This document shows positions 1-64,000 of a DNA stretch of 64,000 nt, one piece after another. The stretch lies in UHGV virus genome UHGV-0023958; one strand, 5' to 3'. Under the pieces are notes generated by a model. That model did not search any database, had not been told where the DNA came from, and saw only the letters and a list, made by a program, of their open reading frames with translations. Both the position numbers and the translations under genes were made by a program. Numbering within the stretch: the stretch's first letter is position 1; the number at the start of each line of letters is the position of its first letter. The DNA comes from a virus.

Positions 1-174
1 CAAGAAATTGACTTAACAAAAGAGGAAAGAAGAGCTTTGGTTGAAATTGATCTTTTGAAAGAAGAAGTCTTGTCAATTAAAAGAACGAAGACGGAAGCAG
101 GAAATATCCGTTATGGATTATCAAGCGAAAAAGAACGCCGTATGCATGGAATAAGTCGTGCACTTGTGGCATAA
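1..174 (+). CDS. 3' end of an upstream gene (5'-truncated at the window edge), product unknown. It may be the 5' exon of an intron-split gene.
   Basis: Frame 1 is open from the window edge to TAA at 172-174 (…EEVLSIKRTKTEAGNIRYGLSSEKERRMHGISRALVA*). No domain recognised. Confidence 0.4.
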   Translation, partial: QEIDLTKEERRALVEIDLLKEEVLSIKRTKTEAGNIRYGLSSEKERRMHGISRALVA

Positions 175-1830
175 TAAATAAACCACTCGATTAAATGAAA
201 TCTGATTGACTCGAAGTTCCAGAAGTGGATAACGAGGCGCAAGCGTAATGGTAGCGTGAGAGAGCAAGTGATTTCAGAGCATTTCGATGCTTGTGCAGTG
301 CTCCGAACTATACGATATAACAAGATGAAACGTATGAGAATGGCGGAAACGACCATTCATTATTATTAAATTTTACTTAAAGGATTTAGCATTTATGATA
401 GGAATATATAAGATTGAAAATATTGTAACTAAAAAATGTTATATCGGTCAATCTAAAGATATTTATCATAGATGGACTAAACATAAAACGGCATTAAGAT
501 CAAATACGCATTGTAATAGACATTTACAAAGTAGTTGGAATAAATATGGAGAAAATAGTTTTGATTTTTCTATTTTAAAAGTATGTAAATAGGAAGAGTT
601 GGATTGTTTTGAGAAATTATTTATACAAAAATATAATACTATTGAAAATGGATATAATTTGGATGCTGGTGGAAATGGAGTTCCTGGATTTAAACACACA
701 AAGGAACAATTGGAAAAAATGATAAAAATCCAAAATCCTTTTCCAGTATTACAATTTGATTTTTAGTTTAATTTAATTAAAGAATATTTGAGTGTTTCTT
801 AGGCATCGAAAGAAAACAAATATACCAAAGAATGTATTCTTAGGTGTTGTGAGCATACAAGAAAAGATAAATTATTTTATAAGGATTCATATTGGGTTTA
901 TAAATATGAATATGAAAACGATAATTTTTCATGGAAAAATTATTTGGGTGGAATTTGGTCATGTGAAAAGAAAATAAAAAATAAGAATACCAAAAGAAAT
1001 CGTAAAATAATACAATATTCTTTAAATAGAGAAGTAGTAAATATTTGGGAAACATTTAAAGATATAGAACAAGCTGGATTTACACGAAATCAAGTTTTAG
1101 ATATTTGCAATCATAGAAAAAATAAGAAAAATCATAAGGGATATTTATGGGCTTATGAAGATTATGATTTTTCCGATGGATATTTTGATAATCTCGAAAA
1201 GAAATACACATCTTCAATGATAAAAAGAATGAAGCAGGTGTTGGCAATAGATAAAAATAAAAATATTATAAGAATTTTTGTTTCAATTGCTGAAACTTGT
1301 GATTTTTTAGAAATAACACATAAAAAATTACAGACGATTATTAAAAATAGAAAATATATCAACAATATGTTTTTTGCTTTTGAAGATGATATTTGGTTTA
1401 ACTATATTGATGAAAGTGATTTAAATATGTATATTTCTGAATCTAAAAAGAAAAAAATATTTTTAAAAATTGATGATAATGGAAATATAATATCTAAATA
1501 TGATAGATTATTCTAGGCTGCAAATGAAAATAATGCAAGTTCTGCAAATATATGTAGGGCTGTTCAAAATCATAAAAAATGTGCAAATTTTTATTGGGAT
1601 GTAAAATTTATTAATAATTAACAAAAATAGGACGATAGAGCGTACTGTTTCGCAGCTTTCTGTTATTTGTTATCACAATTACGAAGAAAAGACGCTCTCG
1701 GCGGTAATGATGTAAAGCAAGATATGTCTGCTTTATATAAACACGCACCAGGACAAGTCAGTAAAGCATATAAGAAAAAAGTCAATCCATTTTTGGGTTC
1801 AAGAAATCCTTTTGCGAGGAGATATTAATT
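175..1830 (+). mobile_element. Putative group I intron carrying a GIY-YIG homing-endonuclease ORF. The alternative is a freestanding endonuclease with structured flanks.
   Basis: The flanks 175-394 and 1622-1830 are GC-enriched (about 40% against about 33% overall) on either side of the endonuclease ORF. An R-like element TTCAGAGCATTTCG lies at 273-286 and an S-like element AAGATATGTCTG at 1719-1730 (consensus AAGAUAUAGUCY). The two could form P7 (GA(G)CAU/AUGUC with a bulge). A frame stays open downstream to 1828, just before the next gene. Confidence 0.3.
395..1621 (+). CDS. GIY-YIG homing endonuclease (I-TevI/Seg-like) with C-terminal NUMOD-like DNA-binding repeats. It contains 4 in-frame TAG codons.
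   Basis: N-terminus GIYKIENIVTKKCYIGQSKDIYHRWTKH is the GIY-YIG signature. The TAG at 590 falls inside the conserved nuclease domain (…LKVCK-TAG-EELDCFEKLFIQKYNTIENGYNLDAGGNG). Further TAGs at 764, 800 and 1514, all in frame 2. The repeats IIQYSLNREVVNIWETFKDIEQAGFTRNQVLDICNHRK…KGYLWAYED and …ANICRAVQNHKKCANFYWDVKF match the NUMOD/IENR pattern. True stop TAA at 1619-1621. Confidence 0.75.
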
Positions 1831-1833
1831 AAG

Positions 1834-2211
1834 ATGTGTTTTGAATTATTTCTGGATTTAAGTAATGTAAAGTTAAGCGAAATAATGAAGATTAAATTTA
1901 TCGACAATATGATTGCAGATGATAGCAATTTATATATATGGTCAAATGACGAAAGTATCGATAAAAAGAAACTTTTGTCGAAATTAAAACGAATTGGAAT
2001 AACAGATGTATACTGTAAAGAGTTATCTTTAAAAGATGTTGATTGCAGAAACGATTTTGTTTCTACTTGGTTTCACGAACAGTATACAGAAAGTTATTTA
2101 AAGAAATTCGAATCAGAACATCAACGAGAATTGGTGGATATGCAAAAAAATATTCAAAAAGCAAAAGATCTTATAAAACAGAGAATTGCTTGCGAACAAA
2201 AAGAGGGATAA
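1834..2211 (+). CDS. hypothetical protein
   Basis: 125-aa ORF with GAGGAG upstream and a TAA stop. Confidence 0.4.
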   Translation: MCFELFLDLSNVKLSEIMKIKFIDNMIADDSNLYIWSNDESIDKKKLLSKLKRIGITDVYCKELSLKDVDCRNDFVSTWFHEQYTESYLKKFESEHQRELVDMQKNIQKAKDLIKQRIACEQKEG

Positions 2212-2312
2212 ATTCCCTCTGTATTAGGTATTGGTGTAAGTAGCACAAAACGGTTTTGGTCCAAATCCAAAATACCTATTCAAATTAATATAATAAAAAG
2301 GGAGGTCTGTAT

Positions 2313-4235
2313 ATGGCGAGTTCCAATAATACGGAGAAGAAGAAAGTCGGAAGACCTAAGAAAGTACAGGCTATACCTGTTGTAAATGAAGAAGAAAAGA
2401 AACTGCGTATGGAAGACAGTGGCGATGATTTTATTACTGTTGAAGATTTACGCAGAGATTTAACTTCTGTTTATCAAAAAGTTTATGGTTATTACACAAA
2501 GGAAGGCGTGCAAGGAAGTCTTGTAGATTGGAATAAATATAATCCGTTTTTGCAAGAAGACAGACTTAGACAGACTTTAACTGCACAGGGAAAGCAACTT
2601 AGTAAAGAAGATTTATATAAAGCGATATCAAATCCAGATGGTAGTGAAAATGCTTTACAGGGACAATCGTGGCAGGAGTCTTTTAATCAATATCTTTATT
2701 ATAAGATGATTAGAATGTCAGCAGATGTTCCTCTTTATAAGCATTATATTACACCAGAATATTTAGAAGCAAAAGATTATAACTCAAAAGATTTTAAAAA
2801 AGAAGATAAATATGTAAGAAAATGGGTTAAAACGTTTGATATTGTTAAAACATTAAAAACAACAGCCTTGGAAGTTAAACGCGCTGGTAAAGCGGCTTAT
2901 CTTCTTAGAAATAGCGTTGATTACGAAAAAGGGGAAGTAAATTATTGCACTTGGCAAAAGCTTCCAGATAATTTTATCAAGATTACTGGGATTGGAGAAA
3001 AGACGTATCTGGTAAGTTTAAATATGTTATTATTTTTAAATCCCGTCTTCTCGTTAGATTACTATCCTCCTTATATAAGAGATATTTTCGATGATATGAT
3101 CAACAAAGGGGTTATTTCTCCGAGTGAGTTTGGACCAAATGGAAACGTTGTGAGATATTCTTTAAACTCAGAAGAATTTTACGATTATAATAACGCAAAC
3201 GGTATCAAACAAATTGTTCGTATGGGGCGTAAAACAGATTATATGTTTTGGGTTCAATTACCGCAAGAAGTTTGTTATGTATTTTCATCAGATGCTTCTC
3301 ACCCTTGGAAGATTCCAGATACAACTGGACTTCTGGGGCAATTGAGAGAACTTTCGGACTATGCAACTTTGGCTGGTTTGATTGCAAGTACACCTTTAAC
3401 AGCGTTGCTTACTGGTGAAATTGAGCCGATTTCAGATGCTCGTCCTGGTGCAAACCAAAGTATTTTCGGTATTGAAGAAATTACTGGTGCCGTAAATAAC
3501 TTTAATGCCATTACATCAACAAACGTAGAAGCACTTGGCTTGCCTTTAAAAAATATTAAATTACAAAGTTTACCTTCGCAGCCAAACAGTTCTGATCTTG
3601 TTACAAAAGCTACACAGAACGTAATTACAATGGCTGGAATGGGTGGTTTGATTGCTGCAACAGATAAACCTTCTGTAGCACAAGTTAAAGCAGCACAATA
3701 TCTTGAAGAAGCGCAGGAAGATTATGTTACAAGACAGTTTGAATCTGTATTAAATTATATTATAAACCACTTTATTGGTTGTAAATACGAATGGAAATTA
3801 CATCTTTGGGGTGGTATATTTACATTCGGAGATGATGTGGCGCGTATGAAGGAGATGTGGCAAGGCGGTGCTACTTTCTTAATGCCGCGCATTGCTTCGG
3901 CATTTGATATGGATTTGCACGAAGTAAAAGCAACCGACGCATATATTAAATCGTTAAATGTTTATGATGACTTTGTTACAGTAACGCAACAAACCAGAGT
4001 AGATGTAAAAGGAAATGATGACTCTTCGACAAAAGAAAAGGTTGGGAGACCTTCTAAAACAGAATCAGAAATTGACAATGACAATACGGCAAAATCAATC
4101 GATCAAGGAACAAATACTGGCGATATGAGAGACTATGTAAAAATGTCATTGGAAAAAGGCAAGTGTGTAATTTGTGGCAATGATTCTGATGGAATTTTGT
4201 GCGAAGAATGTGCTGAAAAATATATGGAGGTTTAA
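2313..4235 (+). CDS. Putative portal protein (640 aa) with a C-terminal CxxC…CxxC zinc ribbon.
   Basis: GGGAGG ribosome-binding site. The size and the position upstream of the protease/scaffold and capsid genes suggest a portal. No diagnostic motif was seen, so the call rests on position. Confidence 0.4.
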   Translation: MASSNNTEKKKVGRPKKVQAIPVVNEEEKKLRMEDSGDDFITVEDLRRDLTSVYQKVYGYYTKEGVQGSLVDWNKYNPFLQEDRLRQTLTAQGKQLSKEDLYKAISNPDGSENALQGQSWQESFNQYLYYKMIRMSADVPLYKHYITPEYLEAKDYNSKDFKKEDKYVRKWVKTFDIVKTLKTTALEVKRAGKAAYLLRNSVDYEKGEVNYCTWQKLPDNFIKITGIGEKTYLVSLNMLLFLNPVFSLDYYPPYIRDIFDDMINKGVISPSEFGPNGNVVRYSLNSEEFYDYNNANGIKQIVRMGRKTDYMFWVQLPQEVCYVFSSDASHPWKIPDTTGLLGQLRELSDYATLAGLIASTPLTALLTGEIEPISDARPGANQSIFGIEEITGAVNNFNAITSTNVEALGLPLKNIKLQSLPSQPNSSDLVTKATQNVITMAGMGGLIAATDKPSVAQVKAAQYLEEAQEDYVTRQFESVLNYIINHFIGCKYEWKLHLWGGIFTFGDDVARMKEMWQGGATFLMPRIASAFDMDLHEVKATDAYIKSLNVYDDFVTVTQQTRVDVKGNDDSSTKEKVGRPSKTESEIDNDNTAKSIDQGTNTGDMRDYVKMSLEKGKCVICGNDSDGILCEECAEKYMEV

Positions 4236-4240
4236 TTATT

Positions 4241-4444
4241 ATGGGATGTAATCATAAAATTAATTCAAAAACTACCTCTATTCAAATTGAAAATGAATTT
4301 GCGACAATGACCACGCCGAGAATATATTTTGGATTTTGTCCGATTTGTGGTAAAGGTTTCAAATTTATAAAAGAAAATAATAAATATATTCAATTTAAAG
4401 AAGGAGGTATTGATGATTATGCAGATGTCCAAAGAGACTTATGA
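4241..4444 (+). CDS. Small zinc-ribbon protein (CPICG). It overlaps the next gene, so either could be the real one.
   Basis: GGAGG site and ATG at 4241, 67 aa. Confidence 0.3.
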   Translation: MGCNHKINSKTTSIQIENEFATMTTPRIYFGFCPICGKGFKFIKENNKYIQFKEGGIDDYADVQRDL

Positions 4445-4928
4445 CAAAATGAACTATTTGCTTGGAAAATCTTTTGATTGTAACGCTCAAACAGATAATT
4501 TTGCCTATAATATTGATTATGCAAGATATCCAGTTACCGCCGATATTTTTCATCATAGTTTTGCACACGAGTTTCCTGTTTTTGCAGATACAGTCTCAGA
4601 TTTAATGATTAGGTTAGATTCAAGACCGATTAGAAAGCAAATAAACGGATATGACAAAGATTATGAGGGTAATTTGGCTGCTATTTTTGCAGACAACCTT
4701 TTAATGTGTGAGACGTATAGACAAGATATTATCGACACAATCGAAGTTGCAGAGTTTAATGGGGATTATGAGGTAAAGATTAAACTGGAAGAATTTTTAC
4801 TTGGATTTGTTCCTTATAGAAAGCAAGCAGATATCTGGGCTGAAATGGCTAAGAGATACGAGGGTGATTATAAATCGTTCGAAGCGAGAATGGAAACCTT
4901 CACTACTTTTATAGAAATTAAAAAGTAA
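4413..4928 (+). CDS. hypothetical protein (head-module)
   Basis: AAGGAGG followed by ATG at 4413, TAA stop. Confidence 0.5.
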   Translation: MIMQMSKETYDKMNYLLGKSFDCNAQTDNFAYNIDYARYPVTADIFHHSFAHEFPVFADTVSDLMIRLDSRPIRKQINGYDKDYEGNLAAIFADNLLMCETYRQDIIDTIEVAEFNGDYEVKIKLEEFLLGFVPYRKQADIWAEMAKRYEGDYKSFEARMETFTTFIEIKK

Positions 4929-4945
4929 AGTGAGGGAAGTACATT

Positions 4946-5717
4946 ATGGCAGAGACGATTAAATTAATTATACAATACGGAATATACCCTGTCATGATGG
5001 CTGCTCTTATTATAGCGTTTTTATGTCTTAGTAAGAAAAACACAGAAAAAAATAATGTAGAAAATGCTCAAAATAATTTATAGTTGATGCAGTCGGCTGT
5101 AAAAGAAGGAATGAAAGATTTTGGAGATAATTTTAAAAGTGAATTGAGAGAAATTGTCGAAGAAGTGAAAAAACCAGCAATTCATACAGTGCAAGATGAA
5201 CAATGCAATCATGCTATAAATGAATATATAGACCAACAGCTTTCTTGCATTATAAGAGAAATTAAAGCAGATAGAGCTTTGTTCTTTTCTTATCATAATG
5301 GTGGTACTGATATTTTGGGAAGAGGTTTTCAAAAAATGTCAATTACCAACGAACAAGATTCCAGTTGGACTGCTCCTGTTATGGGTGATTTTCAAAATAT
5401 ACCCAGAACAATGTTCTCGATTTTGTTTAAAAATCTTGCTAAAAATAATATTTATTGCATTATGGATTTGAATGATATAAAAGAAGAGGATGGTGCTTCT
5501 TATCAATTATTCCAATCCCATAATGCAAAACAAATAATATGCCAGGCATTAAAAACAGAAGATGGTTTAATGGTCGGCTTTATTGTTGCTGAATTTATTA
5601 CGATTGGCTGCGCTGATTTGAATAGAGCAAAAGAAATTTTAAATAGAAAATCTTTAAGAATTACTGGTGCGTTATTAGGGCATTTAGGAGGTTAGGCTGA
5701 TGGAAAACGAGATTAAA
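4946..5717 (+). CDS. Membrane-anchored protein. An N-terminal transmembrane helix is fused through an in-frame TAG to a 203-aa domain.
   Basis: GAGGGAAG site and ATG at 4946. The sequence MAETIKLIIQYGIYPVMMAALIIAFLCL… runs in frame through TAG at 5081 into the ORF starting at 5084, which has no ribosome-binding site of its own. A second TAG sits at 5693 and the first true stop is TAA at 5715-5717. Confidence 0.45.
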
Positions 5718-7475
5718 ACGATGAAATTTGAGCTGAACTCCAAACAGCTCAAATACAGGGATATATTAAATAAAGAGTTCTTAGAACTTGAGGTTTGGGC
5801 TATTTCAGATATTAACCCGAACAGAAACAATAGTCACTTTACAAAAGAAAGTATGGAAAATGCGTTATCGACTTTTAAAAACAAACCAATTGTCGGCTTG
5901 TTTCAAAAAGATGATTTTGTTGACCATGCTGGAAAGATAGATTACGATAACGAATTACATAAACAGTTTTGGAACGTTGAAAGTGGTGAACGAATTCTTG
6001 GTGTAATTAGAGAAAGCGATCCTGTTGAACTTGTTGAAAAAGACGGCTTAAATTGGATTAAATTCAGATGTATTTTATGGGTTCAATATTGCTATAAACA
6101 AGTACGAAAATTATTAAAAGACAGAACAAAGAAAGTCTCTGTCGAAATCACAATCAAAAATTCGGAAGAAGATGAGAAAGGTGTGTTGCAAATTAACGAG
6201 TTTGTCCTTAACGGCGTAACAATTCTCGGTACAAAAAATGGACGAAAAGTAATAGAGGCTATTCCAGATGCTCACCTTTCAATATTAGAAGATTTGGAAG
6301 AAAATGAATCTTTTAATGAACAAAAGAAAATGTTGACATTTGCGTATCAACAAATTGATACGACAGATGATAATCAATATTATAATGAAGACAAGGAGGT
6401 AAAAATGGAAATGGGTTCTATTAAAGTTAATAAATCCAAAGAAGCTATGTCCGATAAAGACTGGGGTTCGGTAGATAAGACGGCTTTGAGAAAGAAAGTT
6501 GTTGAAGCCGAAAACTTTAAAGAAATCGCTGATGATATCTTTCTTGATCTTCGTGAAGGCTGGGAAGACGGTGAAGTTTCAAAGTTAAAATATCCAGTGA
6601 TGGAAATTAATGGCGATGAAGCTGTTTATAATCGCGGCGGTCTTGGTTCTGCTAAAGCTTATGCCGAAAAAAACAACGAAACAGAAGTTTTGTCAAAGCT
6701 TAAAAAGATTTATGAGCATCTCGGCTTGAACGAGGATGAAGAAGAATCTTATGCTTGCGAAGACTTCTGCGATGATTACGAAGAACAAAAACCCGCCGAA
6801 GAAGATGAAACGCAAAAGTGTTCGGAAGAGCCTGAAGCGGATAAACCAAAAGAGAGCGAAGAACAGTGCAGCGTTGTTTCCGAAGATGGTAAATGTTCTG
6901 CTGATGACGAGCATGACGATGATCATCACGACGATGATGACTGTGATGATTGCGATCCTGAAGGCAAACCAGAAGAAGAGTGTAAAATGAGTGAAGAAGA
7001 AATTTGTGAACTTAAAAAAAAATGTTCTTCTTATGAGGAAAATCTTTGTAAATTACAGGAAAAATGCGAAGCTTACGAGAAAGAACTTTGCGAGTGCAGA
7101 GAAAAGCTCGAAGGTTGCAAAGATTACGAAGATATTAAATCTCGTTTGAGCACTGCCGAAGGAAAACTTTTCGACATTTTCTGCAAAGAGATGGTTGCCG
7201 CCGCAGAAGAAATGATGGCTGGCAAAATGCTTATTGACGAAGATAAAGAAGAAATTAAAATGAAAGCTTCCAAGGGCGAATATGCTTCGAAAGAAGAAAT
7301 TGCCCGCGCTGTTGGATATGCTATGTTTAAAGCAGCTCCAATGGGACAGAAAGAAGAAAAGAAAGATGGGTGCTATGCAATGCCCGTTTACTCGCCTTTT
7401 GAAACAACGGTTGAACCGAAGAAAGAAAAGACGAGATCAGAAAGACTTGCTAAATATGCAGGTATTAAAGAATAA
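5700..7475 (+). CDS. Prohead protease (HK97 S78/U35-like N-terminal domain) fused to an acidic, Cys-rich coiled-coil scaffold-like C-terminal region.
   Basis: N-terminal pattern …NPNRNNSHFTKESMENALSTFKNKPIVGLFQKDDFVDH…ILGVIRE…EKDGLNWIKF resembles prohead proteases. The C-terminus is D/E/H-rich (DDEHDDDHHDDDDCDDCD) with a periodic Cys/coiled-coil stretch. It lies immediately upstream of the capsid gene. Confidence 0.5.
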   Translation: MENEIKTMKFELNSKQLKYRDILNKEFLELEVWAISDINPNRNNSHFTKESMENALSTFKNKPIVGLFQKDDFVDHAGKIDYDNELHKQFWNVESGERILGVIRESDPVELVEKDGLNWIKFRCILWVQYCYKQVRKLLKDRTKKVSVEITIKNSEEDEKGVLQINEFVLNGVTILGTKNGRKVIEAIPDAHLSILEDLEENESFNEQKKMLTFAYQQIDTTDDNQYYNEDKEVKMEMGSIKVNKSKEAMSDKDWGSVDKTALRKKVVEAENFKEIADDIFLDLREGWEDGEVSKLKYPVMEINGDEAVYNRGGLGSAKAYAEKNNETEVLSKLKKIYEHLGLNEDEEESYACEDFCDDYEEQKPAEEDETQKCSEEPEADKPKESEEQCSVVSEDGKCSADDEHDDDHHDDDDCDDCDPEGKPEEECKMSEEEICELKKKCSSYEENLCKLQEKCEAYEKELCECREKLEGCKDYEDIKSRLSTAEGKLFDIFCKEMVAAAEEMMAGKMLIDEDKEEIKMKASKGEYASKEEIARAVGYAMFKAAPMGQKEEKKDGCYAMPVYSPFETTVEPKKEKTRSERLAKYAGIKE

Positions 7476-7591
7476 TTGTTAAAACATAAAGCGGTTATAA
7501 ATTATAATCGTTTTTTTAAATTTGTTTTCTATGCGTGGATAAGCTACGCGTGAAAATATTATAAAATATATTTTATAAGGAGAAAGAAATT

Positions 7592-8152
7592 ATGGCTATT
7601 AAAGTTTTTGCTTGTGCTGAAATGGCTTCTGAAGATGTTCAGAGCTATTGCGTAAGTGCTAAATTCTATGCCGACGATGCGTATGCGAAAATCCACGACG
7701 GTGCGCTCGTTGTTCTTGGCGATCTTGACACAAATGATGCGTATGGTACGCCCGACTACAATATCTACAAGGCTACTAAACCCACTGCTGCTGCAGACGA
7801 GGTTGTTATCGTTGACCTTGCTGGTATCAACGAAGCGACGGTCCAGGGCAACATCATGAAGATTGGTAACAAGCTTGTTGATCTTGAAGCTGGTGAAGGT
7901 ATTGCGGTTCGTTGCCGTAGACTTATTAAGGGTGATAGAATGTGGATGGGCAGAGGCCTCTTTACAGCTGCTCCCACCGTTGGTCAGTTTGCTGGTACGA
8001 CAGCAAATAACACGTTGCTTACTCCCAGCCAGGATGCTCCTGCAGCTGGTCTTAAACTCAAAGTGCTTGCTTCCAAAGGTCTTACCGTTGGTCAGTCGGC
8101 TTATGCGGAAGGTGCTGGTTACGAACAGCTTTACCTCTGCGAAGTAAAATAA
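7592..8152 (+). CDS. Putative head decoration or auxiliary capsid protein.
   Basis: Elevated GC and codon bias suggest a highly expressed structural gene. It sits between the scaffold and the capsid gene. AAGGAGA site. Confidence 0.35.
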   Translation: MAIKVFACAEMASEDVQSYCVSAKFYADDAYAKIHDGALVVLGDLDTNDAYGTPDYNIYKATKPTAAADEVVIVDLAGINEATVQGNIMKIGNKLVDLEAGEGIAVRCRRLIKGDRMWMGRGLFTAAPTVGQFAGTTANNTLLTPSQDAPAAGLKLKVLASKGLTVGQSAYAEGAGYEQLYLCEVK

Positions 8153-8171
8153 TTTAAGGAGGTAAACTATT

Positions 8172-9257
8172 ATGATGACTATGTTTAATTATAATCGTAA
8201 AGATGCAGATTTCAACGAAATTATCGATGAGTGCCTTGCATTGTTCAACGAAAACATCGAAGGTCAGTCCTCTGACTATAAAGAAAGAAACAAAATCCTC
8301 AACGCTGCGATTGCGAAGTATGCTGTAAGCGGTACTCGTTTCGAATCTATGTTCGAAGAAAAGGGCGTTGAAATTTTCAAAGATCCTCGCGTTACGAAAA
8401 ATGCAGAAGTTCGTGACAACTACAACGTTGTTGTTTCCGAATATATTAACTCCGCACTTCCTTCCGTTACGTCAAAGCTTTACAACCAGTTCTTCGCGGA
8501 AATCCGTCAGGTTGGTTGGGGTGAAACAGCGAAATTCGAAGTTACTTCGAACGAGCTTTATCAGGTAAACGAAGTTGCTGAAGGTGTAAACCGTGGCGTT
8601 CTTCAGCCCATCTATAACAACGAATTCACTGTAAACTGCAAAGTTACAGAGGTTGCGGCTGCTATTGATTGGTATCCTGTTGCTGCTGGTGTGTTCGATT
8701 GGGGTGATTTCGGCCGTCGTTACACGATGTCCTTCCAGAGCTACATCCAGTTGAAGATCATGAAGGCTCTTACTGCTGCTACGAATCAGATCGGTGCGGC
8801 TTATCAGGCTGCTGGTATTGATACAGCTAACTGGACGAATATTGTTGACAGAGTATCTGCGGCGAACGGCGGTATGCCTGTTGTTGCGCTTGGTACCCTT
8901 GCAGCTCTTAACAAAGTAATCCCTTCAACTGTTGGTCTTCAGTATGGTCTTGGCAGCGAAATCGTTAAGGAAGGTAAGCTTGATCGTTATCTTGCTACCG
9001 AACTTATCGCTATCGATCAGGCTATGGTTCCTGGCACTGTAAATACAACAGCACAGCTTTTGCTTCCTACGAACAAGATTTATTTCATCGCTCGTGGTGC
9101 ATACAAGCCTGTTAAGGTTGTATTCGAAGGTGCAAGCTCCGTTGTTGAAGCTATTCCCGATGAGTGCACAGATAGACAGTACAAGATTCGTATTCAGGAA
9201 CACGTTGGTGTTGATGCCGTTGTTGGTTCGAAATTCGGCACGATTACCCTTGCGTAA
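8172..9257 (+). CDS. Putative major capsid protein (361 aa).
   Basis: AAGGAGG site, strong codon bias, a size typical of HK97-fold capsid proteins, and position after the protease/scaffold. Confidence 0.5.
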   Translation: MMTMFNYNRKDADFNEIIDECLALFNENIEGQSSDYKERNKILNAAIAKYAVSGTRFESMFEEKGVEIFKDPRVTKNAEVRDNYNVVVSEYINSALPSVTSKLYNQFFAEIRQVGWGETAKFEVTSNELYQVNEVAEGVNRGVLQPIYNNEFTVNCKVTEVAAAIDWYPVAAGVFDWGDFGRRYTMSFQSYIQLKIMKALTAATNQIGAAYQAAGIDTANWTNIVDRVSAANGGMPVVALGTLAALNKVIPSTVGLQYGLGSEIVKEGKLDRYLATELIAIDQAMVPGTVNTTAQLLLPTNKIYFIARGAYKPVKVVFEGASSVVEAIPDECTDRQYKIRIQEHVGVDAVVGSKFGTITLA

Positions 9258-9259
9258 GC

Positions 9260-9288
9260 TTAAAATTGCTTGACAATACAAAAATAAT
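9260..9288 (+). promoter_or_regulatory. sigma-A type promoter: TTGACA, 17-nt spacer, TGaTATAAT
   Basis: -35 at 9260-9265 and an extended -10 at 9280-9288. It drives the endonuclease cassette. Confidence 0.55.
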
Positions 9289-9393
9289 ATGATATAATAT
9301 AGATGTTCTTGGTGGGACAGGGACGGCCATCCTTTCTGTGTGCCACAACATGCAGATTACCACCTTGAAACATTTGCCTTTGTGGAGGTTATT

Positions 9394-10890
9394 ATGCAGA
9401 ACATTGATAGTGAAAAAATATATCAATATTATATTATTGAAAATCATTCTCGTCAAGAATCAGCTTCGATTTTTGGTATTTCGGAAAGCAAATTAAAAAA
9501 GATTTGCTCTGATAATGGTTGGAAGAAGGATAGAAAACTTCATAATCAAAATATTGGAAAATCGAAAGCTTATAAATTTGATAGAGTAAATGAATTAAAA
9601 CAATTATATATTGATGAAAATAAAACCAGAAAAGAAGTTTGCGAACGTCTTGGCTTGTCTCTTGCGGTATTTAAAAGGATTTGTCGTGAAAATGACATTG
9701 GAAAAACAGACGAAAATCGTATTTTTAATACAAACAAAACAATTTCAGAAAAATATGGCGAGAGTAATTTTGGGAAATTAACTTCAAGAGAAGAAATAAT
9801 TAACAAAAGAAAACAAACTAATTTGAAAAAATATGGGTGTGTTAACCCAACTCAAAACGAAAAAATTCAAGAAAAAATGAGGTTGTCTAATTTAAGAAGA
9901 TCACCAAATAAATCAAGTATTGGATTGACAATAGAAGAAGTCAATAACATTGTTTCTTCTAAAGATAGTTTTGAAAAATTTGTAAAAGATAGAGATGTTC
10001 ATACGACAGTTCAAATAGCAGAAATGCTTGGATATGGTCTTTCTGCAATAGAGCAATATATTGCTTTTTATAATTGTAGAGACTTAATAGATCCTATGAG
10101 TTCTGCGCCAGAACAGGAAGTAAGATTATTTATAGAATCTCTGGGTGTTAAAACAGAACATACCAGACAGATAATTCCACCTTATGAAATAGATATTTAT
10201 TGTCCAGATTATAAAGTCGGAATTGAATTCAACGGAACGTATTGGCACTCTTCTTTGAGAAAACAAAAATCTTATCATGAAGATAAAGCGAAAGCCGCTG
10301 AAAGAGCAGGTATTCGTTTGATACAAATTTATCAATATCAATGGGAAGATGAAAATTTAAGAGAAATACTTAAATCTGTTTTGAAAATTACATTCGGCAA
10401 AGTTGATTCTCGTATTTATGCAAGAAATTGTGAAGTTAGAGAAATAACAAACGAAATTGCAAAACCTTTCAATAATAAAAATCATCTTCAAGGGCATAGA
10501 AATGCAGCAATAACCTATGGTTTATATCATAATAATGAACTTGTTCAACTTATGAGTTTTTCTAGACATAATAAATATGAATGGGAAATCATCAGAGGTT
10601 GTCCTGGTTCTAATAATGTTGTTGTTGGCGGAGTTTCAAAACTCTTTAAACATTTTATAAAAAATTATAATCCAAATCAAGTATTCAGTTATTGTGATTT
10701 TAATACTTTTGACGGAAAAGGATATGAAGCAATCGGGATGAAGTTTATTGGATATACCGGTCCAGATTTGCGATGGATTATTAACGGCGATGTTAAGCAT
10801 CGTAGTCCGTCACACCATAAAGAATATAAAGAAAACGCAGAAGCCGTTATATGGGGCGCGGGCTCTAAAAAATATTTATGGACAAAATAA
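9394..10890 (+). CDS. DNA-binding protein with a C-terminal DUF559/Vsr-like (PD-(D/E)xK superfamily) endonuclease domain. It looks like a freestanding homing-endonuclease-like moron.
   Basis: …YEIDIYCPDYKVGIEFNGTYWHS…HEDKAKAAERAGIRLIQIYQY matches the DUF559 pattern (xIVDFYCP…EVDGxxH…D..R…L…G..VLR). Two HTH-like repeats sit at the N-terminus. The gene has its own promoter and terminator. Confidence 0.5.
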   Translation: MQNIDSEKIYQYYIIENHSRQESASIFGISESKLKKICSDNGWKKDRKLHNQNIGKSKAYKFDRVNELKQLYIDENKTRKEVCERLGLSLAVFKRICRENDIGKTDENRIFNTNKTISEKYGESNFGKLTSREEIINKRKQTNLKKYGCVNPTQNEKIQEKMRLSNLRRSPNKSSIGLTIEEVNNIVSSKDSFEKFVKDRDVHTTVQIAEMLGYGLSAIEQYIAFYNCRDLIDPMSSAPEQEVRLFIESLGVKTEHTRQIIPPYEIDIYCPDYKVGIEFNGTYWHSSLRKQKSYHEDKAKAAERAGIRLIQIYQYQWEDENLREILKSVLKITFGKVDSRIYARNCEVREITNEIAKPFNNKNHLQGHRNAAITYGLYHNNELVQLMSFSRHNKYEWEIIRGCPGSNNVVVGGVSKLFKHFIKNYNPNQVFSYCDFNTFDGKGYEAIGMKFIGYTGPDLRWIINGDVKHRSPSHHKEYKENAEAVIWGAGSKKYLWTK

Positions 10891-10913
10891 AACTTAAAAA
10901 TATTAAGTTTTTT

Positions 10914-10940
10914 CAACCGCATGAAGCGGTTGTTTTTATT
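10914..10940 (+). terminator. Rho-independent terminator: 7-bp stem CAACCGC/GCGGTTG, loop ATGAA, then a T-run.
   Basis: Read from the sequence directly after the endonuclease gene. Confidence 0.5.
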
Positions 10941-10963
10941 TGATTAAAAGGAGATTAAAAGTT

Positions 10964-11689
10964 ATGGCATACGTTAAAAAAACTGCTGTTGCAGAAGATT
11001 CAAATGTAGAGGAAAATGTAGAGGTTGCTGCTCAACCCGCAACTGTTGCAGATGATAAAGATGCAAAGATTGCTGCACTTGAAGCGTCGCTTGCGCAAAT
11101 GCAGGAATTTATGAAAGTAATGATGGCGAATATGAACAATAAACCGACGGAAACAAATAGTGCAAAAGATGCGCTGTTCCGTTACGTTACGGTTGTTCAC
11201 CTCGTCGATAGAGCACCTGGACTTTCCACTCATATTGAACTTTCTAATGGCGTTATTCTCGACTTTAGAACGTTCGGTGAAGAACACACGTTTACTGTTC
11301 AGCAAGCCGAAGAGCTTGCAAGCAAATATCGTTCTTGGTTTGATCTCGGTATTTTTGCGTTTGGCGCAGACGCCGATGATCTTGCGAAGAGATTAAATCT
11401 TAAAACAGTTACTCAATATTCGTTTGCTGGATCTGATTTCTTGGATAGACTTCCTGAACTCGACCTTTATCAGTTAAAGGCACTTTGGGATAAGATGGGA
11501 CAGGGACACAGAGAATTTTTGATTGAATATTTTAAGAGAAAGATTCTTGCAAAAGTTCCTGCTTTTGACGATATTGATAAAATTGAGCTTTTAAATAGAT
11601 TGAGCAATGGCGGTATGGAAGGGGTTCTTCTTGACAGAAAGAACGCGGCAATTAAAGCAGAGGAAGCCTCTAAAAAACGCGTTAAATAA
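10964..11689 (+). CDS. hypothetical structural protein (head-tail joining module)
   Basis: AAAAGGAGA site and ATG at 10964, TAA stop. Confidence 0.5.
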   Translation: MAYVKKTAVAEDSNVEENVEVAAQPATVADDKDAKIAALEASLAQMQEFMKVMMANMNNKPTETNSAKDALFRYVTVVHLVDRAPGLSTHIELSNGVILDFRTFGEEHTFTVQQAEELASKYRSWFDLGIFAFGADADDLAKRLNLKTVTQYSFAGSDFLDRLPELDLYQLKALWDKMGQGHREFLIEYFKRKILAKVPAFDDIDKIELLNRLSNGGMEGVLLDRKNAAIKAEEASKKRVK

Positions 11690-11724
11690 CAAATAATAAT
11701 ACATTAAAAAGGGAGGCATCGTAT

Positions 11725-12423
11725 ATGCTTTTATTTTCTACAATTTATGACAAAGCAGTTCACTCATTCGATGATCCCGAAATCAATCGTGCTTATGTTC
11801 AAAATAAGATAAGATTTCAAAAGTTAATGTATCCGTATTTGGTAAACGGTATAGATTTTTTTCATAGCCCCTCAAAACTTGTGATGGCACTTGGGGATAT
11901 TGAGCCTCCAAAAGGCGATTACGAAACGTTTGAAGGAAATGGTAGCGATACGTATGCTACAACTATTTCGCCTTTAGACAATTCCGAATTTCTTTTTTCG
12001 ATTGATAATGTAATTGATGAGAAAGCTGTGTATGACGCTGAAAACAAAACGGTTAAATTTTCGAGAGAAGTTTTAACTGGTGAAACCGCAATGGTTCAGT
12101 GGTATTTCTGCGGTCAGTTTAATACAGATTTTTCATCTTGCGCGACATCAAATTGTCCCGCTGATTATATTGCCGATAAGATACTTGGTATTTTGTCGAA
12201 TTGTTGCGTTCTCGCAAGATCCGACCTCGAAAAGAATACGATACTCGAAATTAAAAATATATTAACAGACACAGACTTTAAGATTTACAGTCCAGCGAAT
12301 TCTGTTCGCGCAAAAGTGGATTGGAACAAACATATTCGTTATGAGGTAGATACGCTTCAAAGCGAATTAAGTTGGGGCTTGTACGCTCGTCGGTGGCACG
12401 GAGGTAATTTCTATGGAAATTGA
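11725..12423 (+). CDS. hypothetical structural protein
   Basis: GGGAGG site; TGA stop overlapping the next start. Confidence 0.5.
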   Translation: MLLFSTIYDKAVHSFDDPEINRAYVQNKIRFQKLMYPYLVNGIDFFHSPSKLVMALGDIEPPKGDYETFEGNGSDTYATTISPLDNSEFLFSIDNVIDEKAVYDAENKTVKFSREVLTGETAMVQWYFCGQFNTDFSSCATSNCPADYIADKILGILSNCCVLARSDLEKNTILEIKNILTDTDFKIYSPANSVRAKVDWNKHIRYEVDTLQSELSWGLYARRWHGGNFYGN

Positions 12424-12736
12424 TGGAAGTATCTCTTTGTCAACTGAAGCAAAAATTAATTATCTTGAAGGATTACGCGGGCAAATGATTAAAGTGTTAC
12501 ACTTAATTGAAGAACAAAAAGATACTGGTTATTCGCCAGAACTTTTTATTCTTGGCAGACTTTTTGAGTTAAATTCTGCTAATGATTTGTTTGATGGAAA
12601 GCTTGTTAATATTATTGTTAAATTAAACGGAATTGTTTCCAACTATGAAAACTTGTCTTTTGCCGAAATTAAGAGACAAATTTTTGAAATTAAGAAGAAT
12701 ATAAACTTCCTTTTAAAAGAATTGAAAGGGAGGTGA
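12413..12736 (+). CDS. hypothetical structural protein
   Basis: GGAGG site; overlaps the previous stop in a coupled arrangement. Confidence 0.45.
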   Translation: MEIDGSISLSTEAKINYLEGLRGQMIKVLHLIEEQKDTGYSPELFILGRLFELNSANDLFDGKLVNIIVKLNGIVSNYENLSFAEIKRQIFEIKKNINFLLKELKGR

Positions 12737-12742
12737 TTTGTT

Positions 12743-13885
12743 ATGATAATGGATAATTCCAATGTAAAAGATCCTTATTATCTTATAACACAAACACCGC
12801 CTAATCTTGTAAAGGATAATTATTATCTTCATGAATTACAAGAAAAGGTTGATGCCGATTGGGAGTATAGACCAAATCGCGTATGGATAGAAAAAGAAGA
12901 TGGTATCGGAGTTGAAAAATATAGTCCGATTGAAGTTGTTATACAGACAGTAAAAAATGATAAAGGCGAGGTCGTTTCTGATGATTGGAGAAATATTGTA
13001 TTCAGAGACATAAAATATCCGCACAGAATCGGCATGCGTTATCGTTTTTCTTATGAGTTTGATTTAAAAGAGCCAGATATCGATAAAAGTATTTGGATTG
13101 CTTTAAATCAAAACAGTGTTAATCCAACAGCTTCGCAGGTTATTTGTCGATGTAATGGTACTATTAAAAGCATTTGGGAGGATCGTGGAAACGGCGGAAA
13201 AACCTCTGTTCACGAGGAACCCGTTATCCAAACAACCAAACTTACTTCGGCGAACTTTTTATATAATGAAGTTGCGGTTGATCCTAAGGGACAATTAACA
13301 ATTATAGCGCAACACAATAAATATACGGAACAATATTACATTAACCAGAGATTTGTTATTGGATATGACAGAGTTTATAAAGTTACTAATATCATAAAGA
13401 CAGATTCGCTTGCTACTTATAAAGCGAAAGATGTCGGCGTGATGAGAATTTATCTTGAAATGGATCAAATCGGTGAACTTGACGATATGGAAAATAGATT
13501 GGCTTATAACGGAAGACATGAAGAACCTACACCTTCTGAAACGGACGGTAATTATGAACTTGTACTTGTGAAGCCAGAATCTATTCCGACCACTTTCGAC
13601 GAGATTGAGGTTAAAGCGCAGGTATTGATCGACGGTAATCCAAGTGTAAATGATAAACCAATATTTAATATCGAAATTAAAGATATTAATCCAGATGTAA
13701 CGTATGAGTACGAATTGAATAAATTCTGTTCTTATATTTATGATGAAGAAACTGATACATATACAATTATAAAGAATGAAGGCTTGGTGGATTTAAGAAG
13801 AAAAGTTGTTGTGACATTTACTTTTACTCCGCCAGAAAAAGAAGAACTCAAAGTTTCATTTGATCTTTCTTTGCGTCCCTTCTAA
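12743..13885 (+). CDS. hypothetical structural protein (380 aa)
   Basis: GGGAGG site, TAA stop. Confidence 0.5.
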   Translation: MIMDNSNVKDPYYLITQTPPNLVKDNYYLHELQEKVDADWEYRPNRVWIEKEDGIGVEKYSPIEVVIQTVKNDKGEVVSDDWRNIVFRDIKYPHRIGMRYRFSYEFDLKEPDIDKSIWIALNQNSVNPTASQVICRCNGTIKSIWEDRGNGGKTSVHEEPVIQTTKLTSANFLYNEVAVDPKGQLTIIAQHNKYTEQYYINQRFVIGYDRVYKVTNIIKTDSLATYKAKDVGVMRIYLEMDQIGELDDMENRLAYNGRHEEPTPSETDGNYELVLVKPESIPTTFDEIEVKAQVLIDGNPSVNDKPIFNIEIKDINPDVTYEYELNKFCSYIYDEETDTYTIIKNEGLVDLRRKVVVTFTFTPPEKEELKVSFDLSLRPF

Positions 13886-13897
13886 AGGTGGTGTGAT

Positions 13898-14566
13898 ATG
13901 ATGCCAATGAATATGTCGGGAGACGGCAATGCGTATAATCGTTTTGTAAATCTGGATAATATTGAATATAGAATAGTTAATTATCTTGCAAAAAGCAAAA
14001 CGAAATATGCAAATAATTTATGGAAAATATTAAAATATGATACTGAAGATTGTTTAAGTCTTCCAGATGTTTCGTATAAAGATAGAATGGCGTTGTTATA
14101 TAAAAACAATGGGGATTCAACGCAATTTAGAGTATTTTTAACCCCATTTACGGATGACGGTTGGGATGTTCAATGCAGTCATCTGCATATTTTTGTACAT
14201 TCGGTTGTTCCTCAAAACCATATTACCTCGAAGGTAAATATTGGTATTGAGACTATTGTTCATAATAAGATTTCTAATATTTTAGGCGATGCACAAAACG
14301 AAGATGGAAATCCTTCTGAATTAGACGAAGAAGGTAATCCAGTAATAATTTATAAAAACAGAGCTTCGACAATGTTGAAAAGTATTCTTGCTGATATTAA
14401 CGGGCAAATGGTTGCTGGTGTTGGTATGTTACAATTCAATACACAGCTCCACGCAGAAGATGTGGCAAGAATGTCTCTTTGGAACGCTCGTAAATTCTAC
14501 GGGTTTTCCACGGTTGTTTCAACGTTGCTTTCTGGTGCATCTGCGAATTCGGGGTGTGGTTATTAA
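13898..14566 (+). CDS. hypothetical structural protein
   Basis: AGGTGGTG site. Confidence 0.5.
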   Translation: MMPMNMSGDGNAYNRFVNLDNIEYRIVNYLAKSKTKYANNLWKILKYDTEDCLSLPDVSYKDRMALLYKNNGDSTQFRVFLTPFTDDGWDVQCSHLHIFVHSVVPQNHITSKVNIGIETIVHNKISNILGDAQNEDGNPSELDEEGNPVIIYKNRASTMLKSILADINGQMVAGVGMLQFNTQLHAEDVARMSLWNARKFYGFSTVVSTLLSGASANSGCGY

Positions 14567-15486
14567 TGGCACAAATTCCAGAAAGTGAAAAGAAAATATT
14601 AGAAGAAATCAATTATTATAAAGATAAATATTTTACGTATGACGATCCAATTCCGTTTCACGGGTTGACTATTTATCCTGTAACTATGCGCAATTATCAA
14701 CAATTTATGGTTTCTACTGCTTGTCTGACTTTAAATAAAAACGATGATATATATGGTTTGAAATATACCAACCTTGAATATCTTATGAATAAATTAAAGG
14801 ATGATAAAGAAGGACCAGAAATGTCATTGAGATTAACTCAAATCGTGGAATTATGTTTGCACGTAAAAAATGGATTAAAGTGTGATAAATGCGGAAAGAT
14901 TATGACTTATGAAGAGTTTTTCCCAAAATATCAAGCTGCAAAAACAGACGAAGAAAGATTAAAAACATTAACTTGTGAGTGTGGTGGAAATTTTCACGAA
15001 GTTGTTAAATTTAAACAGGACGAAGAAACAAAAAGATATAATCTTATAATTGATGGAGTTGAACTTGACAACGAAAAGTTTAACAGATTGAGAAAGATTA
15101 TTATGTATCAAAATCTTCCAGATTTTAAAGATGATTCTTGGGTTGATAAGGCTATACGAAAAGACCAGGAAGAAAGGCAAAAACTTATGTCGAAAGGGCA
15201 AGGAACTGCAAGTACCGAAAGGAAAATGTTGTGTCTTGTCGCTAAAACAAATTATAAATTGGAAGATGTTTATGATATGCCGATTAGGAAATTCTTAAAA
15301 CTTCTTGATGTCGTTAATGATGCAATGGAGTATGAGACAACTAAAATCGGATTAATGACTGGTATGGTTTCGCTTAAAAAAGGTGAGACTATCGAACATT
15401 GGATTTACAAGAAAGACAATGGCATGTATGGAAGTGCTGTTGATGCCGATTCGCTTATCAATAAGATAAACGGAAAGGGTATGTAA
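14566..15486 (+). CDS. hypothetical structural protein with a Cys4 zinc ribbon (CDKCGK…CECGG).
   Basis: ATG at 14566 overlaps the previous TAA (TAATG). Confidence 0.5.
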   Translation: MAQIPESEKKILEEINYYKDKYFTYDDPIPFHGLTIYPVTMRNYQQFMVSTACLTLNKNDDIYGLKYTNLEYLMNKLKDDKEGPEMSLRLTQIVELCLHVKNGLKCDKCGKIMTYEEFFPKYQAAKTDEERLKTLTCECGGNFHEVVKFKQDEETKRYNLIIDGVELDNEKFNRLRKIIMYQNLPDFKDDSWVDKAIRKDQEERQKLMSKGQGTASTERKMLCLVAKTNYKLEDVYDMPIRKFLKLLDVVNDAMEYETTKIGLMTGMVSLKKGETIEHWIYKKDNGMYGSAVDADSLINKINGKGM

Positions 15487-15500
15487 TTACATTAAAAATA

Positions 15501-15535
15501 AACTCCGTTAAATGGTCAACGGGGTTGTTTTTATA
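15501..15535 (+). terminator. Rho-independent terminator: 9-bp stem AACTCCGTT/AACGGGGTT followed by a T-run.
   Basis: Read from the sequence. Confidence 0.4.
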
Positions 15536-15567
15536 TAAAAACAAAATCATTTAAAGGAGAAAATATT

Positions 15568-16626
15568 ATGGGAAAAAGATTTTTAGCTTCCGTTGCTAAC
15601 GTTGAACTTTTCGAAAAAAAGAACGGCGTATTAACCCACTTTGCTTCCGCTAAAACTCTTACCGATTCCGCGTTCGGCTTCACCCTTTCAATGGAAGAAG
15701 TTCGTGCTGGTCAGGGCGGTAAGCTTTATGGTCGTTTTGCTCACACTTCTGGTATGACATTCACAATGACCGATGCAATGTTTGATATCGACTATATTCG
15801 TGCTCTTATCGGCGCAGAAAAATCACTCGGCGGTTCTGTTCTTTATACAGAAGAGCTTGCTGGTGGTGCTAAAACTGCTCTTAGCAAGACTCCCGTTGGT
15901 ATGGGCAGCCTTTGCGGTATGGATGGTAAAATTGCTTGGGGACATGTTGCTGATTGCGAAGGCGAGGGCGATGATGAAGCATTTGAAATTGATGCGCAAA
16001 ATCAGATTGATTTGACGAATTATACAGGCAAAAAGGTCTGCGTAACATATTTTGTTCAGGATCCTTCCGCGACTCTTATGAAGATCAAAGCGAAGTTCAT
16101 TCCAGCTGAACTTGTTGCAATCGCAACAGTTCAGGAATTCGCTGGTGATGCTTCTGCTCCCGAATCTGGTAAACCCGCTGGTGAACTCGTTATCAAGATT
16201 CCTCGCTTCCAGCTTGATGGACAGTTTGATCTTACACTGAATATGACTTCTGCGGCTTCTATCGCTCTTAACGGTACAGCTCTTGCTGTTTCCAGCGGTG
16301 ATTGCAGCGGTGAAGACTATTATGCTGAAATCGTTGAAAAAGTTGATGGTGCGGATTGGAGAGCCAACCTTAAGGATATCGTTATCGATCCCGAACACCT
16401 TAAAGCTGGTGAAGCACCTGTTGTATTCGGAATTTCTAACAACGGTTCGATTTTCTTGATTCCTAATGAAAACATTGAGAAACAAGAAACGACCGCTGGT
16501 GAGAAGAACGGGTTCACGAATTATGCTGATGGTACGTGGACGGCTGCTGCTGAGGCAACTGTTACAATTTACAAAGCGGATGGTTCAGAGCTTTTGAAAG
16601 AAACCGCTACTATTACAGCTGCGTAA
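15568..16626 (+). CDS. Putative major tail (tube) protein (352 aa).
   Basis: AAAGGAGA site, GC-enriched highly biased codons, size appropriate for a tube protein, and a strong terminator downstream. Confidence 0.4.
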   Translation: MGKRFLASVANVELFEKKNGVLTHFASAKTLTDSAFGFTLSMEEVRAGQGGKLYGRFAHTSGMTFTMTDAMFDIDYIRALIGAEKSLGGSVLYTEELAGGAKTALSKTPVGMGSLCGMDGKIAWGHVADCEGEGDDEAFEIDAQNQIDLTNYTGKKVCVTYFVQDPSATLMKIKAKFIPAELVAIATVQEFAGDASAPESGKPAGELVIKIPRFQLDGQFDLTLNMTSAASIALNGTALAVSSGDCSGEDYYAEIVEKVDGADWRANLKDIVIDPEHLKAGEAPVVFGISNNGSIFLIPNENIEKQETTAGEKNGFTNYADGTWTAAAEATVTIYKADGSELLKETATITAA

Positions 16627-16664
16627 TCTAAAATAAAAATTTAAAACGTTGAAATACGTTTTGC

Positions 16665-16700
16665 GAGATGGGGTTGAAAAATACCCCATCTCTTTTTAAC
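16665..16700 (+). terminator. Rho-independent terminator: perfect 10-bp stem GAGATGGGGT/ACCCCATCTC, then TTTTT.
   Basis: Read from the sequence. Confidence 0.6.
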
Positions 16701-16853
16701 TATTTAAAAATGTGAATAAAAGCATTTTTTTATTGTTAAAAATATGGCAGTTTTTCGTATATTTTTCACAAAAACATACGACCATTTTTGTGCAATTTGC
16801 ACAAAAGAACTATTTATAAAAACCAATAATTTTAATTAAAAAGGAGGCTCTAT

Positions 16854-18179
16854 ATGATCTCATTATTAGAAAGCGCGAAACTTGCTGATGGACGTAATAT
16901 TTTAAATTTTTCTGTTGACACGGTGGACGAACTTGCTTTGCTTCCGTCTGGCGGTGCCAAGTGGGAAAGTATGGGGCACGACTACGGTGTTCCTGCGGTC
17001 GGATCAACGGCAACATTAGAAGATACTGGTGAAACTTATTATCTCAACAAATATTTGCAATGGGAGTTGGTTGGAAAAGGAGAGGTTTTAAGTTCTGTTT
17101 ATTATGTTGCTGTTGAAGAAGCGCAAGACGGTAATTACTATTCCAATTATACTTTTACCGAAATCAAGAATTATTATGAAGAGGGAAATGGAATTTATTT
17201 AAAAAACGGAGAAGATATTTACATTCTTTCTTATATTAACGATCTTTCCGCTCAATTTGTCCAAATTTATAATCATAACGGAGTAAGAGCACAGTCTTTT
17301 ATATTCTCCCTTGTTGACGGAGAATTAATCATTACAAAACACGATTTATCATTTGGTTTACTCCATGTTCCCACGAGCGCAGATTATACTTATGGACAAA
17401 CAACCGTTACTTATGATACCACAGACGGCATTACTATTCACGGAAAAACCAAATTCGTAAATACGGTTGGAGAAGATACTTTTGATTCTAGTATTGAAAT
17501 TCCTATTCAAGGAAAAGATGGAATAACCATTGATAAAGACTCAGATACTGAATTTGTAAACATTCGTGGCGCGAAAGCAGTTATTCTCGATGCACTTCCA
17601 ACAGCTAAAAACGGTACGATTACAGAAGCTCAACTTGCAGAGTTACAAGCATCAACGAGTAATTATATTATGTTTAATAACAAAAAATATACTTATGTTG
17701 ATGAAAGTACAGAGGAAGGATATATTAAATATTCTCTTCTCGATTATGAAAACAATGATGCAGTTATTAAAGTAATCTCGGTTACAATAAATACTCTTTC
17801 TTGGGTATTGAATACTAAGAGCGGTATTGCGACAAAAGAAGATATTCACAGTACAATGGAAGATCCTACGAGCTTCAAAACTCTTTTTGGAAACCAAAAT
17901 ATTGTCGGTAATGGAAATATTGATATTTACGAACACGATATTGTTATTTCTGGTGAAAATATCAAAGCGTTTTTTACCGTATATTCAAGCAAAAATACAA
18001 AAGTAGATAGCCTTAACGACTTAAAATTAATTTGCGGAGATAAATTTACAAAATCTTGCACTGGTTATGTCGATAGCACGGCAGTAATGGCTATTACTGA
18101 ATTAAAATTGTTGAAAATTAATGGAACGGACTAGTTGTTAACGGGTGTTATATTCGATGATGATGTAACAACGATTTAA
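16854..18179 (+). CDS. hypothetical tail protein with an in-frame TAG at 18132.
   Basis: AAGGAGG site. A frame extending 15 codons past the TAG ends at TAA 18177-18179, directly ahead of the next gene's ribosome-binding site. Confidence 0.5.
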
Positions 18180-18190
18180 GGAGGTAAAAT

Positions 18191-18787
18191 ATGGCTATTG
18201 ATATTGTTGCCAGAGCGTTGGCAGTTTCTGGAAAACAAAATTTAGGTAATTATTATACGAAGACTGAATCCGATGGAAGATATGTAAAACAATCAACACA
18301 AGATATTAGTCTTGTTTACGGAAGAACTAATAATGCTGAAGTTACGATAAAATATGCTGGATATCCAGAAGGTAATTCTATTCCATTAAGACTTGCAAAT
18401 GGACGATTACAAGTTATGGATCCCACAGAAGATTTAGATGCTGTAAACAAGCAATATGGCGAGAATAATTATTATCAAGTAACAAAAGGAACAGATATTC
18501 CTGAAAATGCAGATTTGAATAATTATACAACACCCGGCACCTATCAAGCACCTAACGATCCTACTGGAAAGACTATTAAAAATACTCCATATAACTATGC
18601 TTTTAAACTGATTGTTGAGAATTTCTCTAGTTATTTAATACAAAGAGTATTTGGTCAAGGTAAAGATCAGTTATGGCAAAGGGTGAAAACTGGTGGTACA
18701 TGGTCTGATTGGGTTAAATTAGCAACAACTTCTTACGTTGATAATAAAACAGCAGTTTTAATAGATAATTCTTTATTAGGAGCATGA
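18191..18787 (+). CDS. tail-fibre-associated protein
   Basis: AAGGAGG site. The C-terminal motif W..W…ATT.YV.NK.AV is shared with the fibre gene at 20309-22048. Confidence 0.5.
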   Translation: MAIDIVARALAVSGKQNLGNYYTKTESDGRYVKQSTQDISLVYGRTNNAEVTIKYAGYPEGNSIPLRLANGRLQVMDPTEDLDAVNKQYGENNYYQVTKGTDIPENADLNNYTTPGTYQAPNDPTGKTIKNTPYNYAFKLIVENFSSYLIQRVFGQGKDQLWQRVKTGGTWSDWVKLATTSYVDNKTAVLIDNSLLGA

Positions 18788-18791
18788 TATT

Positions 18792-20267
18792 ATGGCATAT
18801 AAGAAATGTTTAATAGCTACTACTAAGAATTTATTTGATATAAGTAAAGCTACTAAATTGCAGAATTCTTCGTTTAAAGATGCAGCAACAGACAAATATA
18901 CAATAATCTCTAACGGATATGAGACTACATTGACTAGTTATCAAAATGGAATATATGGAACAAACGTTGGGGTTAATCTTAATGCAGGAACTTACACGTA
19001 CAGTGCTAATGTAGAAAGCGAATTAGGAAAAATATCTATTGTAATATATACTTCTAGCAAAGTGATTTATTCAGGTGATAATATATCAGTAATAAATAAT
19101 GAAGTATATAGGAGTTTTACATTAGAAACAGATTCTACAGTTTACTTTGGGTTGGTAGAAACAGGAAATTCTTCTCATACATCTGCAAAATGTACAGTAA
19201 CAAATATTCAACTTGAGAAAGGATCAACTGCAACCTCTTATGTGCCCTATGGTTATCTTCCTTCCTATAAAAAGATAATTAAAGTAAATAATAATCCTGT
19301 TCAGTTATTAGATAAGAGCAAATATGAATCCTCTTTAACTAGGAATGGTATAACATTCACCAATAATAATGATGGAACAGTCACTGCTAATGGAACTGCG
19401 ACAGCTAATGCAGATTTTGGGTTATTTGGTTCTGAATACAATTATACAGAGAAACTTTTAGACGGAAAGTACCTAATATTAGGATGTCCATCTAATGGCG
19501 GTGAGAATAGTTATAAAATATATATACAAGGCAACTATGAATCCTCATATACGCCTACTGCGACAGATACAGGCTCAGGTGCGTTTATGAATTATTCTTC
19601 AAATTCTTATCCAAATAGGAAATTCGGTTGTTGGATAAGAATTTCTTCTGGCTACACAGTGAATAATCTTATATTTAAACCTCAACTTTTTAATCTTACC
19701 ACAATGTATGGCGCAGGACACGAACCCACTACAGTAGAACAATTTAGAGTAAAATATCCAAATGATTATTATGAATATAATCCTAGTCAATATTTAATTT
19801 CTTATAGGAAGAATTTAATTACTGATGGTAGTAGCAAGAATTTGTTTGATATAAGTAAGTTTGTAGGAAAAGTAGGAAATACAGGTGTTGTAGAAAATAA
19901 TACCATATATTCATATTTTTATCCAGAGATAGTTATTGATATGGCTTGTTTAAATATATTTAAGAGTTTAAAGCCAGACACAAGCTACACTATTTCAGCA
20001 ATCAATGGTAATTATATTGGTGATGGCACAAATGAAATTACTTTATTTTTTTCAGATAATTCTACTAAAAAGATTTTTAGTAATTATAATAGCGAAGGTG
20101 GTTATGCAAGTAATACATTTTCATTAACTTCTGATCAAATATCAAAATTAACACGAATTTATTTTTATGGCAGACCAAAAGAACAAGGTGGACCTAGCTC
20201 TTGGAGAAATATTCAACTTGAAGAAGGAAATGCTGCCACTTCCTACGTACCTTATCAATACTTATAA
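18792..20267 (+). CDS. tail fibre / receptor-binding protein
   Basis: Repeated domain-junction motifs (IQLEKGSTATSYVPY; KPQLFNLTTMYGAGHEPTTVEQF). No TAG. Confidence 0.5.
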   Translation: MAYKKCLIATTKNLFDISKATKLQNSSFKDAATDKYTIISNGYETTLTSYQNGIYGTNVGVNLNAGTYTYSANVESELGKISIVIYTSSKVIYSGDNISVINNEVYRSFTLETDSTVYFGLVETGNSSHTSAKCTVTNIQLEKGSTATSYVPYGYLPSYKKIIKVNNNPVQLLDKSKYESSLTRNGITFTNNNDGTVTANGTATANADFGLFGSEYNYTEKLLDGKYLILGCPSNGGENSYKIYIQGNYESSYTPTATDTGSGAFMNYSSNSYPNRKFGCWIRISSGYTVNNLIFKPQLFNLTTMYGAGHEPTTVEQFRVKYPNDYYEYNPSQYLISYRKNLITDGSSKNLFDISKFVGKVGNTGVVENNTIYSYFYPEIVIDMACLNIFKSLKPDTSYTISAINGNYIGDGTNEITLFFSDNSTKKIFSNYNSEGGYASNTFSLTSDQISKLTRIYFYGRPKEQGGPSSWRNIQLEEGNAATSYVPYQYL

Positions 20268-20308
20268 AAAATTGTATATATAAATGAAAAGCAAAAGGAG
20301 GCTTTAGA

Positions 20309-22048
20309 ATGGCTGACACAAATACTTATACTAGTAAACAAAAAGTAGAAAAATGGACCAGTAGGGATAAATTTAAAGCCTTAGACTTAACAGATATCCC
20401 TATTGGAACAGAATATAATTTAACTGGAAATATAGAACTAGAAGATTTAGATGCTTCTATACAAAATTCTTTAAATACGGTTGATAATAAATCAGGTGGT
20501 ACTATCAATGGAAACGTAATCGTAACAGGAGATTTTACAGTAAATGGTACTACAACTACAATAGATTCCACCACATTAAAAGTAAAAGATAAACTAATAT
20601 ATGTAGCTAAAGATAATACAGTAGCTTTAACTACTCCTGCAGGTATTATAACTCCTAAATATGATGGAACTAATAATGGTGGTATTGTATATGATAGTAC
20701 AGGTACAGCCTATGTAGGAGATATTACTTTAGACAGAAATGGAAATGTAGATGTAGCTAATAGTGATTTACAACCTATTGCTACTAGGAATGATTATAGT
20801 GCATATACTACAGATCATATTATCACCGCTTCTGTTGATTCTGCTGGAAAGAGTGTTAAATTCGTAGATAGTGGAAAAACATTAAACGACTATTATGTTT
20901 TAACCGGTGGTATCGGTGGTTACGGTGCATACTCCGATTTAAATGAAATCACTACACCAGGGGTTTATAATATTGATTCTGGTCCTAAGACAAATGCTCC
21001 GTCCACCTCTAATTCTCCTGCAAGACTAATTGTTGAACAGTTTTATCAGGATAGTACCCCAATGTTAATGCAGACTTATTATGTTTATGAGGACGAAACA
21101 GATACAGATAATTCTTGTTTTTATCATAGATTTAAGTATTCTTCCTCTGAGTGGTCGGCATGGCATCAAGTAGCAACAACAAATTATGTAAATAACAAAG
21201 TTGCTGTAGTAGAATTTGTACAACCAGTTGATAAAGATAATATAGGAAATATATTAGCATTAACAGATGAGCAGTATAATAAATTATTAAAAACAGAAAC
21301 AGCATTTATCGTATATGGAAACGACATTTATAGAAAAAATATAAGTGGTGACGAATACAATGGAATGATGTTTGAAAGTATTAGCGGTAAATTTGATTAT
21401 TCTACTGATTTTTATCTTACGACTGCTTATATGAGCGATAGTGATTATCCATTACAAAAAATATCTGTTGGAAGCGTTACCGGGCTTTCTTTGGGACTTC
21501 CTGTTTCATTTTATACACCAAGCAATGTTGCAATAGAAAAGCTCTCAAATAGAAGAATTACAAGTATAGATTCTACAAATAAAAAGATTACAGTTGATGG
21601 TGGATTTATTGGTTCTTCTTTAAGATTAGCAGAGGGAAGTCTTTTAAAGGTTCCGACTACATCACCACATAAGAAACTCACAAATACTATTATAAATGGT
21701 AGCAGTGAAACAAACATCATCAATGTAGATGAAACAAGATCTTTAACAGTTGGAATGGCAATAAGTTTCCATGTACCAGATGGTGGACTTATGGCTGGCG
21801 GCGTTGGAAGAATAATTACTGCAATAGATTCCACAAATAAAACGATTACTGTGAGTGGAGTTGCATTAGACAGCGATATGGTTTCAAGCGGAAGTTATAT
21901 AACTCTTTATCAATCTAAACCAACCAGTGGAAAATTAAAGGTTTTATATCAAAATGTGAGTGATAGTAAATATCTGTCTTTCGGTGAAATAGATCTCGAT
22001 GGAAATAAAAATGTATTCTCTGTAACTATTTACGAGGCAGGTGAATAA
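20309..22048 (+). CDS. tail fibre protein (579 aa)
   Basis: AAAGGAGG site and a Thr/Gly/Asn-rich β-structure-like composition. Confidence 0.5.
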   Translation: MADTNTYTSKQKVEKWTSRDKFKALDLTDIPIGTEYNLTGNIELEDLDASIQNSLNTVDNKSGGTINGNVIVTGDFTVNGTTTTIDSTTLKVKDKLIYVAKDNTVALTTPAGIITPKYDGTNNGGIVYDSTGTAYVGDITLDRNGNVDVANSDLQPIATRNDYSAYTTDHIITASVDSAGKSVKFVDSGKTLNDYYVLTGGIGGYGAYSDLNEITTPGVYNIDSGPKTNAPSTSNSPARLIVEQFYQDSTPMLMQTYYVYEDETDTDNSCFYHRFKYSSSEWSAWHQVATTNYVNNKVAVVEFVQPVDKDNIGNILALTDEQYNKLLKTETAFIVYGNDIYRKNISGDEYNGMMFESISGKFDYSTDFYLTTAYMSDSDYPLQKISVGSVTGLSLGLPVSFYTPSNVAIEKLSNRRITSIDSTNKKITVDGGFIGSSLRLAEGSLLKVPTTSPHKKLTNTIINGSSETNIINVDETRSLTVGMAISFHVPDGGLMAGGVGRIITAIDSTNKTITVSGVALDSDMVSSGSYITLYQSKPTSGKLKVLYQNVSDSKYLSFGEIDLDGNKNVFSVTIYEAGE

Positions 22049-22053
22049 TTGTT

Positions 22054-25000
22054 ATGAAACTTGTTACTAATAAGAGCAAAAATTTATTATATAGGATAGT
22101 TGATGCCGGTAACGCAATAGTACAGTTTAGAACTTCTTATGCTGTTGTTACTCAAAGAACTGCTGACACTTCAAGCAACCTCAATTTTAAGATAGTAGGT
22201 TATACAAAAACTGATTATAAGTTCCTTGCAGGTGAATTGTTTGGTATGGGAAAGCTATCTATTACATTTACAACTCCATCAACTACAGAGTTTACTTATG
22301 TTTTATTCGGAGTCAATGGTTCAAAAATTGATACTGCATGTAGATGTGATATGGATTTAAAACCATCAACAACTTATACATTTACTTGTAATTTTACTAA
22401 CATTACTCAAGGAAGTATATCTTGGAAAGATATGATGTTAGTAGAAGGAAGTGAAGCTGGGGATTATGAACCTTATTCTTATAATTTATTGGATAAATGG
22501 AAATATGAAAATACCTATACTTCTAATGGTGTAACTTGGACCAATAATGGCGATGGTTCTATTATGGCTAATGGATATGCCACTGGTTTCACTGCGAAGA
22601 ATATACTTGACAATAGTCCTGTGAATTATACACATAAGTATTTGTTTAATCCTAATTATGATAGTGATTCAACAAATATAATGTATGAATTAGTTTTTAT
22701 AAATAATAACACTGTTGTATACAATTTTGAAGGTCGTACGGGGTCAATTGTAGATATATCAAATTATACAAATATACTTACTTGTAGAATTAATTTAAAA
22801 AGAACATATAATTCTACTTCAGGTATTTATACTTATGGTTATGCAGAACCAGCTCTTTATGATCTTACTCTTATGTATGGAGCGGGAAATGAACCCACTA
22901 CAATAACTCAATTCTATACAGACTATCCAGAATTAAAAGTATCTCCTCTTGGTTTTATAGGATTAAAGAATCTAGAAATAAGTAATAAGAATATTAAGAG
23001 ATTGAGATATAAGATTTGGAATAATAGTTTGAATTTAATAGATAAAAATAAGTTTGATGTTTCTGTAATTACAAGAGGTGTAACATTTACTAACAATGGT
23101 GATGGCAGTTGGACTGTAAATGGTACCAGTACTTCACAAATATACATTTCTCTTTTACAATCGTCGAACCTACAATTAAATACAGCTCATAAATATTTGT
23201 TATCAGGTTGTCCAAAAGAAGGATCGAGCAATTTGTTTCTATATGTTGATAATAGGGGCGCGTTATTTGGTTATGATACTGGTAGCGGCTCTATTGGTAC
23301 TCCTACTAAAAACATTGGCACCATAACAATATCTGTATCGAATAATACCGTTGTTAATAATGCTATATTTAAACCACAATTATATGATCTTACAGAAATA
23401 TACGGAGCAGGTAAAGAACCAACAACCGTAGAACAATTTTATAAAGATCATCCATTAGCAAAAACATCCCCTTTAGGTTTTTCTGATTTAGGAATAATAC
23501 CAAGTAATAGTGGTTATATATTAAATAAATATAATAATCTTTCAGAAGAATTATTAGAAGAGAATATAGAGAAAAATACTGTAAGTTACCATATACCTGA
23601 TAAAACTAATATTTTATTAAATAAGGTAGAAGGTAAGACCAATAAGATTGTTCAGATAGCAGATCAAAATAATTATGCAATACTATCATCAACAGTTGGC
23701 GGCGTTACTATTAACAGAATAAAAGATGGTTATAGATTAAGTGGAATTTGTGTTACTTCTTCTAGTTACGATATTTTATATACTTATTCAAATCCACAAA
23801 TATCTATAACAAAAGGTCATAAATACTTATTATTAGATAATAGACTTAGTGCCATATCTCCAACCAGTACTAATGCCACTGTACAAGTTTTAAATCCAGA
23901 TACTACAGTAGTATTTTCAATTGTTGATAATATGTCTGTGGGTGCTGTGATTGGTACTGCCTCACAAGATACAAATTGTTATATGAGAATAAAGGTACAG
24001 AAAGATGTAACCTATAGTAATGTTGATTTATTACCACAACTCTTCGACCTTACAGCAATGTATGGTTTTGGTAAAGAACCAACAACAGTAGAACAATTTA
24101 AGAAAGACTATCCACAATTCTTTGATAGTAAGTTAGATGGTATTTGGAATGTAAGGACTAGTGGTATTTCTACTACTGGAAAGAATTTATTTGATGTTAA
24201 TAATGCGGCAAATAACAATGGTAGTTCTTCTTATTCTATCTCTAATGATGAAATAATTGTAACTCAGAATAGTAAAGATAACTGGAGTAGTGCTAATTTT
24301 CCTATAAAAAATTCAGGTGAATTGGTTGGTAAAACTATATCAATATCCTGTTTTGCTAAATCAGATAGTATAAATAAACCGAGTATTAGAGTTCAATGGA
24401 TGACATCGGGTGGTTTAGCAGTAGGATCTATAGCGGCTATTTCTCTGCCAAGTACTTCTACCACGTTTATAGAATTAGCTGCGAGTGGAACAGTTCCTGA
24501 AAAACCTGCTACGGCAGATACATTGAGGTTTATGTTCTATTCAAATTCAGATGGAGATTTATCTGGTTCTACGGATAGTATTTTTTCTTGTACCTATAAA
24601 GATATTCAGTTAGAGATAAGCGATTCTGCTACTTCTTATGAACCTTATACAAAAAATAAAATAGATCTTTTAAGTACACAAACACTAAATGGAATAAATG
24701 GAGTTAATGATTATATAGAAGTTATTGATAAAGGCAATGGATTATATGATTTAAAGAAAACTCAAAATATTGATAGTGTTGATTTGGGTACTTTAGATTG
24801 GGGAAAATCAACCGTATTTTATATTCCTGATGCTTCTTATTATATAAAATCTAATTCCGATGGCTTATGTAAGAAGTTTTTGGTGCTTAATTTCAATAAA
24901 TCAGTAGATACAGAGGATTACATTGAAACACGTTCTGATCATTATTTATATTTTAGATACCAGAGTAATTCTATTTATAAAGATATGACTCCAGTACAAT

Positions 25001-25200
25001 TTAAAACAGCAATGAATGGAATTATTCTTTACTATCAATTAAAAACTCCAGTAACAACAACCATAGCAGAAAATCTAACTTACAATCAAGTAAGTGCAAT
25101 AAGAACAAATGGTGGACTTCTTTTAGTAAATGACAATAACAATCAAAAGTATGCTCAACCAAATGTTACTATAAAATCAAATTATCAATACAAGAATTGA
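22054..25200 (+). CDS. large modular tail fibre / host-specificity protein (1048 aa)
   Basis: Three copies of the motif PQL(Y/F)DLT.(M/I)YG(A/F)G(N/K)EPTT(I/V).QF plus two 'ATSYEPY'-type junction motifs. No TAG. Confidence 0.55.
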   Translation: MKLVTNKSKNLLYRIVDAGNAIVQFRTSYAVVTQRTADTSSNLNFKIVGYTKTDYKFLAGELFGMGKLSITFTTPSTTEFTYVLFGVNGSKIDTACRCDMDLKPSTTYTFTCNFTNITQGSISWKDMMLVEGSEAGDYEPYSYNLLDKWKYENTYTSNGVTWTNNGDGSIMANGYATGFTAKNILDNSPVNYTHKYLFNPNYDSDSTNIMYELVFINNNTVVYNFEGRTGSIVDISNYTNILTCRINLKRTYNSTSGIYTYGYAEPALYDLTLMYGAGNEPTTITQFYTDYPELKVSPLGFIGLKNLEISNKNIKRLRYKIWNNSLNLIDKNKFDVSVITRGVTFTNNGDGSWTVNGTSTSQIYISLLQSSNLQLNTAHKYLLSGCPKEGSSNLFLYVDNRGALFGYDTGSGSIGTPTKNIGTITISVSNNTVVNNAIFKPQLYDLTEIYGAGKEPTTVEQFYKDHPLAKTSPLGFSDLGIIPSNSGYILNKYNNLSEELLEENIEKNTVSYHIPDKTNILLNKVEGKTNKIVQIADQNNYAILSSTVGGVTINRIKDGYRLSGICVTSSSYDILYTYSNPQISITKGHKYLLLDNRLSAISPTSTNATVQVLNPDTTVVFSIVDNMSVGAVIGTASQDTNCYMRIKVQKDVTYSNVDLLPQLFDLTAMYGFGKEPTTVEQFKKDYPQFFDSKLDGIWNVRTSGISTTGKNLFDVNNAANNNGSSSYSISNDEIIVTQNSKDNWSSANFPIKNSGELVGKTISISCFAKSDSINKPSIRVQWMTSGGLAVGSIAAISLPSTSTTFIELAASGTVPEKPATADTLRFMFYSNSDGDLSGSTDSIFSCTYKDIQLEISDSATSYEPYTKNKIDLLSTQTLNGINGVNDYIEVIDKGNGLYDLKKTQNIDSVDLGTLDWGKSTVFYIPDASYYIKSNSDGLCKKFLVLNFNKSVDTEDYIETRSDHYLYFRYQSNSIYKDMTPVQFKTAMNGIILYYQLKTPVTTTIAENLTYNQVSAIRTNGGLLLVNDNNNQKYAQPNVTIKSNYQYKN

Positions 25201-25309
25201 TAAAAGTGTAATTTCATTTCTTGTATAGATATATAAACAATTCTCCTTCTCCTTCTTTGTTTGAAAGAGCAGGGAAGGAGAGAAAAAATAATTTAAGGAG
25301 AAAACGAAA

Positions 25310-25696
25310 ATGGCTCAAAATGAAAATTATAATCAAGTAGATTTAAGAGTCGGAACAGAAGAGTAGTTTAATGCAAAAGTAGGAACACTTCCTGCAGGAA
25401 CATTATTCGGAGTTACAGATTCAACAGTTTCAAAAGCCGATTTGTCTACTGATTTAAAAAATGAAATAAATGGAAAATACGTAAAGCCAGCTGACGGTAT
25501 TCCTAAAACGGACCTTGCAAGTGCAGTACAGACATCACTCGGAAAAGCAGATTCAGCACTTCAATCAGTACCGAGTAATTATGTAACTAATACTACTCTT
25601 GCTGCAGAAGGTACTTACGGTTTGGCGCAGATTTGGCTCGGTACAGACAACTACCTCTATATCAAAACAAGCGAAAACCAATCGGGGGTGTCATAA
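25310..25696 (+). CDS. tail fibre-related small protein with one in-frame TAG at 25364.
   Basis: AAGGAGAAAA site. The motif KPADGIPKTDLASAVQTSLGKADSALQS is shared with the fibre gene at 49073-50764. Confidence 0.5.
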
Positions 25697-27396
25697 TGGT
25701 TACTAATAAAATATATTTTAATAACACAACAACCCTTGTAACACTTAATGGTGTTTATTACAACGGAACTAAAATTGAAGGGTGCAAAGGTATTAAACTT
25801 AATGGAGATATTGTTGTTAGTTTCGAGACTGTAAACCCTCAATTAAACTGGTCTGATTATACCAATGCTTATAATGCAGTTTGGACTAGTAGTGATACAA
25901 CAGTCGAAACAGATAAAATGGCGAGAATGACCGCTGAAAATGAATTTGCGATTTGCAGATCGGCTTGGATGTTGTATACAAGCGAAGAATTGACTGAGCC
26001 CGCTTTGGGCGGTAAGGCACAGTTATTTAATTTTAATAGTGATGGAAGATTGTACATTGGAGATGATGCAATCGTTCAAAGCTGGACAACGTTATTACAA
26101 ACGGGTATAGAATCGATAACAATAGGTAGTGTACATGCAAAAATACCCCTTTATTCTATGTTAACAGGTCTTCCTCTTATTTATAAAAGAGAAGATGCTT
26201 CGTTTGCTCCGACAAACATTCTGGATATAAATAATAATGGCGGTTATGATATAAGTTATGATCATGGTCAATGGGTAATTAATTTTGCCGATCTTTCTAA
26301 GATAAAAGATCAGAATAACAATATGATAACACCCCTTGATATAGTACATGCTATATCAAGTACTCTTTCTGTGGGAGCAACATACGAAGAAGGATCATCG
26401 CATATAACCATAGATGGTGCTGAAAATTGGGGAGAATTTGAATTTTTAGATGCTCTTTCCAATGTTTACGTGCCAGGTTTCGGTCCCTTTGGGGAGAATG
26501 AGGCGGATTATCCACCTGGGGAAGATGATTTATACCGTTTAATTCCAAACGAGCACTTTCTTGCACAACCGTACTGGGGTATAAATATAGATAGATAGAT
26601 AAGAATAAAAAATCTATTTAATCCTTCCATTCCTAATTGTTATTTATACATACTTACGGGGTGGGGGCTGCAGTATATCATCGAATCGTTAGGCTACACC
26701 GACGGGCAAGCTTTTATAGGTGATTATTACGTACAGGGTGAGGATAATGATGAGGTTAATATAACTTATTTTGATACCTCTTGTTTTACAGGTCTTCAAT
26801 ATCCGAATATTTTATGCAGAATGAATAGTTCTTACGGTAATTTTTGGCCTGATGATATTTTTACCAGCGGTAATTGGGGCGGAATATACCATATAAATGA
26901 TTATGGATCCCAAAATCCAAATCCTGTTTTTCCCACAGATTGCCCGTATGGCTTTAGTTCGTTATTATCAGATTTAAACTCTGTTCTTCCAAACGCAGAA
27001 ACCGAATGGATTGCCGTAAACAACCTACAAAACGCTAAAGTAACATGTACTCTTAATCAAGACGTGGAAGCAGATTACAAAGATGGTAGTGATATAATTA
27101 CAGACGGTATTGCAATTAATGTATTTGATAAATATCAAGAAAATTATCCAACTAACTTTCCATACAATAACCCATCAAATCCTACTGAAGAAATTGAGTA
27201 TGTTTTGAAGCTAAAAATGAGAACATATCCTTCTTATGCTACTAGTAGCGGAGGAACGGGCGCAACGGCTGAAAATAAATGGTATCTTAATGCTTATGAT
27301 CCATATAATGTCGGTGGTTACTATCCAGTTAAAAAGACAGCAGCATCAGTAGCTGGAAATATGTATAAAACAACGGTTAATTATACAGCACAGTAA
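25696..27396 (+). CDS. tail protein made of two ORF-track fragments joined through TAG at 26596.
   Basis: Frame 1 is open from 25696 to TAA at 27394, and the only internal stop is TAG. Confidence 0.5.
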
Positions 27397-27422
27397 AAAT
27401 AATCGTGAAGGAGATTAATAAT

Positions 27423-27617
27423 ATGGCGGATGTAATTGTTGTAGACGATCGTTTATCAACAACTAGCACAAACCCAGTACAGAATAAAGTTGTAACAGCG
27501 GCGTTAAACGGAAAGGTTTCGGATAGTGTTTATGCGTCTGGAACTTCTTTTGGAACTGCTAAAATTTGGGTTGACAGTTTAAATTATTTAAATATAGTTA
27601 CAGAAAAAACAGTATAA
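27423..27617 (+). CDS. small tail-fibre-motif protein (SxNPVQNKVV…AL.GK)
   Basis: GAAGGAGA site. Confidence 0.4.
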   Translation: MADVIVVDDRLSTTSTNPVQNKVVTAALNGKVSDSVYASGTSFGTAKIWVDSLNYLNIVTEKTV

Positions 27618-27633
27618 TACAGGTGATAAAAAA

Positions 27634-27960
27634 ATGAAAGATATTATTATTTATATTATCTTCGGGTTACTTTGTGCTGGAGTATTAGCGTATTTAATTG
27701 TAAATATTGTTAAATTCTCCAAAATGAAACCTGAAGAAAGAAAAGAAATGGTTGTAACATATCTTAAAGGTTTGGTTGCCTATGCAGAAAAGAAATTGGG
27801 TTCTGGTAATGGCGCGGAGAAATTAAAACTCGTTGAAGATATGTTTAAAAAGAAAGCACCAATGATTTATAAAATGCTTTTAAAAGCAACTGGTGTTAAA
27901 GATATTAAAGGATTAATCGAAGTCGCTCTTGCAGAAGTTAAGCGCGATTTTGTGAAGTGA
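27634..27960 (+). CDS. holin-like small membrane protein with one N-terminal transmembrane helix
   Basis: IIIYIIFGLLCAGVLAYLIVNIV followed by a charged tail. No lysin is adjacent. Confidence 0.3.
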   Translation: MKDIIIYIIFGLLCAGVLAYLIVNIVKFSKMKPEERKEMVVTYLKGLVAYAEKKLGSGNGAEKLKLVEDMFKKKAPMIYKMLLKATGVKDIKGLIEVALAEVKRDFVK

Positions 27961-27968
27961 GGTAAAAT

Positions 27969-28166
27969 ATGGCTTGTGGTTGCTGTGATTTAAACAGAAT
28001 TAAAAAATTATTTGAAGAAAAACGTAAAAAAGAAGCCGAAGCAGCGAAAGCGGCAGAGGAAGAAAAAGAAGTTTTAAAAGAAGCCGAAGCTAAATCGATT
28101 GCTAAGCCTCGTAAGAAGAAAGTTGAAGTAAAAGAAGAAGCAACAGAAGTTTCTGAAGAATTATAA
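27969..28166 (+). CDS. small Lys/Glu-rich protein
   Basis: Ribosome-binding site plus ATG. Confidence 0.35.
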   Translation: MACGCCDLNRIKKLFEEKRKKEAEAAKAAEEEKEVLKEAEAKSIAKPRKKKVEVKEEATEVSEEL

Positions 28167-28186
28167 AAGATAAAAGGAGAATTACT

Positions 28187-28858
28187 ATGGTTAAATTTAA
28201 TAAAAGTATAAATGAATATGATTATGTTTTGTCTTTTGATTTGGCAAAACATGACACAGGATATTCACTTTATAGCCTTTTCGATAAAACCGTAATTCTC
28301 ACTGGAATGATTATCGTAGAGGAAAAAGAAAATTATTGGTATGGACTTTATGAGGAGTTCGAGCATTTATTGCTCGAACTTTCCTCTAAGTTCGACAAAA
28401 AGAAAATTTTTGTTATAAAAGAAAAATTGCCGACACAAAACGGTCGGTTCTCAACGATATCTACTTTGCAAGCTTTGGCACAAGTTCACGCTATTTTGGA
28501 TATAGCTTGCGGTAATTGTGGTTTTGAATTTTATGATTATGACGGAATTCACTCCGTTTCTGTAAAAGCTTATTTTAAAGAACTTACTGGAATAGAAAAA
28601 CCAACAAAAGAAGATATTGCTAATAAAATATCCTTTTTATGCGCTGAGTATGACTTCTCTGGGCTTCCTTTGGATATTACGGATAGTTTGGCGGTTACGC
28701 TCACACTTGTCGATAGGAAGTGGAATAAGGACATTACAGAAGAGATTAAAAGCATAAATAAAGATATTAAAAAATTTAAATCTGAAAAAAAGAAGCAAGA
28801 ATTGCTCAATTATATAAATAAATTAAATTCATTAAAAATAATAAAGGAGGGTGACTGA
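28187..28858 (+). CDS. RuvC-like Holliday-junction resolvase
   Basis: N-terminal VLSFDLAKHDTGYSLY is like the RuvC motif IDPG..TGY. C-terminal LDITDSLAVTLTL is like D.ADALAIA. Confidence 0.45.
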   Translation: MVKFNKSINEYDYVLSFDLAKHDTGYSLYSLFDKTVILTGMIIVEEKENYWYGLYEEFEHLLLELSSKFDKKKIFVIKEKLPTQNGRFSTISTLQALAQVHAILDIACGNCGFEFYDYDGIHSVSVKAYFKELTGIEKPTKEDIANKISFLCAEYDFSGLPLDITDSLAVTLTLVDRKWNKDITEEIKSINKDIKKFKSEKKKQELLNYINKLNSLKIIKEGD

Positions 28859-28860
28859 AT

Positions 28861-29883
28861 ATGGGAAAGCGCACCACTGTATATAACGCTGGTCTTACCG
28901 ATAATTGGGACAGTGTTTCTAAAGAAAATAAAGGGTTGGTTGACGAGTTTGTTGAATATCTTGTATCGGTTAATAAAAGCCCTCAAACAATTCATCAATA
29001 TCATGAACAGTTAAAAGTATTTTTCTGTTGGAATGAAAAGCATAATCAAAACAAATTTTTTGTTGATTTAAAGAAAAGAGAACTAATTAAATTTTTCGGT
29101 TATCTTTCAAATGATTTGAAAGTAAGTCCAAACAGAGTTTGTTCGCTTCGTTCTGTTTTAAGCAGTCTTTCAAATTTTATTGAAAGAATTATGGACGAAG
29201 ATTATCCAACTTTTAGAAATATTGTAAAAGTGCTAGAACCCGTTACAAAAACTTTTGTAAGAGAAAGACCAATTTTGACAATGGATCAAATCAGAGAATG
29301 TTTGGTAAAGCTCGAAGAGGCGAAGAAATATCAGGTCGCTGCATGTCTTGCTGTTTTAGCTGGTAGTGGTATGAGAAAAAGCGAAGTTGTTCAAATGAAA
29401 ATGAGCGACTTTACAGAAGATAGATTGGTTTATGGCGGTCGAGCTTATGAATCTGAAAAGATTAGAACAAAAGGTAGAGGGAAAGAGGGAAAGGTCGTAA
29501 CGAGAATTATTTTTAGGACACTTGTTCCCCTTGATCATTATATTGAATTATGGAAACAAAAAAGAGAAGAACTTGGTATTAAGAGCGAGTGGATGTTTGT
29601 TGCATATCACGACGGTTCTTATCAACAGGCAAACGTTGCCACAATTAATTCGTTTGCGAGAACAATCGGAAATTATCTTGGAGAAGATTTCTTTCCGCAT
29701 AACGTTCGGCATACAACTTCAACTGCTTTGGAGCTTGCTGGGTATCCGATTGATGTTGTTCAATCTATATTTAGATGGGCAGATCCAAAGATGGTTAAGT
29801 ATTATTCTAATATTAGTGAAACAGAATCATTGAATAGCTTTTTCGATAAACTTAACGAAAAAGAAGAAAACAAAGAAGAATAA
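28861..29883 (+). CDS. tyrosine site-specific recombinase / integrase (XerC/D-like)
   Basis: C-terminal HNVRHTTSTALELAGYPIDVVQSIFRWADPKMVKYY carries the HxxR…Y catalytic signature. An SSB-like N-terminal core-binding domain is also present. Confidence 0.75.
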   Translation: MGKRTTVYNAGLTDNWDSVSKENKGLVDEFVEYLVSVNKSPQTIHQYHEQLKVFFCWNEKHNQNKFFVDLKKRELIKFFGYLSNDLKVSPNRVCSLRSVLSSLSNFIERIMDEDYPTFRNIVKVLEPVTKTFVRERPILTMDQIRECLVKLEEAKKYQVAACLAVLAGSGMRKSEVVQMKMSDFTEDRLVYGGRAYESEKIRTKGRGKEGKVVTRIIFRTLVPLDHYIELWKQKREELGIKSEWMFVAYHDGSYQQANVATINSFARTIGNYLGEDFFPHNVRHTTSTALELAGYPIDVVQSIFRWADPKMVKYYSNISETESLNSFFDKLNEKEENKEE

Positions 29884-29900
29884 AAAGGAGATTAAAAGTT

Positions 29901-30551
29901 ATGGAAGGCGTAGAGAATTTAAAAATTACTGATGTTTTGGATATTTGTGCAGATTATCTTGACAATCCGACAAAAAAAGAAAATATCGACAATTTTGAAA
30001 ATATGAAGCAAAAACTTGTTGTAAGGAAAATGTTGCCGCTTTTGTTTAAAGAAGATGTTTTAACAAAAGTTTTGGCATCTATTGAAAGTTATGGAGACGA
30101 ATTATACGGTTATTGCTCCGCGCTCGAACTTTCTTTAACTTTTAATGCTTTGATGGCGTATACCAACATCGATTTGATGATTGATTCAGCATTAAAAGAT
30201 TATGGTTATTACGATTTAATTTGGATGTCTGGTCTTGCAGATTATATTTTGGAATTCTGCAGAGACGATTATAACCATTTAAAAGAAATGGTTTATCAGA
30301 TGTTGAATTTCTCGAATTTGAAAGAATTATTTAGCGCACTTAATGGTGTTGATACCGAAGCATTGGATAGATTGACAAAAGAAGTCAATGAAACTAGAAC
30401 AAATATCGATCCATCGATTATTGCAAATTTGGCAAAAGTTGTTGATTTCGTAGATCCGATGACAGCCACGGTAAAAAATTCAATTCAAGAAAATGTTGCG
30501 AAAGCCGTTGAAGAATATAAAAAACAGCAAAAGAACGAAGAAAATAAATAA
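29901..30551 (+). CDS. acidic protein, possible tail assembly chaperone
   Basis: Its position directly upstream of the tape measure gene and its acidic composition. Confidence 0.35.
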   Translation: MEGVENLKITDVLDICADYLDNPTKKENIDNFENMKQKLVVRKMLPLLFKEDVLTKVLASIESYGDELYGYCSALELSLTFNALMAYTNIDLMIDSALKDYGYYDLIWMSGLADYILEFCRDDYNHLKEMVYQMLNFSNLKELFSALNGVDTEALDRLTKEVNETRTNIDPSIIANLAKVVDFVDPMTATVKNSIQENVAKAVEEYKKQQKNEENK

Positions 30552-30571
30552 TATAAGGAGGTAATTGTCCT

Positions 30572-31060
30572 ATGGCTTTATCATAGAAAGATGTTCACCT
30601 TGATTTAGGGTTATTAAAATCTTTAAATAAAAAAGATTTAGAAGACGCTTTAAAATATTTAACTGAAAATCTTGAAAAGATTTTTAAAAGTAATATAGAA
30701 GAAGTTTATAGGATAAATACTTCGGTTTTAAAAGGAAATTACGTTCCATTAGAAGAAATGTTATCTGCTGTTACAGTAGTATATAATATGCATCCTCCTT
30801 CTTGTAAAATATACATAGATGAAGATAAAATCACTTGGAAAGATTCTGAGGGCGAATCTGTACATAGTATTCCTTTAAACAAACAATATTACGATGGGTT
30901 TGTTACAAAAGAAGTTAAAACTTTAAATGAATATTGGATGTTGCCTATATCTTCAATACAAGAAGAATCTTGGATTATTGATAGAACTTATAAGGGAATA
31001 GTGGAATTTATTCAAAAAGAGTTTGTTCAATATATTTCTAACAAATTAAGGAGGAAATAA
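30572..31060 (+). CDS. possible second tail chaperone with an in-frame TAG at 30584
   Basis: AAGGAGG site and ATG at 30572, in frame with the ORF starting at 30758. Confidence 0.4.
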
Positions 31061-31062
31061 TA

Positions 31063-34000
31063 ATGGCGGATAAAAAGGAAATCGAAATTAAATTGAATTC
31101 AGATGATATTATCAAGCAAATAGAAAAAGGCATTCAAGGAGTTTCTTTTGATGTTAAACTTGACACTGATTTTGGTAAACATGAATATGTCGCTCTCGAT
31201 AAAAAAGTTTAGGAATATTTAAAAAGCAAAAATGCAGTTGTTATTTCAGCTACACAGTTTGCGCATTTAATGGAAACTGGTTATGCAAGTTTTGAAGCAG
31301 AAATAAATGACTTAGAGAAGAAAATTAAAACATCAACCGGTGAAGAAAAAACAAAATTAGAGCAAAGATTAAAAGATGTAAAGAAATTTAGCGAACAAAG
31401 CATGAATAAGGCACATGTTGGTACTGAAATCCATAAACTTCTTGAGTTATAGGAGAAGGGGTTTATTGATTTAAACAAAGAGAGAGAATCTTTAAATAAA
31501 ATCTATGCTCAAATGAATAAAGATAAAAACTCTTTGCAAGAATTAAGGACATTAGTAGGTTCATCATCTTTTGTTACTGATAATAATTTCAAAAAAGCTT
31601 TTAGAAGAGCGCAAGAAATGAATAAGATGAGGGTTTCTGCTGGTATGACTGGAGGTCAAGCAGAAACCGCCCGCGCTTTTGCTTATATTCACAATGGGAA
31701 ATTATATATTGCTGCTGGTGCAACAGATTGGACAAAAACTGGAGGTATGTATGATAAGATCGGAGATTATAAAACAACTTCAGAGTTTAATCCGGTTCAC
31801 AATTTAATTCAAACAGCCGTCAACGCCAATGCGATGCGCGCTGCTTCTGGAAATAAAACAAGAGATGTTAAGGGATAGATTGTTCATTTACCAGTTACAA
31901 AAGATAGAAACCTAAATCAATATACAGCTGGCATGGTGTATAATATATCTACTGGAAGCTGGGAAGAAAATATGGCTTTAATACAAGCTCTTACAGATGT
32001 ATATGAGGGTAAGGGCGATAGATCAAACATCAAAATACCAGGAAGATACACCGGTGGCGTTACAAGTGGAACATATACAGATGTAACTGGGGCAGAAAAA
32101 ACCGTAACATATTGGAATGGTAAAACTTTAAAGAAATGGCTAAAAAGCGATCAAAAAGATATGGAAAGTATGATCTCTTCATTATCTTTAGAGGATAAAA
32201 ATCATTTTTTGAGACTATTGTTTGGGCAAAGTAATGGAAATTTTTGGTATACAATTGGTTCTAGTAATGAGTTGAGAAAAAAATATAAATCTCAATATGA
32301 CTAGATTGTTGCGAATAAAGAAAATAGCAATTACTATCTTCAAGACATAGGTGGTTCTTGGGAAATCGGAGAAGATGGTAGTTGGAAATTTATTCCAAGA
32401 GAAAGTACTTCCGAAAGTAGATAGAAAGCATCTAAAAATATGTATAATAAAGATTGGTGGGAAATCGCATAGGAATAGGATGAAAATAGACTAATTAATG
32501 ATTTTTCTAATAACAGAAAAGATATAGATGAACAAACGGCGGCACAAATGGTCCCAGTTGCCTCTAGAAGATTAGCAAGAATTATAGATTATTCTAATAA
32601 AGTAGATAGAATCACTCAAGAAATAATTAAAAGAAATCCAGAGTTAGAAGGTAGGGATGTTGAAGAGGTTTCAAAAGAATTTTTAAAAGCTACAAATCCA
32701 AAAAATTTAGATAGATATCTAAGATCAAAGGAGCTTTTAGCAGCTTTCCCGAAGGAAGGAACAGATCAAGAAAAATATGAATTTGCATATCAAGGTTTAA
32801 GAGAAGATTCTAATGAGGAATCCAAACTTAAAAATATGCTTTATATAATTGAACAGGCTGGATTATTAGACAAAGTAAAGTCCGGATACATGGATTGGGA
32901 AAAATATTTTTTTAAACAACAAAAATCGATTCCTTATTCTGTTTTAACATCAATGGCTACGGGTAAAATGCTTGGATACGAAGAAGATGAGTTGAGGCCA
33001 GAGTACGCGGAACAGAGGTCTTAGATAAAAACATTAACATAGGTTGATGAAAAATATATCTCAGATATGAAGAATCAGATGGGAGATGAAATATTATCTA
33101 CAGCAGAAGACGAGATTGATTTTTTTAAAAGAAAGATATCCGAACTCGGTAAACAAAAAGGATTGGATGAAGACGCAATAAATTCTGCATTGGAGAAAGT
33201 CGATTATGCTGTTGAAGATACCGCTGCATAGAGTATTGAAGATGTTTAGAAATATATAAATAGCCAATATGATGCAAGTGAAATTGAATCTTTTGAAGCT
33301 TTACATGAAGCAATGGGTGTCGGGGAATTTTCTGGAGAAGAAACACCATTACAAGAAGAATTTGAAAATAGTCAAGATAATCTTTATCAACAAATTGATG
33401 AAAAACAAAAAGAATTCGAGGCAATTTATAGAACGCAAGTATAGGCATTTAATGATTATATTATGTATATGGCCAAAGATATGCTTTCTCTTGCCAATGA
33501 AATAAATGAAAATAGCAAAAAAAATAATAAAAAAAATCAATAGAAGAAGAAACAGACAATTGATCAAGAATCTAAAAAAATTGAAGAATCTTCTAAAGAA
33601 ATTGCACAAAATATTGTTAATAATGCTATAGATAACGCAGTCAAACAAACAGAAGAGGTTGCGCAAATATATACATCGTCAGCAAAAATTTCCAAAGAAG
33701 AAAATAAACCTGTTTTAAAAGACGGTGTTTATGTTTGGTCTAGAACTGGTAGAAGATTATCCGCAAAACAACTTTCTTCACGTGGTTTACAAAATAATCC
33801 TCCTTCTGGAAATATTCAATATTTTGGTGGCCCAATTCCAGTTTATCCAGCTGGTCAAGGTGGAGAATTAGATCCAAATAAAACATATAGAGAAACTGGT
33901 ATAACGGTTGATGCCGAAAATAAGATAGTAAGTAGAACTTTAAAAGAAGTTCAAAAGAGACAAGACGGTGGCAAGCGTGGATCGTCTCAGCTTGATGTAA

Positions 34001-37000
34001 TTAAACAGATCAAAGAAGACACTGGAAAAATTGTAAATATAATGGAATAGCAACCACCCGTTTCTGGTGGTGGTATGCCACCAGAGATTCCAACTACCGG
34101 TGGCGGAACTTCTGGCGGTAGTAAGAAAGGCAAATCTAAAGAAGATAAGCAAAAAGAAAAAGAAGATAAACAGGTTGAAGCTCAAAGAAAAAAAAATAAT
34201 CAAGAATACGCAAAAGCCTTAAAGACAGAATACGATTATCAATTGAAGATTGATGATGCAAGACGTAAGTCCAATATAACTTCCGGTAGAGAAAGAAAGT
34301 CTTAGCAAGAATTTATAAAAGTTGCACAATAGCAATTGAAAATAGCACAAGCAACAACTCAAGAAAGAAGAAAGGCTGTTACAGATAAAGATGCTGCGCT
34401 TATTGAATCTGGCTTACAAGGTCAGTTTTCTGTTAAACGTGCCGCAATATATACAAAAGATAAAGGTGCACGTAATATATTCGACCTTATGGGCGATGAT
34501 ATCAAGAGAGCTTTTTAGAGAATTACAGATTTTGGTGTGGCTGCTCGTATTTTGAATAAAGTTCAAAAAGAAATTGCTAATGTATATCAAAATATATTGA
34601 AGCTCAATGAAGCAATGACAGACATTCGTATTGTAACTGGTGCGAGTGTTGATGAAGCGAATTCTTTAATGACTAGTTATAATAAACTCGCAAAAGAACT
34701 TGGCACAACAACAACCGAGGTTGCAAAGTCTGCAAGCGAATGGATGCGTCAAGGCTATACTGCAAGCGAATCTGTTAATTTGATTACTTCTTCTGTAAAA
34801 CTTGCTCGTCTAGGCTTCATGGATATGAGTTCCGCGACAACATCGTTGACGGCTGTTCTTAAAGGTTTCAATCTTCAAGCTACTGAATCATCTAAAATTG
34901 TTGATAAGCTTACAAAACTCGATGCCGAATACGCGACAACAGCTGGCGATATCGCTAACGCATTATCAAGAACGGCTGCTGCCGCAAAAGCAGCCAATCT
35001 CGATCTCGATCAAACTGCAGCAATGCTTACTACAATTATTGATATTACGCAGCAAGATGCTGGTAGCGTTGGTAATGCTTTAAAGACGATTTTGTCAAGA
35101 TATGGAAATGTTAAAGCTGGCGTATTTGCTGGAATGGCAGAAGATGGGGAAGACGCATCTGAAAGCATAAACGATGTTGAAAAGGTGCTGAATGCGATTG
35201 GTATTCAGATCCGTTCGACTTCAACAGAAATGCGTGGTTTTGATGAAGTCCTCGATGATTTGGCTGAAAAATGGGATAATTTAAACGATGTCGAACAAAA
35301 CGCCGTTGCAACTGCTATGGCTGGTGTAAGACAGCGCAACCAATTTTTAGCCTTGATGCAAAACTACAACCAATATAAAGAAAGTTTGGAATCTTCTCGT
35401 ACATCTTCTGGTACGGCAGATGAAAAATATGCTGCGGTTATGGATAGCATTGCTACTTCTATGCAAAAAATACAAACTGCGTGGGAAAGTTTTACACAAA
35501 AACTTCAAGCGAGTGGATTTGTAAAAACATTCTTTAAGGCAATTGCAGGTGTTGTTGAAAATATTGATAAGATACTTCCAAATATTGTGGCGATGTTGAC
35601 GGCTATTGCTGGAAAACACCTTCCAACTATAGGAATGAAGGTCCAAGGTTTATTTGGCGGTGGAAGTCGTATGGGGAAAGGTGTCAGAGCTGCTTTCGGA
35701 CGAAGTGGATCATTTGAACAAGAAAGTTTAAGAGAACTTGCAGAATACAAAAAAGGACTTGGCTATAAAGATGAGGAACTTTCTGAAGCAGAAAGAAAAA
35801 TCCTTGGTTCTGGGCACCAAGAAAATACCGCAGATGATAAAACAGCATCCAATACCGATTAGATTAAATCTGATGTTTCTACTATAAAGGCTTATTTACA
35901 AAACAAAAAAGCAGGAGGTGCTACCACTCCGAATACTGGAGATGATACAAATCAAAACGTAGAGGCTGGTGGCAGTCAAAAAGTTTCTAATAAAAAAGGT
36001 AAAGCTAAAGGAACAAAATTTTTAAAAAAAGCTAGAATAGCCTCTGGTGTTACGACTGGAATAGCATCGGGACTTTCTTCTGGTATGACTGCTAATTATG
36101 GTGATTTTACAAGCACTGCTGACAAAATATTTACTGGTGCTGCTTCTGGTATATTTTCTGGTGTTGGAACCGCTCTTGCTGGTCCTATTGGGGGTATCAT
36201 AGGCACGGCGTTTGGATAGAAAATCGGTGAGATATTTTATGGACAATTTCACAAAGAAGAAATTGCTCGTCGCAAACGTGTTGATGAAGCTAAGAAGCAA
36301 CTTGAAGCTACTCAAAAGGTAGAATCTGCAATTACCTCCGCCGAAGAATTAATAAGCAAAGATAGAAGCGAATGGGGTTCGGAAGAGTATAAGCAAGAAA
36401 AAGAAGTAATTGACTAGATGCGACTTGGATTACAAACTTCAAGCACATTAGCAGAAAACTTTGCAAAACTTTCTGGTAAGCCTACCGATGTTTCTGATTG
36501 GCTTCTTAAGTTATCTTCTGATTTAACATAGCTTGATAAAAGCGTTATTGCAAATTATCGTGCGGCTCAAATTTTGACGGAAGCGCAAGAAACATATAAA
36601 GCTGGCGAAGAAGATCGTGCGGCGTTATATGATAAGCTTGGAAGTGCAGAAGCTTCCATGCTTAATCAAATTCAGAACATAGATTCTGCTTCTTCGGAGT
36701 ATCTTGAAAAACATAAAGAATATGAGAGCAAATACGGGAGGACAGTTGAATCTGGTATTGCTTCAATGCAACAAGCGCAAATGCAATTAGATGCGTTTAC
36801 TGATGCGTTGCACGAAGGATATATGCAAGCCGCATTTTATTCTTCTGGGGTTTCTCAAATGTCTTCGACGGATATCGCCGGGGCGAGTCTCGATAGAGTT
36901 GTTGCCGAGGTCGCTCGTGCTTGGGCGGCAAGTGATGCTACTGCTTTAGTGTTTGCTAATGGAATGCTTTTGGATAGTGCAAGAAAATAGATTGTAGCGT

Positions 37001-39387
37001 ATTTAAAAACACAATCTGATTTTACGTCATTAACAAAATCTCCTGGTGGAAGTTTCCGAGAAATATTAGATGCTAGAGATGATATTGGAGATTATTTAAA
37101 TAAAACTGGTAATGATTATACCAAATTAAAAAATATAGTCAATCAACAAGATTTTAAGAAAATAAGAGAATTTTTTGGATATGATTCTAAGGATACAACA
37201 AAAGATTCTTATATTAAAGATATAATTGATAAAATCAATAAAGCTGATCCAACAAATATTGAATTGATTGCGCATGGATTAAACATGACTGTTGAAGAAG
37301 CAGAAAAACTCAAAGATGTTATAGGAACAATAACCCTTTCTGATATTTTAAACGGAGCGAACAAACTTTTAGATAAGTTTGACGAATTAAATACGATTCT
37401 TGGAGAGATTAGCGATAATGATATTTTATCTCCAGATACAATGAATAAAATAGTCAAGAATTTTCCAAATTTATTAAAAGGAACCGATGAAAGTGGAAAT
37501 GTTACTATATCAAGAGATAACATTATAAGAAATCTTACAAAGTAGATTACAGATCCAAATGGTACTTACGCAACTGGATATATTGGTAAAGTGGCAACAG
37601 GAGCAAAAACCGAATCTAAATACTGGGATTTATTTAAAGATGTTGCTGATTAGTATTTTACCGGAGATACGCTTAAATAGATAATGAATTATAGCAATTT
37701 CGAAGGTGCGGAATCTATAATGATGAGACCGGAGAATAAGTAGGCATTGTAGAGATTTGGTGAAATAGTTGCGACTTCAACAGGGATTATTGATTAGCAA
37801 GAAAGAGCTAGAAATACATTAATTGAAGCGGAAAACAAATCTTTGGAAAAACAAATCGATAATTTACAATCCATTAAAGATTCAATTGGAGATATCAATA
37901 AACAAAGAGAAAAAGAGCTTAATTTAATAAAGGCTCGCGATGCGCTTGAAAATGCGAAAAAAGAAAAGAAGCTTGTTTATCGTGCCGGTATTGGATTTGT
38001 TGCTACGTCAGACTCTTCTGCAATATAGGAGGCTCAAAAGAAAGTTGATGATTTGCAAAATCAACAAACTCAAGAAGATTTACAATATCAAATAGATTAG
38101 CTTAATCAACAAAAAGCAATATTAGAGGCGATTAAGAATGATCCCAATATGGAGAGCTTAAAAAATACTGCGGAAATTATAAAAGATGAATTGATGTAGA
38201 AAACGCCAGGTGGTATTCTTGGGCTATTAAAAAATTTAGATCCAGAAACTTTTTCTGATAATGTTCGAGACGGCATTGTGAAAAGTATTACAGAAAAAAC
38301 GCTAGCCGTTGGGCAAGATACATACAGAAACATAAAGTTTTCGTTAGACACTTTGTTATAGGATTATAAAGATTTTTATGATACAAAAAATTATGAAGGA
38401 AGTGGACAATCTGTTCAATCTATTTTAGAAGATCCGTCAAATATTTATTTTTCTCGCGTTTCAAATTCAATAAAAGAAAAACAAAGTGCTATAGAAAGTA
38501 AGAAAAAAGAGCTAGATAATTTAAAAGAGAAGTATTTTTCTGGCGATAATAAATCGTTATTAGGAAGTTATGGCGGAGCAATTGAAAATATACAAAATTA
38601 TTATAAAGAAAAATATGGAACAGATGATTATTAGGATGTGTCAAAGTTAAAATTTAACAAAGAGGGTATTTTGTTAGATTTAGAAAATGCTTCTGGTGAT
38701 TATCATGAAAATTATTTTACAATGGTCAAATACACAAATGAGGCGGTATCCGATGATTCTTTTACCGATAATAAACATCGAAAATATAAAAAATCACCCG
38801 GTAAATCTTGGGAAAGCTTGGGTAAATCATGGAACGATATTGTAGAAAATGATTTGTTATAGCCGGGAGATTTCGTTTTAGTAGATTTAAAAGGAAATAA
38901 ACTCGCCTATGTTGGTGTTGATAAAAAATTATATTGGGTACAAACTAAAAAGCCGAAAGATTAGAGTTATGGTGGTTATGGCGATGTTAATGACACAACA
39001 AAAGGAAATAACCCCGATATAGATTATTCTAATATGCGAGCCAAAGGTGATTATAATTATCAAGGTGGCAACGTTCTCATTAACGAACTTGGTACAGAAG
39101 CTATTGTAACACCACAGGGTACGCTTACATCACTTCCTTCTCATTCTGGTATTGTTCCTGCCGATCTCACAAAGAATTTGTTTGCTCTTGGCGAGATTGC
39201 TCCAAATCTTATTGCGACTCTTCGTAATCAGATGCCAAATGTTTCTAAATCGAATTCTACTAGCAATGATAATTCTACGAATATCGGAACTGTTTATGCA
39301 ACATTTAATGCAGATAGCGGATTTGATATGAACAGATTTATGATCGACTTGCGCTCTGCCGCTGGCAACACAAGACACAACAACTAA
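31063..39387 (+). CDS. tail tape measure protein, 2,774 aa, a single frame containing 35 TAG codons
   Basis: Frame 1 runs continuously from ATG 31063 to TAA 39385-39387 with no TAA or TGA. The twelve ORF-track pieces are all in the same frame and are separated only by TAG. The segment 34537-35862 carries the tape-measure core pattern (…TEVAKSASEWMRQGYTASESVNLITSSVKLARLGF…) and Gly-rich hydrophobic stretches. Confidence 0.75.
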
Positions 39388-39457
39388 ATAAAATAATGAA
39401 ATAACGCGGTTGAAATATATCGCGTTATTTCAAAATAAATATATAAGGAGAAAATAT

Positions 39458-40168
39458 ATGTATTATTTGGATTACGCAAAAAAAGTTGGAGATAGATATA
39501 TTTTGAATTTTTTTGCTGATACAGCTGAAGATATCGCAGACGTTCCAACAAATACACCATATATCACACGTAATGGTACGAATTATGGTGTTCCGCTTGA
39601 AACATCTATTGTTACAGTTATTGAAAATGATGTTCGTAAGAATTATGTTCTTCAAAACGGTGTTTATATTGCGGGGGGTGATGTACCCTCTGTGCTTGGT
39701 ATGCTCGAAGCAACAGAAAACAAAACATATAAAGCTTCTGACGAAGACCTCGAAGGGTATTCAACCGTAACTGTAAATGTAGAGCCGAAGTTGCAATCGA
39801 AATCTGTTACGGCAAATGGCACCGTTACACCTGATGCTTCTTACGATGGTCTTTCGCAGGTTACGGTTAATGTTCCCCCTACAACTCCAAAATTACAAGC
39901 TAAAACAGCAACAATAAATGGCGTTGTTAAACCAGATGCTACTTATGATGGTTTGTCGCAAGTAACTGTAAACGTTCCAGCTACTCCTATGGAAACAAAG
40001 ACGGTTGAGCCGAATTTCTCGAATGGCAGCGAGGTTCTTACACCGACAGAAGGCAAGGTTTTCTCTTCTGTGACTTTAACAAAACCCGCTACGTTGCTTC
40101 CCGAAAATATTAAAAAGGGAGTTATTATTTGTGGTATCGAGGGTACTTACGAAGCCGCTGGCGCATAA
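39458..40168 (+). CDS. distal tail protein paralog A with an internal tandem repeat of about 35 aa
   Basis: MYYLDYAKKVGDRYILNFFADT… is paralogous to the N-terminus of the gene at 40901. The repeat is KLQ.K..T.NG.V.PDA.YDGLSQVTVNVP. Confidence 0.45.
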   Translation: MYYLDYAKKVGDRYILNFFADTAEDIADVPTNTPYITRNGTNYGVPLETSIVTVIENDVRKNYVLQNGVYIAGGDVPSVLGMLEATENKTYKASDEDLEGYSTVTVNVEPKLQSKSVTANGTVTPDASYDGLSQVTVNVPPTTPKLQAKTATINGVVKPDATYDGLSQVTVNVPATPMETKTVEPNFSNGSEVLTPTEGKVFSSVTLTKPATLLPENIKKGVIICGIEGTYEAAGA

Positions 40169-40178
40169 TTGGTGATTT

Positions 40179-40838
40179 ATGATGAAAAAGTCTAAAAGAA
40201 TTCTTATGATGATTGGTTTTTATTTTCTTTCATTCACTTGGGGGTTCATAATGAGTTTCATTGGGTTGTTTGTCGTTTTTGGTTCGTGCTTAATTACAAA
40301 AACAAAACCGAAGAGATTTGGTTTGTGTACGTATAATATTATTGGTGAGTATTGGGGCGGATCTAATTGGGGATTTGGTTTTATCAGCGATAAAAGGTCT
40401 CCGAAATCAACTTATTGCCATGAACACGGTCACGGTTTACAAAATATAATTTTTGGACCGCTTATGCCGTTTATTGTTTGTATACCAAGTGCTGTCAGAT
40501 ATGGACTGTTTGATTGCGATACAGATAGAGATAAAATTAAGTTTTTATCGATTTTCTGTAGTTTGTTCGCTTTGGCGTTCTTTATTCCGATGATGATTGG
40601 TATATTTGCAAGCTGCTTGCCAGTAATTATTGTGTTCGGTATTTTGTTTTTATACGCTATCATTTTGATTGTTTGGCTTGTATTTTTCGAAGCACCGAAA
40701 CACAAAGGAAGACTGCACCCAGATTATGATTCCATCTGGTTTGAAGGGGATGCTACTCGCAGGGGAACTGCGTTTATGGAAAAGTGTTTTCCAGAAGAAA
40801 TTTATAAAGTTAGTAGACTACCCATTAGCTTTAGCTGA
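40179..40838 (+). CDS. multi-pass membrane protein with an HEHGH (HExxH-like) motif; a moron between paralogous tail genes
   Basis: Four to five hydrophobic segments, the sequence CHEHGHG, and a local GC shift. Confidence 0.4.
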   Translation: MMKKSKRILMMIGFYFLSFTWGFIMSFIGLFVVFGSCLITKTKPKRFGLCTYNIIGEYWGGSNWGFGFISDKRSPKSTYCHEHGHGLQNIIFGPLMPFIVCIPSAVRYGLFDCDTDRDKIKFLSIFCSLFALAFFIPMMIGIFASCLPVIIVFGILFLYAIILIVWLVFFEAPKHKGRLHPDYDSIWFEGDATRRGTAFMEKCFPEEIYKVSRLPISFS

Positions 40839-40900
40839 TGGGTGATCCACATGAGTAGTTCACAAAAAAATAAATATGATTAAAAAAAGAAGGGGGTATT

Positions 40901-41737
40901 ATGTTATATTTAGATTATGCGAAGCCCGTTGAAGGTGGTTATATACTTAACTTTTTCGCTGATAAAGTTGAAGATATGGAAGCTATAACTGGCGGAAAAG
41001 AATTTGTTACAAAAAACGGCACGAATTACGGCGTTCCCCTTAAAGGTTCTACTGTCGTAATAACTGCTCCCGATAAAGAAAAGAAGACGTTTATTCTTGA
41101 TGAAAATGGCGAATGGAATGAAGGCGGATTAAACCCGAATGAGTTTTACACGAAGGAAGCTGCTGACGAAAAATTTATGGAAAAGGTAGTTAACATTAAC
41201 CTCTCCCCTGATACTGCTACACGAGGCACTTTGACAGAAGAATAGTTAGCTACCTTGATGAAAGACGATAATAATTATATCACTCTTAACAAAGAAATCT
41301 ATCGGTTAGCAGACAAGCAATACACCACAGAAATTATCTCCTATGTCAATACAGGTGTGGGTAGTAATATAATTTATATCACTGTTTCTACAAGAGCTTG
41401 GACTTTGGTTGTAGGGGAGAGGCCAAGTACGGTTTATAAACACGAGCTTACCCTCGTTGATAAAGATAATCAACACATAGAGATATCATTGATTAACAAT
41501 TGGAAGTTCGAATATGACGATCAGAATTTACGTGAGTTGGTGGGTGGTGGCACGTACTCAACTGTTGGACGTTCTGATATTAGCTTTGACGGTTCAGAGT
41601 TAGGTTTATACAATTTTTTTAGTATAGACGGTGCTACTGTAGATGGTTATGCTTATTATATTAAAACAGACGGAACAATAGGTATACAAGAGTTAAGTAC
41701 AGTACGCGTTGATAGTGACTTGGTGACGGACTTTTAA
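40901..41737 (+). CDS. distal tail protein paralog B with an in-frame TAG at 41243
   Basis: AAGGGGG site. The ORF-track pieces at 40901 and 41255 share frame 2. Confidence 0.45.
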
Positions 41738-42064
41738 CATTTAAACCTCATATCCCGCTGGTGAAAAAGACGCTACGGTGCATCTGGTGTGATAACTGGC
41801 GGAACCGCCACTTTAAGTGATGGTACGAGTGTACCGATAACTATAACTACCGCCGAAGCATAATTCGGCATAAACACTTTATCTCCCTTTCCCCCAATTT
41901 GAGAGGGGAGGAATAATAAATAAAATTTAGGTTTTATTATACAGCCCAGTTTTTGTTCGGTTTTCTGTAAAAAAATCGAACACCAATAAGTTTGGGTGTG
42001 GCGAGTGAGATACCTCCCGCCCGCCACAACTCAATATAAAAAATAAAAGAGGAGGCAAGAGATT

Positions 42065-45000
42065 ATGGCAGTTTTTAAACCGACAAATTGTTCGCCGTAT
42101 TTAACATCTTTTGATATTACATATTTGAATGAAGGACCAATTTATTTTCAATGTAAAATAGATACGTCAAACACAAATATTGACGGATATGCTATAACTG
42201 TTTATGATAGTGATAATCATAAAATTTTTCCGCATAATGGAAACGCAGTCGATAATATATCATATATCAAAGATCTTCATTATGATACAACGAAGATTGG
42301 ATCGATTATTTCTGATGATGGAATTTCTGATTTAAACACTGGTTTAAACGGAAGTTATTTAAAAATTCCTTTTGTTGTAAACAATGGTTAGAATAGTTAT
42401 CTAACAAACACAACGAGAAAAAATGTTGTTGTGTATAATAAAAAAACAGACGGAAGTTATGAAATAAAAGATAATTCTGGAAATATCATTAAATTATATA
42501 ACGGAAATCAGTATAAATGGACAATAACTTTATATTAGCTCGGACAAGACGCTGTTGATAATAAGAAATCTAGGCCAGAAGAAATTAAATATTATGATAT
42601 GACAGTGGCTTCTGGCAAAATTCTTGGATCTACCAATGAAAGAATCCAAAGCTATCCGAGCGATCAAATTTATAATGATTACTTTTTACAATTATATAGT
42701 GCTCCAGTTGTTAATGTTGGTCCTGATTTTTAGATTACAAAAATTACAGGAGATGTAAAACAAGTTGGAACGAGGGTTAGAATTAAAGATTACGATTCGT
42801 ATCTCGGACACATGTATTTACAAACTGGACAAGATGGTTTGTCTGAGAAAAATTTAGATATATCAAATGTTTTCCAAGTTTTTAAAATGAGTAATAACCC
42901 AGATGATTTGGGCACAAAAGACAAAGTTGATTTTTGCATTAGTCAAAAATACTTTGTGCCAAAGTATTTCCAAGAATCTAAATCTGATTCATCGGCAGCA
43001 TATTTATCTCAAACATTTGTTATTGCAAACGTCACTGGTTCAAGTGCCTCTGAAACTTTGGAAAAAGTGAAAGATGTTTATAATAAGCCGTTTTTTGAAA
43101 ACACTGAAACTTTGTATGGTTTACCTTCATCTAATCAATATTACTCTAAAATTTTTAGTGGTTATGACGGAGACAATTCTCCCCCGGTTATATTTGGTTA
43201 GTCAAGAGTTTTATTGAATACGGAAAATAATAACAACGAATTAGATGAAAGTAGTGGGGCCGTAACTGGTACTAAGGATTATGGACCGAATGGAGGTAGT
43301 TCTAAGTTTAACGGTATATGGATTCCAAAAACACCAACTGTTGAAAAGATTGCAGAACATTAGAATGAAGGTAAATACACTGGAACAGATTATAAAATAA
43401 CAATTCAATGGTATCGTTCTTCTGATGCTGATACATGGGGAGAAATCACAAACAAAGTCGTTTTAGATACCAACAATTTCAACAGTGATTATGATTCGTT
43501 CGCAGGTCAAAATCTTCAAGCATATACTTCTGAGCAAGAAGGAGAGCAAGTTTCAACCGGTACTATTAATGATACGCTTATAAAATTTAACAACGAAGAA
43601 CCTGTTGAAATTTATTCAAATAATTCTTACGAACATAACTATGGATTTATTTATAAAAACAACATGGACATAACTGCATGGTTAGCGTCTATAACTGGTG
43701 AGACAACGCATGTACTAACTTATACATACATTTGTAAAAACACTTGGAGGGTAACTGGAAAGCCAAAGTGGCGCGAAGGCGATAATTTTAATGATTGGAT
43801 TGGAAATCCTATTTATTTTATAGAGAAAGATAATAATATATTTCAAGACAAGCATCAATATCAAATTTTAGCATATCGTAATCCAAGTAACTCTTACTTA
43901 CAAGCGGAGGTTAAGTTTAATTTAAATGAACAATATACTACTTATTATAGTGGGAATTATGGTTTAGATTGTTTTAATCCACCAGAGGAGTGGGAGAAGT
44001 GTGAAATACGCGTTGTTTGGAAAAATGATGCCGCAACAGATAAAAACTTAGATCTCCCAGAAGTTAATGATACAATTCAGTTTTTTATATATGATATAAC
44101 AACTGGAATTATTAATTTTATTTCTCCGTCTACAGCCGTGTCTGTTGGAGATAAAATATTCAATAAAGATAATTCTTCTTCGAATGTTGTGTTGTTAAAT
44201 AAAACTGTTTGGGCGATTGGACAAGAGCAAGATGTTTCTACATATAAATATAAAAACAATGAAGGTCGGTTGGTAGACTATAATTATTATCCGATTTTAA
44301 ACTTCAAAACAAACGATTTATATTCAATTAAAACATTCTTCCGTTCGAGCAGCGAAAATCAATTTAGTTTATATGAACGTCCAACTGTCGATTTAGAATT
44401 ATACGGCGTTTCAGGCGGTGCAAAGATAGAAATTAATGCTGCTGATAAAACATGCAAAACCTATGAGAGAAGTATTTTTGCATAGGCTATTTATAATCAA
44501 ACCAATTTGGTTCAGTGGAGAAATTATCAATGGTTTCTTTACGATGTTCCAAATATTTACGAAAACGCCGATGCGTATAAAACAGCAGCTGGATCTGCTT
44601 TGACAAAATATTTAAATCCGAATGATCTTATTTTGCAATCAGAAGTTGGTTATGATAAAGAGATAAAATATACGTTTTATGGTTTGGCAGAAGAACACCA
44701 TTGGTATATTATATCACTTGTTTTGACAGATCAATACGGAACAATTATTACAAAGAAAATTGCTGTTTATACTGATTTTACAGTGGAATTAGAACAAGAT
44801 AAAGATTGGGTTAATTATGGTCTTCGGTGTGATTTAACCGGCGTCGATATGTGGTTTGAAGATAAATACGGTTATATATATCCGAATTTGGGTGATAGAA
44901 ATTATTTGATAGAAACCAACAACAAATATGCAAACAATCCAAATGGCGTTACGTATTCTGATAGTGTTATGAATATATCTGATAACTCAGAAGGTGTTTT

Positions 45001-46201
45001 ATATGATAGCGTATATAGCAATGACGGATTAAGTTCTTGGAATTCCCCTTCTAAACAAAATTTAACTTTTGATCAGAATAAAGGTATCGAATTTACGACG
45101 AGGGTTACAATAGACAGTTATCAATACTCGGCAGAATTTCTAAACGTTGTTATTAATACAGATGGCGGAAACACAAAGAACTTGGTTTTGAAACCAGAAG
45201 ATTTATATATAAGTTCTAATGATTGGCCAGAAGGTTATAAAGTTGGTTTCCCGAATTATGAGTGCTATAAGATTGGTAATTATGCTATCGGGGAAAATCC
45301 GAACGTATATGTTTATGGGAATGTAACAACCGATTTGTTCCCTAATTCTGATTCTTATAATTCTTGTATTAAATATAATAATTACTATATATCTTATATT
45401 CCTTCGAACGTAGTTCCCCTTGGAGCTAATAAACCTTCTATAAATATTCCAAATTCTTGGTATTTTATCAATTATGATGAAGAAAATAGTGTTAAAGATA
45501 TAATAAGTGATAAACCGATAAAGATAAATAAGATGATTTATGCTTTAGATGATCCCGATGGGCTATAGAACAAAGATGTATTTTATAATTTGCCAATATT
45601 TATAAGAAACGATTTATCTTTAAGCGGGAAAACAATAGAAAATTTACCTGATGGAACTAAGGTTTATAGTCTTTGGATGGATAAAAACGATGAGATAATT
45701 ATACCAACAATAGTTGCTATAAATGAATCTGCTAATACTTTTTACTATTGTTATAGAAAAGTCAATAATCATCAAGAGGATATATCAGATAATATCTGGG
45801 AAGATACAAAAGAAAACGGAGAAGATAATATTTGGGAAGACGAAATTACAGTAGAAGATACTCAATCTGACCATTTAAAAAATAAAGATGGCTCGTTGAA
45901 TACGATTAGAAATCGTTTGTATGGCAAAGTTTTATATTTTTATGTTCAGTGGAGCGGAAAAGAAAACGACGATATCACATACGGCATTGTTGGAAATGTA
46001 TCACAAAGAGTAATAGATGTTGATTCTGAATTGTCGTTGACTTCTGTTAATCCAGTTGAGAACAGGGTAATTACAACTGCTTTAAATTCAAAATTAGATA
46101 CAACAACGTTATCTGATTAGAACACATTTGGTATATTTAAATGTTATACAGATAAATTTGGAATATTAACTTTTGTTACTGGGGAGGGTGAAAATGGCTA
46201 A
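42065..46201 (+). CDS. large tail/baseplate protein, about 1,378 aa, with 8 in-frame TAG codons
   Basis: AAGAGGAGG site. Frame 2 is open from 42065 to TAA at 46199 with TAGs only at 42389, 42536, 42731, 43199, 43361, 44483, 45566 and 46118. Confidence 0.5.
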
Positions 46202-47789
46202 TATTAAGATAGGTATAAGTAGCGGTTATAAACCACAAGATTTTGGTGATCCTTCAAGAAAATCAAGAGTTTCTTATTTATATGCTTATAACAAAGACGA
46301 ATCTTCTCCGTCAAATAGAAATTTTCCAGCGATTTTTTCAAAGAAAGCATATAATGATATTATGAACGACGAAAATAAAGATTTTTTATTGTTTGCGTTG
46401 AACTATACAGCTGAAAAAGTCAACGGTTTGACAATGCCGCTCCCAGATGGAATTGTTTCAGAAGGATTAAAAACGTTTCCGCAAAGGTCTATTTATAAAA
46501 GAGAAGTGTGGAGAGATGATGACAACCAGGTGCATTATGAAAAAATATTACACCCGGTTGTTTTACAAAACAATGTTTCTCGTGTTATAGACTATAATGT
46601 AACAACAAATAGAAATTATGAATATATAATTTATTTGACAGATCAAAGAGGAAGTCAAACTATCCAAAGAGAAATACATTTCCCAATAACAACAAAGTGG
46701 GATTATTGGTCTATTTCTGAATTACATAGAACAAGCGAATAGAATGTTTATACAACATCCGAAAATGAAACGTGGTTATTTAAATTTAATGTTGAACCGG
46801 GGGAACAACAGCAGAATGTTTCTAAATCGCAACAAGATACGCTTGGTAAATACCCTGCTTTTTCTTATGGAAAAAAGAATTATACCACAAGTTCTGTTTC
46901 TTGTTTGCTTGGCTCCGAAATGCTTCCCTTTGACTTTTTAACAACGAATTATGTTCTTGTAAGAAACGAAGATGGTAGCGTTTCATGGGGTTTGGCGCAA
47001 GATGTCAGTGAGGTATATGGCGGATATACAGAATCTCGTTGGAAGAAACTATTAGATCAATGCGGAATGAACGAACGTGTTGTTAATATTTTTGACACAA
47101 AAATCACATCTAATGACAGTGTTGATATGTTGAATGAGTGGAAGAAATTGTGCAATTCTGGAAACCCGAAGTTGTATAAAAATTCCAAAGGTCAGTCGTT
47201 TATTATACAGATAACCGAATTTTCAAATTCAATTAATGAATCTTGGGATAAACAGCCGATAACTATCAATTTTAGTTGGACAGAAATTGCAGATGCAAGC
47301 GATGCAAGAATAATACAAACAACCGAATTCACAACCGATACAAGCGGAAGTGTTTCTGGTGGAGGAGATGAGCCAGTGATGGATTATAATATTCTTTCTA
47401 ATAAACCACAGATAAACGGTGTTGAGTTGGTTGGAAATAAAACGGATAAAGATTTATATCTGGAAGCAGAAGGTAATATTAAATCTATTTCTGGAACAAG
47501 TCCTTCTGTAAAATTAGACAACAACATCACTTATAATCTTGGTTCGATTAACGGATTAACAACAACATTTGGTAGTATTAATGACGAATACTATAAAAAT
47601 CGTCAGTGTTCACAGGCAGAAATTAACTTTACTGCCGCAAGTAATTTCACATATACACCTCCAGAAAATACAACAATTATAGGTGGAGATGTTGAGGGTG
47701 GAAAACTCAGTGCTAAAAAGGGCACTTCTTACAACATAGGATTTGGATATGTTGATAATGTTATGTATGCCGTTTGTGGCATTAGATAA
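46194..47789 (+). CDS. baseplate/tail protein with one in-frame TAG at 46740
   Basis: GGGGAGGGTGA site. Frame 0 is open to TAA at 47787. Confidence 0.5.
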
Positions 47790-47811
47790 AATATAAAAAG
47801 GAGAGGTAAAT

Positions 47812-49062
47812 ATGATTTATAATTCATCTTAGTTTTCTTTACAAGGAAGCGGAGAGGTAATTTCTATTACCTCTCCTTATTTATTTGATCAATATTATAA
47901 TTTTTATTATATAGAAGATTATATTAAAAACAAACACATATAGCCGAGATTTAAAATATATGTTTTAAATGCCGATGAAACCGAGAGATATGAAATTCCA
48001 AATGGAGATATTATCAGCGGTAGTTATTCCGAAAACTATCAAAATGGTCAGAGGAGAACGTTGTCCTTTCAATTAAATAATAATAATGGAGAATATACGC
48101 CGTCAATTAATCATTTTTGGACTGGGCAGAAATTTTCTTTTTATATTGGATTCAATATGAATAACGATGAAAATAGTGTTATTTGGTTTAGAAAAGGAAT
48201 CTATTCTTGCCAAAATCAAAGCGTTGATAATTCATCTGATACGAAAACGGTTAGTATAGAAACAGCTGATAAATTTTCTGTTTTGGAAGGGAAAAGCGGA
48301 ACATTGGAGTATTCTTATACAATTAATGTAGGAGAGGATATTGAAGAAGTTATAAACAACATATTAAACACGGACAATGGTTCTGGTTTTATGTTGGATT
48401 CAAAAGGCATTGTTTATCATTCTTTATTTAAAGATAAAAAGGTAATTTCTCAAATATCAGAATCTGCTGGCGCAACTTACGGTTCAATTATTTTAAAACT
48501 TGCAGAAATGCTTTCTGCAGAAGTTTTTTATAATGTCAACGGTAATTTGACGTTAATTCCGAAACAAGAAGTTATCAACGATTCCGACAAGCCGATTTTG
48601 TTTTCTTTTAATGCAGACAACGGGGATTTGATGACACATAATTACAGTTTTTCTTTCGAAGATATTGTAAACAAGGTTATTGTTATCGGTTCAAATGTTA
48701 ATGGAAGCACGTGTAGAGCGACGGCTGTCAACAACTCCGCAGATTCTCCAATCAGTGTATCAAGAATTGGCTATAGAACAGGATCAATAATTAATGATTC
48801 TTCGATTAATTCAGATTATCTTGCGCAGGAAAGAGCTGATTATGAATTAAGAAAAGTAAGTGTTGCTAAAACAAGTGTAAGTAACACGGCGTTATTGAAT
48901 CCTTTAATAGAAGTAAACAATTTAATAGAAATTACCGATAATTTTTACGGTATAGAAAACGAAAAATTCCTTGTTCAATCGATTTCTTTTTCGTTAGATT
49001 ATAGCGGAACGATGTCGATTTCAAGTTCAAATATAAACAATCTTTCATTTACGAATAGATAA
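47812..49062 (+). CDS. tail/baseplate protein. The N-terminal extension contains TAGs at 47830 and 47941 and an embedded perfect hairpin.
   Basis: AAAAGGAGAGGTAAAT followed by ATG. Frame 1 stays open for 83 codons up to the ORF starting at 48061. The alternative is a TTG start at 48061 with a GAGGAGA site. Confidence 0.4.
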
Positions 49063-49072
49063 GGAGGGACGT

Positions 49073-50764
49073 ATGAATAAGACAGAACAAGCAAATGGCT
49101 TTTTAAATATAATACGCTCCATTATCAAAGAGGAACAAGATAAGCGCGACAGGGTTGAAATTTGTCAAATTGATAGCGTAAATGAAGATGGGACAGTAAA
49201 TATAAAAATGCTTTCAGATTTTGAAACTGTTAGAATAATTCCAAATATTTCAAATCAATCGATATATAGTTTTAAAAATGGAGATTTGGCTATTATTTAT
49301 ATGATTCAAAATCAATTATCGAACGCGTTTATAATTGCTAAATGCGGTCCGACAAATGAAAGTTTAAGAATATCTTCGTCGGATGGTGATACAACTGGCG
49401 GAGGCACTGTTATACAAAATATAACATATCAAAGCGGAACTACTAGCGGCGTAACATCTGTCAATGGTAAAACGGGCGAGGTTACTATTACTGCATAGGA
49501 TCTTGGAGCAATTACTGAAATTCCAGATGTAACACAAATACAATCAACAGATATTTCTTCGCTAGTTTATGATACAACAAATGGTGCCGCTTTTGAAATA
49601 AATAACAGTATTATCTTTTCAGATGGAACAAAAAATAACCCACTTTTAAAATTCAATTTGCCCATTATCGGCATCAATGGTATTAGTATAGATAAATCTA
49701 ATGGTAAAAATGTTCTGGAAATTTCAGGAAAAGATTTGCAAGATTTAATTAATTCTATATCCTTGACTAGTGGTACGAATAATGGAACTTTAAAATTAAC
49801 CGTTGGTACAACTATTGTTGATAATATTAAAGTTACGGGTTTTGATAAAAAGCAAGACCAGCTTAGCGAGAGCCAATTAAATGCTGTTAATTCTGGAATA
49901 ACTTCAGAAAAAGTAACCACTTATGATGAATACCAGTCTTAGATTAATTCTAAATACACAAAACCCGATGGCGGTATTCCGAAGTCAGATTTGTCTTCGG
50001 ATGTTCAAAGTTCTTTGGTGAAAGCCGATTCTGCCTTACAAACCCATCAGAAAATTACAACTGGTAGTGCGAACGGAACGATTGCCGTTGATGGGACTGA
50101 TGTTTCTGTTAAAGGATTAGGTTCTCTTGCGTACAAAAATTCTTTGACAAAAACAGATGTTGGACTTGGAAACGTTGATAATACATCGGATGAAGCCAAA
50201 CCAATTTCTACCGCAACACAAACAGCCTTAGATGGGAAAGTAAATACTACAACAACGGTAAACGGTCACGCGTTATCTTCTAATGTTACTATTACACAAT
50301 CGGATGTCGGTTTGGGTAATGTTATTAACGCAGGGCAAGATCCAACACCAACATCCGATTCTATAAATTATGTTACTTCTGGTGGTGTTAAAAGTTATGT
50401 TGACAACGGGTTAAACAAAAAAGCGGATTTACTAGTTAATGAATCAACGGTTACTACTGTATAGTCTGGCCGCTTGTATGAGTTTACTGATATTCACAAT
50501 CCATTTAGTTTATCTATCAATATGGATACATTTAAAACATCTAATGATGTTTCGCAGATTTATTTCACGGCAGCAGCTAATTTTGATGTTGTCCTTAATG
50601 TTTCTTCTGGTGTTAGAATAATCGGAGATGGTGTTAATGCGAGTACCAAAAAAATTTCTTGTGTTAAAGGCAATTCGTATTATTTTACTTTTGGTTATAC
50701 AAAAAAAGGTGTTTCTATTGTAAGTAATATTGATGCAAATTGGAGTGAGATAGCAACGGTATAA
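49073..50764 (+). CDS. tail fibre protein with 3 in-frame TAG codons
   Basis: AAGGAGGGAC site. It contains the conserved tail-fibre motif DVGLGNVDNTSDEAKPIS (present twice). TAGs at 49496, 49940 and 50462; TAA stop. Confidence 0.55.
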
Positions 50765-50866
50765 TATTTATAATATATAATAATATTATAATATATATAT
50801 AATAAAATAAAACAAATAAAAAGAAAATAAAGTAACTTTTTATTTTTGAAAATAAGGCGAAATCCC

Positions 50867-50895
50867 TTGACTTTGGGGTGATAATATGTTATAAT
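50867..50895 (+). promoter_or_regulatory. sigma-A type promoter: TTGACT, 17-nt spacer, TGtTATAAT
   Basis: Lies upstream of the dUTPase/nrd operon, after an AT-rich low-complexity tract. Confidence 0.5.
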
Positions 50896-50960
50896 ATACT
50901 CCAAAGCCAAGGGTGAAAGTCTTTGGTTTAGAAAGTTTTAAGAAAAGAGGTCAGTTTTAT

Positions 50961-51437
50961 ATGAGAAGTTTTGAAGAAGTAAAACCAGAATTTAAGAAGT
51001 TTCCAAATGTAAAAACTCGTTTGCCAGAAAGAAGCGATGCAAAGTCGGCAGGTTACGATTTTTATAGTAAGGAAAATTATGTTATTAATCCGAAAGAATC
51101 GCACGTTTTTTGGACAGATGTGAAAGCACAAATGTACTTTGATAACGTGCTTAATATATACGCCCGTTCGGGACTTGGTTGTAAATACGGTGTAGTTCCC
51201 AAGAACTGTGTCGGAATTATTGATGCCTCCTATTACGGGAATGAAAAGAATGACGGCGGAATCGGTGTTTGTCTCGAAAATAAAGGTGATGAGCCGTATT
51301 CCGTGAAAGTTGGCGATCGTATTGCACAGGGTGTTTTCACGAAGTATTATATTACCGATGACGATAAATATGTTTATGGGAAGGAAAAAGATAATGGCAG
51401 AAAGGGTGGTTTCGGTTCTTCCGACGAGGTGAAATAA
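50961..51437 (+). CDS. dut: dUTP diphosphatase (dUTPase)
   Basis: All five dUTPase motifs are present: SAGYDFYS, ARSGLGCKYGV, GIIDASYYGN, GDRIAQG and GRKGGFGSSD. Confidence 0.85.
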   Translation: MRSFEEVKPEFKKFPNVKTRLPERSDAKSAGYDFYSKENYVINPKESHVFWTDVKAQMYFDNVLNIYARSGLGCKYGVVPKNCVGIIDASYYGNEKNDGGIGVCLENKGDEPYSVKVGDRIAQGVFTKYYITDDDKYVYGKEKDNGRKGGFGSSDEVK

Positions 51438-51646
51438 TGAAAGTTGTTTTGTATACTGTGCATTGTCCAAAATGTAAAATTTTAGAAAAGAAGTTAGAAC
51501 AATCAAAAATCAAATATGATGTTTGTGAAGATTTGGATTTGATGTTGGCAAAGGGATTTCAAACGGCTCCAGTTCTCGATGTTGACGGTAGAATTATGGA
51601 ATTTAAGGAAGCCGTTCAATGGGTTAAAGAACAAATTGGGGGTTGA
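51437..51646 (+). CDS. nrdH: NrdH-like glutaredoxin/thioredoxin-fold protein
   Basis: A CPKC redox motif near the N-terminus, 69 aa, immediately upstream of nrdD. Confidence 0.5.
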   Translation: MKVVLYTVHCPKCKILEKKLEQSKIKYDVCEDLDLMLAKGFQTAPVLDVDGRIMEFKEAVQWVKEQIGG

Positions 51647-53568
51647 TGCGTATGGAAATAAGTATTAAGCTTGATTCGGATTTCGAAGAACAAATTAAGT
51701 ATTTAAAAAACAAATACGGAGATGAAATTACAAAAATCAATGGATTGTCAGATGGGCAATTAGATTATACTCACTTTATTGACAATTTTATTGATAGTGA
51801 CAATGTTGCAAATGCCACAATTGATCCAAATGCAAATGCTGGCACTAAAGATGTCCGTGGTTTACTTGATGAAATGAATAAACCACATTCGAAATTGTTG
51901 AGTTTAAATAAAATATACTATGAGGTCAAGAAAAAATACGGAAAAGAATTAGCTAATAAATGGCTCGAAGATGAATGGTCTGGTGCTTTATATTTGCATG
52001 ATGCCCCGTCATCATCTTTTTATTCTTATTGCTACGCTTATGAGTTACAGGGTTTGGCAGAAAAAGGTTTGTATTTTTTGCCAAAAAGTAACACCGAACC
52101 TCCGAAACATTTAACAACCTTTTTCGCTCATTTACGAGAATTTATTGTGTGGGTATCCAATAGAACCGCTGGTGCGTGTGCGCTTCCAAGCTTTTTCGTT
52201 TATTCCTGGTATTTTTGGAATAAAGATGTTCAATCTGGATATTATTTAAAAGATCCCGAATATTATAGAAGACAGATGTTTCAGCAATTTATTTTTGAAG
52301 TAAATCAAATTCATACAAGAATTGTTCAAAGTGCTTATACGAATTTGATTATTATGGATAGAAATTATATTACTGAAATTTTTGGCGGAAGAGAATTTCC
52401 AGATGGAAGTTTAGTAATTGATCACGTTGAAGACATTATTGAACATCAAAAAGCGTTTATGGAAACCGAATGTGAAATTAGAAAACAGGTATTCCATACA
52501 TTTCCAGTTTATACGTATTCCCTTCTTTATCAAAATGGAAAATTTGTAGATGAAGAATTTGCGCGTTGGTGTAATAAACAAAATCTCCAATGGTATGATA
52601 GTAATTTTTATGTTGGAGATAGCGTTACTAATCTTGCTTCGTGCTGTAGAATGTTAAACGATTTGACAAAACAGAAACAATTCCAGTCAAGTATTGGCGG
52701 AAGTCTTGTTGAAATCGGCTCCGTCAAAGTAAGCACAATTAATCTTATGAGAATTGCCATTGAATCAAATGGTGATAAAGATAAGTTTATTGAAATTTTA
52801 ACCGATAGGGTTAAAATGAATATGTTTGTTCTTGATAGAGTTCGTCATATTATTCAAAGGAACATAGAAAAGGGGTTACTTCCAAATTATTCGTACGGTG
52901 TTATTAATTTGGAAAAACAAACCACGACTAATGGTTTAACTGCAATGTATGAAGCCATTGAAAAAATGGGAATGACAGAAACAGATGAATTTGGTTATGT
53001 AAAATATACCCAAGAAGGAATTGATTTTGCTAGTAAAATAATGGATACCGTAAATTATTTGCAAGATCATGCTGGTTTTGATTATAATGTTTCTCTCGAA
53101 ATTATTCCAGCAGAATCTGCAAATGTGAAATTGTGTAAAAAAGATAATATTTTATATAATTTACATGATAAATTTATTTATTCTAATCAATGGACGAGTT
53201 TAATGGCAAAATGTAGTATGAAAGAAAGAATTAAACTTTCGTCTCTTCTCGACAAAAAAGCTGGCGGTGGTCAAATACTTCACATTTCATTGGAGGGTGC
53301 AAGATTAACAGAAGAAGAGAGTTGGAATATGTTAAATTATATTGCTAAAAGTGGTGTAATTTATTTTGCATTTAATCCAAAACTTTCCTTATGTGAAAAA
53401 CAACATACTTTCTTTGGCGATGTTTGTCCTATTTGTGGAAGACCAAAGGTTGACGAAGCAAGTAGAATTGTTGGATATTTGGTTGCTACTTCTACGTATT
53501 CCAAAGATAGAAAAGAGGAATATGAGAATAGAAAATGGTATGCAATTGGCGATGACCAATATTTATAA
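51646..53568 (+). CDS. nrdD: anaerobic ribonucleoside-triphosphate reductase (class III RNR)
   Basis: C-terminal CPICG zinc site plus the glycyl-radical motif SRIVGYL; about 640 aa. Confidence 0.8.
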   Translation: MRMEISIKLDSDFEEQIKYLKNKYGDEITKINGLSDGQLDYTHFIDNFIDSDNVANATIDPNANAGTKDVRGLLDEMNKPHSKLLSLNKIYYEVKKKYGKELANKWLEDEWSGALYLHDAPSSSFYSYCYAYELQGLAEKGLYFLPKSNTEPPKHLTTFFAHLREFIVWVSNRTAGACALPSFFVYSWYFWNKDVQSGYYLKDPEYYRRQMFQQFIFEVNQIHTRIVQSAYTNLIIMDRNYITEIFGGREFPDGSLVIDHVEDIIEHQKAFMETECEIRKQVFHTFPVYTYSLLYQNGKFVDEEFARWCNKQNLQWYDSNFYVGDSVTNLASCCRMLNDLTKQKQFQSSIGGSLVEIGSVKVSTINLMRIAIESNGDKDKFIEILTDRVKMNMFVLDRVRHIIQRNIEKGLLPNYSYGVINLEKQTTTNGLTAMYEAIEKMGMTETDEFGYVKYTQEGIDFASKIMDTVNYLQDHAGFDYNVSLEIIPAESANVKLCKKDNILYNLHDKFIYSNQWTSLMAKCSMKERIKLSSLLDKKAGGGQILHISLEGARLTEEESWNMLNYIAKSGVIYFAFNPKLSLCEKQHTFFGDVCPICGRPKVDEASRIVGYLVATSTYSKDRKEEYENRKWYAIGDDQYL

Positions 53569-53573
53569 TAAAA

Positions 53574-54527
53574 ATGGACAACAGAAGATTATCAACTATT
53601 GAAAATGAAAGAGTAAAATTAGATTATAATATTGTTAAAAATAAAATGGTTGATTGCAAAAATCAAAAAGATTTAGCAAAACAACTTGGTTGTGGTGTTA
53701 ATAAATTAAGAGAATATTTGATTGAAAACGAATTATATGATGAATATTGTTCTATTCATAATATTCCAAATAAAGCAAGAAAAGAAATTGTTTGCTGTGT
53801 TTGTGGTGAAAAGAAATCTGTTTATTTATTGAACGAAAAACCATATTGTAAGAAACATTATAATCAAATGTATCGATATGGCAAAATATATGAAAATACA
53901 ATATATGATAAAAATGAATATATTTTTGAAGAAGATATTGTAAAAATCATATTAAAAGATAAATATCAAAATTATAAAAGCGAATCAATCATAGACGTTT
54001 CCGATTATGAAAAGATTTGTAATTACAAGTGGTACGAATCTTATGGATATTGTGTAACGAAAAGTAATAATTGCGATGAAGGTATTGATATAGCAAATAT
54101 TCTATTTGATAATTATGCAGATAGATTCGATCATCAAAATCATAACAAATTAGATAATCGTAGGTGCAATTTGCGACCAGTAACAGCACATCAAAATTCA
54201 ATGAATATGGGCAAAAAATGCACGAATACTTCAGGAGTTACTGGTATACAAAGACAAAATAAAACAAGTGAAAAGTGGATTGCAACTATAGCTTATAACT
54301 ATAAACCCATATGGCTTGGGGTTGATTATAGTTTCGACAGAATGGTAATCGAAAGATTAAAAGGGGAAGCAAAATATTTTAAAGAATTTTCTCCAAATTA
54401 TAATTTAGAGAAAAAATTAATATGTTTAAATTATGTTTCCAGAGATGATAACTTGAATCATTATATAGAAATGGATTTAAATGGAAATATTATAACAAAT
54501 ATTGTTGTTTCTAATGATTTAAAATGA
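53574..54527 (+). CDS. HNH homing endonuclease with an AP2-type DNA-binding domain, inserted between nrdD and nrdG
   Basis: DHQNHNKLDNRRCNLRPVTAHQNSMN is the HNH signature. SGVTGIQRQNKTSEKWIATIAYNYKPIWLGVDYSFDRMVIERLKGE is AP2-like. No ribosome-binding site was seen. Confidence 0.8.
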   Translation: MDNRRLSTIENERVKLDYNIVKNKMVDCKNQKDLAKQLGCGVNKLREYLIENELYDEYCSIHNIPNKARKEIVCCVCGEKKSVYLLNEKPYCKKHYNQMYRYGKIYENTIYDKNEYIFEEDIVKIILKDKYQNYKSESIIDVSDYEKICNYKWYESYGYCVTKSNNCDEGIDIANILFDNYADRFDHQNHNKLDNRRCNLRPVTAHQNSMNMGKKCTNTSGVTGIQRQNKTSEKWIATIAYNYKPIWLGVDYSFDRMVIERLKGEAKYFKEFSPNYNLEKKLICLNYVSRDDNLNHYIEMDLNGNIITNIVVSNDLK

Positions 54528-55000
54528 AAATCAAACAATTAATATATGAAGATTTTGTCAATTATAAAAAACCATCATTGTTCTTGGGAACTACCGCCTG
54601 TAGCTTTAAATGTGAGAAAGAGGCTAATTGCATTGGAATGTGTCAAAATTCAGATCTTGTTAAAAGCAAAACAATTGAAATTGATAATAAGATTCTAATC
54701 GATAGATATTTAAATAACGGTATTACGGAAGCCGTTGTTATTGGTGGATTAGAACCACTTGATACATTTGAAGATACTTTGCAATTCATTAAAGACTTTA
54801 GAGAAAAATCGGATGACGATATTGTTATATATACAGGTTTTAATGAAGACGAAATTGAAGATAAAATAGTTATTTTAAAAAAGTTTAAAAATATTATAGT
54901 GAAGTTCGGGCGCTATCGTCCGAACTTCCAAAAGCATTTTGATGAAGTGCTTGGAGTGGAATTGGCTTCTCCAAATCAATATGCTAAGAGAATGAGTTAA
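54524..55000 (+). CDS. nrdG: NrdG-like anaerobic RNR activating protein (small T4-type)
   Basis: Cys cluster CSFKCEKEANCIGMC, GGLEP like the GGEP motif, 158 aa, in synteny with nrdD. Confidence 0.5.
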   Translation: MKIKQLIYEDFVNYKKPSLFLGTTACSFKCEKEANCIGMCQNSDLVKSKTIEIDNKILIDRYLNNGITEAVVIGGLEPLDTFEDTLQFIKDFREKSDDDIVIYTGFNEDEIEDKIVILKKFKNIIVKFGRYRPNFQKHFDEVLGVELASPNQYAKRMS

Positions 55001-55021
55001 TTTTAAACAAGGAGGTTGTTT

Positions 55022-56227
55022 ATGGAAAACGTATTGATTGAATTTAAAAATAAAGCTAAAAAGCAAAACATTATTAAGGCAGGGTTGTGTTCTGTAGCAA
55101 TCTCCTTGTTATTTAATATTCCGTTTTTGATAGCTTTTTGGATTATGGATTATAAATATAAATTTATAATTTGCGCTGGAATTTTTATTGTCGGAATCTC
55201 CGTTTTGTTTCCAGTTTTATATTTCAAAAAGTTTAAATATACCGAAATTCAATTAGCAAAAATAATTGACGATCTTGGTTTAGAAGAACGTGTTTTGACA
55301 ATGATTGAATTAAAAGATAATAATTCTTTTATTGCAAAGAAGCAAAAAGAAGATACGTTGAACGTCCTGAAAACCGTAGAGGCGAATGATTTAAAAGGAA
55401 AATATAAAAAACAATCATTTCTTTCGATATTTTCAACTGCATTGGCATCTTTGGTAATTGCTTTATCTTTAATGTTTCCAAATATTAGAGAAACTATTAT
55501 CGCTCGCGGAGAACCAAAATATACAATTGAAGTGTCTGCAGAAGGTCTCGGTTTTGTGATTGATTATTCTAAATATGAAAATCAATCTTTGATAAATGCC
55601 GTTTCTAAAAAACAAGAACAAGATGAAATCAATAAAATTAACAATAAAGAAATAGTTGAATTAAAACAATTCCCGACTGTATTTTCAAATAGAATTTCCG
55701 TAAATTATAGATGTTTCGAAGATATTGATGCAACTATGGTTTTAGACGGTGCCAACTTTGCAGATGTTTCTTATAGAATACAATCCGATGAAACACATAT
55801 TTTAATGGCACTTCCTTATAAAGGATATGTGTTTGTTGGTTGGTCAGACGGTTGTGCTTCTCCGTTCAGAGAAATTGACAATTATTCCACCGACTTGATT
55901 GCATTGTTCGATGAAGTAAGTTCCGTAGGTGAAGACTTACCAGATAAACAAAAAGAACCGGGAGACAAAGATGGATCTGATGGTGGTGAGTCTGATGGAA
56001 TTGGACCCGAAGGAAATGGAACCGGTAAAACAAACAATGATAATAGTTGGGGCGATGGAGCGAAAGGTTCGCCAGCAAATCAAGTAATTAACGGTGAAAC
56101 TTATTATGGTGATATTTTTAATCAAAGCTATCAAGAGGCTGTTGAAAGAATAAAGAATGATACAAATTTAACAGATGCACAAAAGAAAGCTATAACTGAT
56201 TACTTTGAATCAATAAGAAAAAATTAA
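55022..56227 (+). CDS. membrane protein (two transmembrane helices) with a Gly/Asp-rich C-terminal region
   Basis: AAGGAGG site. Confidence 0.5.
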   Translation: MENVLIEFKNKAKKQNIIKAGLCSVAISLLFNIPFLIAFWIMDYKYKFIICAGIFIVGISVLFPVLYFKKFKYTEIQLAKIIDDLGLEERVLTMIELKDNNSFIAKKQKEDTLNVLKTVEANDLKGKYKKQSFLSIFSTALASLVIALSLMFPNIRETIIARGEPKYTIEVSAEGLGFVIDYSKYENQSLINAVSKKQEQDEINKINNKEIVELKQFPTVFSNRISVNYRCFEDIDATMVLDGANFADVSYRIQSDETHILMALPYKGYVFVGWSDGCASPFREIDNYSTDLIALFDEVSSVGEDLPDKQKEPGDKDGSDGGESDGIGPEGNGTGKTNNDNSWGDGAKGSPANQVINGETYYGDIFNQSYQEAVERIKNDTNLTDAQKKAITDYFESIRKN

Positions 56228-56240
56228 AGGAGTATTATTT

Positions 56241-57050
56241 ATGATACCTAATAAAACAAAAGCATCTGAATATAGGGTGCGGACATTAGATAGAAATGAT
56301 TTAAATGAGAAAGGAACGATTTATATTGGTTAGGGCGGTACTTCTACTATTGATAAAGTTGAAAATATTTCCAATGTAGCGGCAATTAGTAAGCCAGATG
56401 ATGATTTAAACAAATCTGGTTATTATGCTTTAACGCTTGGAGGAAATGCAAATCAAGATGGAATTTGGGGCAGATTTTTACATGAGGTAGATTGCCAAAT
56501 AACACCAACTTTATTTCAATTAAACGAAGGAGCGCCATCTCTTCATAATCCTTATAAATATGTAATTCGCGGTGGGTATAAGTCGTTAAATATTAAAAAA
56601 AGTATATTTGATTCAACACTTACATATATAATGGATTATAATTCAAATTTATCATCTTTTTCTTCTGTTGATTAGAAAATATTTGCAAAATTATCTATGA
56701 GGGGATTTGTAGAATATGATACTCCGTTTGAAGTATATTCTTCTTTTGTTGCCTCTCAGAAGACTGGAAGTTCTTGGGAGTTATATCCTTTGAATTTTTC
56801 ACCGATTAATATTACAAAATTAAACGATAATTATATGCGAAATTTCCAAAGCATTGTTTTTTGTTCAAATGATACACCGTGGCAAGAAACTGCGGATGGT
56901 TTTCAATTAAACCTTCATGCAATCGGTATGGGAAATACATTAGAAGAGCAAAAATTATATTATTAGAAAAATGGCACTGGTGAAATTCTAACTGCTAATC
57001 TATCAAATATTTCATAGATTAGAGTAACTCAAATGTCTATTATTTTTTAA
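56241..57050 (+). CDS. hypothetical protein with 4 in-frame TAG codons
   Basis: AAAGGAG site. Frame 0 is open to TAA at 57048, with TAGs at 56331, 56673, 56964 and 57015. The end abuts a terminator. Confidence 0.4.
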
Positions 57051-57061
57051 AATAAATTTTA

Positions 57062-57100
57062 AGAGGAGTGTCAAAATTACTTGACATTCCTCTTTTTTTA
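57062..57100 (+). terminator. Rho-independent terminator: 13-bp stem AGAGGAGTGTCAA/TTGACATTCCTCT followed by T7. Its 3' arm contains the -35 box of the next promoter.
   Basis: Read from the sequence. Confidence 0.6.
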
Positions 57101-57109
57101 TGGTAAAAT
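57081..57109 (+). promoter_or_regulatory. sigma-A type promoter: TTGACA, 17-nt spacer, TGgTAAAAT
   Basis: Overlaps the terminator stem. Confidence 0.45.
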
Positions 57110-57139
57110 ATCTTTGTAATAAAACACAAGGAGAATGTT

Positions 57140-57403
57140 ATGACAACAAAGCCAGTAATCAAAGAAAACTTTATTGAATTTCTTAAAACTAATTATCCAG
57201 AATGTTTTGAAAGCGGAACACCGATAGTAGAAAACGCTTTAGAAGCTTTGATTATATTAAAAAAGAGAGAGTATACAAAACAATTTTGTGCGTCGCTTTC
57301 AAAAGATGTTATGCAAGTTAAAACGAATAAGAAATTCAAAGATCAGTTAAAAGATATTGAATATAAAATTCGTAAAAATCATATTGATTTAGGAGAGAAT
57401 TAA
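57140..57403 (+). CDS. hypothetical protein (87 aa)
   Basis: AAGGAGA site. Confidence 0.5.
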   Translation: MTTKPVIKENFIEFLKTNYPECFESGTPIVENALEALIILKKREYTKQFCASLSKDVMQVKTNKKFKDQLKDIEYKIRKNHIDLGEN

Positions 57404-57726
57404 TGGAACAATTAAAAGAAAGACCTATATTTATAACCGCTAAACATGTTAAAAATACGTTGAATGGAAAGACTTACGGGGAGATTAGAGAGATTCTGGA
57501 AATCGATCCAGGAGAACATGAATTACTACCGAACGGAGAGAAAATTCCAGATGACGTAGTTTGTATTGTTAACAAATCTGAAGAATGGCCTTGCACTGGA
57601 GGTCTTGTAAACGTAGAAATTCGTTTCACCGTGGGAAACAAAGAATACGGGCAAATGCTTATGGCCAAACTTGGGCGTGTAACCTGTAGATTCACCCGTC
57701 CGCCTTTGGAAGCTTTAGAAGGTTAA
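57403..57726 (+). CDS. hypothetical protein (107 aa)
   Basis: GGAGAGA site; start overlaps the previous stop as TAATG. Confidence 0.5.
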   Translation: MEQLKERPIFITAKHVKNTLNGKTYGEIREILEIDPGEHELLPNGEKIPDDVVCIVNKSEEWPCTGGLVNVEIRFTVGNKEYGQMLMAKLGRVTCRFTRPPLEALEG

Positions 57727-57731
57727 AAATT

Positions 57732-58529
57732 ATGTCATTTCGTGAATTTTATAATGAAGATTGTTTTATAAATATGAAAGGGTTTAAAGATAAATCAATA
57801 AACCTTATTTTAACTTCTCCGTTTTATAATACGAATAAAAAAGCAGGGAAGAAAAATACGCTTGAAAACACAGAAATCAAAAAAGGAACATATTCTTATA
57901 TTAGATATGACGAACACGTCGATAATATGACGGACGAAGAATATGAAGATTTTACAAAAAGATTATTTAATGAATTTAATAGGATTGTTGTAAACAACGG
58001 TGTTGTTCTTTATAATCTTTCTTATAGCAACGATAATCCAGCAAATTTGTTTTCATTAGTTAATATGATTTGCGAAGAAACGAATTGGATGATTGCCGAT
58101 GTTATTGTTTGGAAAAAGAAAAGTGCTTTGCCGAATAATTGCTCTCCAAATCGCCTAACTCGTATCTTTGAGTTTATATTTGTTTTTTGCAGAAAAGGCG
58201 AAGAAAAAACTTTTTATGTAAATAAAAGGGTGATTTCATTACGCGCAACAGGGCAGAAATCGTATGAAAATATCTTTAATTTTGTCGAAGCGAAGAACAA
58301 TGACGGTCCGTGTCCGTTGAATAAAGCGACGTATTCAACTGATTTGTGCAAACAGTTACTTCGAATTTATGCAAATCCAGAAGACAAAGATTTTGTTGTT
58401 TACGATCCTTTTATGGGAACAGGGACAACTTTGGTTGCATGCAAGGAAATGGATATAAATTGTTTTGGTTGTGAAATTTCTAAAAAACAATGCGAGTGGA
58501 CGCAAAATCGCTTGACAAATCAAAACTAA
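57732..58529 (+). CDS. DNA methyltransferase, amino-MTase of N4-C/N6-A type with beta-class motif order
   Basis: Motif IV LILTSPFYN lies upstream of motif I DPFMGTGTT. Confidence 0.7.
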   Translation: MSFREFYNEDCFINMKGFKDKSINLILTSPFYNTNKKAGKKNTLENTEIKKGTYSYIRYDEHVDNMTDEEYEDFTKRLFNEFNRIVVNNGVVLYNLSYSNDNPANLFSLVNMICEETNWMIADVIVWKKKSALPNNCSPNRLTRIFEFIFVFCRKGEEKTFYVNKRVISLRATGQKSYENIFNFVEAKNNDGPCPLNKATYSTDLCKQLLRIYANPEDKDFVVYDPFMGTGTTLVACKEMDINCFGCEISKKQCEWTQNRLTNQN

Positions 58530-58540
58530 TGTGATATAAT
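58512..58540 (+). promoter_or_regulatory. sigma-A type promoter (TTGACA, 17-nt spacer, TGaTATAAT) for the suppressor tRNA
   Basis: -35 at 58512-58517 and -10 at 58535-58540; about 70 nt upstream of the tRNA. Confidence 0.5.
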
Positions 58541-58562
58541 ATATATGTTATAAACGCGTGAT

Positions 58563-58580
58563 GTCAAATCTAGATTTGAC
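58563..58580 (+). promoter_or_regulatory. perfect 18-bp palindrome GTCAAATCTAGATTTGAC between the promoter and the tRNA; candidate operator or leader hairpin
   Basis: Nine-plus-nine perfect inverted repeat. Confidence 0.4.
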
Positions 58581-58610
58581 AAAACGTGATTATATAAAAT
58601 TACTGTACAG

Positions 58611-58685
58611 TGGGGAATAGCATAACGGTAGTGCGGTGCTCTCTAAAAGCACTCTGTGTCGGTTCGAGCCCGACTTCCCCCGCCA
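58611..58685 (+). tRNA. amber suppressor tRNA, anticodon CUA (reads UAG), with Gln-like identity elements
   Basis: A manual cloverleaf gives a 7-bp acceptor with a T1·C72 mismatch. U8; D stem GCAT/GTGC with G18G19; anticodon stem GTGCT/AGCAC with loop CT-CTA-AA (U33, CUA at 58643-58645, A37); 5-nt variable loop; T arm GTCGG-TTCGAGC-CCGAC; G73; encoded CCA. G2-C71, G3-C70, G10, G73 and a weak 1:72 pair are the E. coli tRNA-Gln identity set. Confidence 0.8.
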
Positions 58686-58718
58686 GTAACGATTAAAAAT
58701 AAAATGGAGGTAATGCTT

Positions 58719-59093
58719 ATGTCGTAGATACGTGAATCTTGTTATTTTTATACTTAGAAGGCAGCATCTTATGTCGGGAGTAGAGATTATGAAATCAAAT
58801 ACGATCCCGGCGTTTTCGTTGTATTTTCTGAAGATTTTTATCCCTTGGACGATGACAAATACCAATCGTGTTTATGCAGGAGTTTGAATTTGGCGAACGA
58901 ATATAACACAAATGTTTCTTATTCAGACAAGGAAGATTTGGCCAAAGCAATTTATTTCGATTTATATCAGAAACCAGATGAAACCATTTTTGTCTGCGAA
59001 AATGATGCAATTGCCGATGTGGCAAACAGGTATTTTGGCGAAGATAGTATTATAAACATTAAAAAGGTAATTGAGGAATTTGAAGAAAAATGA
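58719..59093 (+). CDS. hypothetical protein with TAG at codons 3 and 13, directly downstream of the suppressor tRNA
   Basis: GGAGG site 8 nt upstream of ATG 58719. Frame 0 is open to TGA at 59091. A TTG start at 58845 is the shorter alternative. Confidence 0.35.
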
Positions 59094-59563
59094 ACAGAGA
59101 GTTTGTGAGAAATTTTAACAGAATCAATAAGAGCAATTATTCCAAACAAGATATTCAAACGATGATTGCACTGACGAATATTATGCAGGGTAAATTGTCG
59201 AAAGATATGGAACTCGGTTTTCCGAGTTTAAAACATTATGATAATCCAGAGTTATTTCCGAATGGAATGTTGGTCAAATTGAATTATGAAAAAATTAAAC
59301 AACGGAATCAAAATGATTTGACAGAAGATTATAAAAAGTTTGTTGAAGAAAACAAAGATAATGAATTTCATCTAATCAGAGATGACGAAGATACGGGGTT
59401 AGTTGCACTAGAAGAAGATAAAAGAAAAACCGTTCTCGATGGAAAAGAAGTTGATTGTCCAAAGTTCTTATTCGATATGCTTTCAGATTTGCTTGTAAAA
59501 GATAAAAATAATGATTGGGTACCAGCGTACGAGTTTGAAGGAAAATTTTTAGAAAAAAAATAA
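59090..59563 (+). CDS. hypothetical protein (157 aa)
   Basis: GAGGAA site; ATGA overlap with the previous stop. Confidence 0.5.
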   Translation: MNREFVRNFNRINKSNYSKQDIQTMIALTNIMQGKLSKDMELGFPSLKHYDNPELFPNGMLVKLNYEKIKQRNQNDLTEDYKKFVEENKDNEFHLIRDDEDTGLVALEEDKRKTVLDGKEVDCPKFLFDMLSDLLVKDKNNDWVPAYEFEGKFLEKK

Positions 59564-59582
59564 GAAAAGCGATTAAAAACAT

Positions 59583-59611
59583 TTGACAAAAAGATTTTAA
59601 AGTGATATAAT
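59583..59611 (+). promoter_or_regulatory. sigma-A type promoter (TTGACA, 17-nt spacer, TGaTATAAT) for the replication module
   Basis: Read from the sequence. Confidence 0.5.
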
Positions 59612-59662
59612 AAAGAAAAAATGCAATCCGAAAGATTGCAAGATTATAAGGAGAAGAAATTT

Positions 59663-60742
59663 ATGGCAATGAATTTTACCTTTGTAGGTAAACTGAAAGC
59701 AGTCAAAGACAATGAGAAGTTTAAAGGTTATGAAGTAAGAACTTTTGAATCTGGTTGGGTGCAGACGAATTTGAAATTTAATGCGGTGAATGGAAACAAT
59801 CGCCACATGTTTCAGATTAAAGCTGGTTATTGGGGTGATAAGGACGGTAATGTCAATGAGAGCAAGACCGTAATTTACGCACCAGTAACAAACGAAGAAA
59901 CACACAAGACAACGAGAACCAAAATTGCTTATGTGAACAGGGAAGATGAAAGTGTTTTGAAGTCCGTTAGCAAGGGTGGTAAATATGTTCTTGATCTTCG
60001 TACGGATGAAAACCCAGCTGGTTATAAGGAATATATTTTCGAGAAAGATTTTATCGATGATGTTAAGAAACACATTCTCGAAAACACAAGAGTGTCAGAT
60101 GTGAGATTCAGAGTTCTCGGCGAGGTAGAAATCACTTATTCAGAGAGCAAAGGAAACTTTTATAAGACATTTATTCCGAAGAAAATTTATCTTGCAAAGG
60201 ACACCGAAGAAGATAAAATGCAGATCAACGCAAAGCTTATTTATGGAAGAACCAGCCTCGAAGATGTTGCGGGAACTGATAATTTTGTGCTGAACGCATA
60301 CTCCAGATATTATGATAATTCTTATAGAGGCGATAATTGCAAAGGATATTGCTTCTGCCCTGTAGAAGTAAATATTGTTCCAAAGAATGAAAAGCAGAAA
60401 GATTTGTTCGTTAAGAGATTCCGTGAATTCGAAACCGATTCCAGCGAATACAGGGAAATCGGTATGGTTATTGATGTAATTGACGGACAGGAAATTGTGC
60501 GCGTTACAGAAGATATGCTCGGCGAAGAAGCGAAAGAAAATATTGAGTATGGTTTCTCGACTTTGGAAGAAGAGTTGAAGAAAGCTGGTGGAACGACTTA
60601 TGGACCTCGTATTACAGAGTACAGATTCAATAACTGGGGTTCTCCGAGCGAAGACACTGTTTATCAGGATGAAGATCTTCTTCCGCCACATCACGATGAC
60701 GAAGAGAAATCTGATGACATTTTCGAAGACGATGAAATTTAA
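59663..60742 (+). CDS. putative single-stranded DNA-binding protein with an acidic C-terminal tail
   Basis: AAGGAGAAG site. The C-terminus …DDEEKSDDIFEDDEI resembles an SSB-type tail. It is adjacent to a Sak4-like ATPase, which is the usual Gram-positive phage arrangement. Confidence 0.35.
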   Translation: MAMNFTFVGKLKAVKDNEKFKGYEVRTFESGWVQTNLKFNAVNGNNRHMFQIKAGYWGDKDGNVNESKTVIYAPVTNEETHKTTRTKIAYVNREDESVLKSVSKGGKYVLDLRTDENPAGYKEYIFEKDFIDDVKKHILENTRVSDVRFRVLGEVEITYSESKGNFYKTFIPKKIYLAKDTEEDKMQINAKLIYGRTSLEDVAGTDNFVLNAYSRYYDNSYRGDNCKGYCFCPVEVNIVPKNEKQKDLFVKRFREFETDSSEYREIGMVIDVIDGQEIVRVTEDMLGEEAKENIEYGFSTLEEELKKAGGTTYGPRITEYRFNNWGSPSEDTVYQDEDLLPPHHDDEEKSDDIFEDDEI

Positions 60743-60758
60743 GTGGAGATAAAAAATA

Positions 60759-61928
60759 ATGGCATTTGTTAAACCCCAAATTAATACGATTAAAGCTGAT
60801 ATTGCAAATATTTCGATTTATCTTCGTTCGACGAAGAAATTCGGTAAAACCACACTTTTCAGAGATGTAATTCTCGAAAAGTATGGAGATCCATCTTACG
60901 GTCTTCTTGTTGGTTGCGGCGCAGAAGTTGGTTATAAACTTCTCGACAATTTGAACTGTGTTCAGGTTACGAGTTGGGAAGATTTGGTAGAACTTAAAAA
61001 GTGGCTTATCGAAACCAACGGCGTAGAACATCATATTAAAATTGTCGCGTTCGATACTGGCGATGAACTTGTTTTGCTTGCAGATAAGAAAACGATTGCA
61101 ATTAGCAATAAGGAAAACCCTCAGAAACCTTGCCGTTCAATTAAGGCGGCAATGGGTGGTTATACCGCTGGCGAAAAGTATTCCGCGAACAATTTGATTA
61201 AGCCTTATCTTTCCGATTTGCAACAGCACGGTTTTGCAACGTGGGTAATTGCGCACACGAAGTTGAAGACGATTAAAGATAAAGGTGCGCTTGAAGAAGA
61301 TGGATATCAGCAGCTGACTTCCAATCTTTCCGCTGATTATGAAGCTGCGTTCGGTGATGTATTTGACGTATGTCTTACTGGCGTTATCGACAGAATGCTC
61401 GAAACAAAGCAGGTTGGCAATGATAAGAAGAATGTTGTTACCGATACGGAACGTAGACTTTATTTCCGTGGAACTCCAATGATCGATGCTGGCGGTAGAT
61501 TTGCAGCTGGTACGGTTCCCGAATATATGGTGTTCGACAAAGATAATATGGCAGCAGACTTTATTAAGATTGTTGAAGGTGGTATGGAAAAGTCAAAACT
61601 TTCTGGTTTTAAAGTAAAGGCAAAAGTAGAAGACAAACCAGTTGTTGAGGCAAAACCAGTTGTTAAACCCGTTGTGAACACGGCGGCTGAAGTTGAAGAA
61701 GATGAACCGCCTTTTGATGCCGATAGTTCGGCGAGTGAAGATGAAGAAGTTTATTCGCTGCCAGAAAGACTTGCGGCGGTTCGCGAAGCGTTTAAAAATG
61801 CTGGTAAAGAATTGAAAGATCAAGTTAAGGCAATTCTTATCGCGAATGGCAACGGTCAGGAAAAAGCAAAACTTGATAATCTTCCTGTTGAAGAGCTTGC
61901 AAAAGTAGAGGCCATCCTTGGTCTGTAA
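60759..61928 (+). CDS. Sak4/AAA_24-like RecA-fold ATPase (recombination/annealing)
   Basis: P-loop-like STKKFGKTTLF and a Walker-B-like IVAFDTGDEL; an acidic linker is also present. Confidence 0.4.
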   Translation: MAFVKPQINTIKADIANISIYLRSTKKFGKTTLFRDVILEKYGDPSYGLLVGCGAEVGYKLLDNLNCVQVTSWEDLVELKKWLIETNGVEHHIKIVAFDTGDELVLLADKKTIAISNKENPQKPCRSIKAAMGGYTAGEKYSANNLIKPYLSDLQQHGFATWVIAHTKLKTIKDKGALEEDGYQQLTSNLSADYEAAFGDVFDVCLTGVIDRMLETKQVGNDKKNVVTDTERRLYFRGTPMIDAGGRFAAGTVPEYMVFDKDNMAADFIKIVEGGMEKSKLSGFKVKAKVEDKPVVEAKPVVKPVVNTAAEVEEDEPPFDADSSASEDEEVYSLPERLAAVREAFKNAGKELKDQVKAILIANGNGQEKAKLDNLPVEELAKVEAILGL

Positions 61929-61985
61929 TTAGAACAATTATAAGGGCGAGATTTTTCTCGCCCTGTAATAAACATCGGAGAGAAT

Positions 61986-62522
61986 ATGGCACTTGGTTAT
62001 TGTAAATGTGGTTGTGGGCAAATGTTGGAAACAACAACGAGTTATTCGATTAAATTACCCACAAATAAGAAACTTTATTTTGTAAATGCGGATCATTATG
62101 GGAAATGGAAAGAAAACGCCGCAGTCGGAAAAACAAAAGTTAATGAAGAAGAGCTTTCTCCGATTTATGATTTAGTTGCAGATATTATTGGCAAAAAATT
62201 AGATACTAAAACAATGTTATGGAAATATTATGTGCAATGGAAAAAAATTGCAGATAAGGACACGTTGCTTTATTATCTTAAATCTGAAAAGTGGAATTTG
62301 CAGAAAATATTCCAAAAGAAAGACATTTATACTGCTTATGCGAGTTTGCAATATTTGAACGGAATTATCAATAATAATTTGCCGAATTATAAAGTAGAAG
62401 CAGAGGCACTCGCTCCCAAGCAAGATGATATGGATGTAAAAGAGAATAAGGGAAGTTATGCAGAAACTAATTCTAAACGCAAAAAATCACTTGCTGAATT
62501 GGAGGAAGAGGCTGAATGTTAA
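61986..62522 (+). CDS. hypothetical protein with an N-terminal CKCGCG zinc-binding motif
   Basis: GGAGAGA site. Confidence 0.5.
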   Translation: MALGYCKCGCGQMLETTTSYSIKLPTNKKLYFVNADHYGKWKENAAVGKTKVNEEELSPIYDLVADIIGKKLDTKTMLWKYYVQWKKIADKDTLLYYLKSEKWNLQKIFQKKDIYTAYASLQYLNGIINNNLPNYKVEAEALAPKQDDMDVKENKGSYAETNSKRKKSLAELEEEAEC

Positions 62523-64000
62523 ATAAAGAGCAGTTTGTTGTTGGTATTACAGAAAAATACCCAGAAGAGTTACTCGAAGGGCGAATGACGATTGAAGGGA
62601 ATTACCTCGCGTGTTTGTTTTCTGATTTAACTTATTATGACGATATTAAACAATGCGTAACAGAAAATAATTTCATTACGCAGCAGGGTAGATTTTTGTT
62701 TTGCTTAATTCGCAGTTTACGTGAGAAAGGTTTCTCGGTAACGGACGAGGTAACGATTTTGTCTAACTGCGAAGAAACTGTTAAAGACCGCCTTGATGGA
62801 ATGGGTGGCTTTAGAGCAATTCAGAAATTGATGAGTGTTGTTGATATTAAAAACTGGGATGCAATTGCAGATAAGTTCAACAAGAGTAATGTAATTTTAA
62901 AATTATACGACAACGGGTTCAATCTCTTTGAAAAGGTAACGCTCGATAAAGGCAAGGAAATAACTCCGATTAAGTTGTTTAAGAACTTCGAGTGCCAAAA
63001 CGTAATTGATTGGTACGAAGAAAGACTTTCCAAAATTTCCATTGATAATAATAATTCATCAAGTAAAATTACTGGAGAAGAGTATATTAGTTTTGATGAC
63101 GATTTTGTAGCCGATTTAATGAAAGGTGAAGGCGCAGGAATTTCTTTCGGCGATGCTGGGAAAGATGTAAACGGCGATGATATTTATATGTACCCGTTTT
63201 TATCTAAAAATATTCTTGGTTTGGCAAGAGGAACAACAACGGCTTTGGCAAGCCATTCTGGCAATGGTAAAACAACGCTTATATTAAATATCGTATTTTC
63301 ATTGATAGCACATGGACAAAGAGGAATTTTTGTTACAAATGAAATGACGATTAAAGATTTAAAAGTTATTATGCTTTTAATTATATTGACAAGATATTTT
63401 TGTTATTGGAAGATTAATAAGAAAAAGTTGAAGACAGGCGATCTTACAGACGAAGATAGAGATATGATTAGAAAGGCAAATCAATACTGGAAAGAAAATA
63501 TGGCAGACGCGTTAAAGATTGTTTCGATGTCTGACTCGGATGCGAATTTAAGTAATCAGCTTATTCGAAAGGAAGCTTTAAGAAACGGGATTGATTTCTT
63601 TGTTGTTGATACTTTTAAATTAAGTTTGGGCGAAGGGAATACAAATGATAACTTTTGGATCAATCTTATTAAAGACGCTCGCGCTTTGGACTCGATTGCG
63701 AAGAAACAAAATATGATTGGCCTTTATACGATTCAGTTGACAGCTACGAGTATCGGAGATTTGTTTTTGACAGAAAGTGCTTTGAGTAATTCAAAGCAGA
63801 TAAAGGAAGTTCTTTCGAATTTGATTATTATGAGAAAGATGTACCCCGAAGAGTTTGAGCCTGGAAGTCCTTACGATTGCAAACCGTTCCGCTCGCAGTT
63901 GCAAGAGGACGGAACTTGGAAGGAAGAGGATTTTGTTCCAGAAGAAGATAAAACTTATCGCTGCGTGCTCCTTAATAAAACGAGAAGCGGAGCTGACAGT
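62516..64000 (+). CDS. dnaB: DnaB-like replicative helicase (3'-truncated by the window end)
   Basis: Walker A SHSGNGKTT and Walker B DFFVVDT. The DnaB C-terminal pattern LGLARGTTTALASHSGNGKTTLILNIVFSLIAHGQRGIFVTNEM is present. The frame is open to the window end. Confidence 0.75.
   Translation, partial: MLNKEQFVVGITEKYPEELLEGRMTIEGNYLACLFSDLTYYDDIKQCVTENNFITQQGRFLFCLIRSLREKGFSVTDEVTILSNCEETVKDRLDGMGGFRAIQKLMSVVDIKNWDAIADKFNKSNVILKLYDNGFNLFEKVTLDKGKEITPIKLFKNFECQNVIDWYEERLSKISIDNNNSSSKITGEEYISFDDDFVADLMKGEGAGISFGDAGKDVNGDDIYMYPFLSKNILGLARGTTTALASHSGNGKTTLILNIVFSLIAHGQRGIFVTNEMTIKDLKVIMLLIILTRYFCYWKINKKKLKTGDLTDEDRDMIRKANQYWKENMADALKIVSMSDSDANLSNQLIRKEALRNGIDFFVVDTFKLSLGEGNTNDNFWINLIKDARALDSIAKKQNMIGLYTIQLTATSIGDLFLTESALSNSKQIKEVLSNLIIMRKMYPEEFEPGSPYDCKPFRSQLQEDGTWKEEDFVPEEDKTYRCVLLNKTRSGADS

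Follow-up and report, generated by a model that had tools for sequence, protein, structure and literature searches.

Evidence for a mobile group I intron carrying a GIY-YIG homing endonuclease gene in the large terminase gene of a phage

In the virus genome UHGV-0023958, the first gene of the 64,000-nucleotide stretch analysed here (the window) runs into a stop codon at 172-174 and is followed by a GIY-YIG endonuclease gene. This arrangement raises the question of whether the first gene is divided by an intron, is expressed in pieces, or is simply broken. A reading made from the letters of the DNA only (the sequence-only reading) had suggested that the endonuclease gene may lie within a group I intron dividing this first gene. 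This was borne out by intron-less alleles, a U at position -1, a terminal G, P1 and P10 pairings, and a covarying P3-P8 core. Very probably, region 148-1630 is a mobile intron of the group I type that carries a homing endonuclease gene and interrupts terL, the gene of the large terminase. What was directly demonstrated is the insertion polymorphism, the exact restoration of the exons, splice sites that follow the U/G rules, a core that covaries and an endonuclease domain. Splicing and catalysis at 148-1630 are presumed from them, and the intron would home with a timing set by amber suppression. All window features described below are on the + strand.

An insertion in terL that is missing from close relatives

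Region 148-1630 (1483 nt) is precisely missing in 12 phage contigs whose portal genes are 92-99% identical to that of the window. In these relatives, the equivalents of window 1-147 and 1631-1828 belong to one continuous TerL ORF of 555 codons. In the relative L001 this single ORF (5849-7516) matches phrog_2, the terminase large subunit (E=1.2e-13, residues 10-514). Window 1-146 is 98.6% identical to L001 7172-7317, and window 1631-2400 is 97% identical to L001 7319-8088. The 5' exon (1-147) holds the final 49 terL codons before the intron and ends in ATG CAT (M H), U147 being the 5' splice-site U. The 3' exon (1631-1828), delimited by alignment to the intron-less relatives, holds the last 65 terL codons (DDRAYCFAAF...FARRY) and a TAA stop. 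The last base of the intron is G1630 (omega G).

Joining 1-147 to 1631-1828 gives EKERRMHDDRAYCFAAF, which agrees with L001 at the junction, and the exon-joined TerL shows three conservative differences from L001, away from the junction. Excision of the insert regenerates the M-H/D-D-R junction exactly, with U at -1 and G at the 3' end of the intron. Near the junction, the differences from L001 are synonymous only: CAC>CAT, which makes the U, and GAT>GAC, which strengthens P10. The insertion point separates the His codon from the Asp codon in the conserved C-terminal M-H-D-D-R block of TerL. The HDD residues may form a nuclease catalytic motif, a suggestion that is kept tentative because phmmer of TerL against PDB sequences gave nothing usable; Pfam and PDB sequence searches with TerL had no match. 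Regarding the downstream frame, the earlier proposal was right that it is open up to TAA 1826-1828, but it opens at 1631 and not at ~1682.

The intron-bearing allele is known once, since the window and the metagenome locus L029 are the identical sequence. Concatenated exon peptides had no tblastn match among 50,697 phage records, endonuclease fragments were the sole blastn matches of window 1-2400, and the best match of the window's portal in the phage collection was 24% identical. A second terL intron upstream was also suspected because the ORFs of the relatives begin after Walker A. This motif (CSRNAGKS) lies just 5' of the L001 TerL ORF, past an in-frame TAG, and the candidate was rejected as the frame runs through that TAG.

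An insertion of this kind could also be explained at the protein level. A free-standing endonuclease cassette may have split terL into two polypeptides that assemble with no splicing, as happens in Aeromonas phage Aeh1, where nrdA is split by mobE. The products would be an N-fragment ending in MHGISRALVA at TAA 172-174 and a C-fragment started within 1631-1828. Indeed, the exon-1 frame stops 25 nt into the insert, and the exon-2 frame offers TTG 1667 and ATG 1723 as starts. However, the conserved MHDDR block is itself interrupted, and a start at 1667, the first possible one, would lose DDRAYCFAAFCY. Moreover, a split at the protein level would give no meaning to the synonymous CAC>CAT change or to the rules of U at -1 and a terminal G.

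RNA structure of the insertion

The whole RNA structure of the window intron (P1, P2, the P3/P7/P8 pseudoknot, P4-P6 and P9/P9.1) is located 5' of the endonuclease ORF, at 143-358. In P1 (143-162), the exon bases U143-U147 pair with the internal guide G158-A162, the pair at the 5' splice site being the wobble U147·G158; these pairs also appear in the unconstrained MFE fold. The candidate P10, of 3 bp only, brings together G155-C157 of the P1 loop (GUC) and G1631-C1633 of the 3' exon (GAC). P2 (166-185) is a GUGG/CCAC hairpin whose loop carries two in-frame stops, TAA TAA (172-177), that halt exon-1 translation ahead of the core. TAA 172-174 had been correctly identified as the stop of the upstream frame, but this codon belongs to the intron and lies in the loop of P2. 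The limits first given to the intron (~175 to ~1740) have to be replaced by 148-1630.

The catalytic core (196-304), defined by a covariance-model match and by covariation, comprises P3 (196-202/270-276), P4 (210-213/233-236), P5 (218-221/226-229), P6 (237-240/254-257), P6a (243-244/251-252), P7 (260 and 262-266 / 299-304, with A261 bulged), P8 (277-282/287-292, a closed 6-bp hairpin with a UUCG loop) and J8/7 (293-298). It is followed at 308-358 by P9 (309-314/331-336) and P9.1 (338-345/350-358, with a GAAA loop), both drawn from folds and family sequences. The helix order P7(5')-P3(3')-P8-P7(3') is that of the group I pseudoknot. The R-like element is located at 257-270 (UGAGAGAGCAAGUG) and the S-like element at 293-304 (GUGCAGUGCUCC); R-like GAGAGACUAAGCG and S-like AUGCGAUAGUCC agree with the group I consensus. 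The G-binding site of the window consists of G260-C304, bulged A261, G262-C303 and A263-U302, with a family consensus of GAGAGACUA / UAGUCC. We take its P7 arrangement (bulged A, G-C, A-U) to be the same as in the Tetrahymena site, C262/A263/G264-C311/A265-U310. Compared with the family P7 (GACUA/UAGUC), that of the window (GAGCA/UGCUC) differs by two compensatory pairs.

Thermodynamic folding of 136-394 alone was marginal (z=-1.7) and wrongly drew P6-P8 as one long hairpin, a fold that was set aside because covariation overrules it. The fold of 304-394 had z=-3.2, with 1/200 shuffles equally stable. UGAG at 335-338 aligned to the 3' end (GUGUGAG) of ORF-less relatives. The distance from the core to the 3' splice site is 1.27 kb, and the site is marked only by the 3-bp P10 and a short shared motif; folding of the terminal 140 nt in each of three TerL introns revealed no structure at the 3' end. 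The GC content of the RNA core (148-338) is 41.9%. The flanks of the ORF had been described as richer in GC than the genome, which holds to a slight degree (37.7% and 36.4% versus 33.6% in the window), and the real contrast is with the endonuclease ORF, at 23.4%.

The sequence-only reading had proposed a different fold, in which an intron from ~175 to ~1740 would form P7 between 275-282 and 1724-1730 and hold the ORF in a P8-type loop. Both of its motif strings are present, TTCAGAGCATTTCG at 273 and AAGATATGTCTG at 1719; they look like the R and S consensus sequences and could pair with each other. Besides, the nrdJ relatives L014, L016, L017 and L038 do have their ORF directly after P3', i.e. 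in P8. Nevertheless, the 'R element' at 273-286 spans P3' and the P8 hairpin (AGAGCAU-UUCG-AUGCUU), and the 'S element' at 1719-1730 is shared with the intron-less relatives, so it is exon coding sequence (K-Q-D-M-S-A) with a chance resemblance. Indeed, the whole of 1631-1828 is present and coding in all the intron-less alleles, and the 3' strand proposed for P7 falls in the exon. The true P7 3' strand (299-304) covaries with 260-266, the window P8 is a closed UUCG hairpin (277-292) with the ORF 3' of P9.1, and removal of ~175 to ~1740 fails to regenerate TerL. The intron-less alleles refute this fold.

The RNA family and the Rfam results

At least 23 distinct sequences, from phage metagenomes and Roseobacter phage CRP-118, make up the family of the window core; they were gathered by means of a conserved 24-mer and covariance models. 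The family loci are 5 viral, 25 metagenomic (L029, the window's own sequence, among them) and CRP-118. The 24-mer had 0 matches in 185,579 genomes of bacteria and archaea, and the family appears to be confined to phages and metagenomes. The sole window match of covariance model R1 was 193-310 (103.6 bits, E=7e-22), and model R2 scored 104.8 bits on the window core.

Covariation was scored on MAFFT alignments fitted to no structure, A3 (15 sequences) and A5 (23 sequences). In A5, 93.7% of cells are paired under the P3/P4/P5/P6/P6a/P7/P8 model, compared with 36-44% after sliding of the partners, and compensatory double changes were found in 25 of the 32 pairs, a level that none of 500 shuffles reached. 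P3 was 98.8% paired, with all 7 pairs covarying, and P7 was 100% paired, with 4/6 pairs covarying. The support for P6 comes from a few divergent members, the region being near-invariant in most of the others because they were found with the exact 24-mer.

Rfam model RF00028 gave no match at E<=10 in the window, whether the whole region or each half was scanned, or in the ORF-less relatives. Likewise, Rfam scans of 1-3000, 120-394, 1622-1850, CRP-118 2380-2900 and 19 related loci placed no Intron_gpI on the family. Two signs against an intron had been named beforehand: no covariance-model hit and an upstream gene that ends at 174 in intron-less homologues. No Rfam match was obtained, but the homologues showed that the upstream gene does not end there. 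The RF00028 miss is taken as a sensitivity limit and not as a refutation. The gathering score of 50 bits is a criterion of detection, not a defining property, and subgroups outside the RF00028 seed are known to be missed by the model (PMC11878797). Furthermore, a divergent member (L043 1845-1963, 73 bits with R1) overlaps a sub-threshold Intron_gpI match (26.5 bits, E=0.007) that aligns the identical R, P3, P8 and S elements as the family model. The RNA core defines a group I lineage that is undetected by RF00028 and present in an isolated phage, CRP-118.

These results also bear on the split of terL into two assembling polypeptides. The lack of Rfam matches would be in its favour, but a covarying core of group I type takes up the first ~210 nt of the insert, and its P1 and P10 are complementary to both exon edges. 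In addition, ORF-less relatives in the same RNA family interrupt nrdJ within the NPC active-site motif. Expression of terL in pieces is hence considered very unlikely, and the group I intron remains the preferred reading.

The endonuclease gene and its TAG codons

The GIY-YIG homing endonuclease gene of the intron (395-1621) has 408 codons and a TAA stop, and is preceded by the Shine-Dalgarno sequence AAAGGA at 380-385. It lies 3' of P9.1, with only 9 nt between the ORF and the end of the intron. Residues 2-88 match PF01541 with 43.7 bits (cut-off 22.6), and the residues of the catalytic motif can be read: GIY 3-5, YIG 16-18, R26, E73 and N85/N88. The protein also matches phrog_7168 (E=9e-25) and phrog_314, and in 10 other loci a relative with 43-44% identity is found ~100-180 nt 3' of a copy of the same core. 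The ORF had previously been given as 395-1621; a GIY-YIG protein does start at 395, but in the standard code (11) the frame is interrupted by four TAGs (590, 764, 800 and 1514).

These stops could indicate a dead or decaying element, in which the ribozyme and/or the endonuclease is inactive, the TAGs are nonsense, terL is broken and the genome is a defective variant. The fact that the intron allele was found once among 13 relatives would fit this explanation, as would J8/7, where the window has GUGCAG and the family AUGCGA even though its 24-mer is identical to that of other members. Nevertheless, the in-frame stops are all TAG, with zero TAA or TGA and no frameshift across 1227 nt of a gene with 23% GC. 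The protein has internal DNA-binding repeats (IEQAG, IAETC, SVS*AS, RLF*AA), and two of the TAGs occupy their [E/Q]-A position, which fits Gln. The genome also encodes, outside the intron, a suppressor tRNA with anticodon CUA (58611-58685, ARAGORN), other long frames carry in-frame TAGs (35 in 31042-39387 and 8 in 42047-46201), and terL of the relatives likewise has an in-frame TAG. As for the RNA, all core helices are intact, the two pairs that set P7 apart from the family are compensated instead of mismatched, and the exon changes at the junction are synonymous only. Decay of the element is consequently unlikely. Frame 395-1621 is open only with TAG as a sense codon, which would fit a TAG-recoded phage having tRNA-CUA.

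Proposed mechanism

For the group I intron, the following sequence of events can be proposed. On folding of the pre-mRNA, the last five exon bases (UGCAU) would pair with the internal guide (GUGCA) to form P1, with U147·G158. A free guanosine held in P7, at G262-C303 beside bulged A261, would attack after U147, and the start of the 3' exon (GAC) would dock onto GUC 155-157 as P10. The 3'-OH of U147 could then attack after G1630, ligating CAU to GAC and regaining full-length TerL. The ribozyme would be confined to the first ~210 nt, the endonuclease gene being a 3' extension from P9.1 to the 3' splice site.

The endonuclease may be translated via its own ribosome-binding site, only once the phage tRNA-CUA decodes the four TAGs. 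It would presumably cleave intron-less terL alleles of co-infecting relatives, and repair would then copy the intron. A pattern related to homing is seen in the presence or absence of the intron among genomes at least 92% identical and in the same intron and ORF in three TerL lineages. As a tentative and rather speculative extension, the locus could represent a compact group I lineage outside current covariance-model libraries (at least 23 cores, with the 172-nt CRP-118 nrdJ intron as minimal form) whose mobility is gated by tRNA-CUA and whose 3' splice site, 1.27 kb distant, is chosen almost without local structure, perhaps while competing with G338 as an ancestral proximal site.

Gene callers would annotate this locus as a terL cut short by the stop at 174, a disrupted endonuclease and, at 1667-1828, a short orphan ORF. 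The correct product would be the full-length TerL after the presumed splicing, and terL is the standard phylogenetic marker of tailed phages.

Comparison with known systems

Intron-borne endonucleases of this type are already familiar in phages, and the window intron is a further example. In layout it is like the T4 nrdD (sunY) intron with I-TevII, a phage group I intron with a compact 5' core, an endonuclease ORF downstream of the core and a 3' splice site ~1 kb from it. The host gene, the endonuclease sequence and the RNA sequence are different, and sunY has structured P9.1/P9.2 after the ORF, whereas the window has 9 nt with no detectable 3' structure. The T4 td intron with I-TevI likewise sits in a conserved catalytic-site coding region and encodes a GIY-YIG enzyme whose catalytic domain is N-terminal and whose DNA-binding repeats are C-terminal, and td homes into intron-less alleles. 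However, the td ORF is looped out of P6 while that of the window follows P9.1, and the similarity between both endonucleases is at the family level only (PF01541; phrog_314, phrog_7168).

Group I introns are also found in terL of Twort-like staphylococcal phages. The same gene is interrupted in Bacillus phage SIOphi, whose TerL intron self-splices in vitro, and in other Bastillevirinae (PMC11878797), as well as in roseophage DSS3_VP1 (PMC8323127). These introns and that of the window have the same host gene, a conserved packaging gene, as homing target. The known ones are detectable with Rfam/GISSD and mostly carry HNH or VSR-type nucleases, whereas the window intron is missed by RF00028 and carries a GIY-YIG enzyme in what appears to be a TAG-recoded phage.

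In 'Agate' gut phages, a group I intron endonuclease has recoded in-frame stops that have been proposed to delay its expression as long as the suppressor is lacking (Borges et al., bioRxiv 10.1101/2021.08.26.457843). There, the codon is TGA (Trp) in an early host gene; in the window it is TAG, and the host gene, terL, is late and contains TAG in the relatives. With the window, the idea that homing endonucleases are expressed later through reassigned stop codons would gain a TAG/terL case. Alternative coding and group I introns in core genes have been described in crAss-like gut phages (Yutin et al. 2021, PMC7886860). In their Delta group TerL typically has inteins, not introns, and the window's portal has only its 24% identical match in the phage collection.

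Related introns at other sites

The nrdJ gene of CRP-118 is interrupted, inside the NPC active-site motif, by an ORF-less 172-nt member of the family that is currently unannotated and lies at 35054-35225 of OR420741. Its excision (U at -1, terminal G, 7-bp P1) regenerates GTNP-C-SEIILRPYQFCNL in a 634-aa reductase.

Two further TerL lineages, L019 and L022, have the same RNA core and a related GIY-YIG ORF. In L019, whose TerL is 34% identical, the intron is at the insertion site of the window; in L022 it is 10 nt downstream. Both keep the U/G splice-site rules, with a P1 of 6-7 bp. L019 also has a hairpin equivalent to P2 (AUACGG/CCGUAU), with an in-frame TAA in the loop, and a P10 of 5 bp (GAUGA/UCAUU). 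The pairing between exon and guide with U·G is repeated at L019, L022 and L028, with junctions fixed by protein homology. Across three lineages, introns thus occupy two points 10 nt apart in the part of terL that encodes MHDDR(A)Y, which would make it a recurrent target of homing.

Insertion in the terL gene

Relatives were gathered from IMG/VR by a portal-based search with the window portal gene (2313-4235) as query; the portals of the 12 contigs obtained are 92-99% identical to it. In all 12, the sequences corresponding to window 1-146 and 1631-2400 adjoin with a single base between them. Across the insertion region, the intron-less close relative L001 carries an uninterrupted ORF of 555 codons (5849-7516) that matches PHROG 2, terminase large subunit (E=1.2e-13). 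The junction reads ...ATG CAC GAT GAT AGA... (M H D D R) in ten intron-less alleles and ...ATG CAT|GGAAT...AATAG|GAC GAT AGA... in the window, so that the insert comprises 148-1630 (1483 nt). It is preceded by U and ends in G; when 1-147 and 1631-1828 are joined, the encoded protein agrees with that of L001 over the junction. The two differences at the junction are synonymous: CAC>CAT supplies the U required for the U·G pair, and GAT>GAC strengthens the pairing between the 3' exon and the guide.

This element is very probably a group I intron whose splicing restores terL. The computational analysis established an insertion polymorphism, exact exon restoration, agreement with splice-site rules, a covarying core and an endonuclease domain. 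A gene in pieces at the protein level is a highly improbable explanation, since the break falls within MHDDR, no start codon follows closely after it, and the RNA features would be left unexplained.

The sequence-only reading had already suggested that the endonuclease ORF may lie in an intron splitting the gene at the window start, and this is supported by the absence of 148-1630 from the 12 relatives. The stop that it gave for the upstream frame (TAA, 172-174) is indeed present; given the insert boundaries, it is intronic, and the intron-less alleles show that the gene does not end at 174. Downstream, the open frame begins at 1631 rather than at about 1682. The flanks of the ORF are GC-richer than the window, as had been noticed (37.7% and 36.4% vs 33.6%), but the excess is small and the outlier is the ORF itself, at 23.4%.

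The intron-less relative L007 (about 1719-1760) reads CAT GAC at the junction, identical to the predicted spliced product of the window, whereas ten others read CAC GAT; precise intron loss or co-conversion could have left this trace. A 125-codon ORF (1834-2211) situated between the terL and portal genes is kept at about 97% in all relatives and had no family match (PHROG E>0.06).

RNA core

The proposed Rfam scan of the window, searched whole and in halves, was negative for group I introns. P1 was read by hand: UGCAU (143-147), the last five exon bases, pairs with GUGCA (158-162), with U147·G158 at the junction, and GUC (155-157) is able to form P10 with GAC (1631-1633). The model proposed for the core comprises P3, P4, P5, P6/P6a and P8, with P7 crossing P3.

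The family loci share this core with differing helix sequences. Pairs were counted on MAFFT alignments, none of them fitted to a structure. In the 15-sequence alignment, paired cells made up 94.1% vs 40-43% in slid controls, with double changes in 18 of 26 pairs; with 23 sequences, including divergent members, the figures were 93.7% vs 36-44% and 25 of 32 pairs, and none of 500 shuffles equalled this result. In the larger alignment, pairing reached 98.8% in P3, where all seven pairs covaried, and 100% in P7, where four of six did. P7 is GAGCA/UGCUC in the window vs GACUA/UAGUC in the family, which amounts to two compensated pairs. Covariance models from both alignments found a single window match, at 193-310 (103.6 and 104.8 bits).

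The helix order P7(5')-P3(3')-P8-P7(3') is that of a group I core; further group I core features are an R-like GAGAGACUAAGCG, an S-like AUGCGAUAGUCC and, in P7, a bulged A beside a G-C and an A-U pair. This last arrangement resembles the guanosine site of Tetrahymena. The core is followed by P9 (309-336) and P9.1 (338-358, with a GAAA loop), and the region 304-394 folds with z=-3.2. These helices end at 358 and the ORF begins at 395, so that the ribozyme lies ahead of the ORF in its entirety. The T4 nrdD/sunY intron has a like layout, core first and ORF after.

The strings quoted in the sequence-only reading as R and S elements do occur, at 273 and 1719. The former (273-286) is the P3' end plus the P8 hairpin AGAGCAU-UUCG-AUGCUU, the latter (1719-1730) falls in the 3' exon because the insert ends at 1630, and the ORF is not in a P8-type loop, as the ribozyme lies entirely 5' of it. 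That specific model, refuted by the intron-less alleles, retains practically no likelihood.

The divergent family member L043 (1845-1963) scored 73 bits with covariance model R1; at the same place, Rfam gave an Intron_gpI alignment below threshold (26.5 bits, E=0.007), in which the same elements are assigned. RF00028 has been found to fail for subgroups that are not in its seed (PMC11878797).

3' splice site and proposed mechanism

The 3' splice site is 1.27 kb from the core and 9 nt after the ORF. Folding revealed no special structure in the last 140 nt of any of the three TerL introns. Besides a 3-bp P10, the only 3' end feature shared by the window (1617-1630) and the other TerL lineages L019 and L022 is UAACAA, 2-5 nt, AU[UA]G. 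In ORF-less relatives, the 3' terminus ...GUGUGAG| comes directly after P9, and window 331-338 (...CGUAUGAG) aligns with it after P9; the ...UAUGAG at 333-338 may represent the vestige of a proximal 3' splice site.

Guanosine-initiated self-splicing would join CAU|GAC. The endonuclease, which has an AAAGGA/ATG of its own, would be translated from it solely under amber suppression and would home into intron-less terL alleles in co-infection. Two in-frame TAA codons (172-177) in the P2 loop, an arrangement also seen in L019, would halt exon-1 ribosomes ahead of the core.

Endonuclease gene and TAG recoding

The endonuclease has a GIY-YIG domain over the Pfam cut-off and also matches homing-endonuclease PHROGs. 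Its protein starts at 395, as had been read, but the ORF (395-1621) is interrupted by four in-frame stops, all TAG (590, 764, 800 and 1514), with no frameshift in 1227 nt. The window encodes a tRNA with anticodon CUA (58611-58685). A frame of 2781 codons (31042-39387) is open only with 35 TAGs as sense, and another of 1384 codons (42047-46201) has eight in-frame TAGs; 56217-57050 is a further region that bears on TAG as sense. The portal gene (2313-4235) and other genes near the window start have no internal TAG. Evidently, TAG is read as sense in part of the genome.

Moreover, the tRNA has U1 opposite C72, G73 and G2-C71/G3-C70, which we take to fit E. coli glutamine identity. Two TAGs stand at positions where, in the internal repeats of the protein, A is preceded by Q or E (IEQAG, IAETC, SVS*AS, RLF*AA). 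On the grounds of the exclusive TAG stops, the unbroken frame, the tRNA, the TAG-rich frames and these repeat positions, the gene appears to be intact and TAG probably encodes Gln. A dead element is unlikely, as the stops are exclusively TAG and all helices are intact. In TGA-recoded Agate phages, in-frame reassigned stops have been proposed to delay an intron endonuclease (bioRxiv 10.1101/2021.08.26.457843).

In terL of the intron-less relatives (L001, about 5807-5809) and of the distant phage L019 (about 1180), a single TAG stands in frame about 13 codons 5' of the Walker A GKS (...WTK*RAIWVCSRNAGKS), and because of it ORF finders place the TerL start too far downstream. A second intron here was rejected, as the frame runs on through the TAG.

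Intron family

An exact 27-mer of window 235-261 is present in five IMG/VR contigs and a 24-mer in 25 metagenome contigs, including the window's own sequence (L029); an exact search for the 24-mer found none in bacterial or archaeal genomes. In Roseobacter phage CRP-118, blastn placed the core stretch in the gap that separates two CDS, each annotated 'ribonucleotide reductase'. The unannotated, ORF-less group I-type intron has 172 nt (2437-2608 of locus L028; OR420741 about 35054-35225) and interrupts a class II ribonucleotide reductase, with GTNP on one side and C-SEII on the other. Its excision, after U and through G, restores GTNP-C-SEIILRPYQFCNLTE in a 634-aa reductase, with the Cys codon rebuilt from T+GC, and its P1 is AAUCCGU/GCGGAUU. 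To our knowledge, this intron is one of the shortest of the group I-like kind.

The terL gene of L019, whose product is 34% identical to that of L001, has an intron at the corresponding ...KMH|DDR... position, with the same core, a 43% identical GIY-YIG ORF and a terminal G; its P1 has 7 bp and its P10 has 5 bp. A third TerL lineage (L022/L023; core 2700-2819, related GIY-YIG ORF 3001-3930) carries its family member 10 nt further 3' than the window does, behind DDRA and base 1 of the Tyr codon, with P1 GUGCCU/GGGCAC and a terminal G. This suggests that the region of terL coding for MHDDRAY is a recurrent homing target. The core lies about 100-180 nt upstream of the ORF in all ten loci found via the endonuclease protein, and it is absent from about 18 kb in all 12 intron-less relatives.

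Phage terL group I introns with homing endonucleases are documented (PMC11878797; PMC8323127), with in vitro splicing shown for that of SIOphi (PMC11878797), and introns combined with recoding are already known in gut phages (PMC7886860). Less ordinary here are an RNA lineage missed by Rfam, its 172-nt form in a cultured phage, a TAG-dependent endonuclease and a distant 3' splice site.

In the nrdJ region of L015, two group I introns of different kinds are about 400 nt from each other (1524-1746 and 2124-2240, both on the minus strand), one classical (Rfam 114.6 bits) and the other of the present family and missed by Rfam. Two core copies each occur in L037 and L043. The metagenome contig L041 holds four within 4 kb on the minus strand (5850-5961, 6705-6831, 7862-8003 and 9640-9769), suggesting that a gene or gene cluster is heavily infested with introns.

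Follow-up and report, generated by a model that had tools for sequence, protein, structure and literature searches.

The window (the whole stretch of 64,000 nt that was analysed, from the virus genome UHGV-0023958) carries head, fibre, tail, early and replication genes together with a suppressor tRNA gene (Table 1). ORFs were called with TAA and TGA as the only stops, in-frame TAG codons were counted per gene, and gene identities were confirmed by Pfam/PHROG. With TAG read through, 51 of 51 genes terminated at TAA or TGA, coding coverage rose from 0.76 to 0.92, and 66 in-frame TAG codons were counted in the whole window.

Table 1. Features of the window and their in-frame TAG codons.
Position	Strand	Feature	In-frame TAG	Support or remarks
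395-1621	+	GIY-YIG homing-endonuclease-like gene (no homologue found at the sibling loci)	4	
1834-16626	+	Head/connector/tube block	none except in 4946-5716	
2313-4235	+	Portal	0	
4946-5716	+	Membrane protein gene inside head block	2 (codons 46, 250)	
5700-7475; 7592-8152	+	Head-block members	0	
8172-9257	+	Capsid	0	
15568-16626	+	YomU-type tube	0	
16854-18179	+	Virion gene	1 (codon 427)	siblings: TAG or CAA
18191-25200	+	Fibre/receptor-binding cassette (18191-18787, 18792-20267, 20309-22048, 22054-25200)	0	
25310-27396	+	Two late genes (25310-25696, 25633-27396)	1 each	ORF counts
27571-30551	+	Island in tail block: holin-like 27634-27960, 28187-28858, tyrosine integrase 28861-29883, 29901-30551	0	
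30572-31060	+	Small gene immediately 5′ of tape measure gene	1	
31063-39387	+	Tape measure gene, 2,774 codons	35	PF10145, E=6e-32; PHROG tape-measure families
39410-40838	+	Two genes between tape measure and distal tail genes (39410-40168; membrane protein 40179-40838)	0	
40901-41737	+	Late gene	1 (codon 115)	
42065-50764	+	Distal tail/baseplate/tail-fibre-like genes	42065-46201: 8; 46173-47789: 1; 47812-49062: 2; 49073-50764: 3	
50867-56227	+	Early operon: dUTPase (50913-51437), NrdD (51643-53568), HNH, NrdG-like, 55016-56227	0	
56241-57050	+	Gene without assigned function, final gene of early operon	4	
58512-58540	+	Perfect sigma-70 type promoter (TTGACA-17-TG-TATAAT) upstream of suppressor tRNA		conserved in all siblings
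58611-58685	+	Amber suppressor tRNA, anticodon CUA, Gln-like		ARAGORN; Rfam RF00005, 52.8 bits; fold
58719-59093	+	First ORF 3′ of suppressor tRNA	2 (codons 3, 13)	
59583-64000	+	Replication genes: 59621-60742, AAA_24 60759-61928, 61986-62522, DnaB from 62516	0	

The acceptor end of the tRNA shows a U1-C72 mismatch, G2-C71, G3-C70, the discriminator G73 and an encoded CCA. An un- or weakly paired U1, G2-C71, G3-C70 and G73 are identity features for GlnRS. For comparison we used ten IMG/VR siblings as well as one ENA contig and its Logan duplicate; a 42-nt core of the tRNA was identical in 10 sibling contigs. In sibling alignments, the TAG positions of the window were occupied by TAG (108), CAG (34) or CAA (27), and TAG positions of the siblings corresponded to CAG (64) or CAA (49) in the window. 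Since TAG aligns with both Gln codons and the amber suppressor tRNA is of the Gln type, TAG is read as Gln (code 15). As judged from these sequence features, the window is from a code-15 SPbeta-like siphovirus, probably with a genome of about 130-150 kb (also given as about 135-150 kb), and its clade has a GC content of 33%. Neither RF nor aaRS genes were found within the window.

The TAG codons were unevenly distributed, with 53 in the region 25310-50764, 3 in the head, none in the fibre genes and 6 in the early genes, corresponding to 53/332, 3/174, 0/65 and 6/125 of the Gln codons, respectively. The share in the tail differed from that in the head (Fisher, P=1.3e-7) and in the fibres (P=7e-5), and the difference from the head persisted when the tape measure was left out (P=6e-4). 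When TAG was permuted 20,000 times among the Gln codons, the block never attained 53 (maximum 47). TAG plus CAG made up a similar part of the Gln codons in head (0.38) and tail (0.31), and TAG thus replaces CAG. The unevenness depends on the reading frame: the fibre genes, although devoid of in-frame TAG, had the highest density of out-of-frame TAG (24-34 per 1000 codons). Heterogeneity inside the tail block was not significant (P=0.40).

The initial annotation had reported about 53 TAG codons in this region and 1.3% in the tape measure gene, which agrees with our counts (53 and 35/2774 = 1.26%), and had correctly listed TAG in the GIY-YIG gene and in the genes at 4946, 56241 and 58719 (4, 2, 4 and 2). 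The portal, 5700-7475, capsid, fibre, dUTPase, NrdD, 59621-60742, Sak4/AAA_24-like and DnaB genes are TAG-free as it had claimed. Confinement of TAG to the tail block and a few other genes holds overall, but one TAG had been overlooked (codon 427 of 16854-18179), and six genes inside the block lack TAG (27634-27960, 28187-28858, 28861-29883, 29901-30551, 39410-40168 and 40179-40838); the holin-like gene has no Gln codons of any kind. The proposed comparison of TAG with Gln codons per gene upheld the unevenness, density not being uniform. The pattern can be called bimodal for blocks (Fisher P=1e-7) but not for individual genes, as zero TAG in any one gene taken alone was not significant (each P at least 0.05).

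In order to get an idea of the mutational expectation, we consider synonymous sites. T/(T+C) at fourfold sites was 0.74-0.84 in all blocks, and TTG/(TTG+CTG) was 0.85-0.97. TAG/(TAG+CAG) was 0.70 in the tape measure (range 0.61-0.70), 0.38 in the remaining TAG-bearing tail genes, 0.14 in early genes, 0.05 in the head and 0 in the fibres. The tape-measure value is near the mutational expectation of 0.8 and not different from it (P=0.11), so that TAG in this gene looks neutral. The +4 context was the same for TAG and CAG. Within the clade, we compared CAG-majority columns having a TAG variant with C-ending synonymous columns having a T variant, a control at third positions, although CAG to TAG alters the first (Leu CTR/TTR, a direct control at the first position, offers few columns) and columns from phylogenetically related, hence not independent, genomes: CAG to TAG versus synonymous C to T amounted to 0/28 versus 83/164 in abundant head proteins (P=3e-8), 4/21 versus 155/232 in other head genes (P=2e-5), 5/15 versus 124/178 in other tail genes (P=0.008) and 5/9 versus 60/73 in the tape measure (P=0.08). 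CAG to CAA variants were common in head genes (50-71%). The measurable signal, as read from these alignments, is purifying selection against TAG outside the tape-measure/tail module, and it is the removal of TAG elsewhere, rather than its presence in the tape measure, that needs explaining. A CAI-like index correlated negatively with TAG/Gln (rho=-0.56, P=0.004, fibres left out). Portal and tape measure have equal CAI-like values (0.49), yet TAG/Gln is 0.01 versus 0.19, and codon bias therefore does not account for everything.

We consider it likely that the uneven TAG map reflects a C-to-T mutation pressure that is uniform and on which selection acts differently from gene to gene, the whole genome being in a TAG=Gln setting, with the suppressor tRNA presumably transcribed from its consensus host-type promoter in the early region. 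In siblings, occasional TAG codons in the portal and other head genes aligned with CAG/CAA of the window; these head TAGs are mostly singletons, and they indicate that TAG is read as Gln when the head genes are translated, too. For the tape measure and the distal tail genes, TAG would be an approximately neutral synonym of CAG that has drifted near mutational equilibrium, with positions turning over; sibling homologues of the distal tail genes have 1-12 TAGs apiece. The purge appears strongest in virion proteins that are abundant and strongly biased towards CAG (capsid, with 14 CAG and no CAA; 7592-8152; tube), and the portal and other head genes seem clearly purged, too. TAG would also have been purged from sigma-70-promoted genes (replication, nucleotide and integrase island genes) that may be translated before or without the suppressor. 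Promoters of this type precede the integrase island (11/12, 27571-27598), the early operon (11/12, 50867-50895) and the replication genes (perfect, 59583-59611), and 6/6 intergenic matches of at least 11/12 on the + strand precede the tRNA or TAG-free genes. Synthesis of the tape measure and of the tail-tip proteins would, as a by-product, have to await a working suppressor. Differences in selection between genes may reflect timing, expression level, harm by truncated products or module exchange. Several findings count against this explanation. Three head-block families (4946, 14554, 16854) are TAG-rich among siblings, the 4946 family in all of them (TAG/(TAG+CAG) 0.49), and two early-region genes bear TAG, 56241-57050, which is followed by a terminator-like hairpin (57061-57094), and 58719-59093. 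Moreover, suppression must be very efficient for the 35 TAGs of the tape measure to be read, and a cost to the efficiency of translation is then less evident for head genes.

The initial annotation had offered translational gating as one reading, which fits a model published for recoded phages (Borges et al., bioRxiv 10.1101/2021.08.26.457843). Here, TAGs would be positively selected in the low-copy tape-measure/tail-tip module, head and fibres being exempt, and production of the module would wait for, or scale with, the activity of the suppressor tRNA. The number of TAGs per tape measure is indeed stable (29-36 across all siblings) among alleles that are 61-78% identical, but positions shift, and only 2 of 102 sites over 7 genomes are fixed. 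Near-N-terminal TAGs are fixed at codon 5 of 30572-31060 (in every sibling homologue found), at one site of 47812-49062 (10/10 siblings) and at codons 3 and 13 of 58719-59093 (10/10 readable siblings); fixed TAG sites are, however, conserved no more than T-ending synonymous sites (about 71% invariant). Related lineages also recode tape-measure/distal-tail genes (15 TAGs in the tape measure of L056), and L057 requires sense TGA (8 in its tape measure, 10 apiece in two tail ORFs). Against gating, the tRNA promoter looks constitutive, TAG is tolerated in sibling head genes, and TAG and CAG do not differ in +4 context. Since TAG in the tape measure does not exceed the mutational expectation, adaptive gating is superfluous, and we regard it as rather unlikely.

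The other reading offered was that a standard-code backbone had received its tail block by recombination from a lineage recoded throughout. Siblings have diverged more at synonymous sites in tape measure and tail (0.2-0.37) than in the head (0.07-0.17), so that the modules' histories differ, and module exchange does occur in the group, as seen for NrdD, exchanged with the TAG-free clade B, and for the fibres. The suggested comparison of k-mer and codon signatures revealed no break at the tail block: tetranucleotide signatures correlated with r 0.52 between tail and head versus 0.50 within the tail, and for RSCU (Gln excluded) the head, the tape measure, the rest of the tail and the early genes agreed with one another at r 0.92-0.95 (0.93-0.95 where weighed against import). 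The backbone itself has the suppressor tRNA and the TAG-bearing genes 4946, 16854, 56241 and 58719, sibling head genes bear TAG=Gln, and the clade's head genes show measurable selection against TAG regardless of origin. The uneven pattern is common to all 11 clade genomes and stable across the divergent tape-measure alleles, which contradicts a mosaic caught mid-transition. No relative was found that combines this backbone with a tail lacking recoding; the most similar tail modules found beyond the clade, those of clade B, have zero TAG. Judged on these comparisons, import of the tail is largely refuted already and extremely improbable.

Only the fibres differ in composition. They have the lowest GC3 (0.16-0.18), an outlying k-mer signature (r 0.17-0.29) and the sole outlying RSCU, and no in-frame TAG in the window and every sibling (0/267 pooled Gln codons). 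Even in the closest relative, with 99.6% identity at the N-terminus of the tape measure, fibre alleles differ by 50-65%, and a 131-aa fibre domain is 70% identical to fibres of phages of about 30 kb without in-frame TAG. Most likely, the cassettes are TAG-free through modular swapping with lineages unable to read TAG. The reverse mosaic, with a head module that came from a standard-code lineage, recently swept through the clade and is too young for TAGs, is very improbable. Sibling head genes are 95-99% identical, with a fourfold divergence of about 0.12 versus 0.32 in the tape measure, and their TAGs are singletons. Over the same time span, however, a T variant arose at 51-67% of C-ending head sites, as opposed to TAG at 0/28 and 4/21 CAG columns; the TAG-rich families 4946, 14554 and 16854 lie within the head block; and the nearest capsid outside the clade is 62% identical (262 clusters), with no donor in sight.

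Late-gene recoding as favoured here, with selection differing between genes, is of a kind already described for other phages. In recoded phages, structural and lysis genes and a homing endonuclease are recoded, and integrase and replication genes are not (PMC7886860; Peters et al. PMC9523058). The window shares with those phages in-frame TAG in structural genes, low GC, a Sup-CTA tRNA gene in a region compatible with the standard code, TAG-free integrase and replication genes, a recoded homing endonuclease and close unrecoded relatives that barely use TAG stops. It differs in belonging to another lineage, an SPbeta-like siphovirus of about 135-150 kb, and in its split late genes, with few or no TAGs in capsid, portal, tube and fibres and a tape measure near mutational equilibrium; a recoded lysis cassette was not seen within the window. 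The dual-code phages described with Mgcod (bioRxiv 10.1101/2022.06.29.495998) likewise have standard-compatible and TAG-readthrough stretches; in the window the blocks are not clean (TAG-free integrase island, single TAG-bearing genes in 'standard' blocks), and their borders are, from the siblings, statistical and not absolute.

phAss-1 of the proposed Phassvirus (Babkin et al. 2023, PMC10607447) is, like the phage studied here, a siphovirus-type phage (about 136 kb) of gut viromes with a very long tape measure (3,149 aa), TAG=Gln, tRNA-Sup-CTA, no phage aaRS, NrdD-activating and dUTPase genes, and close relatives whose orthologues differ in recoding. In phAss-1, TAG interrupts TerL, the portal and a tail fibre gene, whereas portal and fibres of the window have none. 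The window portal matched a single record of the GenBank phage collection, which was not phAss-1 (24% identity), and megablast found no match, so that the window does not belong to the phAss-1 genus. The Bacillus phage SPbeta virion module resembles the window in its giant tape measure and comparable genome size, and homologues of the window's capsid, tube and neighbours carry SPbeta-type Pfam domains (YonB, YonD_N, YonJ_N, YomU_Tube, YomW, YomX_C, XepA). The standard-code SPbeta-type members sampled (L059-L061, 41-44% GC) have no in-frame stops, unlike the low-GC, recoded window clade. By its predicted features, the window tRNA can be likened to the E. coli supE-type suppressor (tRNA-Gln, CUA), which inserts Gln at UAG, with the same anticodon and a Gln-type acceptor; unlike supE, it is phage-encoded and the sole reader of dozens of essential codons.

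The + strand carries all long ORFs of the window. When ORFs were re-called with TAA and TGA as sole stops, many fragments merged (e.g., 42065-46201 became a single ORF of 1,378 codons), and coverage by ORFs of 100 aa or longer rose from 0.76 to 0.92. The largest merged ORF has 2,774 codons, and its product was identified as the tape measure by PF10145 at residues 1207-1421 (E=6e-32) and by matches to eleven PHROG tape-measure families, some of which align over residues 1026-2512. These profiles run across the TAG positions. The alternative view that this ORF represents several genes, each ended by TAG, was rejected, since the TAG sites are not conserved and align with CAG or CAA; continuous tape measure ORFs in unrecoded relatives also speak against it.

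Profile searches further identified the portal, a tube-like virion protein, GIY-YIG, dUTPase, NrdD, AAA_24 and DnaB, and weak tail/minor-tail matches were obtained for the fibre genes. An HNH endonuclease and a methyltransferase are also present. Family searches for 58719, 59090, 56241, 30572, 40901, 25633 and 42065 (genes are named by start coordinate) gave no useful match. Three virion genes (16854, 39410 and 40901) share an N-terminal motif, YLDYAK..GYILNFFAD..ED (16854-17000, 39455-39560 and 40901-41000), and so may have an attachment domain in common. A further ORF ends within the window's first bases (1-171).

The initial annotation had described TAG codons as confined to a contiguous tail block and a few small or mobile genes. 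A per-gene count reproduced the 53 in-frame TAGs of this block, the tape measure gene's high density (1.26% of codons), the TAGs of four further genes, and the lack of TAG in the portal, capsid, fibre, dUTPase, NrdD and DnaB genes and in three further ORFs (see table). One TAG had been overlooked, at codon 427 of 16854-18179, and six genes within the supposedly contiguous block have none. Among Gln codons, TAG has a share of 16% within the tail block, against 1.7% for the head block, 4.8% for the early genes and 0% for the fibres. The difference between tail and head is significant (Fisher P=1.3e-7), and 53 TAGs in the tail block were never attained in 20,000 permutations of TAG over Gln codons; the density is not uniform. 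The pattern is thus bimodal between blocks, but no single gene's zero is significant alone, and heterogeneity inside the tail block was not significant (P=0.40). Out-of-frame TAG is plentiful everywhere and maximal in the fibre genes, showing an effect on codons and not one of base composition. The uneven distribution of TAG is real.

Coordinates of blocks and features in the window, with in-frame TAG counts
Feature	Coordinates	Strand	TAG codons	Basis
GIY-YIG endonuclease gene	395-1621		4	
Head block	1834-16626			
Gene 4946	4946-5716		2	
ORF	5700-7475		0	
Gene 7592	7592-8152			
Capsid	8172-9257		0	
516-aa gene	9270-10890			
Fibre cassette	18191-25200		0	
Tail block	25310-50764		53	
Tyrosine integrase	28861-29883	+		profile match
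Tape measure	31063-39387	+	35	PF10145 and PHROG profiles
Tail/baseplate-hub-like protein	47812-49062	+		profile match
Tail-fibre-like protein	49073-50764	+		profile match
NrdD	51643-53568		0	
Gene 56241	56241-57050		4	
tRNA, anticodon CTA	58611-58685			ARAGORN and Rfam
Gene 58719	58719-59093		2	
ORF	59621-60742		0	
ORF	60759-61928		0	

For comparison we used clade A, consisting of ten IMG/VR contigs (94-148 kb, capsid 96-99% identical), of which additional sequence was obtained; a 149-kb ENA contig (with a Logan duplicate) is the closest relative found. In codon-by-codon alignments with ten of these siblings, the window's TAG codons face TAG (108), CAG (34) and CAA (27), and TAG codons of the siblings face CAG (64) and CAA (49) of the window. 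Most of the rest fall on Glu, Lys or Asp codons, in parts of the tape measure that align poorly. Since the match to TAG, CAG and CAA holds in both directions, TAG should encode Gln; the phage would accordingly be a code-15 phage, with insertion of Gln predicted at UAG. The sole tRNA of the window has the anticodon CTA (Rfam tRNA match, 52.8 bits). Its acceptor has U1 unpaired opposite C72, the pairs G2-C71 and G3-C70, the discriminator G73 and an encoded CCA, which we take to fit the identity rules of tRNA-Gln and presumably make it a supE-type suppressor. A 42-nt core of the tRNA is identical in ten sibling contigs, and a perfect promoter (TTGACA-17-TATAAT with an extended -10 TG) precedes it.

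TAG does not serve as a terminator, with one ambiguous variant among sibling capsids. Just three code-11 ORFs end in TAG with a short extension, and at the terminal-type TAG sites of 4946 and 16854 the siblings have CAG or CAA. A special termination context was rejected as well, as the +4 base did not differ between TAG and CAG (P=0.34). In the ambiguous variant, the capsid gene of four siblings (L006-L009, around 11040-11071) ends in ...VVG-TAG-AAG-CAT-TTT-TGA in place of ...VVG-SKFGTITLA-TAA, so that TAG can be read as stop or Gln; the change coincides with a different insertion 3' of the capsid gene. The first ORF 3' of the suppressor tRNA, 58719-59093, shares the tRNA's promoter (58512-58685 upstream). 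Its codons 3 and 13 are TAG, both kept in 10/10 readable siblings (L035-L044) with two protein alleles, and it ends in an ATGA overlap with the start codon of 59090. This gene could report on the code switch or depend on it.

One explanation offered by the initial annotation was a mosaic genome, in which the tail module was imported from a fully recoded lineage. This would predict a composition break at the block's borders, and neither k-mers nor codon usage showed one. Tetranucleotide profiles of 4-kb segments correlate between tail and head (r=0.52) as they do within the tail (0.50), and codon usage with Gln left out gave r=0.92-0.95 among ordinary head, tape measure, other tail and early genes. 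Composition outliers are the abundant virion proteins, with their strong translational codon bias, and the fibre cassette (k-mer r 0.17-0.29); among the modules tested at their borders it is the TAG-free fibres that stand out. No relative found combines the same backbone with an unrecoded module, or the reverse: 11/11 clade genomes share the pattern, and in the sampled parts of clade B, a sister clade from the same sample, TAG is absent from tail and early genes alike. The siblings' tape measures carry 29-36 TAGs each in alleles that are 61-78% identical. Several siblings have head-gene TAGs opposite CAG or CAA of the window, in the portal (two siblings) and in families 12743, 11725 and 14554, and families 4946, 14554 and 16854 are TAG-rich in siblings, with TAG/(TAG+CAG) around 0.5. 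Even the closest relative, with a tape measure N-terminus 99.6% identical, has TAGs in its homologues of 12743, 14554 and 16854. Translation of the head module thus takes place in this TAG=Gln setting too; the module has few TAGs but is not incompatible with them. By these comparisons the tail block is not foreign, and the mosaic reading is not supported.

We then considered the neutral expectation. Fourfold sites show T/(T+C) of 0.74-0.84 in all blocks, and TTG/(TTG+CTG), a Leu pair that also differs at the first position, is 0.85-0.97. In the tape measure TAG/(TAG+CAG) is 0.70, which is indistinct from 0.8 (P=0.11), compared to 0.38 in other TAG-bearing tail genes, 0.14 in early genes, 0.05 in the head and 0 in the fibres. 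The share of TAG+CAG among Gln codons is alike in head and tail, indicating that TAG replaced CAG. The TAG sites of the tape measure turn over, with 102 sites over seven genomes and 2 fixed, and TAGs in the portal and similar genes are singletons. Within clade A we compared CAG-majority columns having a TAG variant with C-ending synonymous columns having a T variant, in related genomes that are not independent samples and with third positions as control sites, a direct first-position control having few columns (see table).

Columns with a TAG variant (CAG majority) and with a T variant (synonymous, C-ending) within clade A
Genes	CAG to TAG	C to T	P
Capsid, 7592, 10940, tube	0/28	83/164	3e-8
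Other head genes	4/21	155/232	2e-5
Other tail genes	5/15	124/178	0.008
Tape measure	5/9	60/73	0.08

Changes from CAG to CAA are common in head genes (50-71%). The deficit of CAG to TAG in the head against synonymous C to T shows that purifying selection has kept TAG out of head genes during the clade's own history, irrespective of where the module came from. In the tape measure, TAG seems to be close to neutral.

Several features mark the TAG-purged genes. On the + strand, all six intergenic sites that match sigma-70 promoters at 11/12 or better (9270, 27571, 50867, 57081, 58512 and 59583) lie 5' of the tRNA or of runs of TAG-free genes. The 27571 promoter precedes a TAG-free island inside the tail block, comprising a holin-like gene, 28187, the integrase and 29901. 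Recoded codons are concentrated in part of the late genes and avoided by early, replication and integrase genes. This layout agrees with a published model: genes compatible with the standard code are expressed first, ahead of the code switch, and recoded stops are avoided by integrases. A CAI-like index of codon bias, built on capsid, 7592 and tube, correlated negatively with TAG/Gln when the fibres were left out (rho=-0.56, P=0.004), but did not separate portal and tape measure; expression-linked codon bias accounts for only part of the TAG pattern. TAG share was not related to gene length (rho 0.25, P=0.18). The capsid and 7592 genes use CAG for all of their Gln codons (14/14 and 6/6, no CAA), and GC3 is about 0.4 in both and in 15568-16626, compared to 0.16-0.3 elsewhere. 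These three genes show strong translational codon bias, as abundant virion proteins.

Some genes look mobile or were exchanged. In the fibres 0/267 Gln codons pooled over all siblings are TAG, and fibres are exchanged between near-identical genomes. The simplest reading is that they are drawn from a gene pool common to TAG-intolerant phages. A 131-aa fibre domain (20486-20878; L053:11225-11617) is 70% identical, and 77% at the nucleotide level over 239 bases, to its relatives in fibres of hundreds of phage contigs of about 30 kb with 41% GC; the one examined, L053, has no in-frame TAG in genes and no TAG stops. NrdD of the window is 85% identical to clade B and 49% to a clade-A sibling (L042:891-2825) whose NrdD-flanking genes are 94-98% identical to those of the window, which shows that TAG-free genes move between clade A and the unrecoded clade B as allele swaps. 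The 516-aa gene, with RWP-RK/HTH and restriction-endonuclease-like domains, adjoins the capsid gene on its 3' side and has its own perfect sigma-70 promoter; it is kept in some siblings and missing or replaced in others, and so looks mobile. The GIY-YIG gene has a very low GC content (0.23) and lacks a homologue in those sibling loci that span its region. The integrase and its 223-aa neighbour (28187-29883) lie amid tail genes behind a sigma-70-like promoter. This arrangement is conserved in siblings and in the relatives L056 and L061, suggesting a temperate or plasmid-prophage lifestyle.

More distant relatives differ in their code. Clade B (L045-L050, L028 and L033; IMG/VR 3300045988_165036, _157852, _159590 and others) has a syntenic tail module with tape measures 32-34% identical, lacks in-frame TAG in its tape measure and tail genes, and hardly uses TAG as a stop. 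No tRNA was found within 10 kb downstream of its NrdD (85% identical), the syntenic place. The syntenic locus L056:3635-15484 (Logan SRR14160746_3800) encodes a tape measure of 3,949 aa whose gene has only 15 TAGs and a TAG/(TAG+CAG) of 0.23, which is an intermediate recoding density. L057 (ENA ERZ27298472 k141_143188), 45% identical in the tape measure core, is recoded at TGA: its tape measure (5417-15274) forms a single 3,285-aa ORF solely if its 8 TGA are read as sense, 10 TGA occur in each of two distal tail ORFs (16351-21219), and ORF coverage rises from 0.65 to 0.90. In the tail regions sampled, tape measure and distal tail genes of both loci carry recoded stops. Either large proteins of low copy number are weakly constrained, or the recoded stops have an adaptive role. 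Standard-code members (41-44% GC) showed nothing unusual; L059-L061, long contigs with capsid homologues considered as a recoded head-versus-tail contrast, turned out to be ordinary standard-code phages.

Taken together, TAG use that is near-neutral in tape measure and tail genes, combined with purifying selection elsewhere, explains the data. Translational gating of a late module, the other explanation offered by the initial annotation, agrees with the known model and may apply here, but drift and selection account for the data without it. It is unlikely, in our estimate, that TAG density is a selected graded throttle that keeps tape measure and tail-tip proteins low and late relative to head and fibres, with 58719 as a sensor or relay of the code switch and with L056 and L057 as cases of convergent adaptation in one sub-module of the late regulon. 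For annotation, code-15 phages can look like standard-code phages over large stretches, so that head genes must not be the basis for calling the code.

Homologues of the capsid and tube proteins, with conserved gene order, carry the SPbeta-type Pfam domains YonB, YomU_Tube, YomW, YonD_N, YonJ_N and XepA, these being precomputed hits on the homologues. Capsid and tube type and the Yon/Yom order place the phage, through its homologues, among SPbeta-like siphoviruses. By sequence similarity it is not a Phassvirus: megablast of 2313-50000 against GenBank phages gave no match, and tblastn with the portal returned a single unrelated record (24% identity) and not Phassvirus OQ749652, BK046881 or BK025033. 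In a bacterial and archaeal genome collection the sole match was a 4.4 kb contig (CALUZL010000157.1, capsid 59% identical) binned to an uncultured Erysipelotrichaceae MAG; with one such contig, there is only a weak hint at a Firmicutes host. A viral contig scan with this MAG's capsid, seeking clade-B heads, gave no match.

Recoding of stops in late genes with phage suppressor tRNAs is already established, as are TAG-free integrases and replication genes and recoded homing endonucleases, and block-wise codes within phage genomes are known (bioRxiv 10.1101/2022.06.29.495998). Clade B corresponds to the TAG-depleted standard-code state proposed as a precursor by Borges et al. (bioRxiv 10.1101/2021.08.26.457843). 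Whether the gene-by-gene map of recoded codons reflects regulation or drift is still debated. The present clade offers a clean case, with one gene class at mutational equilibrium and another with a measurable CAG-to-TAG deficit, and its close relatives show four states (unrecoded TAG-poor, lightly TAG-recoded, heavily TAG-recoded and TGA-recoded), which makes drift plus purifying selection versus gating testable on real genomes. In phAss-1, a comparable siphovirus group of about 136 kb, the tape measure, TerL, portal and one fibre gene contain TAGs (PMC10607447), whereas portal and fibres of the window have none; TAG-free portal and fibre genes are thus specific to the present lineage. Recoding in phages is known, and to this the clade adds an uneven split among late genes.

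Follow-up and report, generated by a model that had tools for sequence, protein, structure and literature searches.

The window, the whole 64-kb stretch of viral DNA that was analysed, is part of an uncultured tailed-phage genome of roughly 130-150 kb, more than half of which lies outside it. Ten related phage contigs from IMG/VR, with lengths of 94-148 kb, served as relatives. With TAA and TGA as the only stops, the + strand carried 51 genes (94% coding; 20,090 codons). Genes with in-frame TAG upstream of the tRNA locus included:

395-1621, + strand: GIY-YIG homing endonuclease; four TAGs (codons 66, 124, 136 and 374); Pfam GIY-YIG match at residues 2-88
4946-5716, + strand: head-module gene; two TAGs (nt 5081 and 5693)
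16854-18179, + strand: structural gene; one TAG (nt 18132), 15 codons ahead of the TAA
25310-27396, + strand: two tail genes (25310-25696 and 25696-27396); one TAG each
30572-31060, + strand: gene directly upstream of the tape measure gene; one TAG (codon 5), also TAG in 10 of 10 relatives
31063-39387, + strand: tail tape measure gene, frame 1; 2,775 codons including TAA (2,774 aa); 35 TAGs
40901-41737, + strand: tail-region gene; one TAG
42065-46201, + strand: large tail-region gene (1,378 aa); eight TAGs
46194-47789, + strand: tail-region gene; one TAG (codon 183; CAG in four relatives, CAT in two)
47812-49062, + strand: tail/baseplate-hub-like protein gene; two TAGs; match to phrog_1887 tail protein (E = 1.9e-41)
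49073-50764, + strand: tail fibre-like gene; three TAGs; match to phrog_35419 tail fiber protein
56241-57050, + strand: last gene of the dUTPase/NrdD/NrdG operon; four TAGs; terminator at 57061-57094 after it

Reading frames and gene ends

In-frame TAG occurred 66 times, within 15 of the 51 genes (29%), and in-frame TAA or TGA did not occur, in agreement with an earlier sequence-only reading of the window that had placed about 66 TAGs inside uninterrupted frames. The two off-coding frames held 616 and 1,094 TAA and 281 and 931 TGA codons. The counts given in that reading for 42065-46201, 49073-50764 and the endonuclease gene were reproduced, as was the position of one endonuclease TAG (codon 66) inside the nuclease domain. 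Genes ended at TAA (41) or TGA (9), as expected if both remain normal stops; because TAG was treated as sense, all genes end at TAA or TGA by construction. Re-calling genes with translation table 15, which had been proposed as a check, gave a total of 16,933 codons in ORFs of at least 250 codons, vs. 11,816 with the standard code. The standard code thus decreased long-ORF content by 30% and fragmented the tape measure, tail and homing-endonuclease genes.

The tape measure region was recovered as claimed, as one frame-1 ORF with TAGs as its sole internal stops. The standard code splits this region into many short ORFs, as would be expected if the TAGs were genuine stops and the region consisted of pseudogenes, fragmented genes or assembly errors. 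The chance of a TAA/TGA-free frame of 2,775 codons was about 1e-55 at the lower off-frame rate of TAA plus TGA (4.5% per codon), and ten independent contigs held the same frame with TAGs at different positions. Orthologues in the ten relatives carried 14-36 TAGs each, and TAG occurred in 134 alignment columns in at least one of the 11 tape measure genes, vs. about 30 TAGs per genome. Eleven tape measure PHROGs matched the translation (phrog_4211 over residues 1026-2512), and these matches ran uninterrupted across TAG codons, as did those to tail protein and GIY-YIG profiles. Peptides downstream of TAGs were conserved as protein. Frame integrity, relatives, profile matches and conserved post-TAG peptides effectively refute genuine stops, a reading that is now scarcely credible.

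Gene ends were less informative than had been proposed. Terminal TAGs had been described as followed by TAA or TGA within 27 codons in every case; this pattern was present, but the TAG at 56964 lies 28 codons from its TAA. Both examples given (18132 to TAA 18179 and 56964 to TAA 57050) were correct, with a ribosome-binding site before 18191 and the terminator at 57061-57094 following the two stops as described. The argument does not discriminate, because TAA or TGA occurs by chance within 28 codons in 72-95% of cases at this base composition. That no gene ends only at TAG was also true, and was informative solely through the five TAGs located within 30 codons of gene ends. Four of these five were sense codons judging from relatives: 5693 (codon 250 of 4946-5716; CAG in L030), 18132 (CAA in L024 and L029), 46118 (codon 1352 of 42065-46201; CAG in five relatives and CGG in one) and 57015 (TCA, Ser). 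The fifth, 56964, was TAG in all three available relatives. The downstream peptide was conserved after all five, including ADGKRD at the C-terminus of 4946-5716 and the 14 residues that follow 18132; in 56241-57050, three TAGs were conserved in relatives. Of the two observations that the sequence-only reading had named as contrary to it, TAA or TGA in the shared frame of the tape measure fragments was not found, and TAGs did not mark protein termini.

The suppressor tRNA locus and the residue at TAG

Codons opposite the TAGs of the window were tabulated from well-aligned, non-TAG positions in the ten related contigs (n = 71). Glutamine codons accounted for 54 of these (CAG 30, CAA 24), and the log-likelihood was -93 for Gln, -337 for the next-best residue, Lys, and worse for the remaining residues. 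CAA is two mutations from TAG and was nevertheless as common a partner as CAG, which fits synonymous exchange and not mutational neighbourhood. The tabulation suggested earlier for the tape measure gene agreed: in an all-against-all comparison, aligned partners were Gln codons in 159 of 207 cases. In other genes, relatives had CAG or CAA at codon 19 of 25310-25696 (phrog_1718 tail protein match) and, in some cases, at codons 158 and 223 of 42065-46201, whose protein had no match to PHROG profiles; CAG occurred at codon 46 of 4946-5716 in nine relatives and at codon 290 of 49073-50764 in L019. In the public protein database used, proteins of related contigs already have Q at TAG.

The alignment suggested for the GIY-YIG endonuclease was supportive in part. 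Four other contigs carry a 93%-identical copy, in which codon 136 is CAG; where that copy has extra TAGs (codons 97 and 313), the window has CCT and CAG, respectively. Distant homologues were variable or mostly His at the four TAG positions (136 mostly His, 66 and 374 mostly Glu), and neither supported nor contradicted Gln. About a quarter of the non-TAG partners were not Gln (Asn, Lys, Glu, Ser, His, Arg), as ordinary amino-acid replacement would explain; minor mis-incorporation may also contribute.

A tRNA gene that would decode TAG lies in the right-hand part of the window, where the following features were identified:

58512-58540, + strand: predicted sigma-70-type promoter upstream of the tRNA (TTGACA, 17-nt spacer, TG, TATAAT)
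58549-58594, + strand: predicted hairpin in the tRNA leader, with a perfect 18-nt palindrome, GTCAAATCTAGATTTGAC, at 58563-58580
58611-58685, + strand: amber suppressor tRNA with anticodon CUA and encoded CCA end (ARAGORN, Rfam tRNA model)
58719-59093, + strand: gene directly downstream of the tRNA; TAGs at codons 3 and 13; GGAGG motif before the conserved ATG

The tRNA, which the sequence-only reading had missed, presumably reads UAG as Gln. It scored 52.8 bits with the Rfam tRNA model (gathering score 29) as a canonical cloverleaf of elongator type, with a D-loop GG, the T-loop sequence UUCGA and a two-base link from acceptor to D stem, and had the same anticodon in 10 of 10 related contigs. 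Its bases include a U1.C72 mismatch, G2-C71, G3-C70, G10, G73 and C34-U35-A36. The known E. coli tRNA-Gln identity elements (weak 1:72, G2-C71, G3-C70, G10, G73, U35) are all present; this rule set is that of E. coli GlnRS and may not be that of the host. Position 1:72 is U.C, in contrast to the U-A or A-U pair in known tRNA-Gln. Identity to a panel of 31 tRNAs (30 annotated in phage phAss-1 plus one ARAGORN-predicted CUA tRNA of uncultured phage LR756500.1) was 0.49-0.71, with Gln tRNAs low in the ranking, and carried no information on the amino acid.

The ARAGORN label of this gene, 'tRNA-Pyl', would point to pyrrolysine, and the Lys, Glu, Asn or Ser found at some aligned positions, together with the His and Glu of distant GIY-YIG homologues, might suggest that TAG is sense for a residue other than Gln (pyrrolysine, Lys, Glu, Ser, Tyr, Leu or Trp). 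The label rests on the anticodon alone. A tRNA-Pyl lacks the D-loop GG, the UUCGA T loop and the two-base link between acceptor and D stems. Decoding by tRNA-Pyl was rejected on the canonical cloverleaf and its score and on the likelihood of Lys relative to Gln, and no pyl genes were found among the proteins scanned. With a margin of more than 240 log units between Gln and any other residue, and with CAA as frequent as CAG, decoding as another residue is highly improbable. Codon substitution in relatives, the CUA tRNA and tape measure profiles crossing TAGs are three independent lines for Gln, and UAG is very probably a glutamine codon in this phage genome, read via its own suppressor tRNA.

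The predicted promoter matched the consensus at 12 of 12 positions with an extended -10, and both hexamers were invariant in 10 of 10 relatives, which points to function as a promoter. Folding of 58545-58690 gave z = -4.2, and in relatives the stem of the leader hairpin was conserved and its central bases were variable. The tRNA is separated by 18 nt (58686-58703) from the first downstream ATG and by about 33 nt from the conserved start at 58719. Both TAGs of 58719-59093 were kept in 10 of 10 relatives, and a family search with this gene gave no informative match. No release-factor or synthetase gene was found among the proteins scanned in the window.

In the mechanism proposed for TAG as Gln, host RNA polymerase would transcribe the CUA tRNA from its perfect consensus promoter, and proximity to other consensus promoters and to replication and nucleotide-metabolism genes suggests early expression. 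Host enzymes would charge the tRNA with Gln, through GlnRS or through GluRS plus amidotransferase; the supE amber suppressor illustrates that a CUA anticodon is tolerated for Gln charging. The tRNA would then outcompete host release factor 1 at UAG. The 35 TAGs of the tape measure gene would require nearly complete suppression, because read-through of 95% per codon would give only 17% of full-length product.

A host that itself reads TAG as sense, with the phage mirroring its code, is very unlikely. No bacterium is known to read TAG as Gln, and the phage itself encodes a suppressor tRNA, which its relatives also have. Phages of hosts with an altered code are recoded throughout, with TGA in code-25 hosts, and TAG was present in 29% of genes here vs. 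roughly 90% in phages whose code is that of a recoded host (10.1101/2021.08.26.457843). From its sequence, the phage probably infects Bacillota, as the strong Shine-Dalgarno sites suggest. The sole host lead was a 4.4-kb contig, binned with an Erysipelotrichaceae genome, that carries a capsid gene 59% identical to that of the window.

Distribution of TAG among genes

Recoding had been described as genome-wide, which holds for the decoding machinery but not for codon usage, as 36 of the 51 genes had no TAG and the window covers only 64 kb of the genome. The spread of TAG across genes was uneven (Monte Carlo p = 0.0035), with 51 of the 66 TAGs within 30572-50764. The TAG share of Gln-type codons was 18% in this tail module, 5% in the early region, where two genes were recoded, and 1% in the head module (2 of 162); the holin-like gene had none, and neither did most replication and nucleotide-metabolism genes in the window. 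Seven CAG-preferring genes, the capsid gene included, had no TAG (0 of 68, vs. 62 of 575 in CAA-preferring genes; Fisher p = 0.0016). The TAG share increased with divergence between relatives (Spearman rho = 0.54, p = 8e-4), and TAG accumulated in the fastest-diverging tail genes, within their least conserved parts. The CAG-preferring genes are presumably highly expressed, and the fast-diverging, TAG-rich tail genes presumably encode low-copy products. In its usage, TAG resembles a synonymous Gln codon that is slightly disfavoured and turns over quickly.

This distribution also bears on whether TAG acts mainly as a regulatory brake, with suppression leaky or conditional and UAG still terminating early in infection, in which case the tail genes, 56241-57050 and 58719-59093 would be made only after the suppressor tRNA accumulates. 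Such a code switch as a timer of late genes is the model of Borges et al. (10.1101/2021.08.26.457843), and it extends glutamine decoding rather than excluding it. The concentration of TAG in one tail module and the mostly TAG-free replication and nucleotide-metabolism genes are in its favour, as are TAGs near gene starts (codon 5 of 30572-31060, codons 3 and 13 of 58719-59093 and codon 7 of 47812-49062). The tyrosine recombinase of the window, like the integrases of recoded prophages, had no TAG (10.1101/2021.08.26.457843). The head genes, which are also late, were nearly free of TAG, the holin-like gene was entirely so, and TAGs occurred in two genes of the promoter-rich early region. The tRNA would be expected from the start of infection, given a perfect host-type promoter in that early region. 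Positions of TAG turned over quickly, and portal, recombinase and NrdG genes of relatives had sporadic TAGs. As the TAG share tracked divergence and codon preference, near-neutral drift plus selection on expression level suffice without a timer, and the brake is unlikely, although less so than any of the alternatives above.

On a doubtful proposal, less probable than the brake, TAG use may go beyond passive drift and serve a circuit that sets dosage or timing, with the suppressor tRNA at its centre. The parts of the circuit would be the tRNA with its perfect promoter and structured leader, the two unvarying TAGs of 58719-59093 (codons 3 and 13), a gene probably co-transcribed with the tRNA, and a putative means of neutralising release factor 1 enough for 35 TAGs in one gene. 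In that case, either 58719-59093 or 56241-57050 might encode a new anti-termination or code-switch factor.

Comparison with known systems

The resemblance to recoded gut phages noted in the sequence-only reading is well founded: genetic code 15 is published and proteomics-validated, with metaproteomic proof of TAG = Gln in crAss-like phages (PMC9523058). The present case is a new lineage and not a new phenomenon, knowledge of which is unchanged. The TAG = Gln phages gain a lineage of roughly 94-148 kb that probably infects Bacillota, and the window and its relatives need annotation with translation table 15. The 11 genomes, with rapid turnover between TAG and CAG or CAA, are a clean within-lineage data set for the question of whether recoding is regulatory or largely drift.

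Code-15 gut Caudoviricetes include the crAss-like, Lak megaphage, Garnet, Amethyst and Topaz clades, which have suppressor tRNAs and 26-71% of genes recoded per clade (10.1101/2021.08.26.457843); the 29% of the window falls within this range. Shared features were in-frame TAG in essential structural genes, TAG aligned to Gln, a phage CUA tRNA, which is frequent although not invariable in code-15 phages, and TAA and TGA kept as stops. Genome size differed (about 94-148 kb here vs. about 22-34 kb or more than 200 kb in the named TAG clades), and recoding was concentrated in one tail module, whereas in code-15 clades it includes all structural and lysis genes. Unlike in those clades, head genes and the holin-like gene were free or nearly free of TAG, and no release-factor or synthetase gene was found among the scanned proteins of the window.

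The E. coli supE (glnV44) suppressor is a tRNA-Gln(CUA) that is charged by the normal cellular route and competes with release factor 1. The weak first pair, G2-C71, G3-C70, G10 and G73 are common to both tRNAs, and position 1:72 is U.C here and U-A in the supE tRNA; BLAST of the CUA tRNA against E. coli genomes gave no match. Weak suppression arises in supE by point mutation of a cellular gene, whereas the tRNA here is a conserved phage gene for which near-complete suppression would be required. Suppressor tRNAs with theta (HDV-like) ribozymes also occur in recoded gut-type phages, and only 4.5% of theta-associated tRNAs have an encoded CCA (PMC10879173). A permissive Rfam scan of 58400-59000 (E-values up to 10) found the tRNA only and no ribozyme; the models covered were general HDV-type ones, as Rfam may lack a dedicated theta model. 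This association was rejected on the lack of an HDV-type match, the encoded CCA and the little room before the downstream gene.

The proposed genus Phassvirus (phAss-1, OQ749652; BK046881; BK025033), assigned by NCBI to the 'Caudoviricetes code 15 clade', was similar in genome size (about 133-138 kb), tRNA-Sup-CTA, absence of a dedicated synthetase and human-gut-type source. Its TAG-interrupted tape measure has about 3,150 aa (2,774 aa here), and phAss-1 has 28% of ORFs recoded (PMC10607447), vs. 29% of genes here. Membership was rejected: among 50,697 phage records, none matched 31063-50764 by megablast, and tblastn with the portal protein found a single unrelated record (24% identity). On sequence comparison, the lineage is one without a close GenBank relative. 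phAss-1 encodes 36 tRNAs, including three suppressors, vs. one tRNA in the 64 kb of the window, and its long ORFs had about three times the TAG density found here (218 in-frame TAGs per 16,863 codons, vs. 67 per 16,933).

In-frame TAG codons and gene ends

The window had a G+C content of 33.6%, and every plausible gene lay on the + strand; 51 closely tiled genes, using only TAA or TGA as stops and most with a strong Shine-Dalgarno site, accounted for 94% of it. Over the 20,090 codons of these genes TAG occurred in frame 66 times and TAA or TGA never; the other two frames of the same stretches contained 616 and 1,094 TAA, and 281 and 931 TGA. At the lower off-frame rate of TAA and TGA, a frame of 2,774 codons without either would have a chance probability of about 1e-55. 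The TAG counts of the sequence-only reading were all reproduced: 35 in the tape measure gene (31063-39387, one frame-1 ORF of 2,775 codons), 8 in 42065-46201, 3 in 49073-50764 and 4 in the GIY-YIG endonuclease gene (395-1621). Calling genes with TAG as sense, a comparison proposed by that reading, increased the sum of ORFs of at least 250 codons from 11,816 codons with the standard code to 16,933. The in-frame TAG observation is confirmed.

Main genes of the window
about 1.8-16.6 kb, + strand: portal gene, probable capsid gene and other head genes
16.9-27.4 kb, + strand: fibre-like genes
also on the + strand: holin-like gene; tyrosine recombinase gene
47812-49062, + strand: tail or baseplate-hub-like protein gene (PHROG match)
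49073-50764, + strand: tail-fibre-like gene (PHROG match)
51-64 kb, + strand: dUTPase, NrdD, HNH endonuclease, NrdG, DNA methylase, AAA ATPase and DnaB-like helicase genes

The tape measure ORF matched 11 tape measure PHROGs, with one match spanning residues 1026-2512, over many TAGs. The Pfam GIY-YIG domain covered residues 2-88 of the 395-1621 product, including TAG codon 66. Near-perfect host-type promoters clustered in the 51-64 kb region (50867, 57081, 58512 and 59583), which was taken as the early region for that reason. The tyrosine recombinase gene (28861-29883; Phage_integrase and SAM-like domains) separated the fibre module from the tail module in a genome that looks lytic, and had no TAG in the window and one or two in two related contigs (L003 and L005).

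Five TAGs were no more than 30 codons away from the end of a gene. In relatives, TAG 5693 was replaced by CAG (contig L030; downstream peptide ADGKRD conserved), 18132 by CAA (contigs L024 and L029; 14 downstream residues conserved), 46118 by CAG (five relatives) and 57015 by TCA (two relatives). TAG 56964 was kept as TAG in all three available relatives, and the 27 residues downstream of it evolve as protein. Therefore, as had been claimed, every gene in the window can do without TAG for termination. The accompanying argument from a TAA or TGA downstream, at most about 27 codons away, carries no weight alone, as the chance expectation at this composition is 72-95%, and a nearby backup stop was rejected as evidence for sense TAG.

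In four related contigs (L026-L029, around 11040-11080), codon 353 of the probable capsid gene (8172-9257) was TAG, against TCG in the window; AAG CAT TTT and then TAA or TGA came next, in place of the window C-terminal SKFGTITLA. This change adjoined a variable homing-endonuclease slot (window 9258-10890); the window endonuclease gene (9394-10890) had its own perfect promoter (9270-9298), was missing from two relatives and was substituted by a different endonuclease in four. The capsid-end change may be a co-conversion by homing, and it could be the one place where TAG acts as a terminator.

Amino acid at TAG and its decoding

Related phages (94-148 kb, IMG/VR) were obtained with the tape measure core (ten), the capsid protein (ten) and the tRNA (ten), and an NrdD query added more distant phages. 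In the extracted orthologues TAG was left untranslated as an unspecified residue; after alignment, the codons opposite each TAG were read. In well-aligned context (local identity ≥ 0.7), the partners of window TAGs were TAG (127), CAG (30), CAA (24) and all others (17). With the window-versus-relatives replacement table as empirical model, the log-likelihood of the partners was highest for Gln (-93), followed by Lys (-337), Arg (-390) and Glu (-396). In the all-against-all comparison of the tape measure gene, Gln codons were 159 of 207 partners (88 CAA, 71 CAG). CAA is two mutations away from TAG yet abundant, which argues that CAA, CAG and TAG exchange synonymously and against mutational proximity alone. 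These results agree with the proposal that TAG is a sense codon for Gln.

The GIY-YIG gene had no orthologue in the related loci used for codon comparison. Protein searches found a protein of 92% identity in which each of the four TAG positions was Q; in its DNA, codon 136 was a real CAG and the other three were TAG translated by the code-15 gene caller of the database, so that Q at those three sites is circular evidence. In the contigs that carry protein P0001 (L042-L045), the public protein collection translates TAG as Q, and the gene does not match the query protein under table 11. Distant homologues had, at the four TAG columns, Glu, Lys or Gln; Asn or Asp; His (29) and Gln (4); and Glu or Asp. 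Because these columns were variable or mostly His, the homologue alignment proposed in the sequence-only reading was neutral for the GIY-YIG gene. The nucleotide following TAG was numerically less often T and more often a purine than that following CAA or CAG, a difference short of significance (p = 0.13).

The sequence-only reading gave no decoder, having overlooked a suppressor tRNA.

Suppressor tRNA and its predicted promoter
58512-58540, + strand: predicted promoter, perfect hexamer match (TTGACA-17-TG-TATAAT)
58611-58685, + strand: tRNA with anticodon CUA, the single tRNA found in the window by ARAGORN

The tRNA scored 52.8 bits with the general tRNA model of Rfam, had a canonical cloverleaf and an encoded CCA end, and was labelled 'Pyl' by ARAGORN from the anticodon alone. 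By sequence it had a U1.C72 mismatch, G2-C71, G3-C70, G10 and G73; these are acceptor and core elements of the E. coli tRNA-Gln identity set. Similarity searches with the tRNA returned one partial match among phages (an unannotated 462 kb phage, at a site not called as a tRNA by ARAGORN) and none in E. coli genomes. In global identity the tRNA scored 0.49 to 0.71 against a set of 31 tRNAs, of which 30 are annotated in phAss-1 and one is a CUA tRNA predicted by ARAGORN in LR756500.1; no isotype signal emerged, and sequence similarity was rejected as uninformative on isotype.

The tRNA leader (58545-58610) contained a long predicted hairpin around a perfect 18-nt palindrome (58563-58580), which also yields a minus-strand TTGACA and may serve as an operator, in processing or in pausing of transcription. 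Ten of ten relatives conserved the promoter, the palindrome and the tRNA as well as the beginning of the following gene. Theta (HDV-like) ribozymes are the comparison case for suppressor tRNAs (PMC10879173), and none was found adjoining this one. That the two TAGs of the gene directly 3' of the tRNA (58719-59093) are invariant was rejected as a sign of special function, as TAGs in equally conserved genes were also invariant (30572, codon 5; 42065, codons 379 and 807). No release-factor or synthetase gene was seen within the 64-kb window, which is less than half of the genome. Decoding of TAG must be efficient, because read-through of 95% per codon was computed to complete only 17% of tape measure chains.

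Distribution and turnover of TAG

The reading of TAG as Gln is supported by the codons of relatives and by the tRNA; its description as genome-wide is qualified, as TAG occurred in only 15 of 51 genes. The TAG share was calculated by region as TAG/(CAA + CAG + TAG).

TAG among Gln-type codons
395-1621, + strand: GIY-YIG gene, 4/16 (25%)
30572-50764, + strand: tail module, 51/285 (18%)
early region, + strand: 6/124 (5%)
16.9-27.4 kb, + strand: fibre module, 3/100 (3%)
head module, + strand: 2/162 (1%)

TAG was unevenly distributed across genes (Monte Carlo p = 0.0035), and genes that diverge more from relative to relative had a larger TAG share (Spearman rho = 0.54, p = 8e-4). Seven CAG-preferring genes had TAG at 0 of 68 Gln-type codons, whereas CAA-preferring genes had it at 62 of 575 (Fisher p = 0.0016); the probable capsid gene had 14 CAG and no CAA, and the tape measure gene 109 CAA, 15 CAG and 35 TAG. 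The CAG side of this split included 8172-9257, 7592-8152, 15568-16626, 59621-60742, 60759-61928 and 62516-64000. Genes that preferred CAG tended also to prefer AAG (Spearman rho = 0.59), which points to translational selection on some of the genes.

Positions of TAG were volatile. At 134 alignment columns TAG was present in one or more of the 11 tape measure genes, with 29-36 TAGs in each complete gene, and the conserved core (residues 1000-1600) held only 3 of the 35 window TAGs. Relatives had sporadic TAGs, nearly always opposite CAA or CAG, in the portal, recombinase and other genes that were TAG-free in the window. Tape measure orthologues in ten relatives (L001-L010) were 2,637 to 3,049 codons long. 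They differed by large indels and were only 60-94% identical, versus 95-100% for the flanking genes; divergence or mosaicism is therefore concentrated in the tape measure gene.

On the simplest reading, TAG is functional as a synonymous codon for Gln but mildly disfavoured; it would drift into poorly constrained genes and be purged from highly expressed ones; CAG preference would then mark high expression, and the TAG-rich tail genes would be low-copy. A purely late-gene timer, in which TAG delays late products, fits less well: the head genes are late yet nearly TAG-free, TAG is used in two genes of the early region, and the promoter of the suppressor tRNA is of early type.

Three homing-type endonuclease genes were present: 395-1621 (GIY-YIG), 9394-10890 (homing/HNH type) and 53574-54527 (HNH, between nrdD and nrdG). 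Only the first carries TAGs (4), which suggests that it circulates among recoded phages.

Relation to known recoded phages

A survey of gut phage clades (bioRxiv 10.1101/2021.08.26.457843) covered the reading of TAG as Gln by means of suppressor tRNAs that phages encode. Metaproteomics has confirmed this reading (PMC9523058), annotation tools deal with it (PMC11210395), and NCBI taxonomy holds a 'Caudoviricetes code 15 clade'. The window agrees with the code-15 class at sequence level in its in-frame TAGs within recognisable phage genes, in the alignment of TAG to Gln, in the use of TAA and TGA as stops and in its CUA tRNA. This phage adds another case of a known phenomenon, with its main value in correct annotation and in showing, for one lineage, where a reassigned codon is used. 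The phAss-1 group (roughly 136 kb) also reads TAG as Gln and, like the window, has long TAG-interrupted tape measure genes (PMC10607447); TAG density in the window was about a third of that in phAss-1. A nucleotide search of 31063-50764 against GenBank phages gave no match and the portal protein found only one record, 24% identical; there is thus no annotated relative, and membership in Phassvirus was ruled out. The window has no close GenBank phage, and its relatives are IMG/VR contigs.

Searches of bacterial genomes gave one weak match, a capsid gene of 59% identity whose short contig is binned with a metagenome-assembled Erysipelotrichaceae genome; together with the strong Shine-Dalgarno sites, this hints at a possible Bacillota host. 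Structural genes 39458-40168, 40901-41737 and 16854-18179 shared a similar N-terminus (roughly 'LDYAK..g.YILNFFAD', from translations read by eye), and the first two flanked a predicted multi-pass membrane protein gene (40179-40838).

Follow-up and report, generated by a model that had tools for sequence, protein, structure and literature searches.

The window analysed here, a stretch of 64,000 nucleotides (64 kb) from the viral genome UHGV-0023958, carries a late operon of about 20 kb (31063-50764) whose last two genes encode a tail or baseplate-hub-like protein and a tail fibre. The product of the first of these, hereafter the hub gene, matches DUF5048, the phrog_1887 tail protein and the phrog_177 baseplate hub, and has 481 homologues that are full length and whose alignment starts at residue 1. 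The intergenic gap upstream of the hub gene measures only 22 nt. The features discussed below are the following, with SD standing for the Shine-Dalgarno sequence and segments 1 to 4 numbered along the RNA.

46194-47789, plus strand: upstream cistron of 531 codons, one of them TAG, ending in a TAA stop 8 nt ahead of segment 1
47798-47809, plus strand: segment 1, the SD region AAGGAGAGGTAA, with the core GGAGAGG at 47800-47806
47812-49062, plus strand: tail or baseplate-hub-like protein gene, 416 codons, of which codons 7 and 44 are TAG (Gln)
47830-47832, plus strand: in-frame TAG at codon 7, read as Gln; TAG in 18 of 19 distinct relatives, CAG in the relative L067
47832-47840, plus strand: segment 2, the pyrimidine tract GUUUUCUUU, whose predicted partners are the SD or AAGGAAGC
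47851-47861, plus strand: segment 3, the hairpin 5' arm GGAGAGGTAAT, a copy of the SD that encodes G14-E15-V16-I17
47862-47865, plus strand: loop TTCT, which holds the sole variable base of the hairpin (TCT/TCA, synonymous)
47866-47876, plus strand: segment 4, the hairpin 3' arm ATTACCTCTCC, an anti-SD able to pair with segment 3 or segment 1
47877-47886, plus strand: T-rich tail TTATTTATTT, encoding (P)YLF; its first two T lengthen the SD:anti-SD helix
47941-47943, plus strand: second in-frame TAG, at codon 44, labile (CAA, CAT, AAG, TCG or CGT in relatives)
58611-58685, plus strand: phage suppressor tRNA with anticodon CUA (ARAGORN; Rfam tRNA, 52.8 bits)

The phage uses genetic code 15, in which TAG encodes glutamine. 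The window contains 63 to about 65 in-frame TAGs, concentrated in the late genes, and one open reading frame of 2774 codons is restored with 35 of them. In the hub gene, nine of the 14 TAG positions alternate with CAA or CAG among relatives, including the glutamine at codon 339, which lies within the conserved stretch LAQERADYELR. This alternation, together with the suppressor tRNA, bears out the read-through of TAG anticipated by the initial annotation and places the hairpin inside a translated reading frame. The same annotation described the frame as open for 83 codons, which is so only with TAG as a sense codon, since a second TAG at codon 44 had been overlooked. The codon-7 TAG is the most stable one of the hub gene (18/19 relatives), the other positions coming and going, and an excess of TAG within the first 10 codons is not significant (p = 0.15). 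Full translation of the hub gene would depend on the suppressor tRNA via codon 7, as at the other 60-odd TAGs. GenBank phage records hold no near DNA match to this phage, and its best annotated protein relatives are tail proteins of Thomasclavelia phages, with 27% identity. These nearest annotated relatives, plus a strong SD usage, indicate a host among the Bacillota, which we consider probable.

Contrary to what had been annotated, the first codons of the hub gene are not an N-terminal extension: the homologues, of 410-427 aa, align from residue 1, and a motif shared across the family, (A/G)SG(D/E)V(I/L)S, is in part encoded by the hairpin 5' arm. The possibility of a different true start, leaving the N-terminus untranslated, was rejected on the same grounds, namely the alignment from residue 1 and the SG(D/E)V encoded by the 5' arm; no in-frame ATG, GTG or TTG occurs before 48061. 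Initiation within the gene, at the in-frame ATT (47866) that follows the SD copy, was dropped as well, as both are buried in the hairpin and nothing supports it.

The sequence facts first reported for this locus hold: a ribosome-binding site, an ATG at 47812, the TAG at 47830-47832 and the hairpin at 47851-47876, followed by the T-rich stretch. The hairpin has a perfect stem of 11 bp with five G-C pairs and a 4-nt loop (-16.4 kcal/mol), starts 18 nt after the codon-7 TAG and spans codons 14-22, with the T-rich sequence adjoining its 3' side. Its distance from the AUG is 39 nt, and from the upstream stop codon 62 nt. Such a stem within a coding sequence is indeed unusual and goes beyond chance: it is the longest perfect one of the 64 kb window, a perfect-stem hairpin with a dG of -16.4 or lower appeared in only 2 of 200 dinucleotide shuffles, and the 111-nt region around it has a folding z of -4.1. 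The resemblance of the 5' arm to the ribosome-binding site is exact over 10 nt (GGAGAGGTAA, at 47800-47809), so that three copies of one 10-mer are present when both hairpin arms are counted with the ribosome-binding site, and segment 1 is complementary over 12 nt to the 3' arm plus the TT that follows it. In IMG/VR, the hairpin sequence is confined to the 12 contigs with the hub gene, each of which has it once. This single-copy occurrence, always with the hub gene, led us to reject a dispersed repeat or mobile element. No match to the hairpin was found in 185,579 representative bacterial and archaeal genomes, Rfam at gathering thresholds returned tRNA only and no family for the element, and the minus strand of the hairpin has no T tail.

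Conservation was evaluated in a close set of 19 distinct relatives, down to 73% nucleotide identity. Whereas 80% of third codon positions vary among them, the 26-nt hairpin differs at one site, which lies in the loop; no other 26-nt stretch of the hub gene varies as little, and the base directly after the stem already varies. Codon bias as the source of this invariance was rejected, since the stems use minority codons (GAG, 18%, and GTA, 28%, in the 5' arm; the rare ACC, 12%, in the 3' arm). The ribosome-binding site is likewise invariant in the 19 relatives, whereas that of the downstream gene varies in sequence and length along with its spacer; the hub site is conserved more strictly than its function as a ribosome-binding site demands. 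L067, at 73% identity, differs at many positions from the start codon up to the hairpin, with a 4-nt spacer indel that moves the spacing of the SD copies from 51 bp to 55 bp, and nevertheless keeps segments 1, 3 and 4 unchanged; it has CAG at codon 7, an intact hairpin and SD copy, and no T-rich tail (28th percentile). In the window the tail scores in the top 0.9% of positions, and it is eroded in three other relatives, L011, L012 and L075 (top 3%), making the T tract the least conserved part of the element. Judging from these alignments, the hairpin is evidently under strong selection, acting on segments 1, 3 and 4. With those segments invariant and only their flanks varying, neither of the pairings discussed below has compensatory changes at this locus; covariation is absent because segments 1, 3 and 4 never vary, and the sequence alone does not separate a constraint on the RNA from one on the DNA.

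Outside this clade, the distant homologues keep the N-terminus and lack both the TAG and the hairpin. The initial annotation had named this outcome as evidence against its model; what the distant homologues show is only that the element is clade-specific. Two of them (L038 and L043) have an unrelated 13-bp hairpin further downstream, and L047 has a partial palindrome there. In several others, the ribosome-binding-site region is complementary to the coding region at +40 to +77, by means of different sequences each time: GGCGGAGTAA/TTACTCCGCC in L035, GAGTAGAGGA/TCCTCTACTC in L031 and GGAGGAATAAA/TTTATTCCTCC in L099, with further cases of complementarity between ribosome-binding site and coding region in L046, L032 and L069. 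Cognate pairs are more complementary than non-cognate ones (permutation p about 5e-5) and than control segments of the same locus (5 of 22 at p <= 0.05; Fisher combined p = 9e-4), the complementarity being confined to about a quarter of the distant lineages. This survey suggests that pairing of the ribosome-binding site with codons 15-25 recurs in the hub family with differing sequences. Within the same phage, the SD of the gene at 55022 pairs over 13 bp with that gene's own coding region, and relatives have compensatory changes from C-G through U.G to U-A. The lineage-specific complementarity and this compensatory series give indirect evolutionary support to the pairings described next.

As the 5' arm is identical to the ribosome-binding site, the SD can pair with the 3' arm in its place. 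The resulting duplex, with a perfect 12-nt complement, is calculated at -19.7 to -20.5 kcal/mol, and the pairing of the ribosome-binding site with its own coding region is stronger in the hub gene than in any other of the 50 genes of the window (median -9.4). The competing pairings are predicted to be of near-equal energy, with constrained minimum free energies of -28.5 kcal/mol for the local hairpin and -27.7 kcal/mol for the SD:3' arm helix. For the window sequence the latter has an ensemble probability of 0.73-0.89; in some relatives the balance is reversed, the local hairpin dominating in L012, L075 and L067. Segment 2 adds a further layer, with two alternative predicted partners: the SD (helix 1:2), to which in sequential folding it binds while the 3' arm is still untranscribed, and AAGGAAGC at 47843-47850 (helix 2:3'). 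An RNAalifold consensus recovers its pairing, with changes on one side only, for instance from G.U to G-C. Sequential folding gives 1:2 plus 3:4 at first, and 1:4 plus 2:3' after two more bases emerge. In this alternative fold a helix still abuts the U tract and the SD is hidden, so that there is no clear antiterminator.

The reading we favour, tentatively and at slightly less than an even chance, is that the element works as a switch on hub-gene translation initiation, composed of the SD, its copy and an anti-SD. The hairpin would then be one face of a four-segment RNA element that begins at the ribosome-binding site, ends at codon 22 and measures about 80 nt. Segment 4, as the anti-SD, would pair either with segment 3, the decoy or anti-anti-SD, to give the perfect local hairpin, or with segment 1, to give a clamp of 10-12 bp hiding the ribosome-binding site. 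As long as segment 4 has not been transcribed, segment 2 is predicted to keep a weak hold on the SD, and in the resting fold the SD would be occluded. Ribosomes arriving from the upstream cistron, whose stop codon lies so close to segment 1, would open the SD, that cistron being the likely source of the ribosomes that open the structure; the decoy arm would next capture the anti-SD, and the site would stay open while translation continues. Since the hairpin is followed by a U-rich tail, the 3:4 fold may also terminate a fraction of the transcripts, and the switch may possibly double as a leaky terminator. The codon-7 TAG would be, as part of this best explanation, an ordinary recoded glutamine codon and no dedicated hairpin sensor. 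We infer that selection acts on the RNA rather than on the DNA, and likewise infer the direction of the switch and its trigger. The footprint of an initiating ribosome reaches only 13 nt into the coding region (PMC5435973), and therefore the hairpin, at +40, cannot directly repress initiation; any effect would come through the pairing of the SD.

Such a switch predicts that recoding of the 3' arm (ATC ACA AGC CCA) would raise expression, that recoding of the 5' arm (GGT GAA GTT ATC) would lower it, that changing the SD to GGAGGTGA, which keeps its strength and loses the pairing with the 3' arm, would raise it, and that hub expression would depend on upstream translation. Several points speak against it. 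A local hairpin with a 4-nt loop should kinetically beat a helix closing a 55-nt loop; nearest-neighbour energies cannot resolve differences of about 1 kcal/mol, and the equilibria differ between relatives; from the stop codon at 47787-47789, a terminating ribosome would extend no further than the initial bases of the clamp; and the T-rich tail, in the top 1% in most of the clade, is left unexplained.

The proposal first made for this locus is a suppressor-dependent transcription attenuator, in which a ribosome stopped at the codon-7 UAG would let the 3:4 hairpin form and terminate transcription without the suppressor, whereas with it the ribosome would enter the hairpin and block termination, the distal tail genes being transcribed only after the code switch. 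We regard this as possible, less likely than the SD switch, and on the whole quite improbable. The locus resembles a terminator insofar as hairpin and U-rich tail rank third among the terminator-like sites of the window, the tail alone standing in that top 0.9%; however, the tail (UUAUUUAUUU) has 8 U in 10 with the run interrupted, tolerates replacements and is the least conserved part, whereas the four genuine terminators, all intergenic, have TTTTT. A ribosome stopped at the TAG, the steadiest one of the gene, would indeed free the hairpin, since with UAG in the A site it should cover the RNA to about 47842, masking segment 2 and leaving 3:4 free in the manner of the trp leader, and sequential folding gives 1:2 plus 3:4 as the 3' arm emerges. 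Even though L067 lacks the tail as well as the codon-7 TAG, as if both had been lost or gained together in a single event, its hairpin and SD copy remain perfect; the TAG is thus dispensable for the hairpin, whose conservation is not due to attenuation. Nor does a general rule of TAG followed by hairpin hold: when the 63 in-frame TAGs of the window were compared with CAA/CAG codons, no excess of downstream structure was found (p = 0.73), and the rule was rejected. Moreover, with only 39 nt between AUG and hairpin, a fresh ribosome would need a pause or tight coupling to catch up with the polymerase, and in the Bacillota, the indicated host, transcription tends to outrun translation. The identity of the 5' arm with the ribosome-binding site is also left unexplained by attenuation. 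A wider version, in which the UAG-stall-dependent 1:2 plus 3:4 fold would serve as a checkpoint linking the genetic-code switch to the expression of the distal tail genes, appears to us equally improbable: without the suppressor, a stop at UAG would leave the fold intact, with termination, re-clamping of the ribosome-binding site by the anti-SD, or both, and with it, read-through by Gln-tRNA(CUA) would melt the hairpin and commit the mRNA to expression.

If the TAG plays no part, the hairpin could be a constitutive leaky intrinsic terminator, or a structure stabilising 3' ends, placed within the first hub codons because the intergenic gap is so short; the hub and tail fibre genes would then be transcribed less than the genes before them. 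This is rather unlikely in our view, although better placed than attenuation. Stem, loop and energy equal those of the true terminators at 10914, 15501, 16665 and 57061, the site is the sole one of its kind in the late operon and lies shortly (62 nt) after the upstream stop codon, and its T-rich tail is unlikely to arise by chance. This tail, however, is poorly conserved and absent from L067; a leaky terminator has no need for the ribosome-binding site as a conserved exact copy of its 5' arm, nor is there an evident stoichiometric reason to lower the hub and fibre genes. The location is also not that of an intrinsic terminator: codons 14-22 of a reading frame with a family-conserved N-terminus, where translating ribosomes would often stop the hairpin from forming. 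A role in mRNA processing or stability, as a nuclease site or protective boundary structure in the polycistronic late transcript, would suit a stable and strongly conserved hairpin at a cistron boundary, and SD-like sequences and 5'-proximal hairpins stabilise mRNAs in Bacillota; but a stem of 11 bp is short for RNase III, no related element is present at other cistron boundaries of the window, and the conserved complementarity to the real SD goes unexplained, which makes this reading very unlikely. Less probable still is a DNA-level site, where the perfect inverted repeat and the third copy would be recognised by a dimeric protein of the phage or its host, for instance a regulator or recombination factor. 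Both arms are invariant, without the G.U-type variation expected of an RNA helix, and the 10-mer is present three times. Against this, one copy is exactly the functional SD, correctly placed relative to the ATG, the spacing of the copies shifts by 4 bp in L067, and the motif is found nowhere else in the window or the related contigs. The analogous complementarity in other lineages, with unrelated sequences, fits RNA pairing and does not fit a shared protein site.

The favoured SD switch has counterparts among known systems. The hok mRNA and the kinetic folding control of the MS2 maturation gene are SD-sequestering switches with competing pairings. A further case is the aapA3 type I toxin mRNA, with metastable SD-sequestering hairpins, one of them within the reading frame (PMC6733600). 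As in these three, the anti-SD of the hub element lies in or near the reading frame, a second partner competes for it, and the order of transcription would decide the first fold. Unlike them, the competitor is an exact 10-nt copy of the SD only 4 nt away from the anti-SD, so that a perfect terminator-like hairpin results, and, contrary to the toxin mRNAs, the gene is a phage structural gene in a polycistronic late operon. Translational coupling by occlusion of the ribosome-binding site, known from the long-range interaction between coat and replicase genes of MS2 and from many operons, also involves a paired downstream ribosome-binding site and an upstream stop codon a few nucleotides before the helix; here, however, the partner lies in codons 19-22 of the gene itself rather than in the upstream cistron, and a decoy arm is present. 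The ribosome-mediated attenuators of trp and pyrBI share the four-segment layout, with 1:2 plus 3:4 against 2:3 (plus 1:4), a GC-containing 3:4 hairpin with a U-rich tract, and a stop codon just before segment 2. They differ in that the 'leader ORF' is here the structural gene, the alternative fold hides the SD instead of forming an antiterminator, the U tract is interrupted and unconserved, and the stop codon is recoded and dispensable in one relative.

Recoding structures such as SECIS, the proposed PYLIS, viral readthrough stimulators and the translational bypass of T4 gene 60 resemble the hub element in having a stable structure shortly downstream of an in-frame stop codon. Contrary to them, the other 62 TAGs have no such structure and the hairpin persists where TAG has become CAG, as in L067, for which reasons a readthrough-stimulating hairpin was rejected. 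Bypass was rejected too: the interval between TAG and hairpin is translated, encodes the conserved GSGEV motif and is in frame in all homologues, so nothing is bypassed. In recoded gut phages, TAG is read as glutamine by a phage suppressor tRNA (Borges et al., bioRxiv 10.1101/2021.08.26.457843; Phassvirus-like, PMC10607447). The phage studied here is like them in its low GC, its suppressor tRNA(CUA), the TAGs in structural late genes and the probable Bacillota host. The two studies cited propose control at the level of translation only, and tie no RNA structure to a particular TAG. Targeted full-text searches on stop-codon recoding, with suppressor tRNAs and terminators or with late genes, found no description of an element of this kind.

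The prevailing view of recoded gut phages is that suppressor tRNAs set the timing of the late genes, and we know of no cis-acting RNA elements tied to this timing. The element found here is compact, of about 80 nt; it sits where a tail gene with TAG codons begins, and its synonymous positions are very strongly selected. If it acts as an SD, decoy and anti-SD switch, an uncultured phage would set the translation of a structural gene with the gene's own codons and a built-in decoy. If it also senses TAG read-through, a change of genetic code would be coupled directly to gene expression and the checkpoint, if true, would represent the first cis-RNA device shown to sense stop-codon suppression in a recoded phage.

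An unusual cis element, real and under selection, occupies the 5' region of the hub gene; it is formed by a perfect hairpin within the coding sequence and by the ribosome-binding site (RBS) itself. The initial annotation had described the RBS, the start codon, the TAG at codon 7 and the perfect hairpin with its T-rich tail, all correctly on re-inspection, and had omitted a second in-frame TAG.

Features of the hub gene and related sites
47800-47809, + strand: 10-mer GGAGAGGTAA containing the Shine-Dalgarno (SD) sequence
47812, + strand: start ATG of the hub gene
47830-47832, + strand: TAG, codon 7
47851-47876, + strand: perfect hairpin GGAGAGGTAAT-TTCT-ATTACCTCTCC, followed by TTATTTATTT
47941-47943, + strand: second in-frame TAG, codon 44, from translation
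10914-10932, 15501-15526, 16665-16692 and 57061-57094, + strand: canonical intergenic intrinsic terminators, each with a stop codon 11-39 nt before it and TTTTT after it
58611-58685: tRNA with anticodon CUA

In isolation the hairpin has an energy of -16.4 kcal/mol, and folding of the 111-nt region around it gives z = -4.1. It is the longest perfect stem anywhere in the 64-kb window, and an equally stable perfect-stem hairpin arose in 2 of 200 dinucleotide shuffles. Conservation was followed in 19 distinct gene sequences (the window and its relatives L001-L012, L067 and L070-L075; nucleotide identity down to 73%), where 80% of the third codon positions of the hub gene vary. The 26-nt hairpin has a single variable site, a loop base (TCT/TCA), and is the most invariant stretch of this length in the gene, the median stretch having 12; the first base 3' of the stem is variable. 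Among the codons of the stem are GAG (18%), ACC (12%) and GTA (28%), all of them minority choices. Over 10 nt the 5' arm has the same sequence as the SD region, and the 3' arm is therefore a complement of each. The RBS 10-mer is part of the element: it is unchanged in all of these relatives, L067 included despite its different flanks and spacer length, and the RBS and spacer of the next gene downstream vary freely in the same genomes.

The window (33.6% GC) belongs to a phage whose fragmented ORFs merge into long late genes once TAG is taken as a sense codon, such as those of 2774 codons with 35 TAGs and 1378 codons with 8. The former (31063-39387), the heaviest TAG user of the window, possibly encodes a tape-measure or giant tail protein. 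Because the TAG sites of the hub gene vary among relatives and alternate mostly with CAA/CAG, as at Gln codon 339 inside the conserved LAQERADYELR stretch, TAG codes for Gln in this phage, judging by aligned codons. In the metagenomic relative L070, the family-invariant Trp103 (TGG) of the hub protein has given way to TAG, which reflects a sequencing error or else a Gln substitution that the protein tolerates. An imperfect 26-nt palindrome (58549-58594) lies 5' of the suppressor tRNA, Rfam at gathering threshold gave no ribozyme adjoining it, and the gene starting at 58713 has TAG at codons 5 and 15. The relatives are contigs of 94-148 kb from human-gut samples, and DNA-level comparison with GenBank phages gave no match to the window. 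Strong SDs at nearly every gene, together with Thomasclavelia phages as the nearest annotated relatives, suggest a Bacillota host.

The hub gene encodes a tail/baseplate-hub-like protein (DUF5048, phrog_1887, phrog_177) and is the penultimate gene of the late tail operon, preceded by a 531-codon gene; downstream lie a tail-fibre gene and, beyond it, a dUTPase gene. Between these last two, an AT-only intergenic region with many palindromes and repeats (50765-50960) is probably a module boundary; it holds a near-consensus extended -10 promoter (TTGACT-17-TG-TATAAT, 50867-50895), and the late operon is not closed by any canonical terminator. The early codons had been considered an N-terminal extension. 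They belong instead to the ancestral protein, since those of the 481 homologues that were aligned (the best 120 are mostly of 404-427 aa) match from residue 1 and the 5' arm encodes G14-E15-V16-I17 of the family-wide motif (A/G)SG(D/E)V(I/L)S. Distant homologues (43-59% identity) share this N-terminus and lack both the early TAG and the hairpin, which is restricted to the window's own clade, with one copy per genome. An unrelated perfect 13-bp hairpin, TTTCTATATCGGT-GTAGAT-ACCGATATAGAAA, without a T tail, occupies codons 23-33 of the homologous gene in L038 (2554-2585) and L043, both distant homologues; L047 has only a partial palindrome there.

The initial annotation had proposed that a ribosome stopping at codon 7 allows the hairpin to form and terminate transcription. 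Among terminator-like sites of the window the hairpin does rank third, its tail scores within the top 0.9% of positions, no other TAG of the gene is as stable as that at codon 7, and a ribosome halted there would leave the hairpin uncovered. However, codon 7 of L067 is CAG and its tail falls at the 28th percentile, with hairpin and SD copy still exact; the joint absence of TAG and tail, a single event, is compatible with a linkage of both. In L011, L012 and L075 amino-acid replacements are tolerated in the tail, and the four bona fide terminators of the window are intergenic, with TTTTT. Neither a general tendency for structure 3' of the window's TAGs nor a significant TAG enrichment in early codons (p = 0.15) was found, and with only 39 nt from AUG to hairpin a new ribosome could hardly affect co-transcriptional termination. 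This suppressor-gated attenuation is quite improbable. Partial termination at the local hairpin makes physical sense and may operate alongside control of translation; as the main role we regard it as unlikely. As for other sites of these kinds, in the 57061 terminator the 5' arm (AAGAGGAG) resembles an SD and the 3' arm an anti-SD, and early TAGs also occur at codon 5 of gene 30572 (30572-30700), followed by only weak A/U-only hairpins, and at codon 19 of gene 25310 (25310-25370).

The complement between the hub-gene RBS and its own early codons (12 nt perfect, -20.5 kcal/mol) is by far the best among 50 window genes (median -9.4 kcal/mol). ViennaRNA predicts two folds no more than about 1 kcal/mol apart (-28.5 vs -27.7), the SD being paired in both; the ensemble of the window sequence prefers the clamp between SD and 3' arm (0.73-0.89), and the local hairpin is predicted to prevail in L012, L075 and L067. 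In the growing transcript, the SD would pair with the pyrimidine tract directly 3' of the TAG, the emerging 3' arm would then form the local hairpin, and two further bases would let the clamp displace it. Because of these three stages, the region can be modelled as four segments (1, SD; 2, pyrimidine tract; 3, 5' arm; 4, 3' arm) with folds 1:2 + 3:4 vs 1:4 + 2:3'.

In several distant lineages, the RBS region of the homologous gene also has its complement at coding positions +40 to +77, with a different sequence in each.

RBS region and coding complement in distant homologues
L035: GGCGGAGTAA / TTACTCCGCC
L031: GAGTAGAGGA / TCCTCTACTC
L099: GGAGGAATAAA / TTTATTCCTCC, perfect 11 bp, RBS with codons 19-25, region 271-373
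L046, L032 and L069: likewise, in L069 RBS with codons 19-25, region 2971-3075

L099 and L069, sister lineages of the nearest outgroup clade, each have their own pairing sequences; L100-L102 of the same clade lack complementarity between RBS and codons 19-25. Cognate pairs are stronger than non-cognate ones (permutation p about 5e-5) and than same-locus control segments (5/22 at p <= 0.05; Fisher combined p = 9e-4). Such predicted pairing is recurrent across the gene family, not universal. In the same phage, the SD region of gene 55022-56227, AACAAGGAGGTTG, can form 13 bp with CAATCTCCTTGTT at its own coding positions +82 to +96 (55006-55117). One pair of this putative helix changes from C-G to U.G (L088, L089, L097) and U-A (L095), a compensatory series that is, at sequence level, direct covariation for pairing of an SD with its own coding region in this lineage.

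Targeted literature searches gave no description of a like-designed structure in a recoded phage; precedents are SD-sequestering metastable hairpins within ORFs (PMC6733600) and a proposed role of recoding in timing the translation of late genes (bioRxiv 10.1101/2021.08.26.457843). As the footprint of an initiating ribosome reaches 13 nt (PMC5435973), a hairpin at +40 lies outside it, and any effect on initiation must act through SD pairing. We tentatively prefer, at a little short of an even chance, a switch of SD, SD copy and anti-SD, which covers more of the features than any rival reading: the invariance of three separate segments, the identity of RBS and 5' arm, the near-equal energies of the two folds and similar pairings at other loci. 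The stop codon of the upstream cistron lies 8 nt 5' of the clamp. Such a switch would control translation initiation of the hub gene, and would probably be opened by ribosomes arriving from that cistron.
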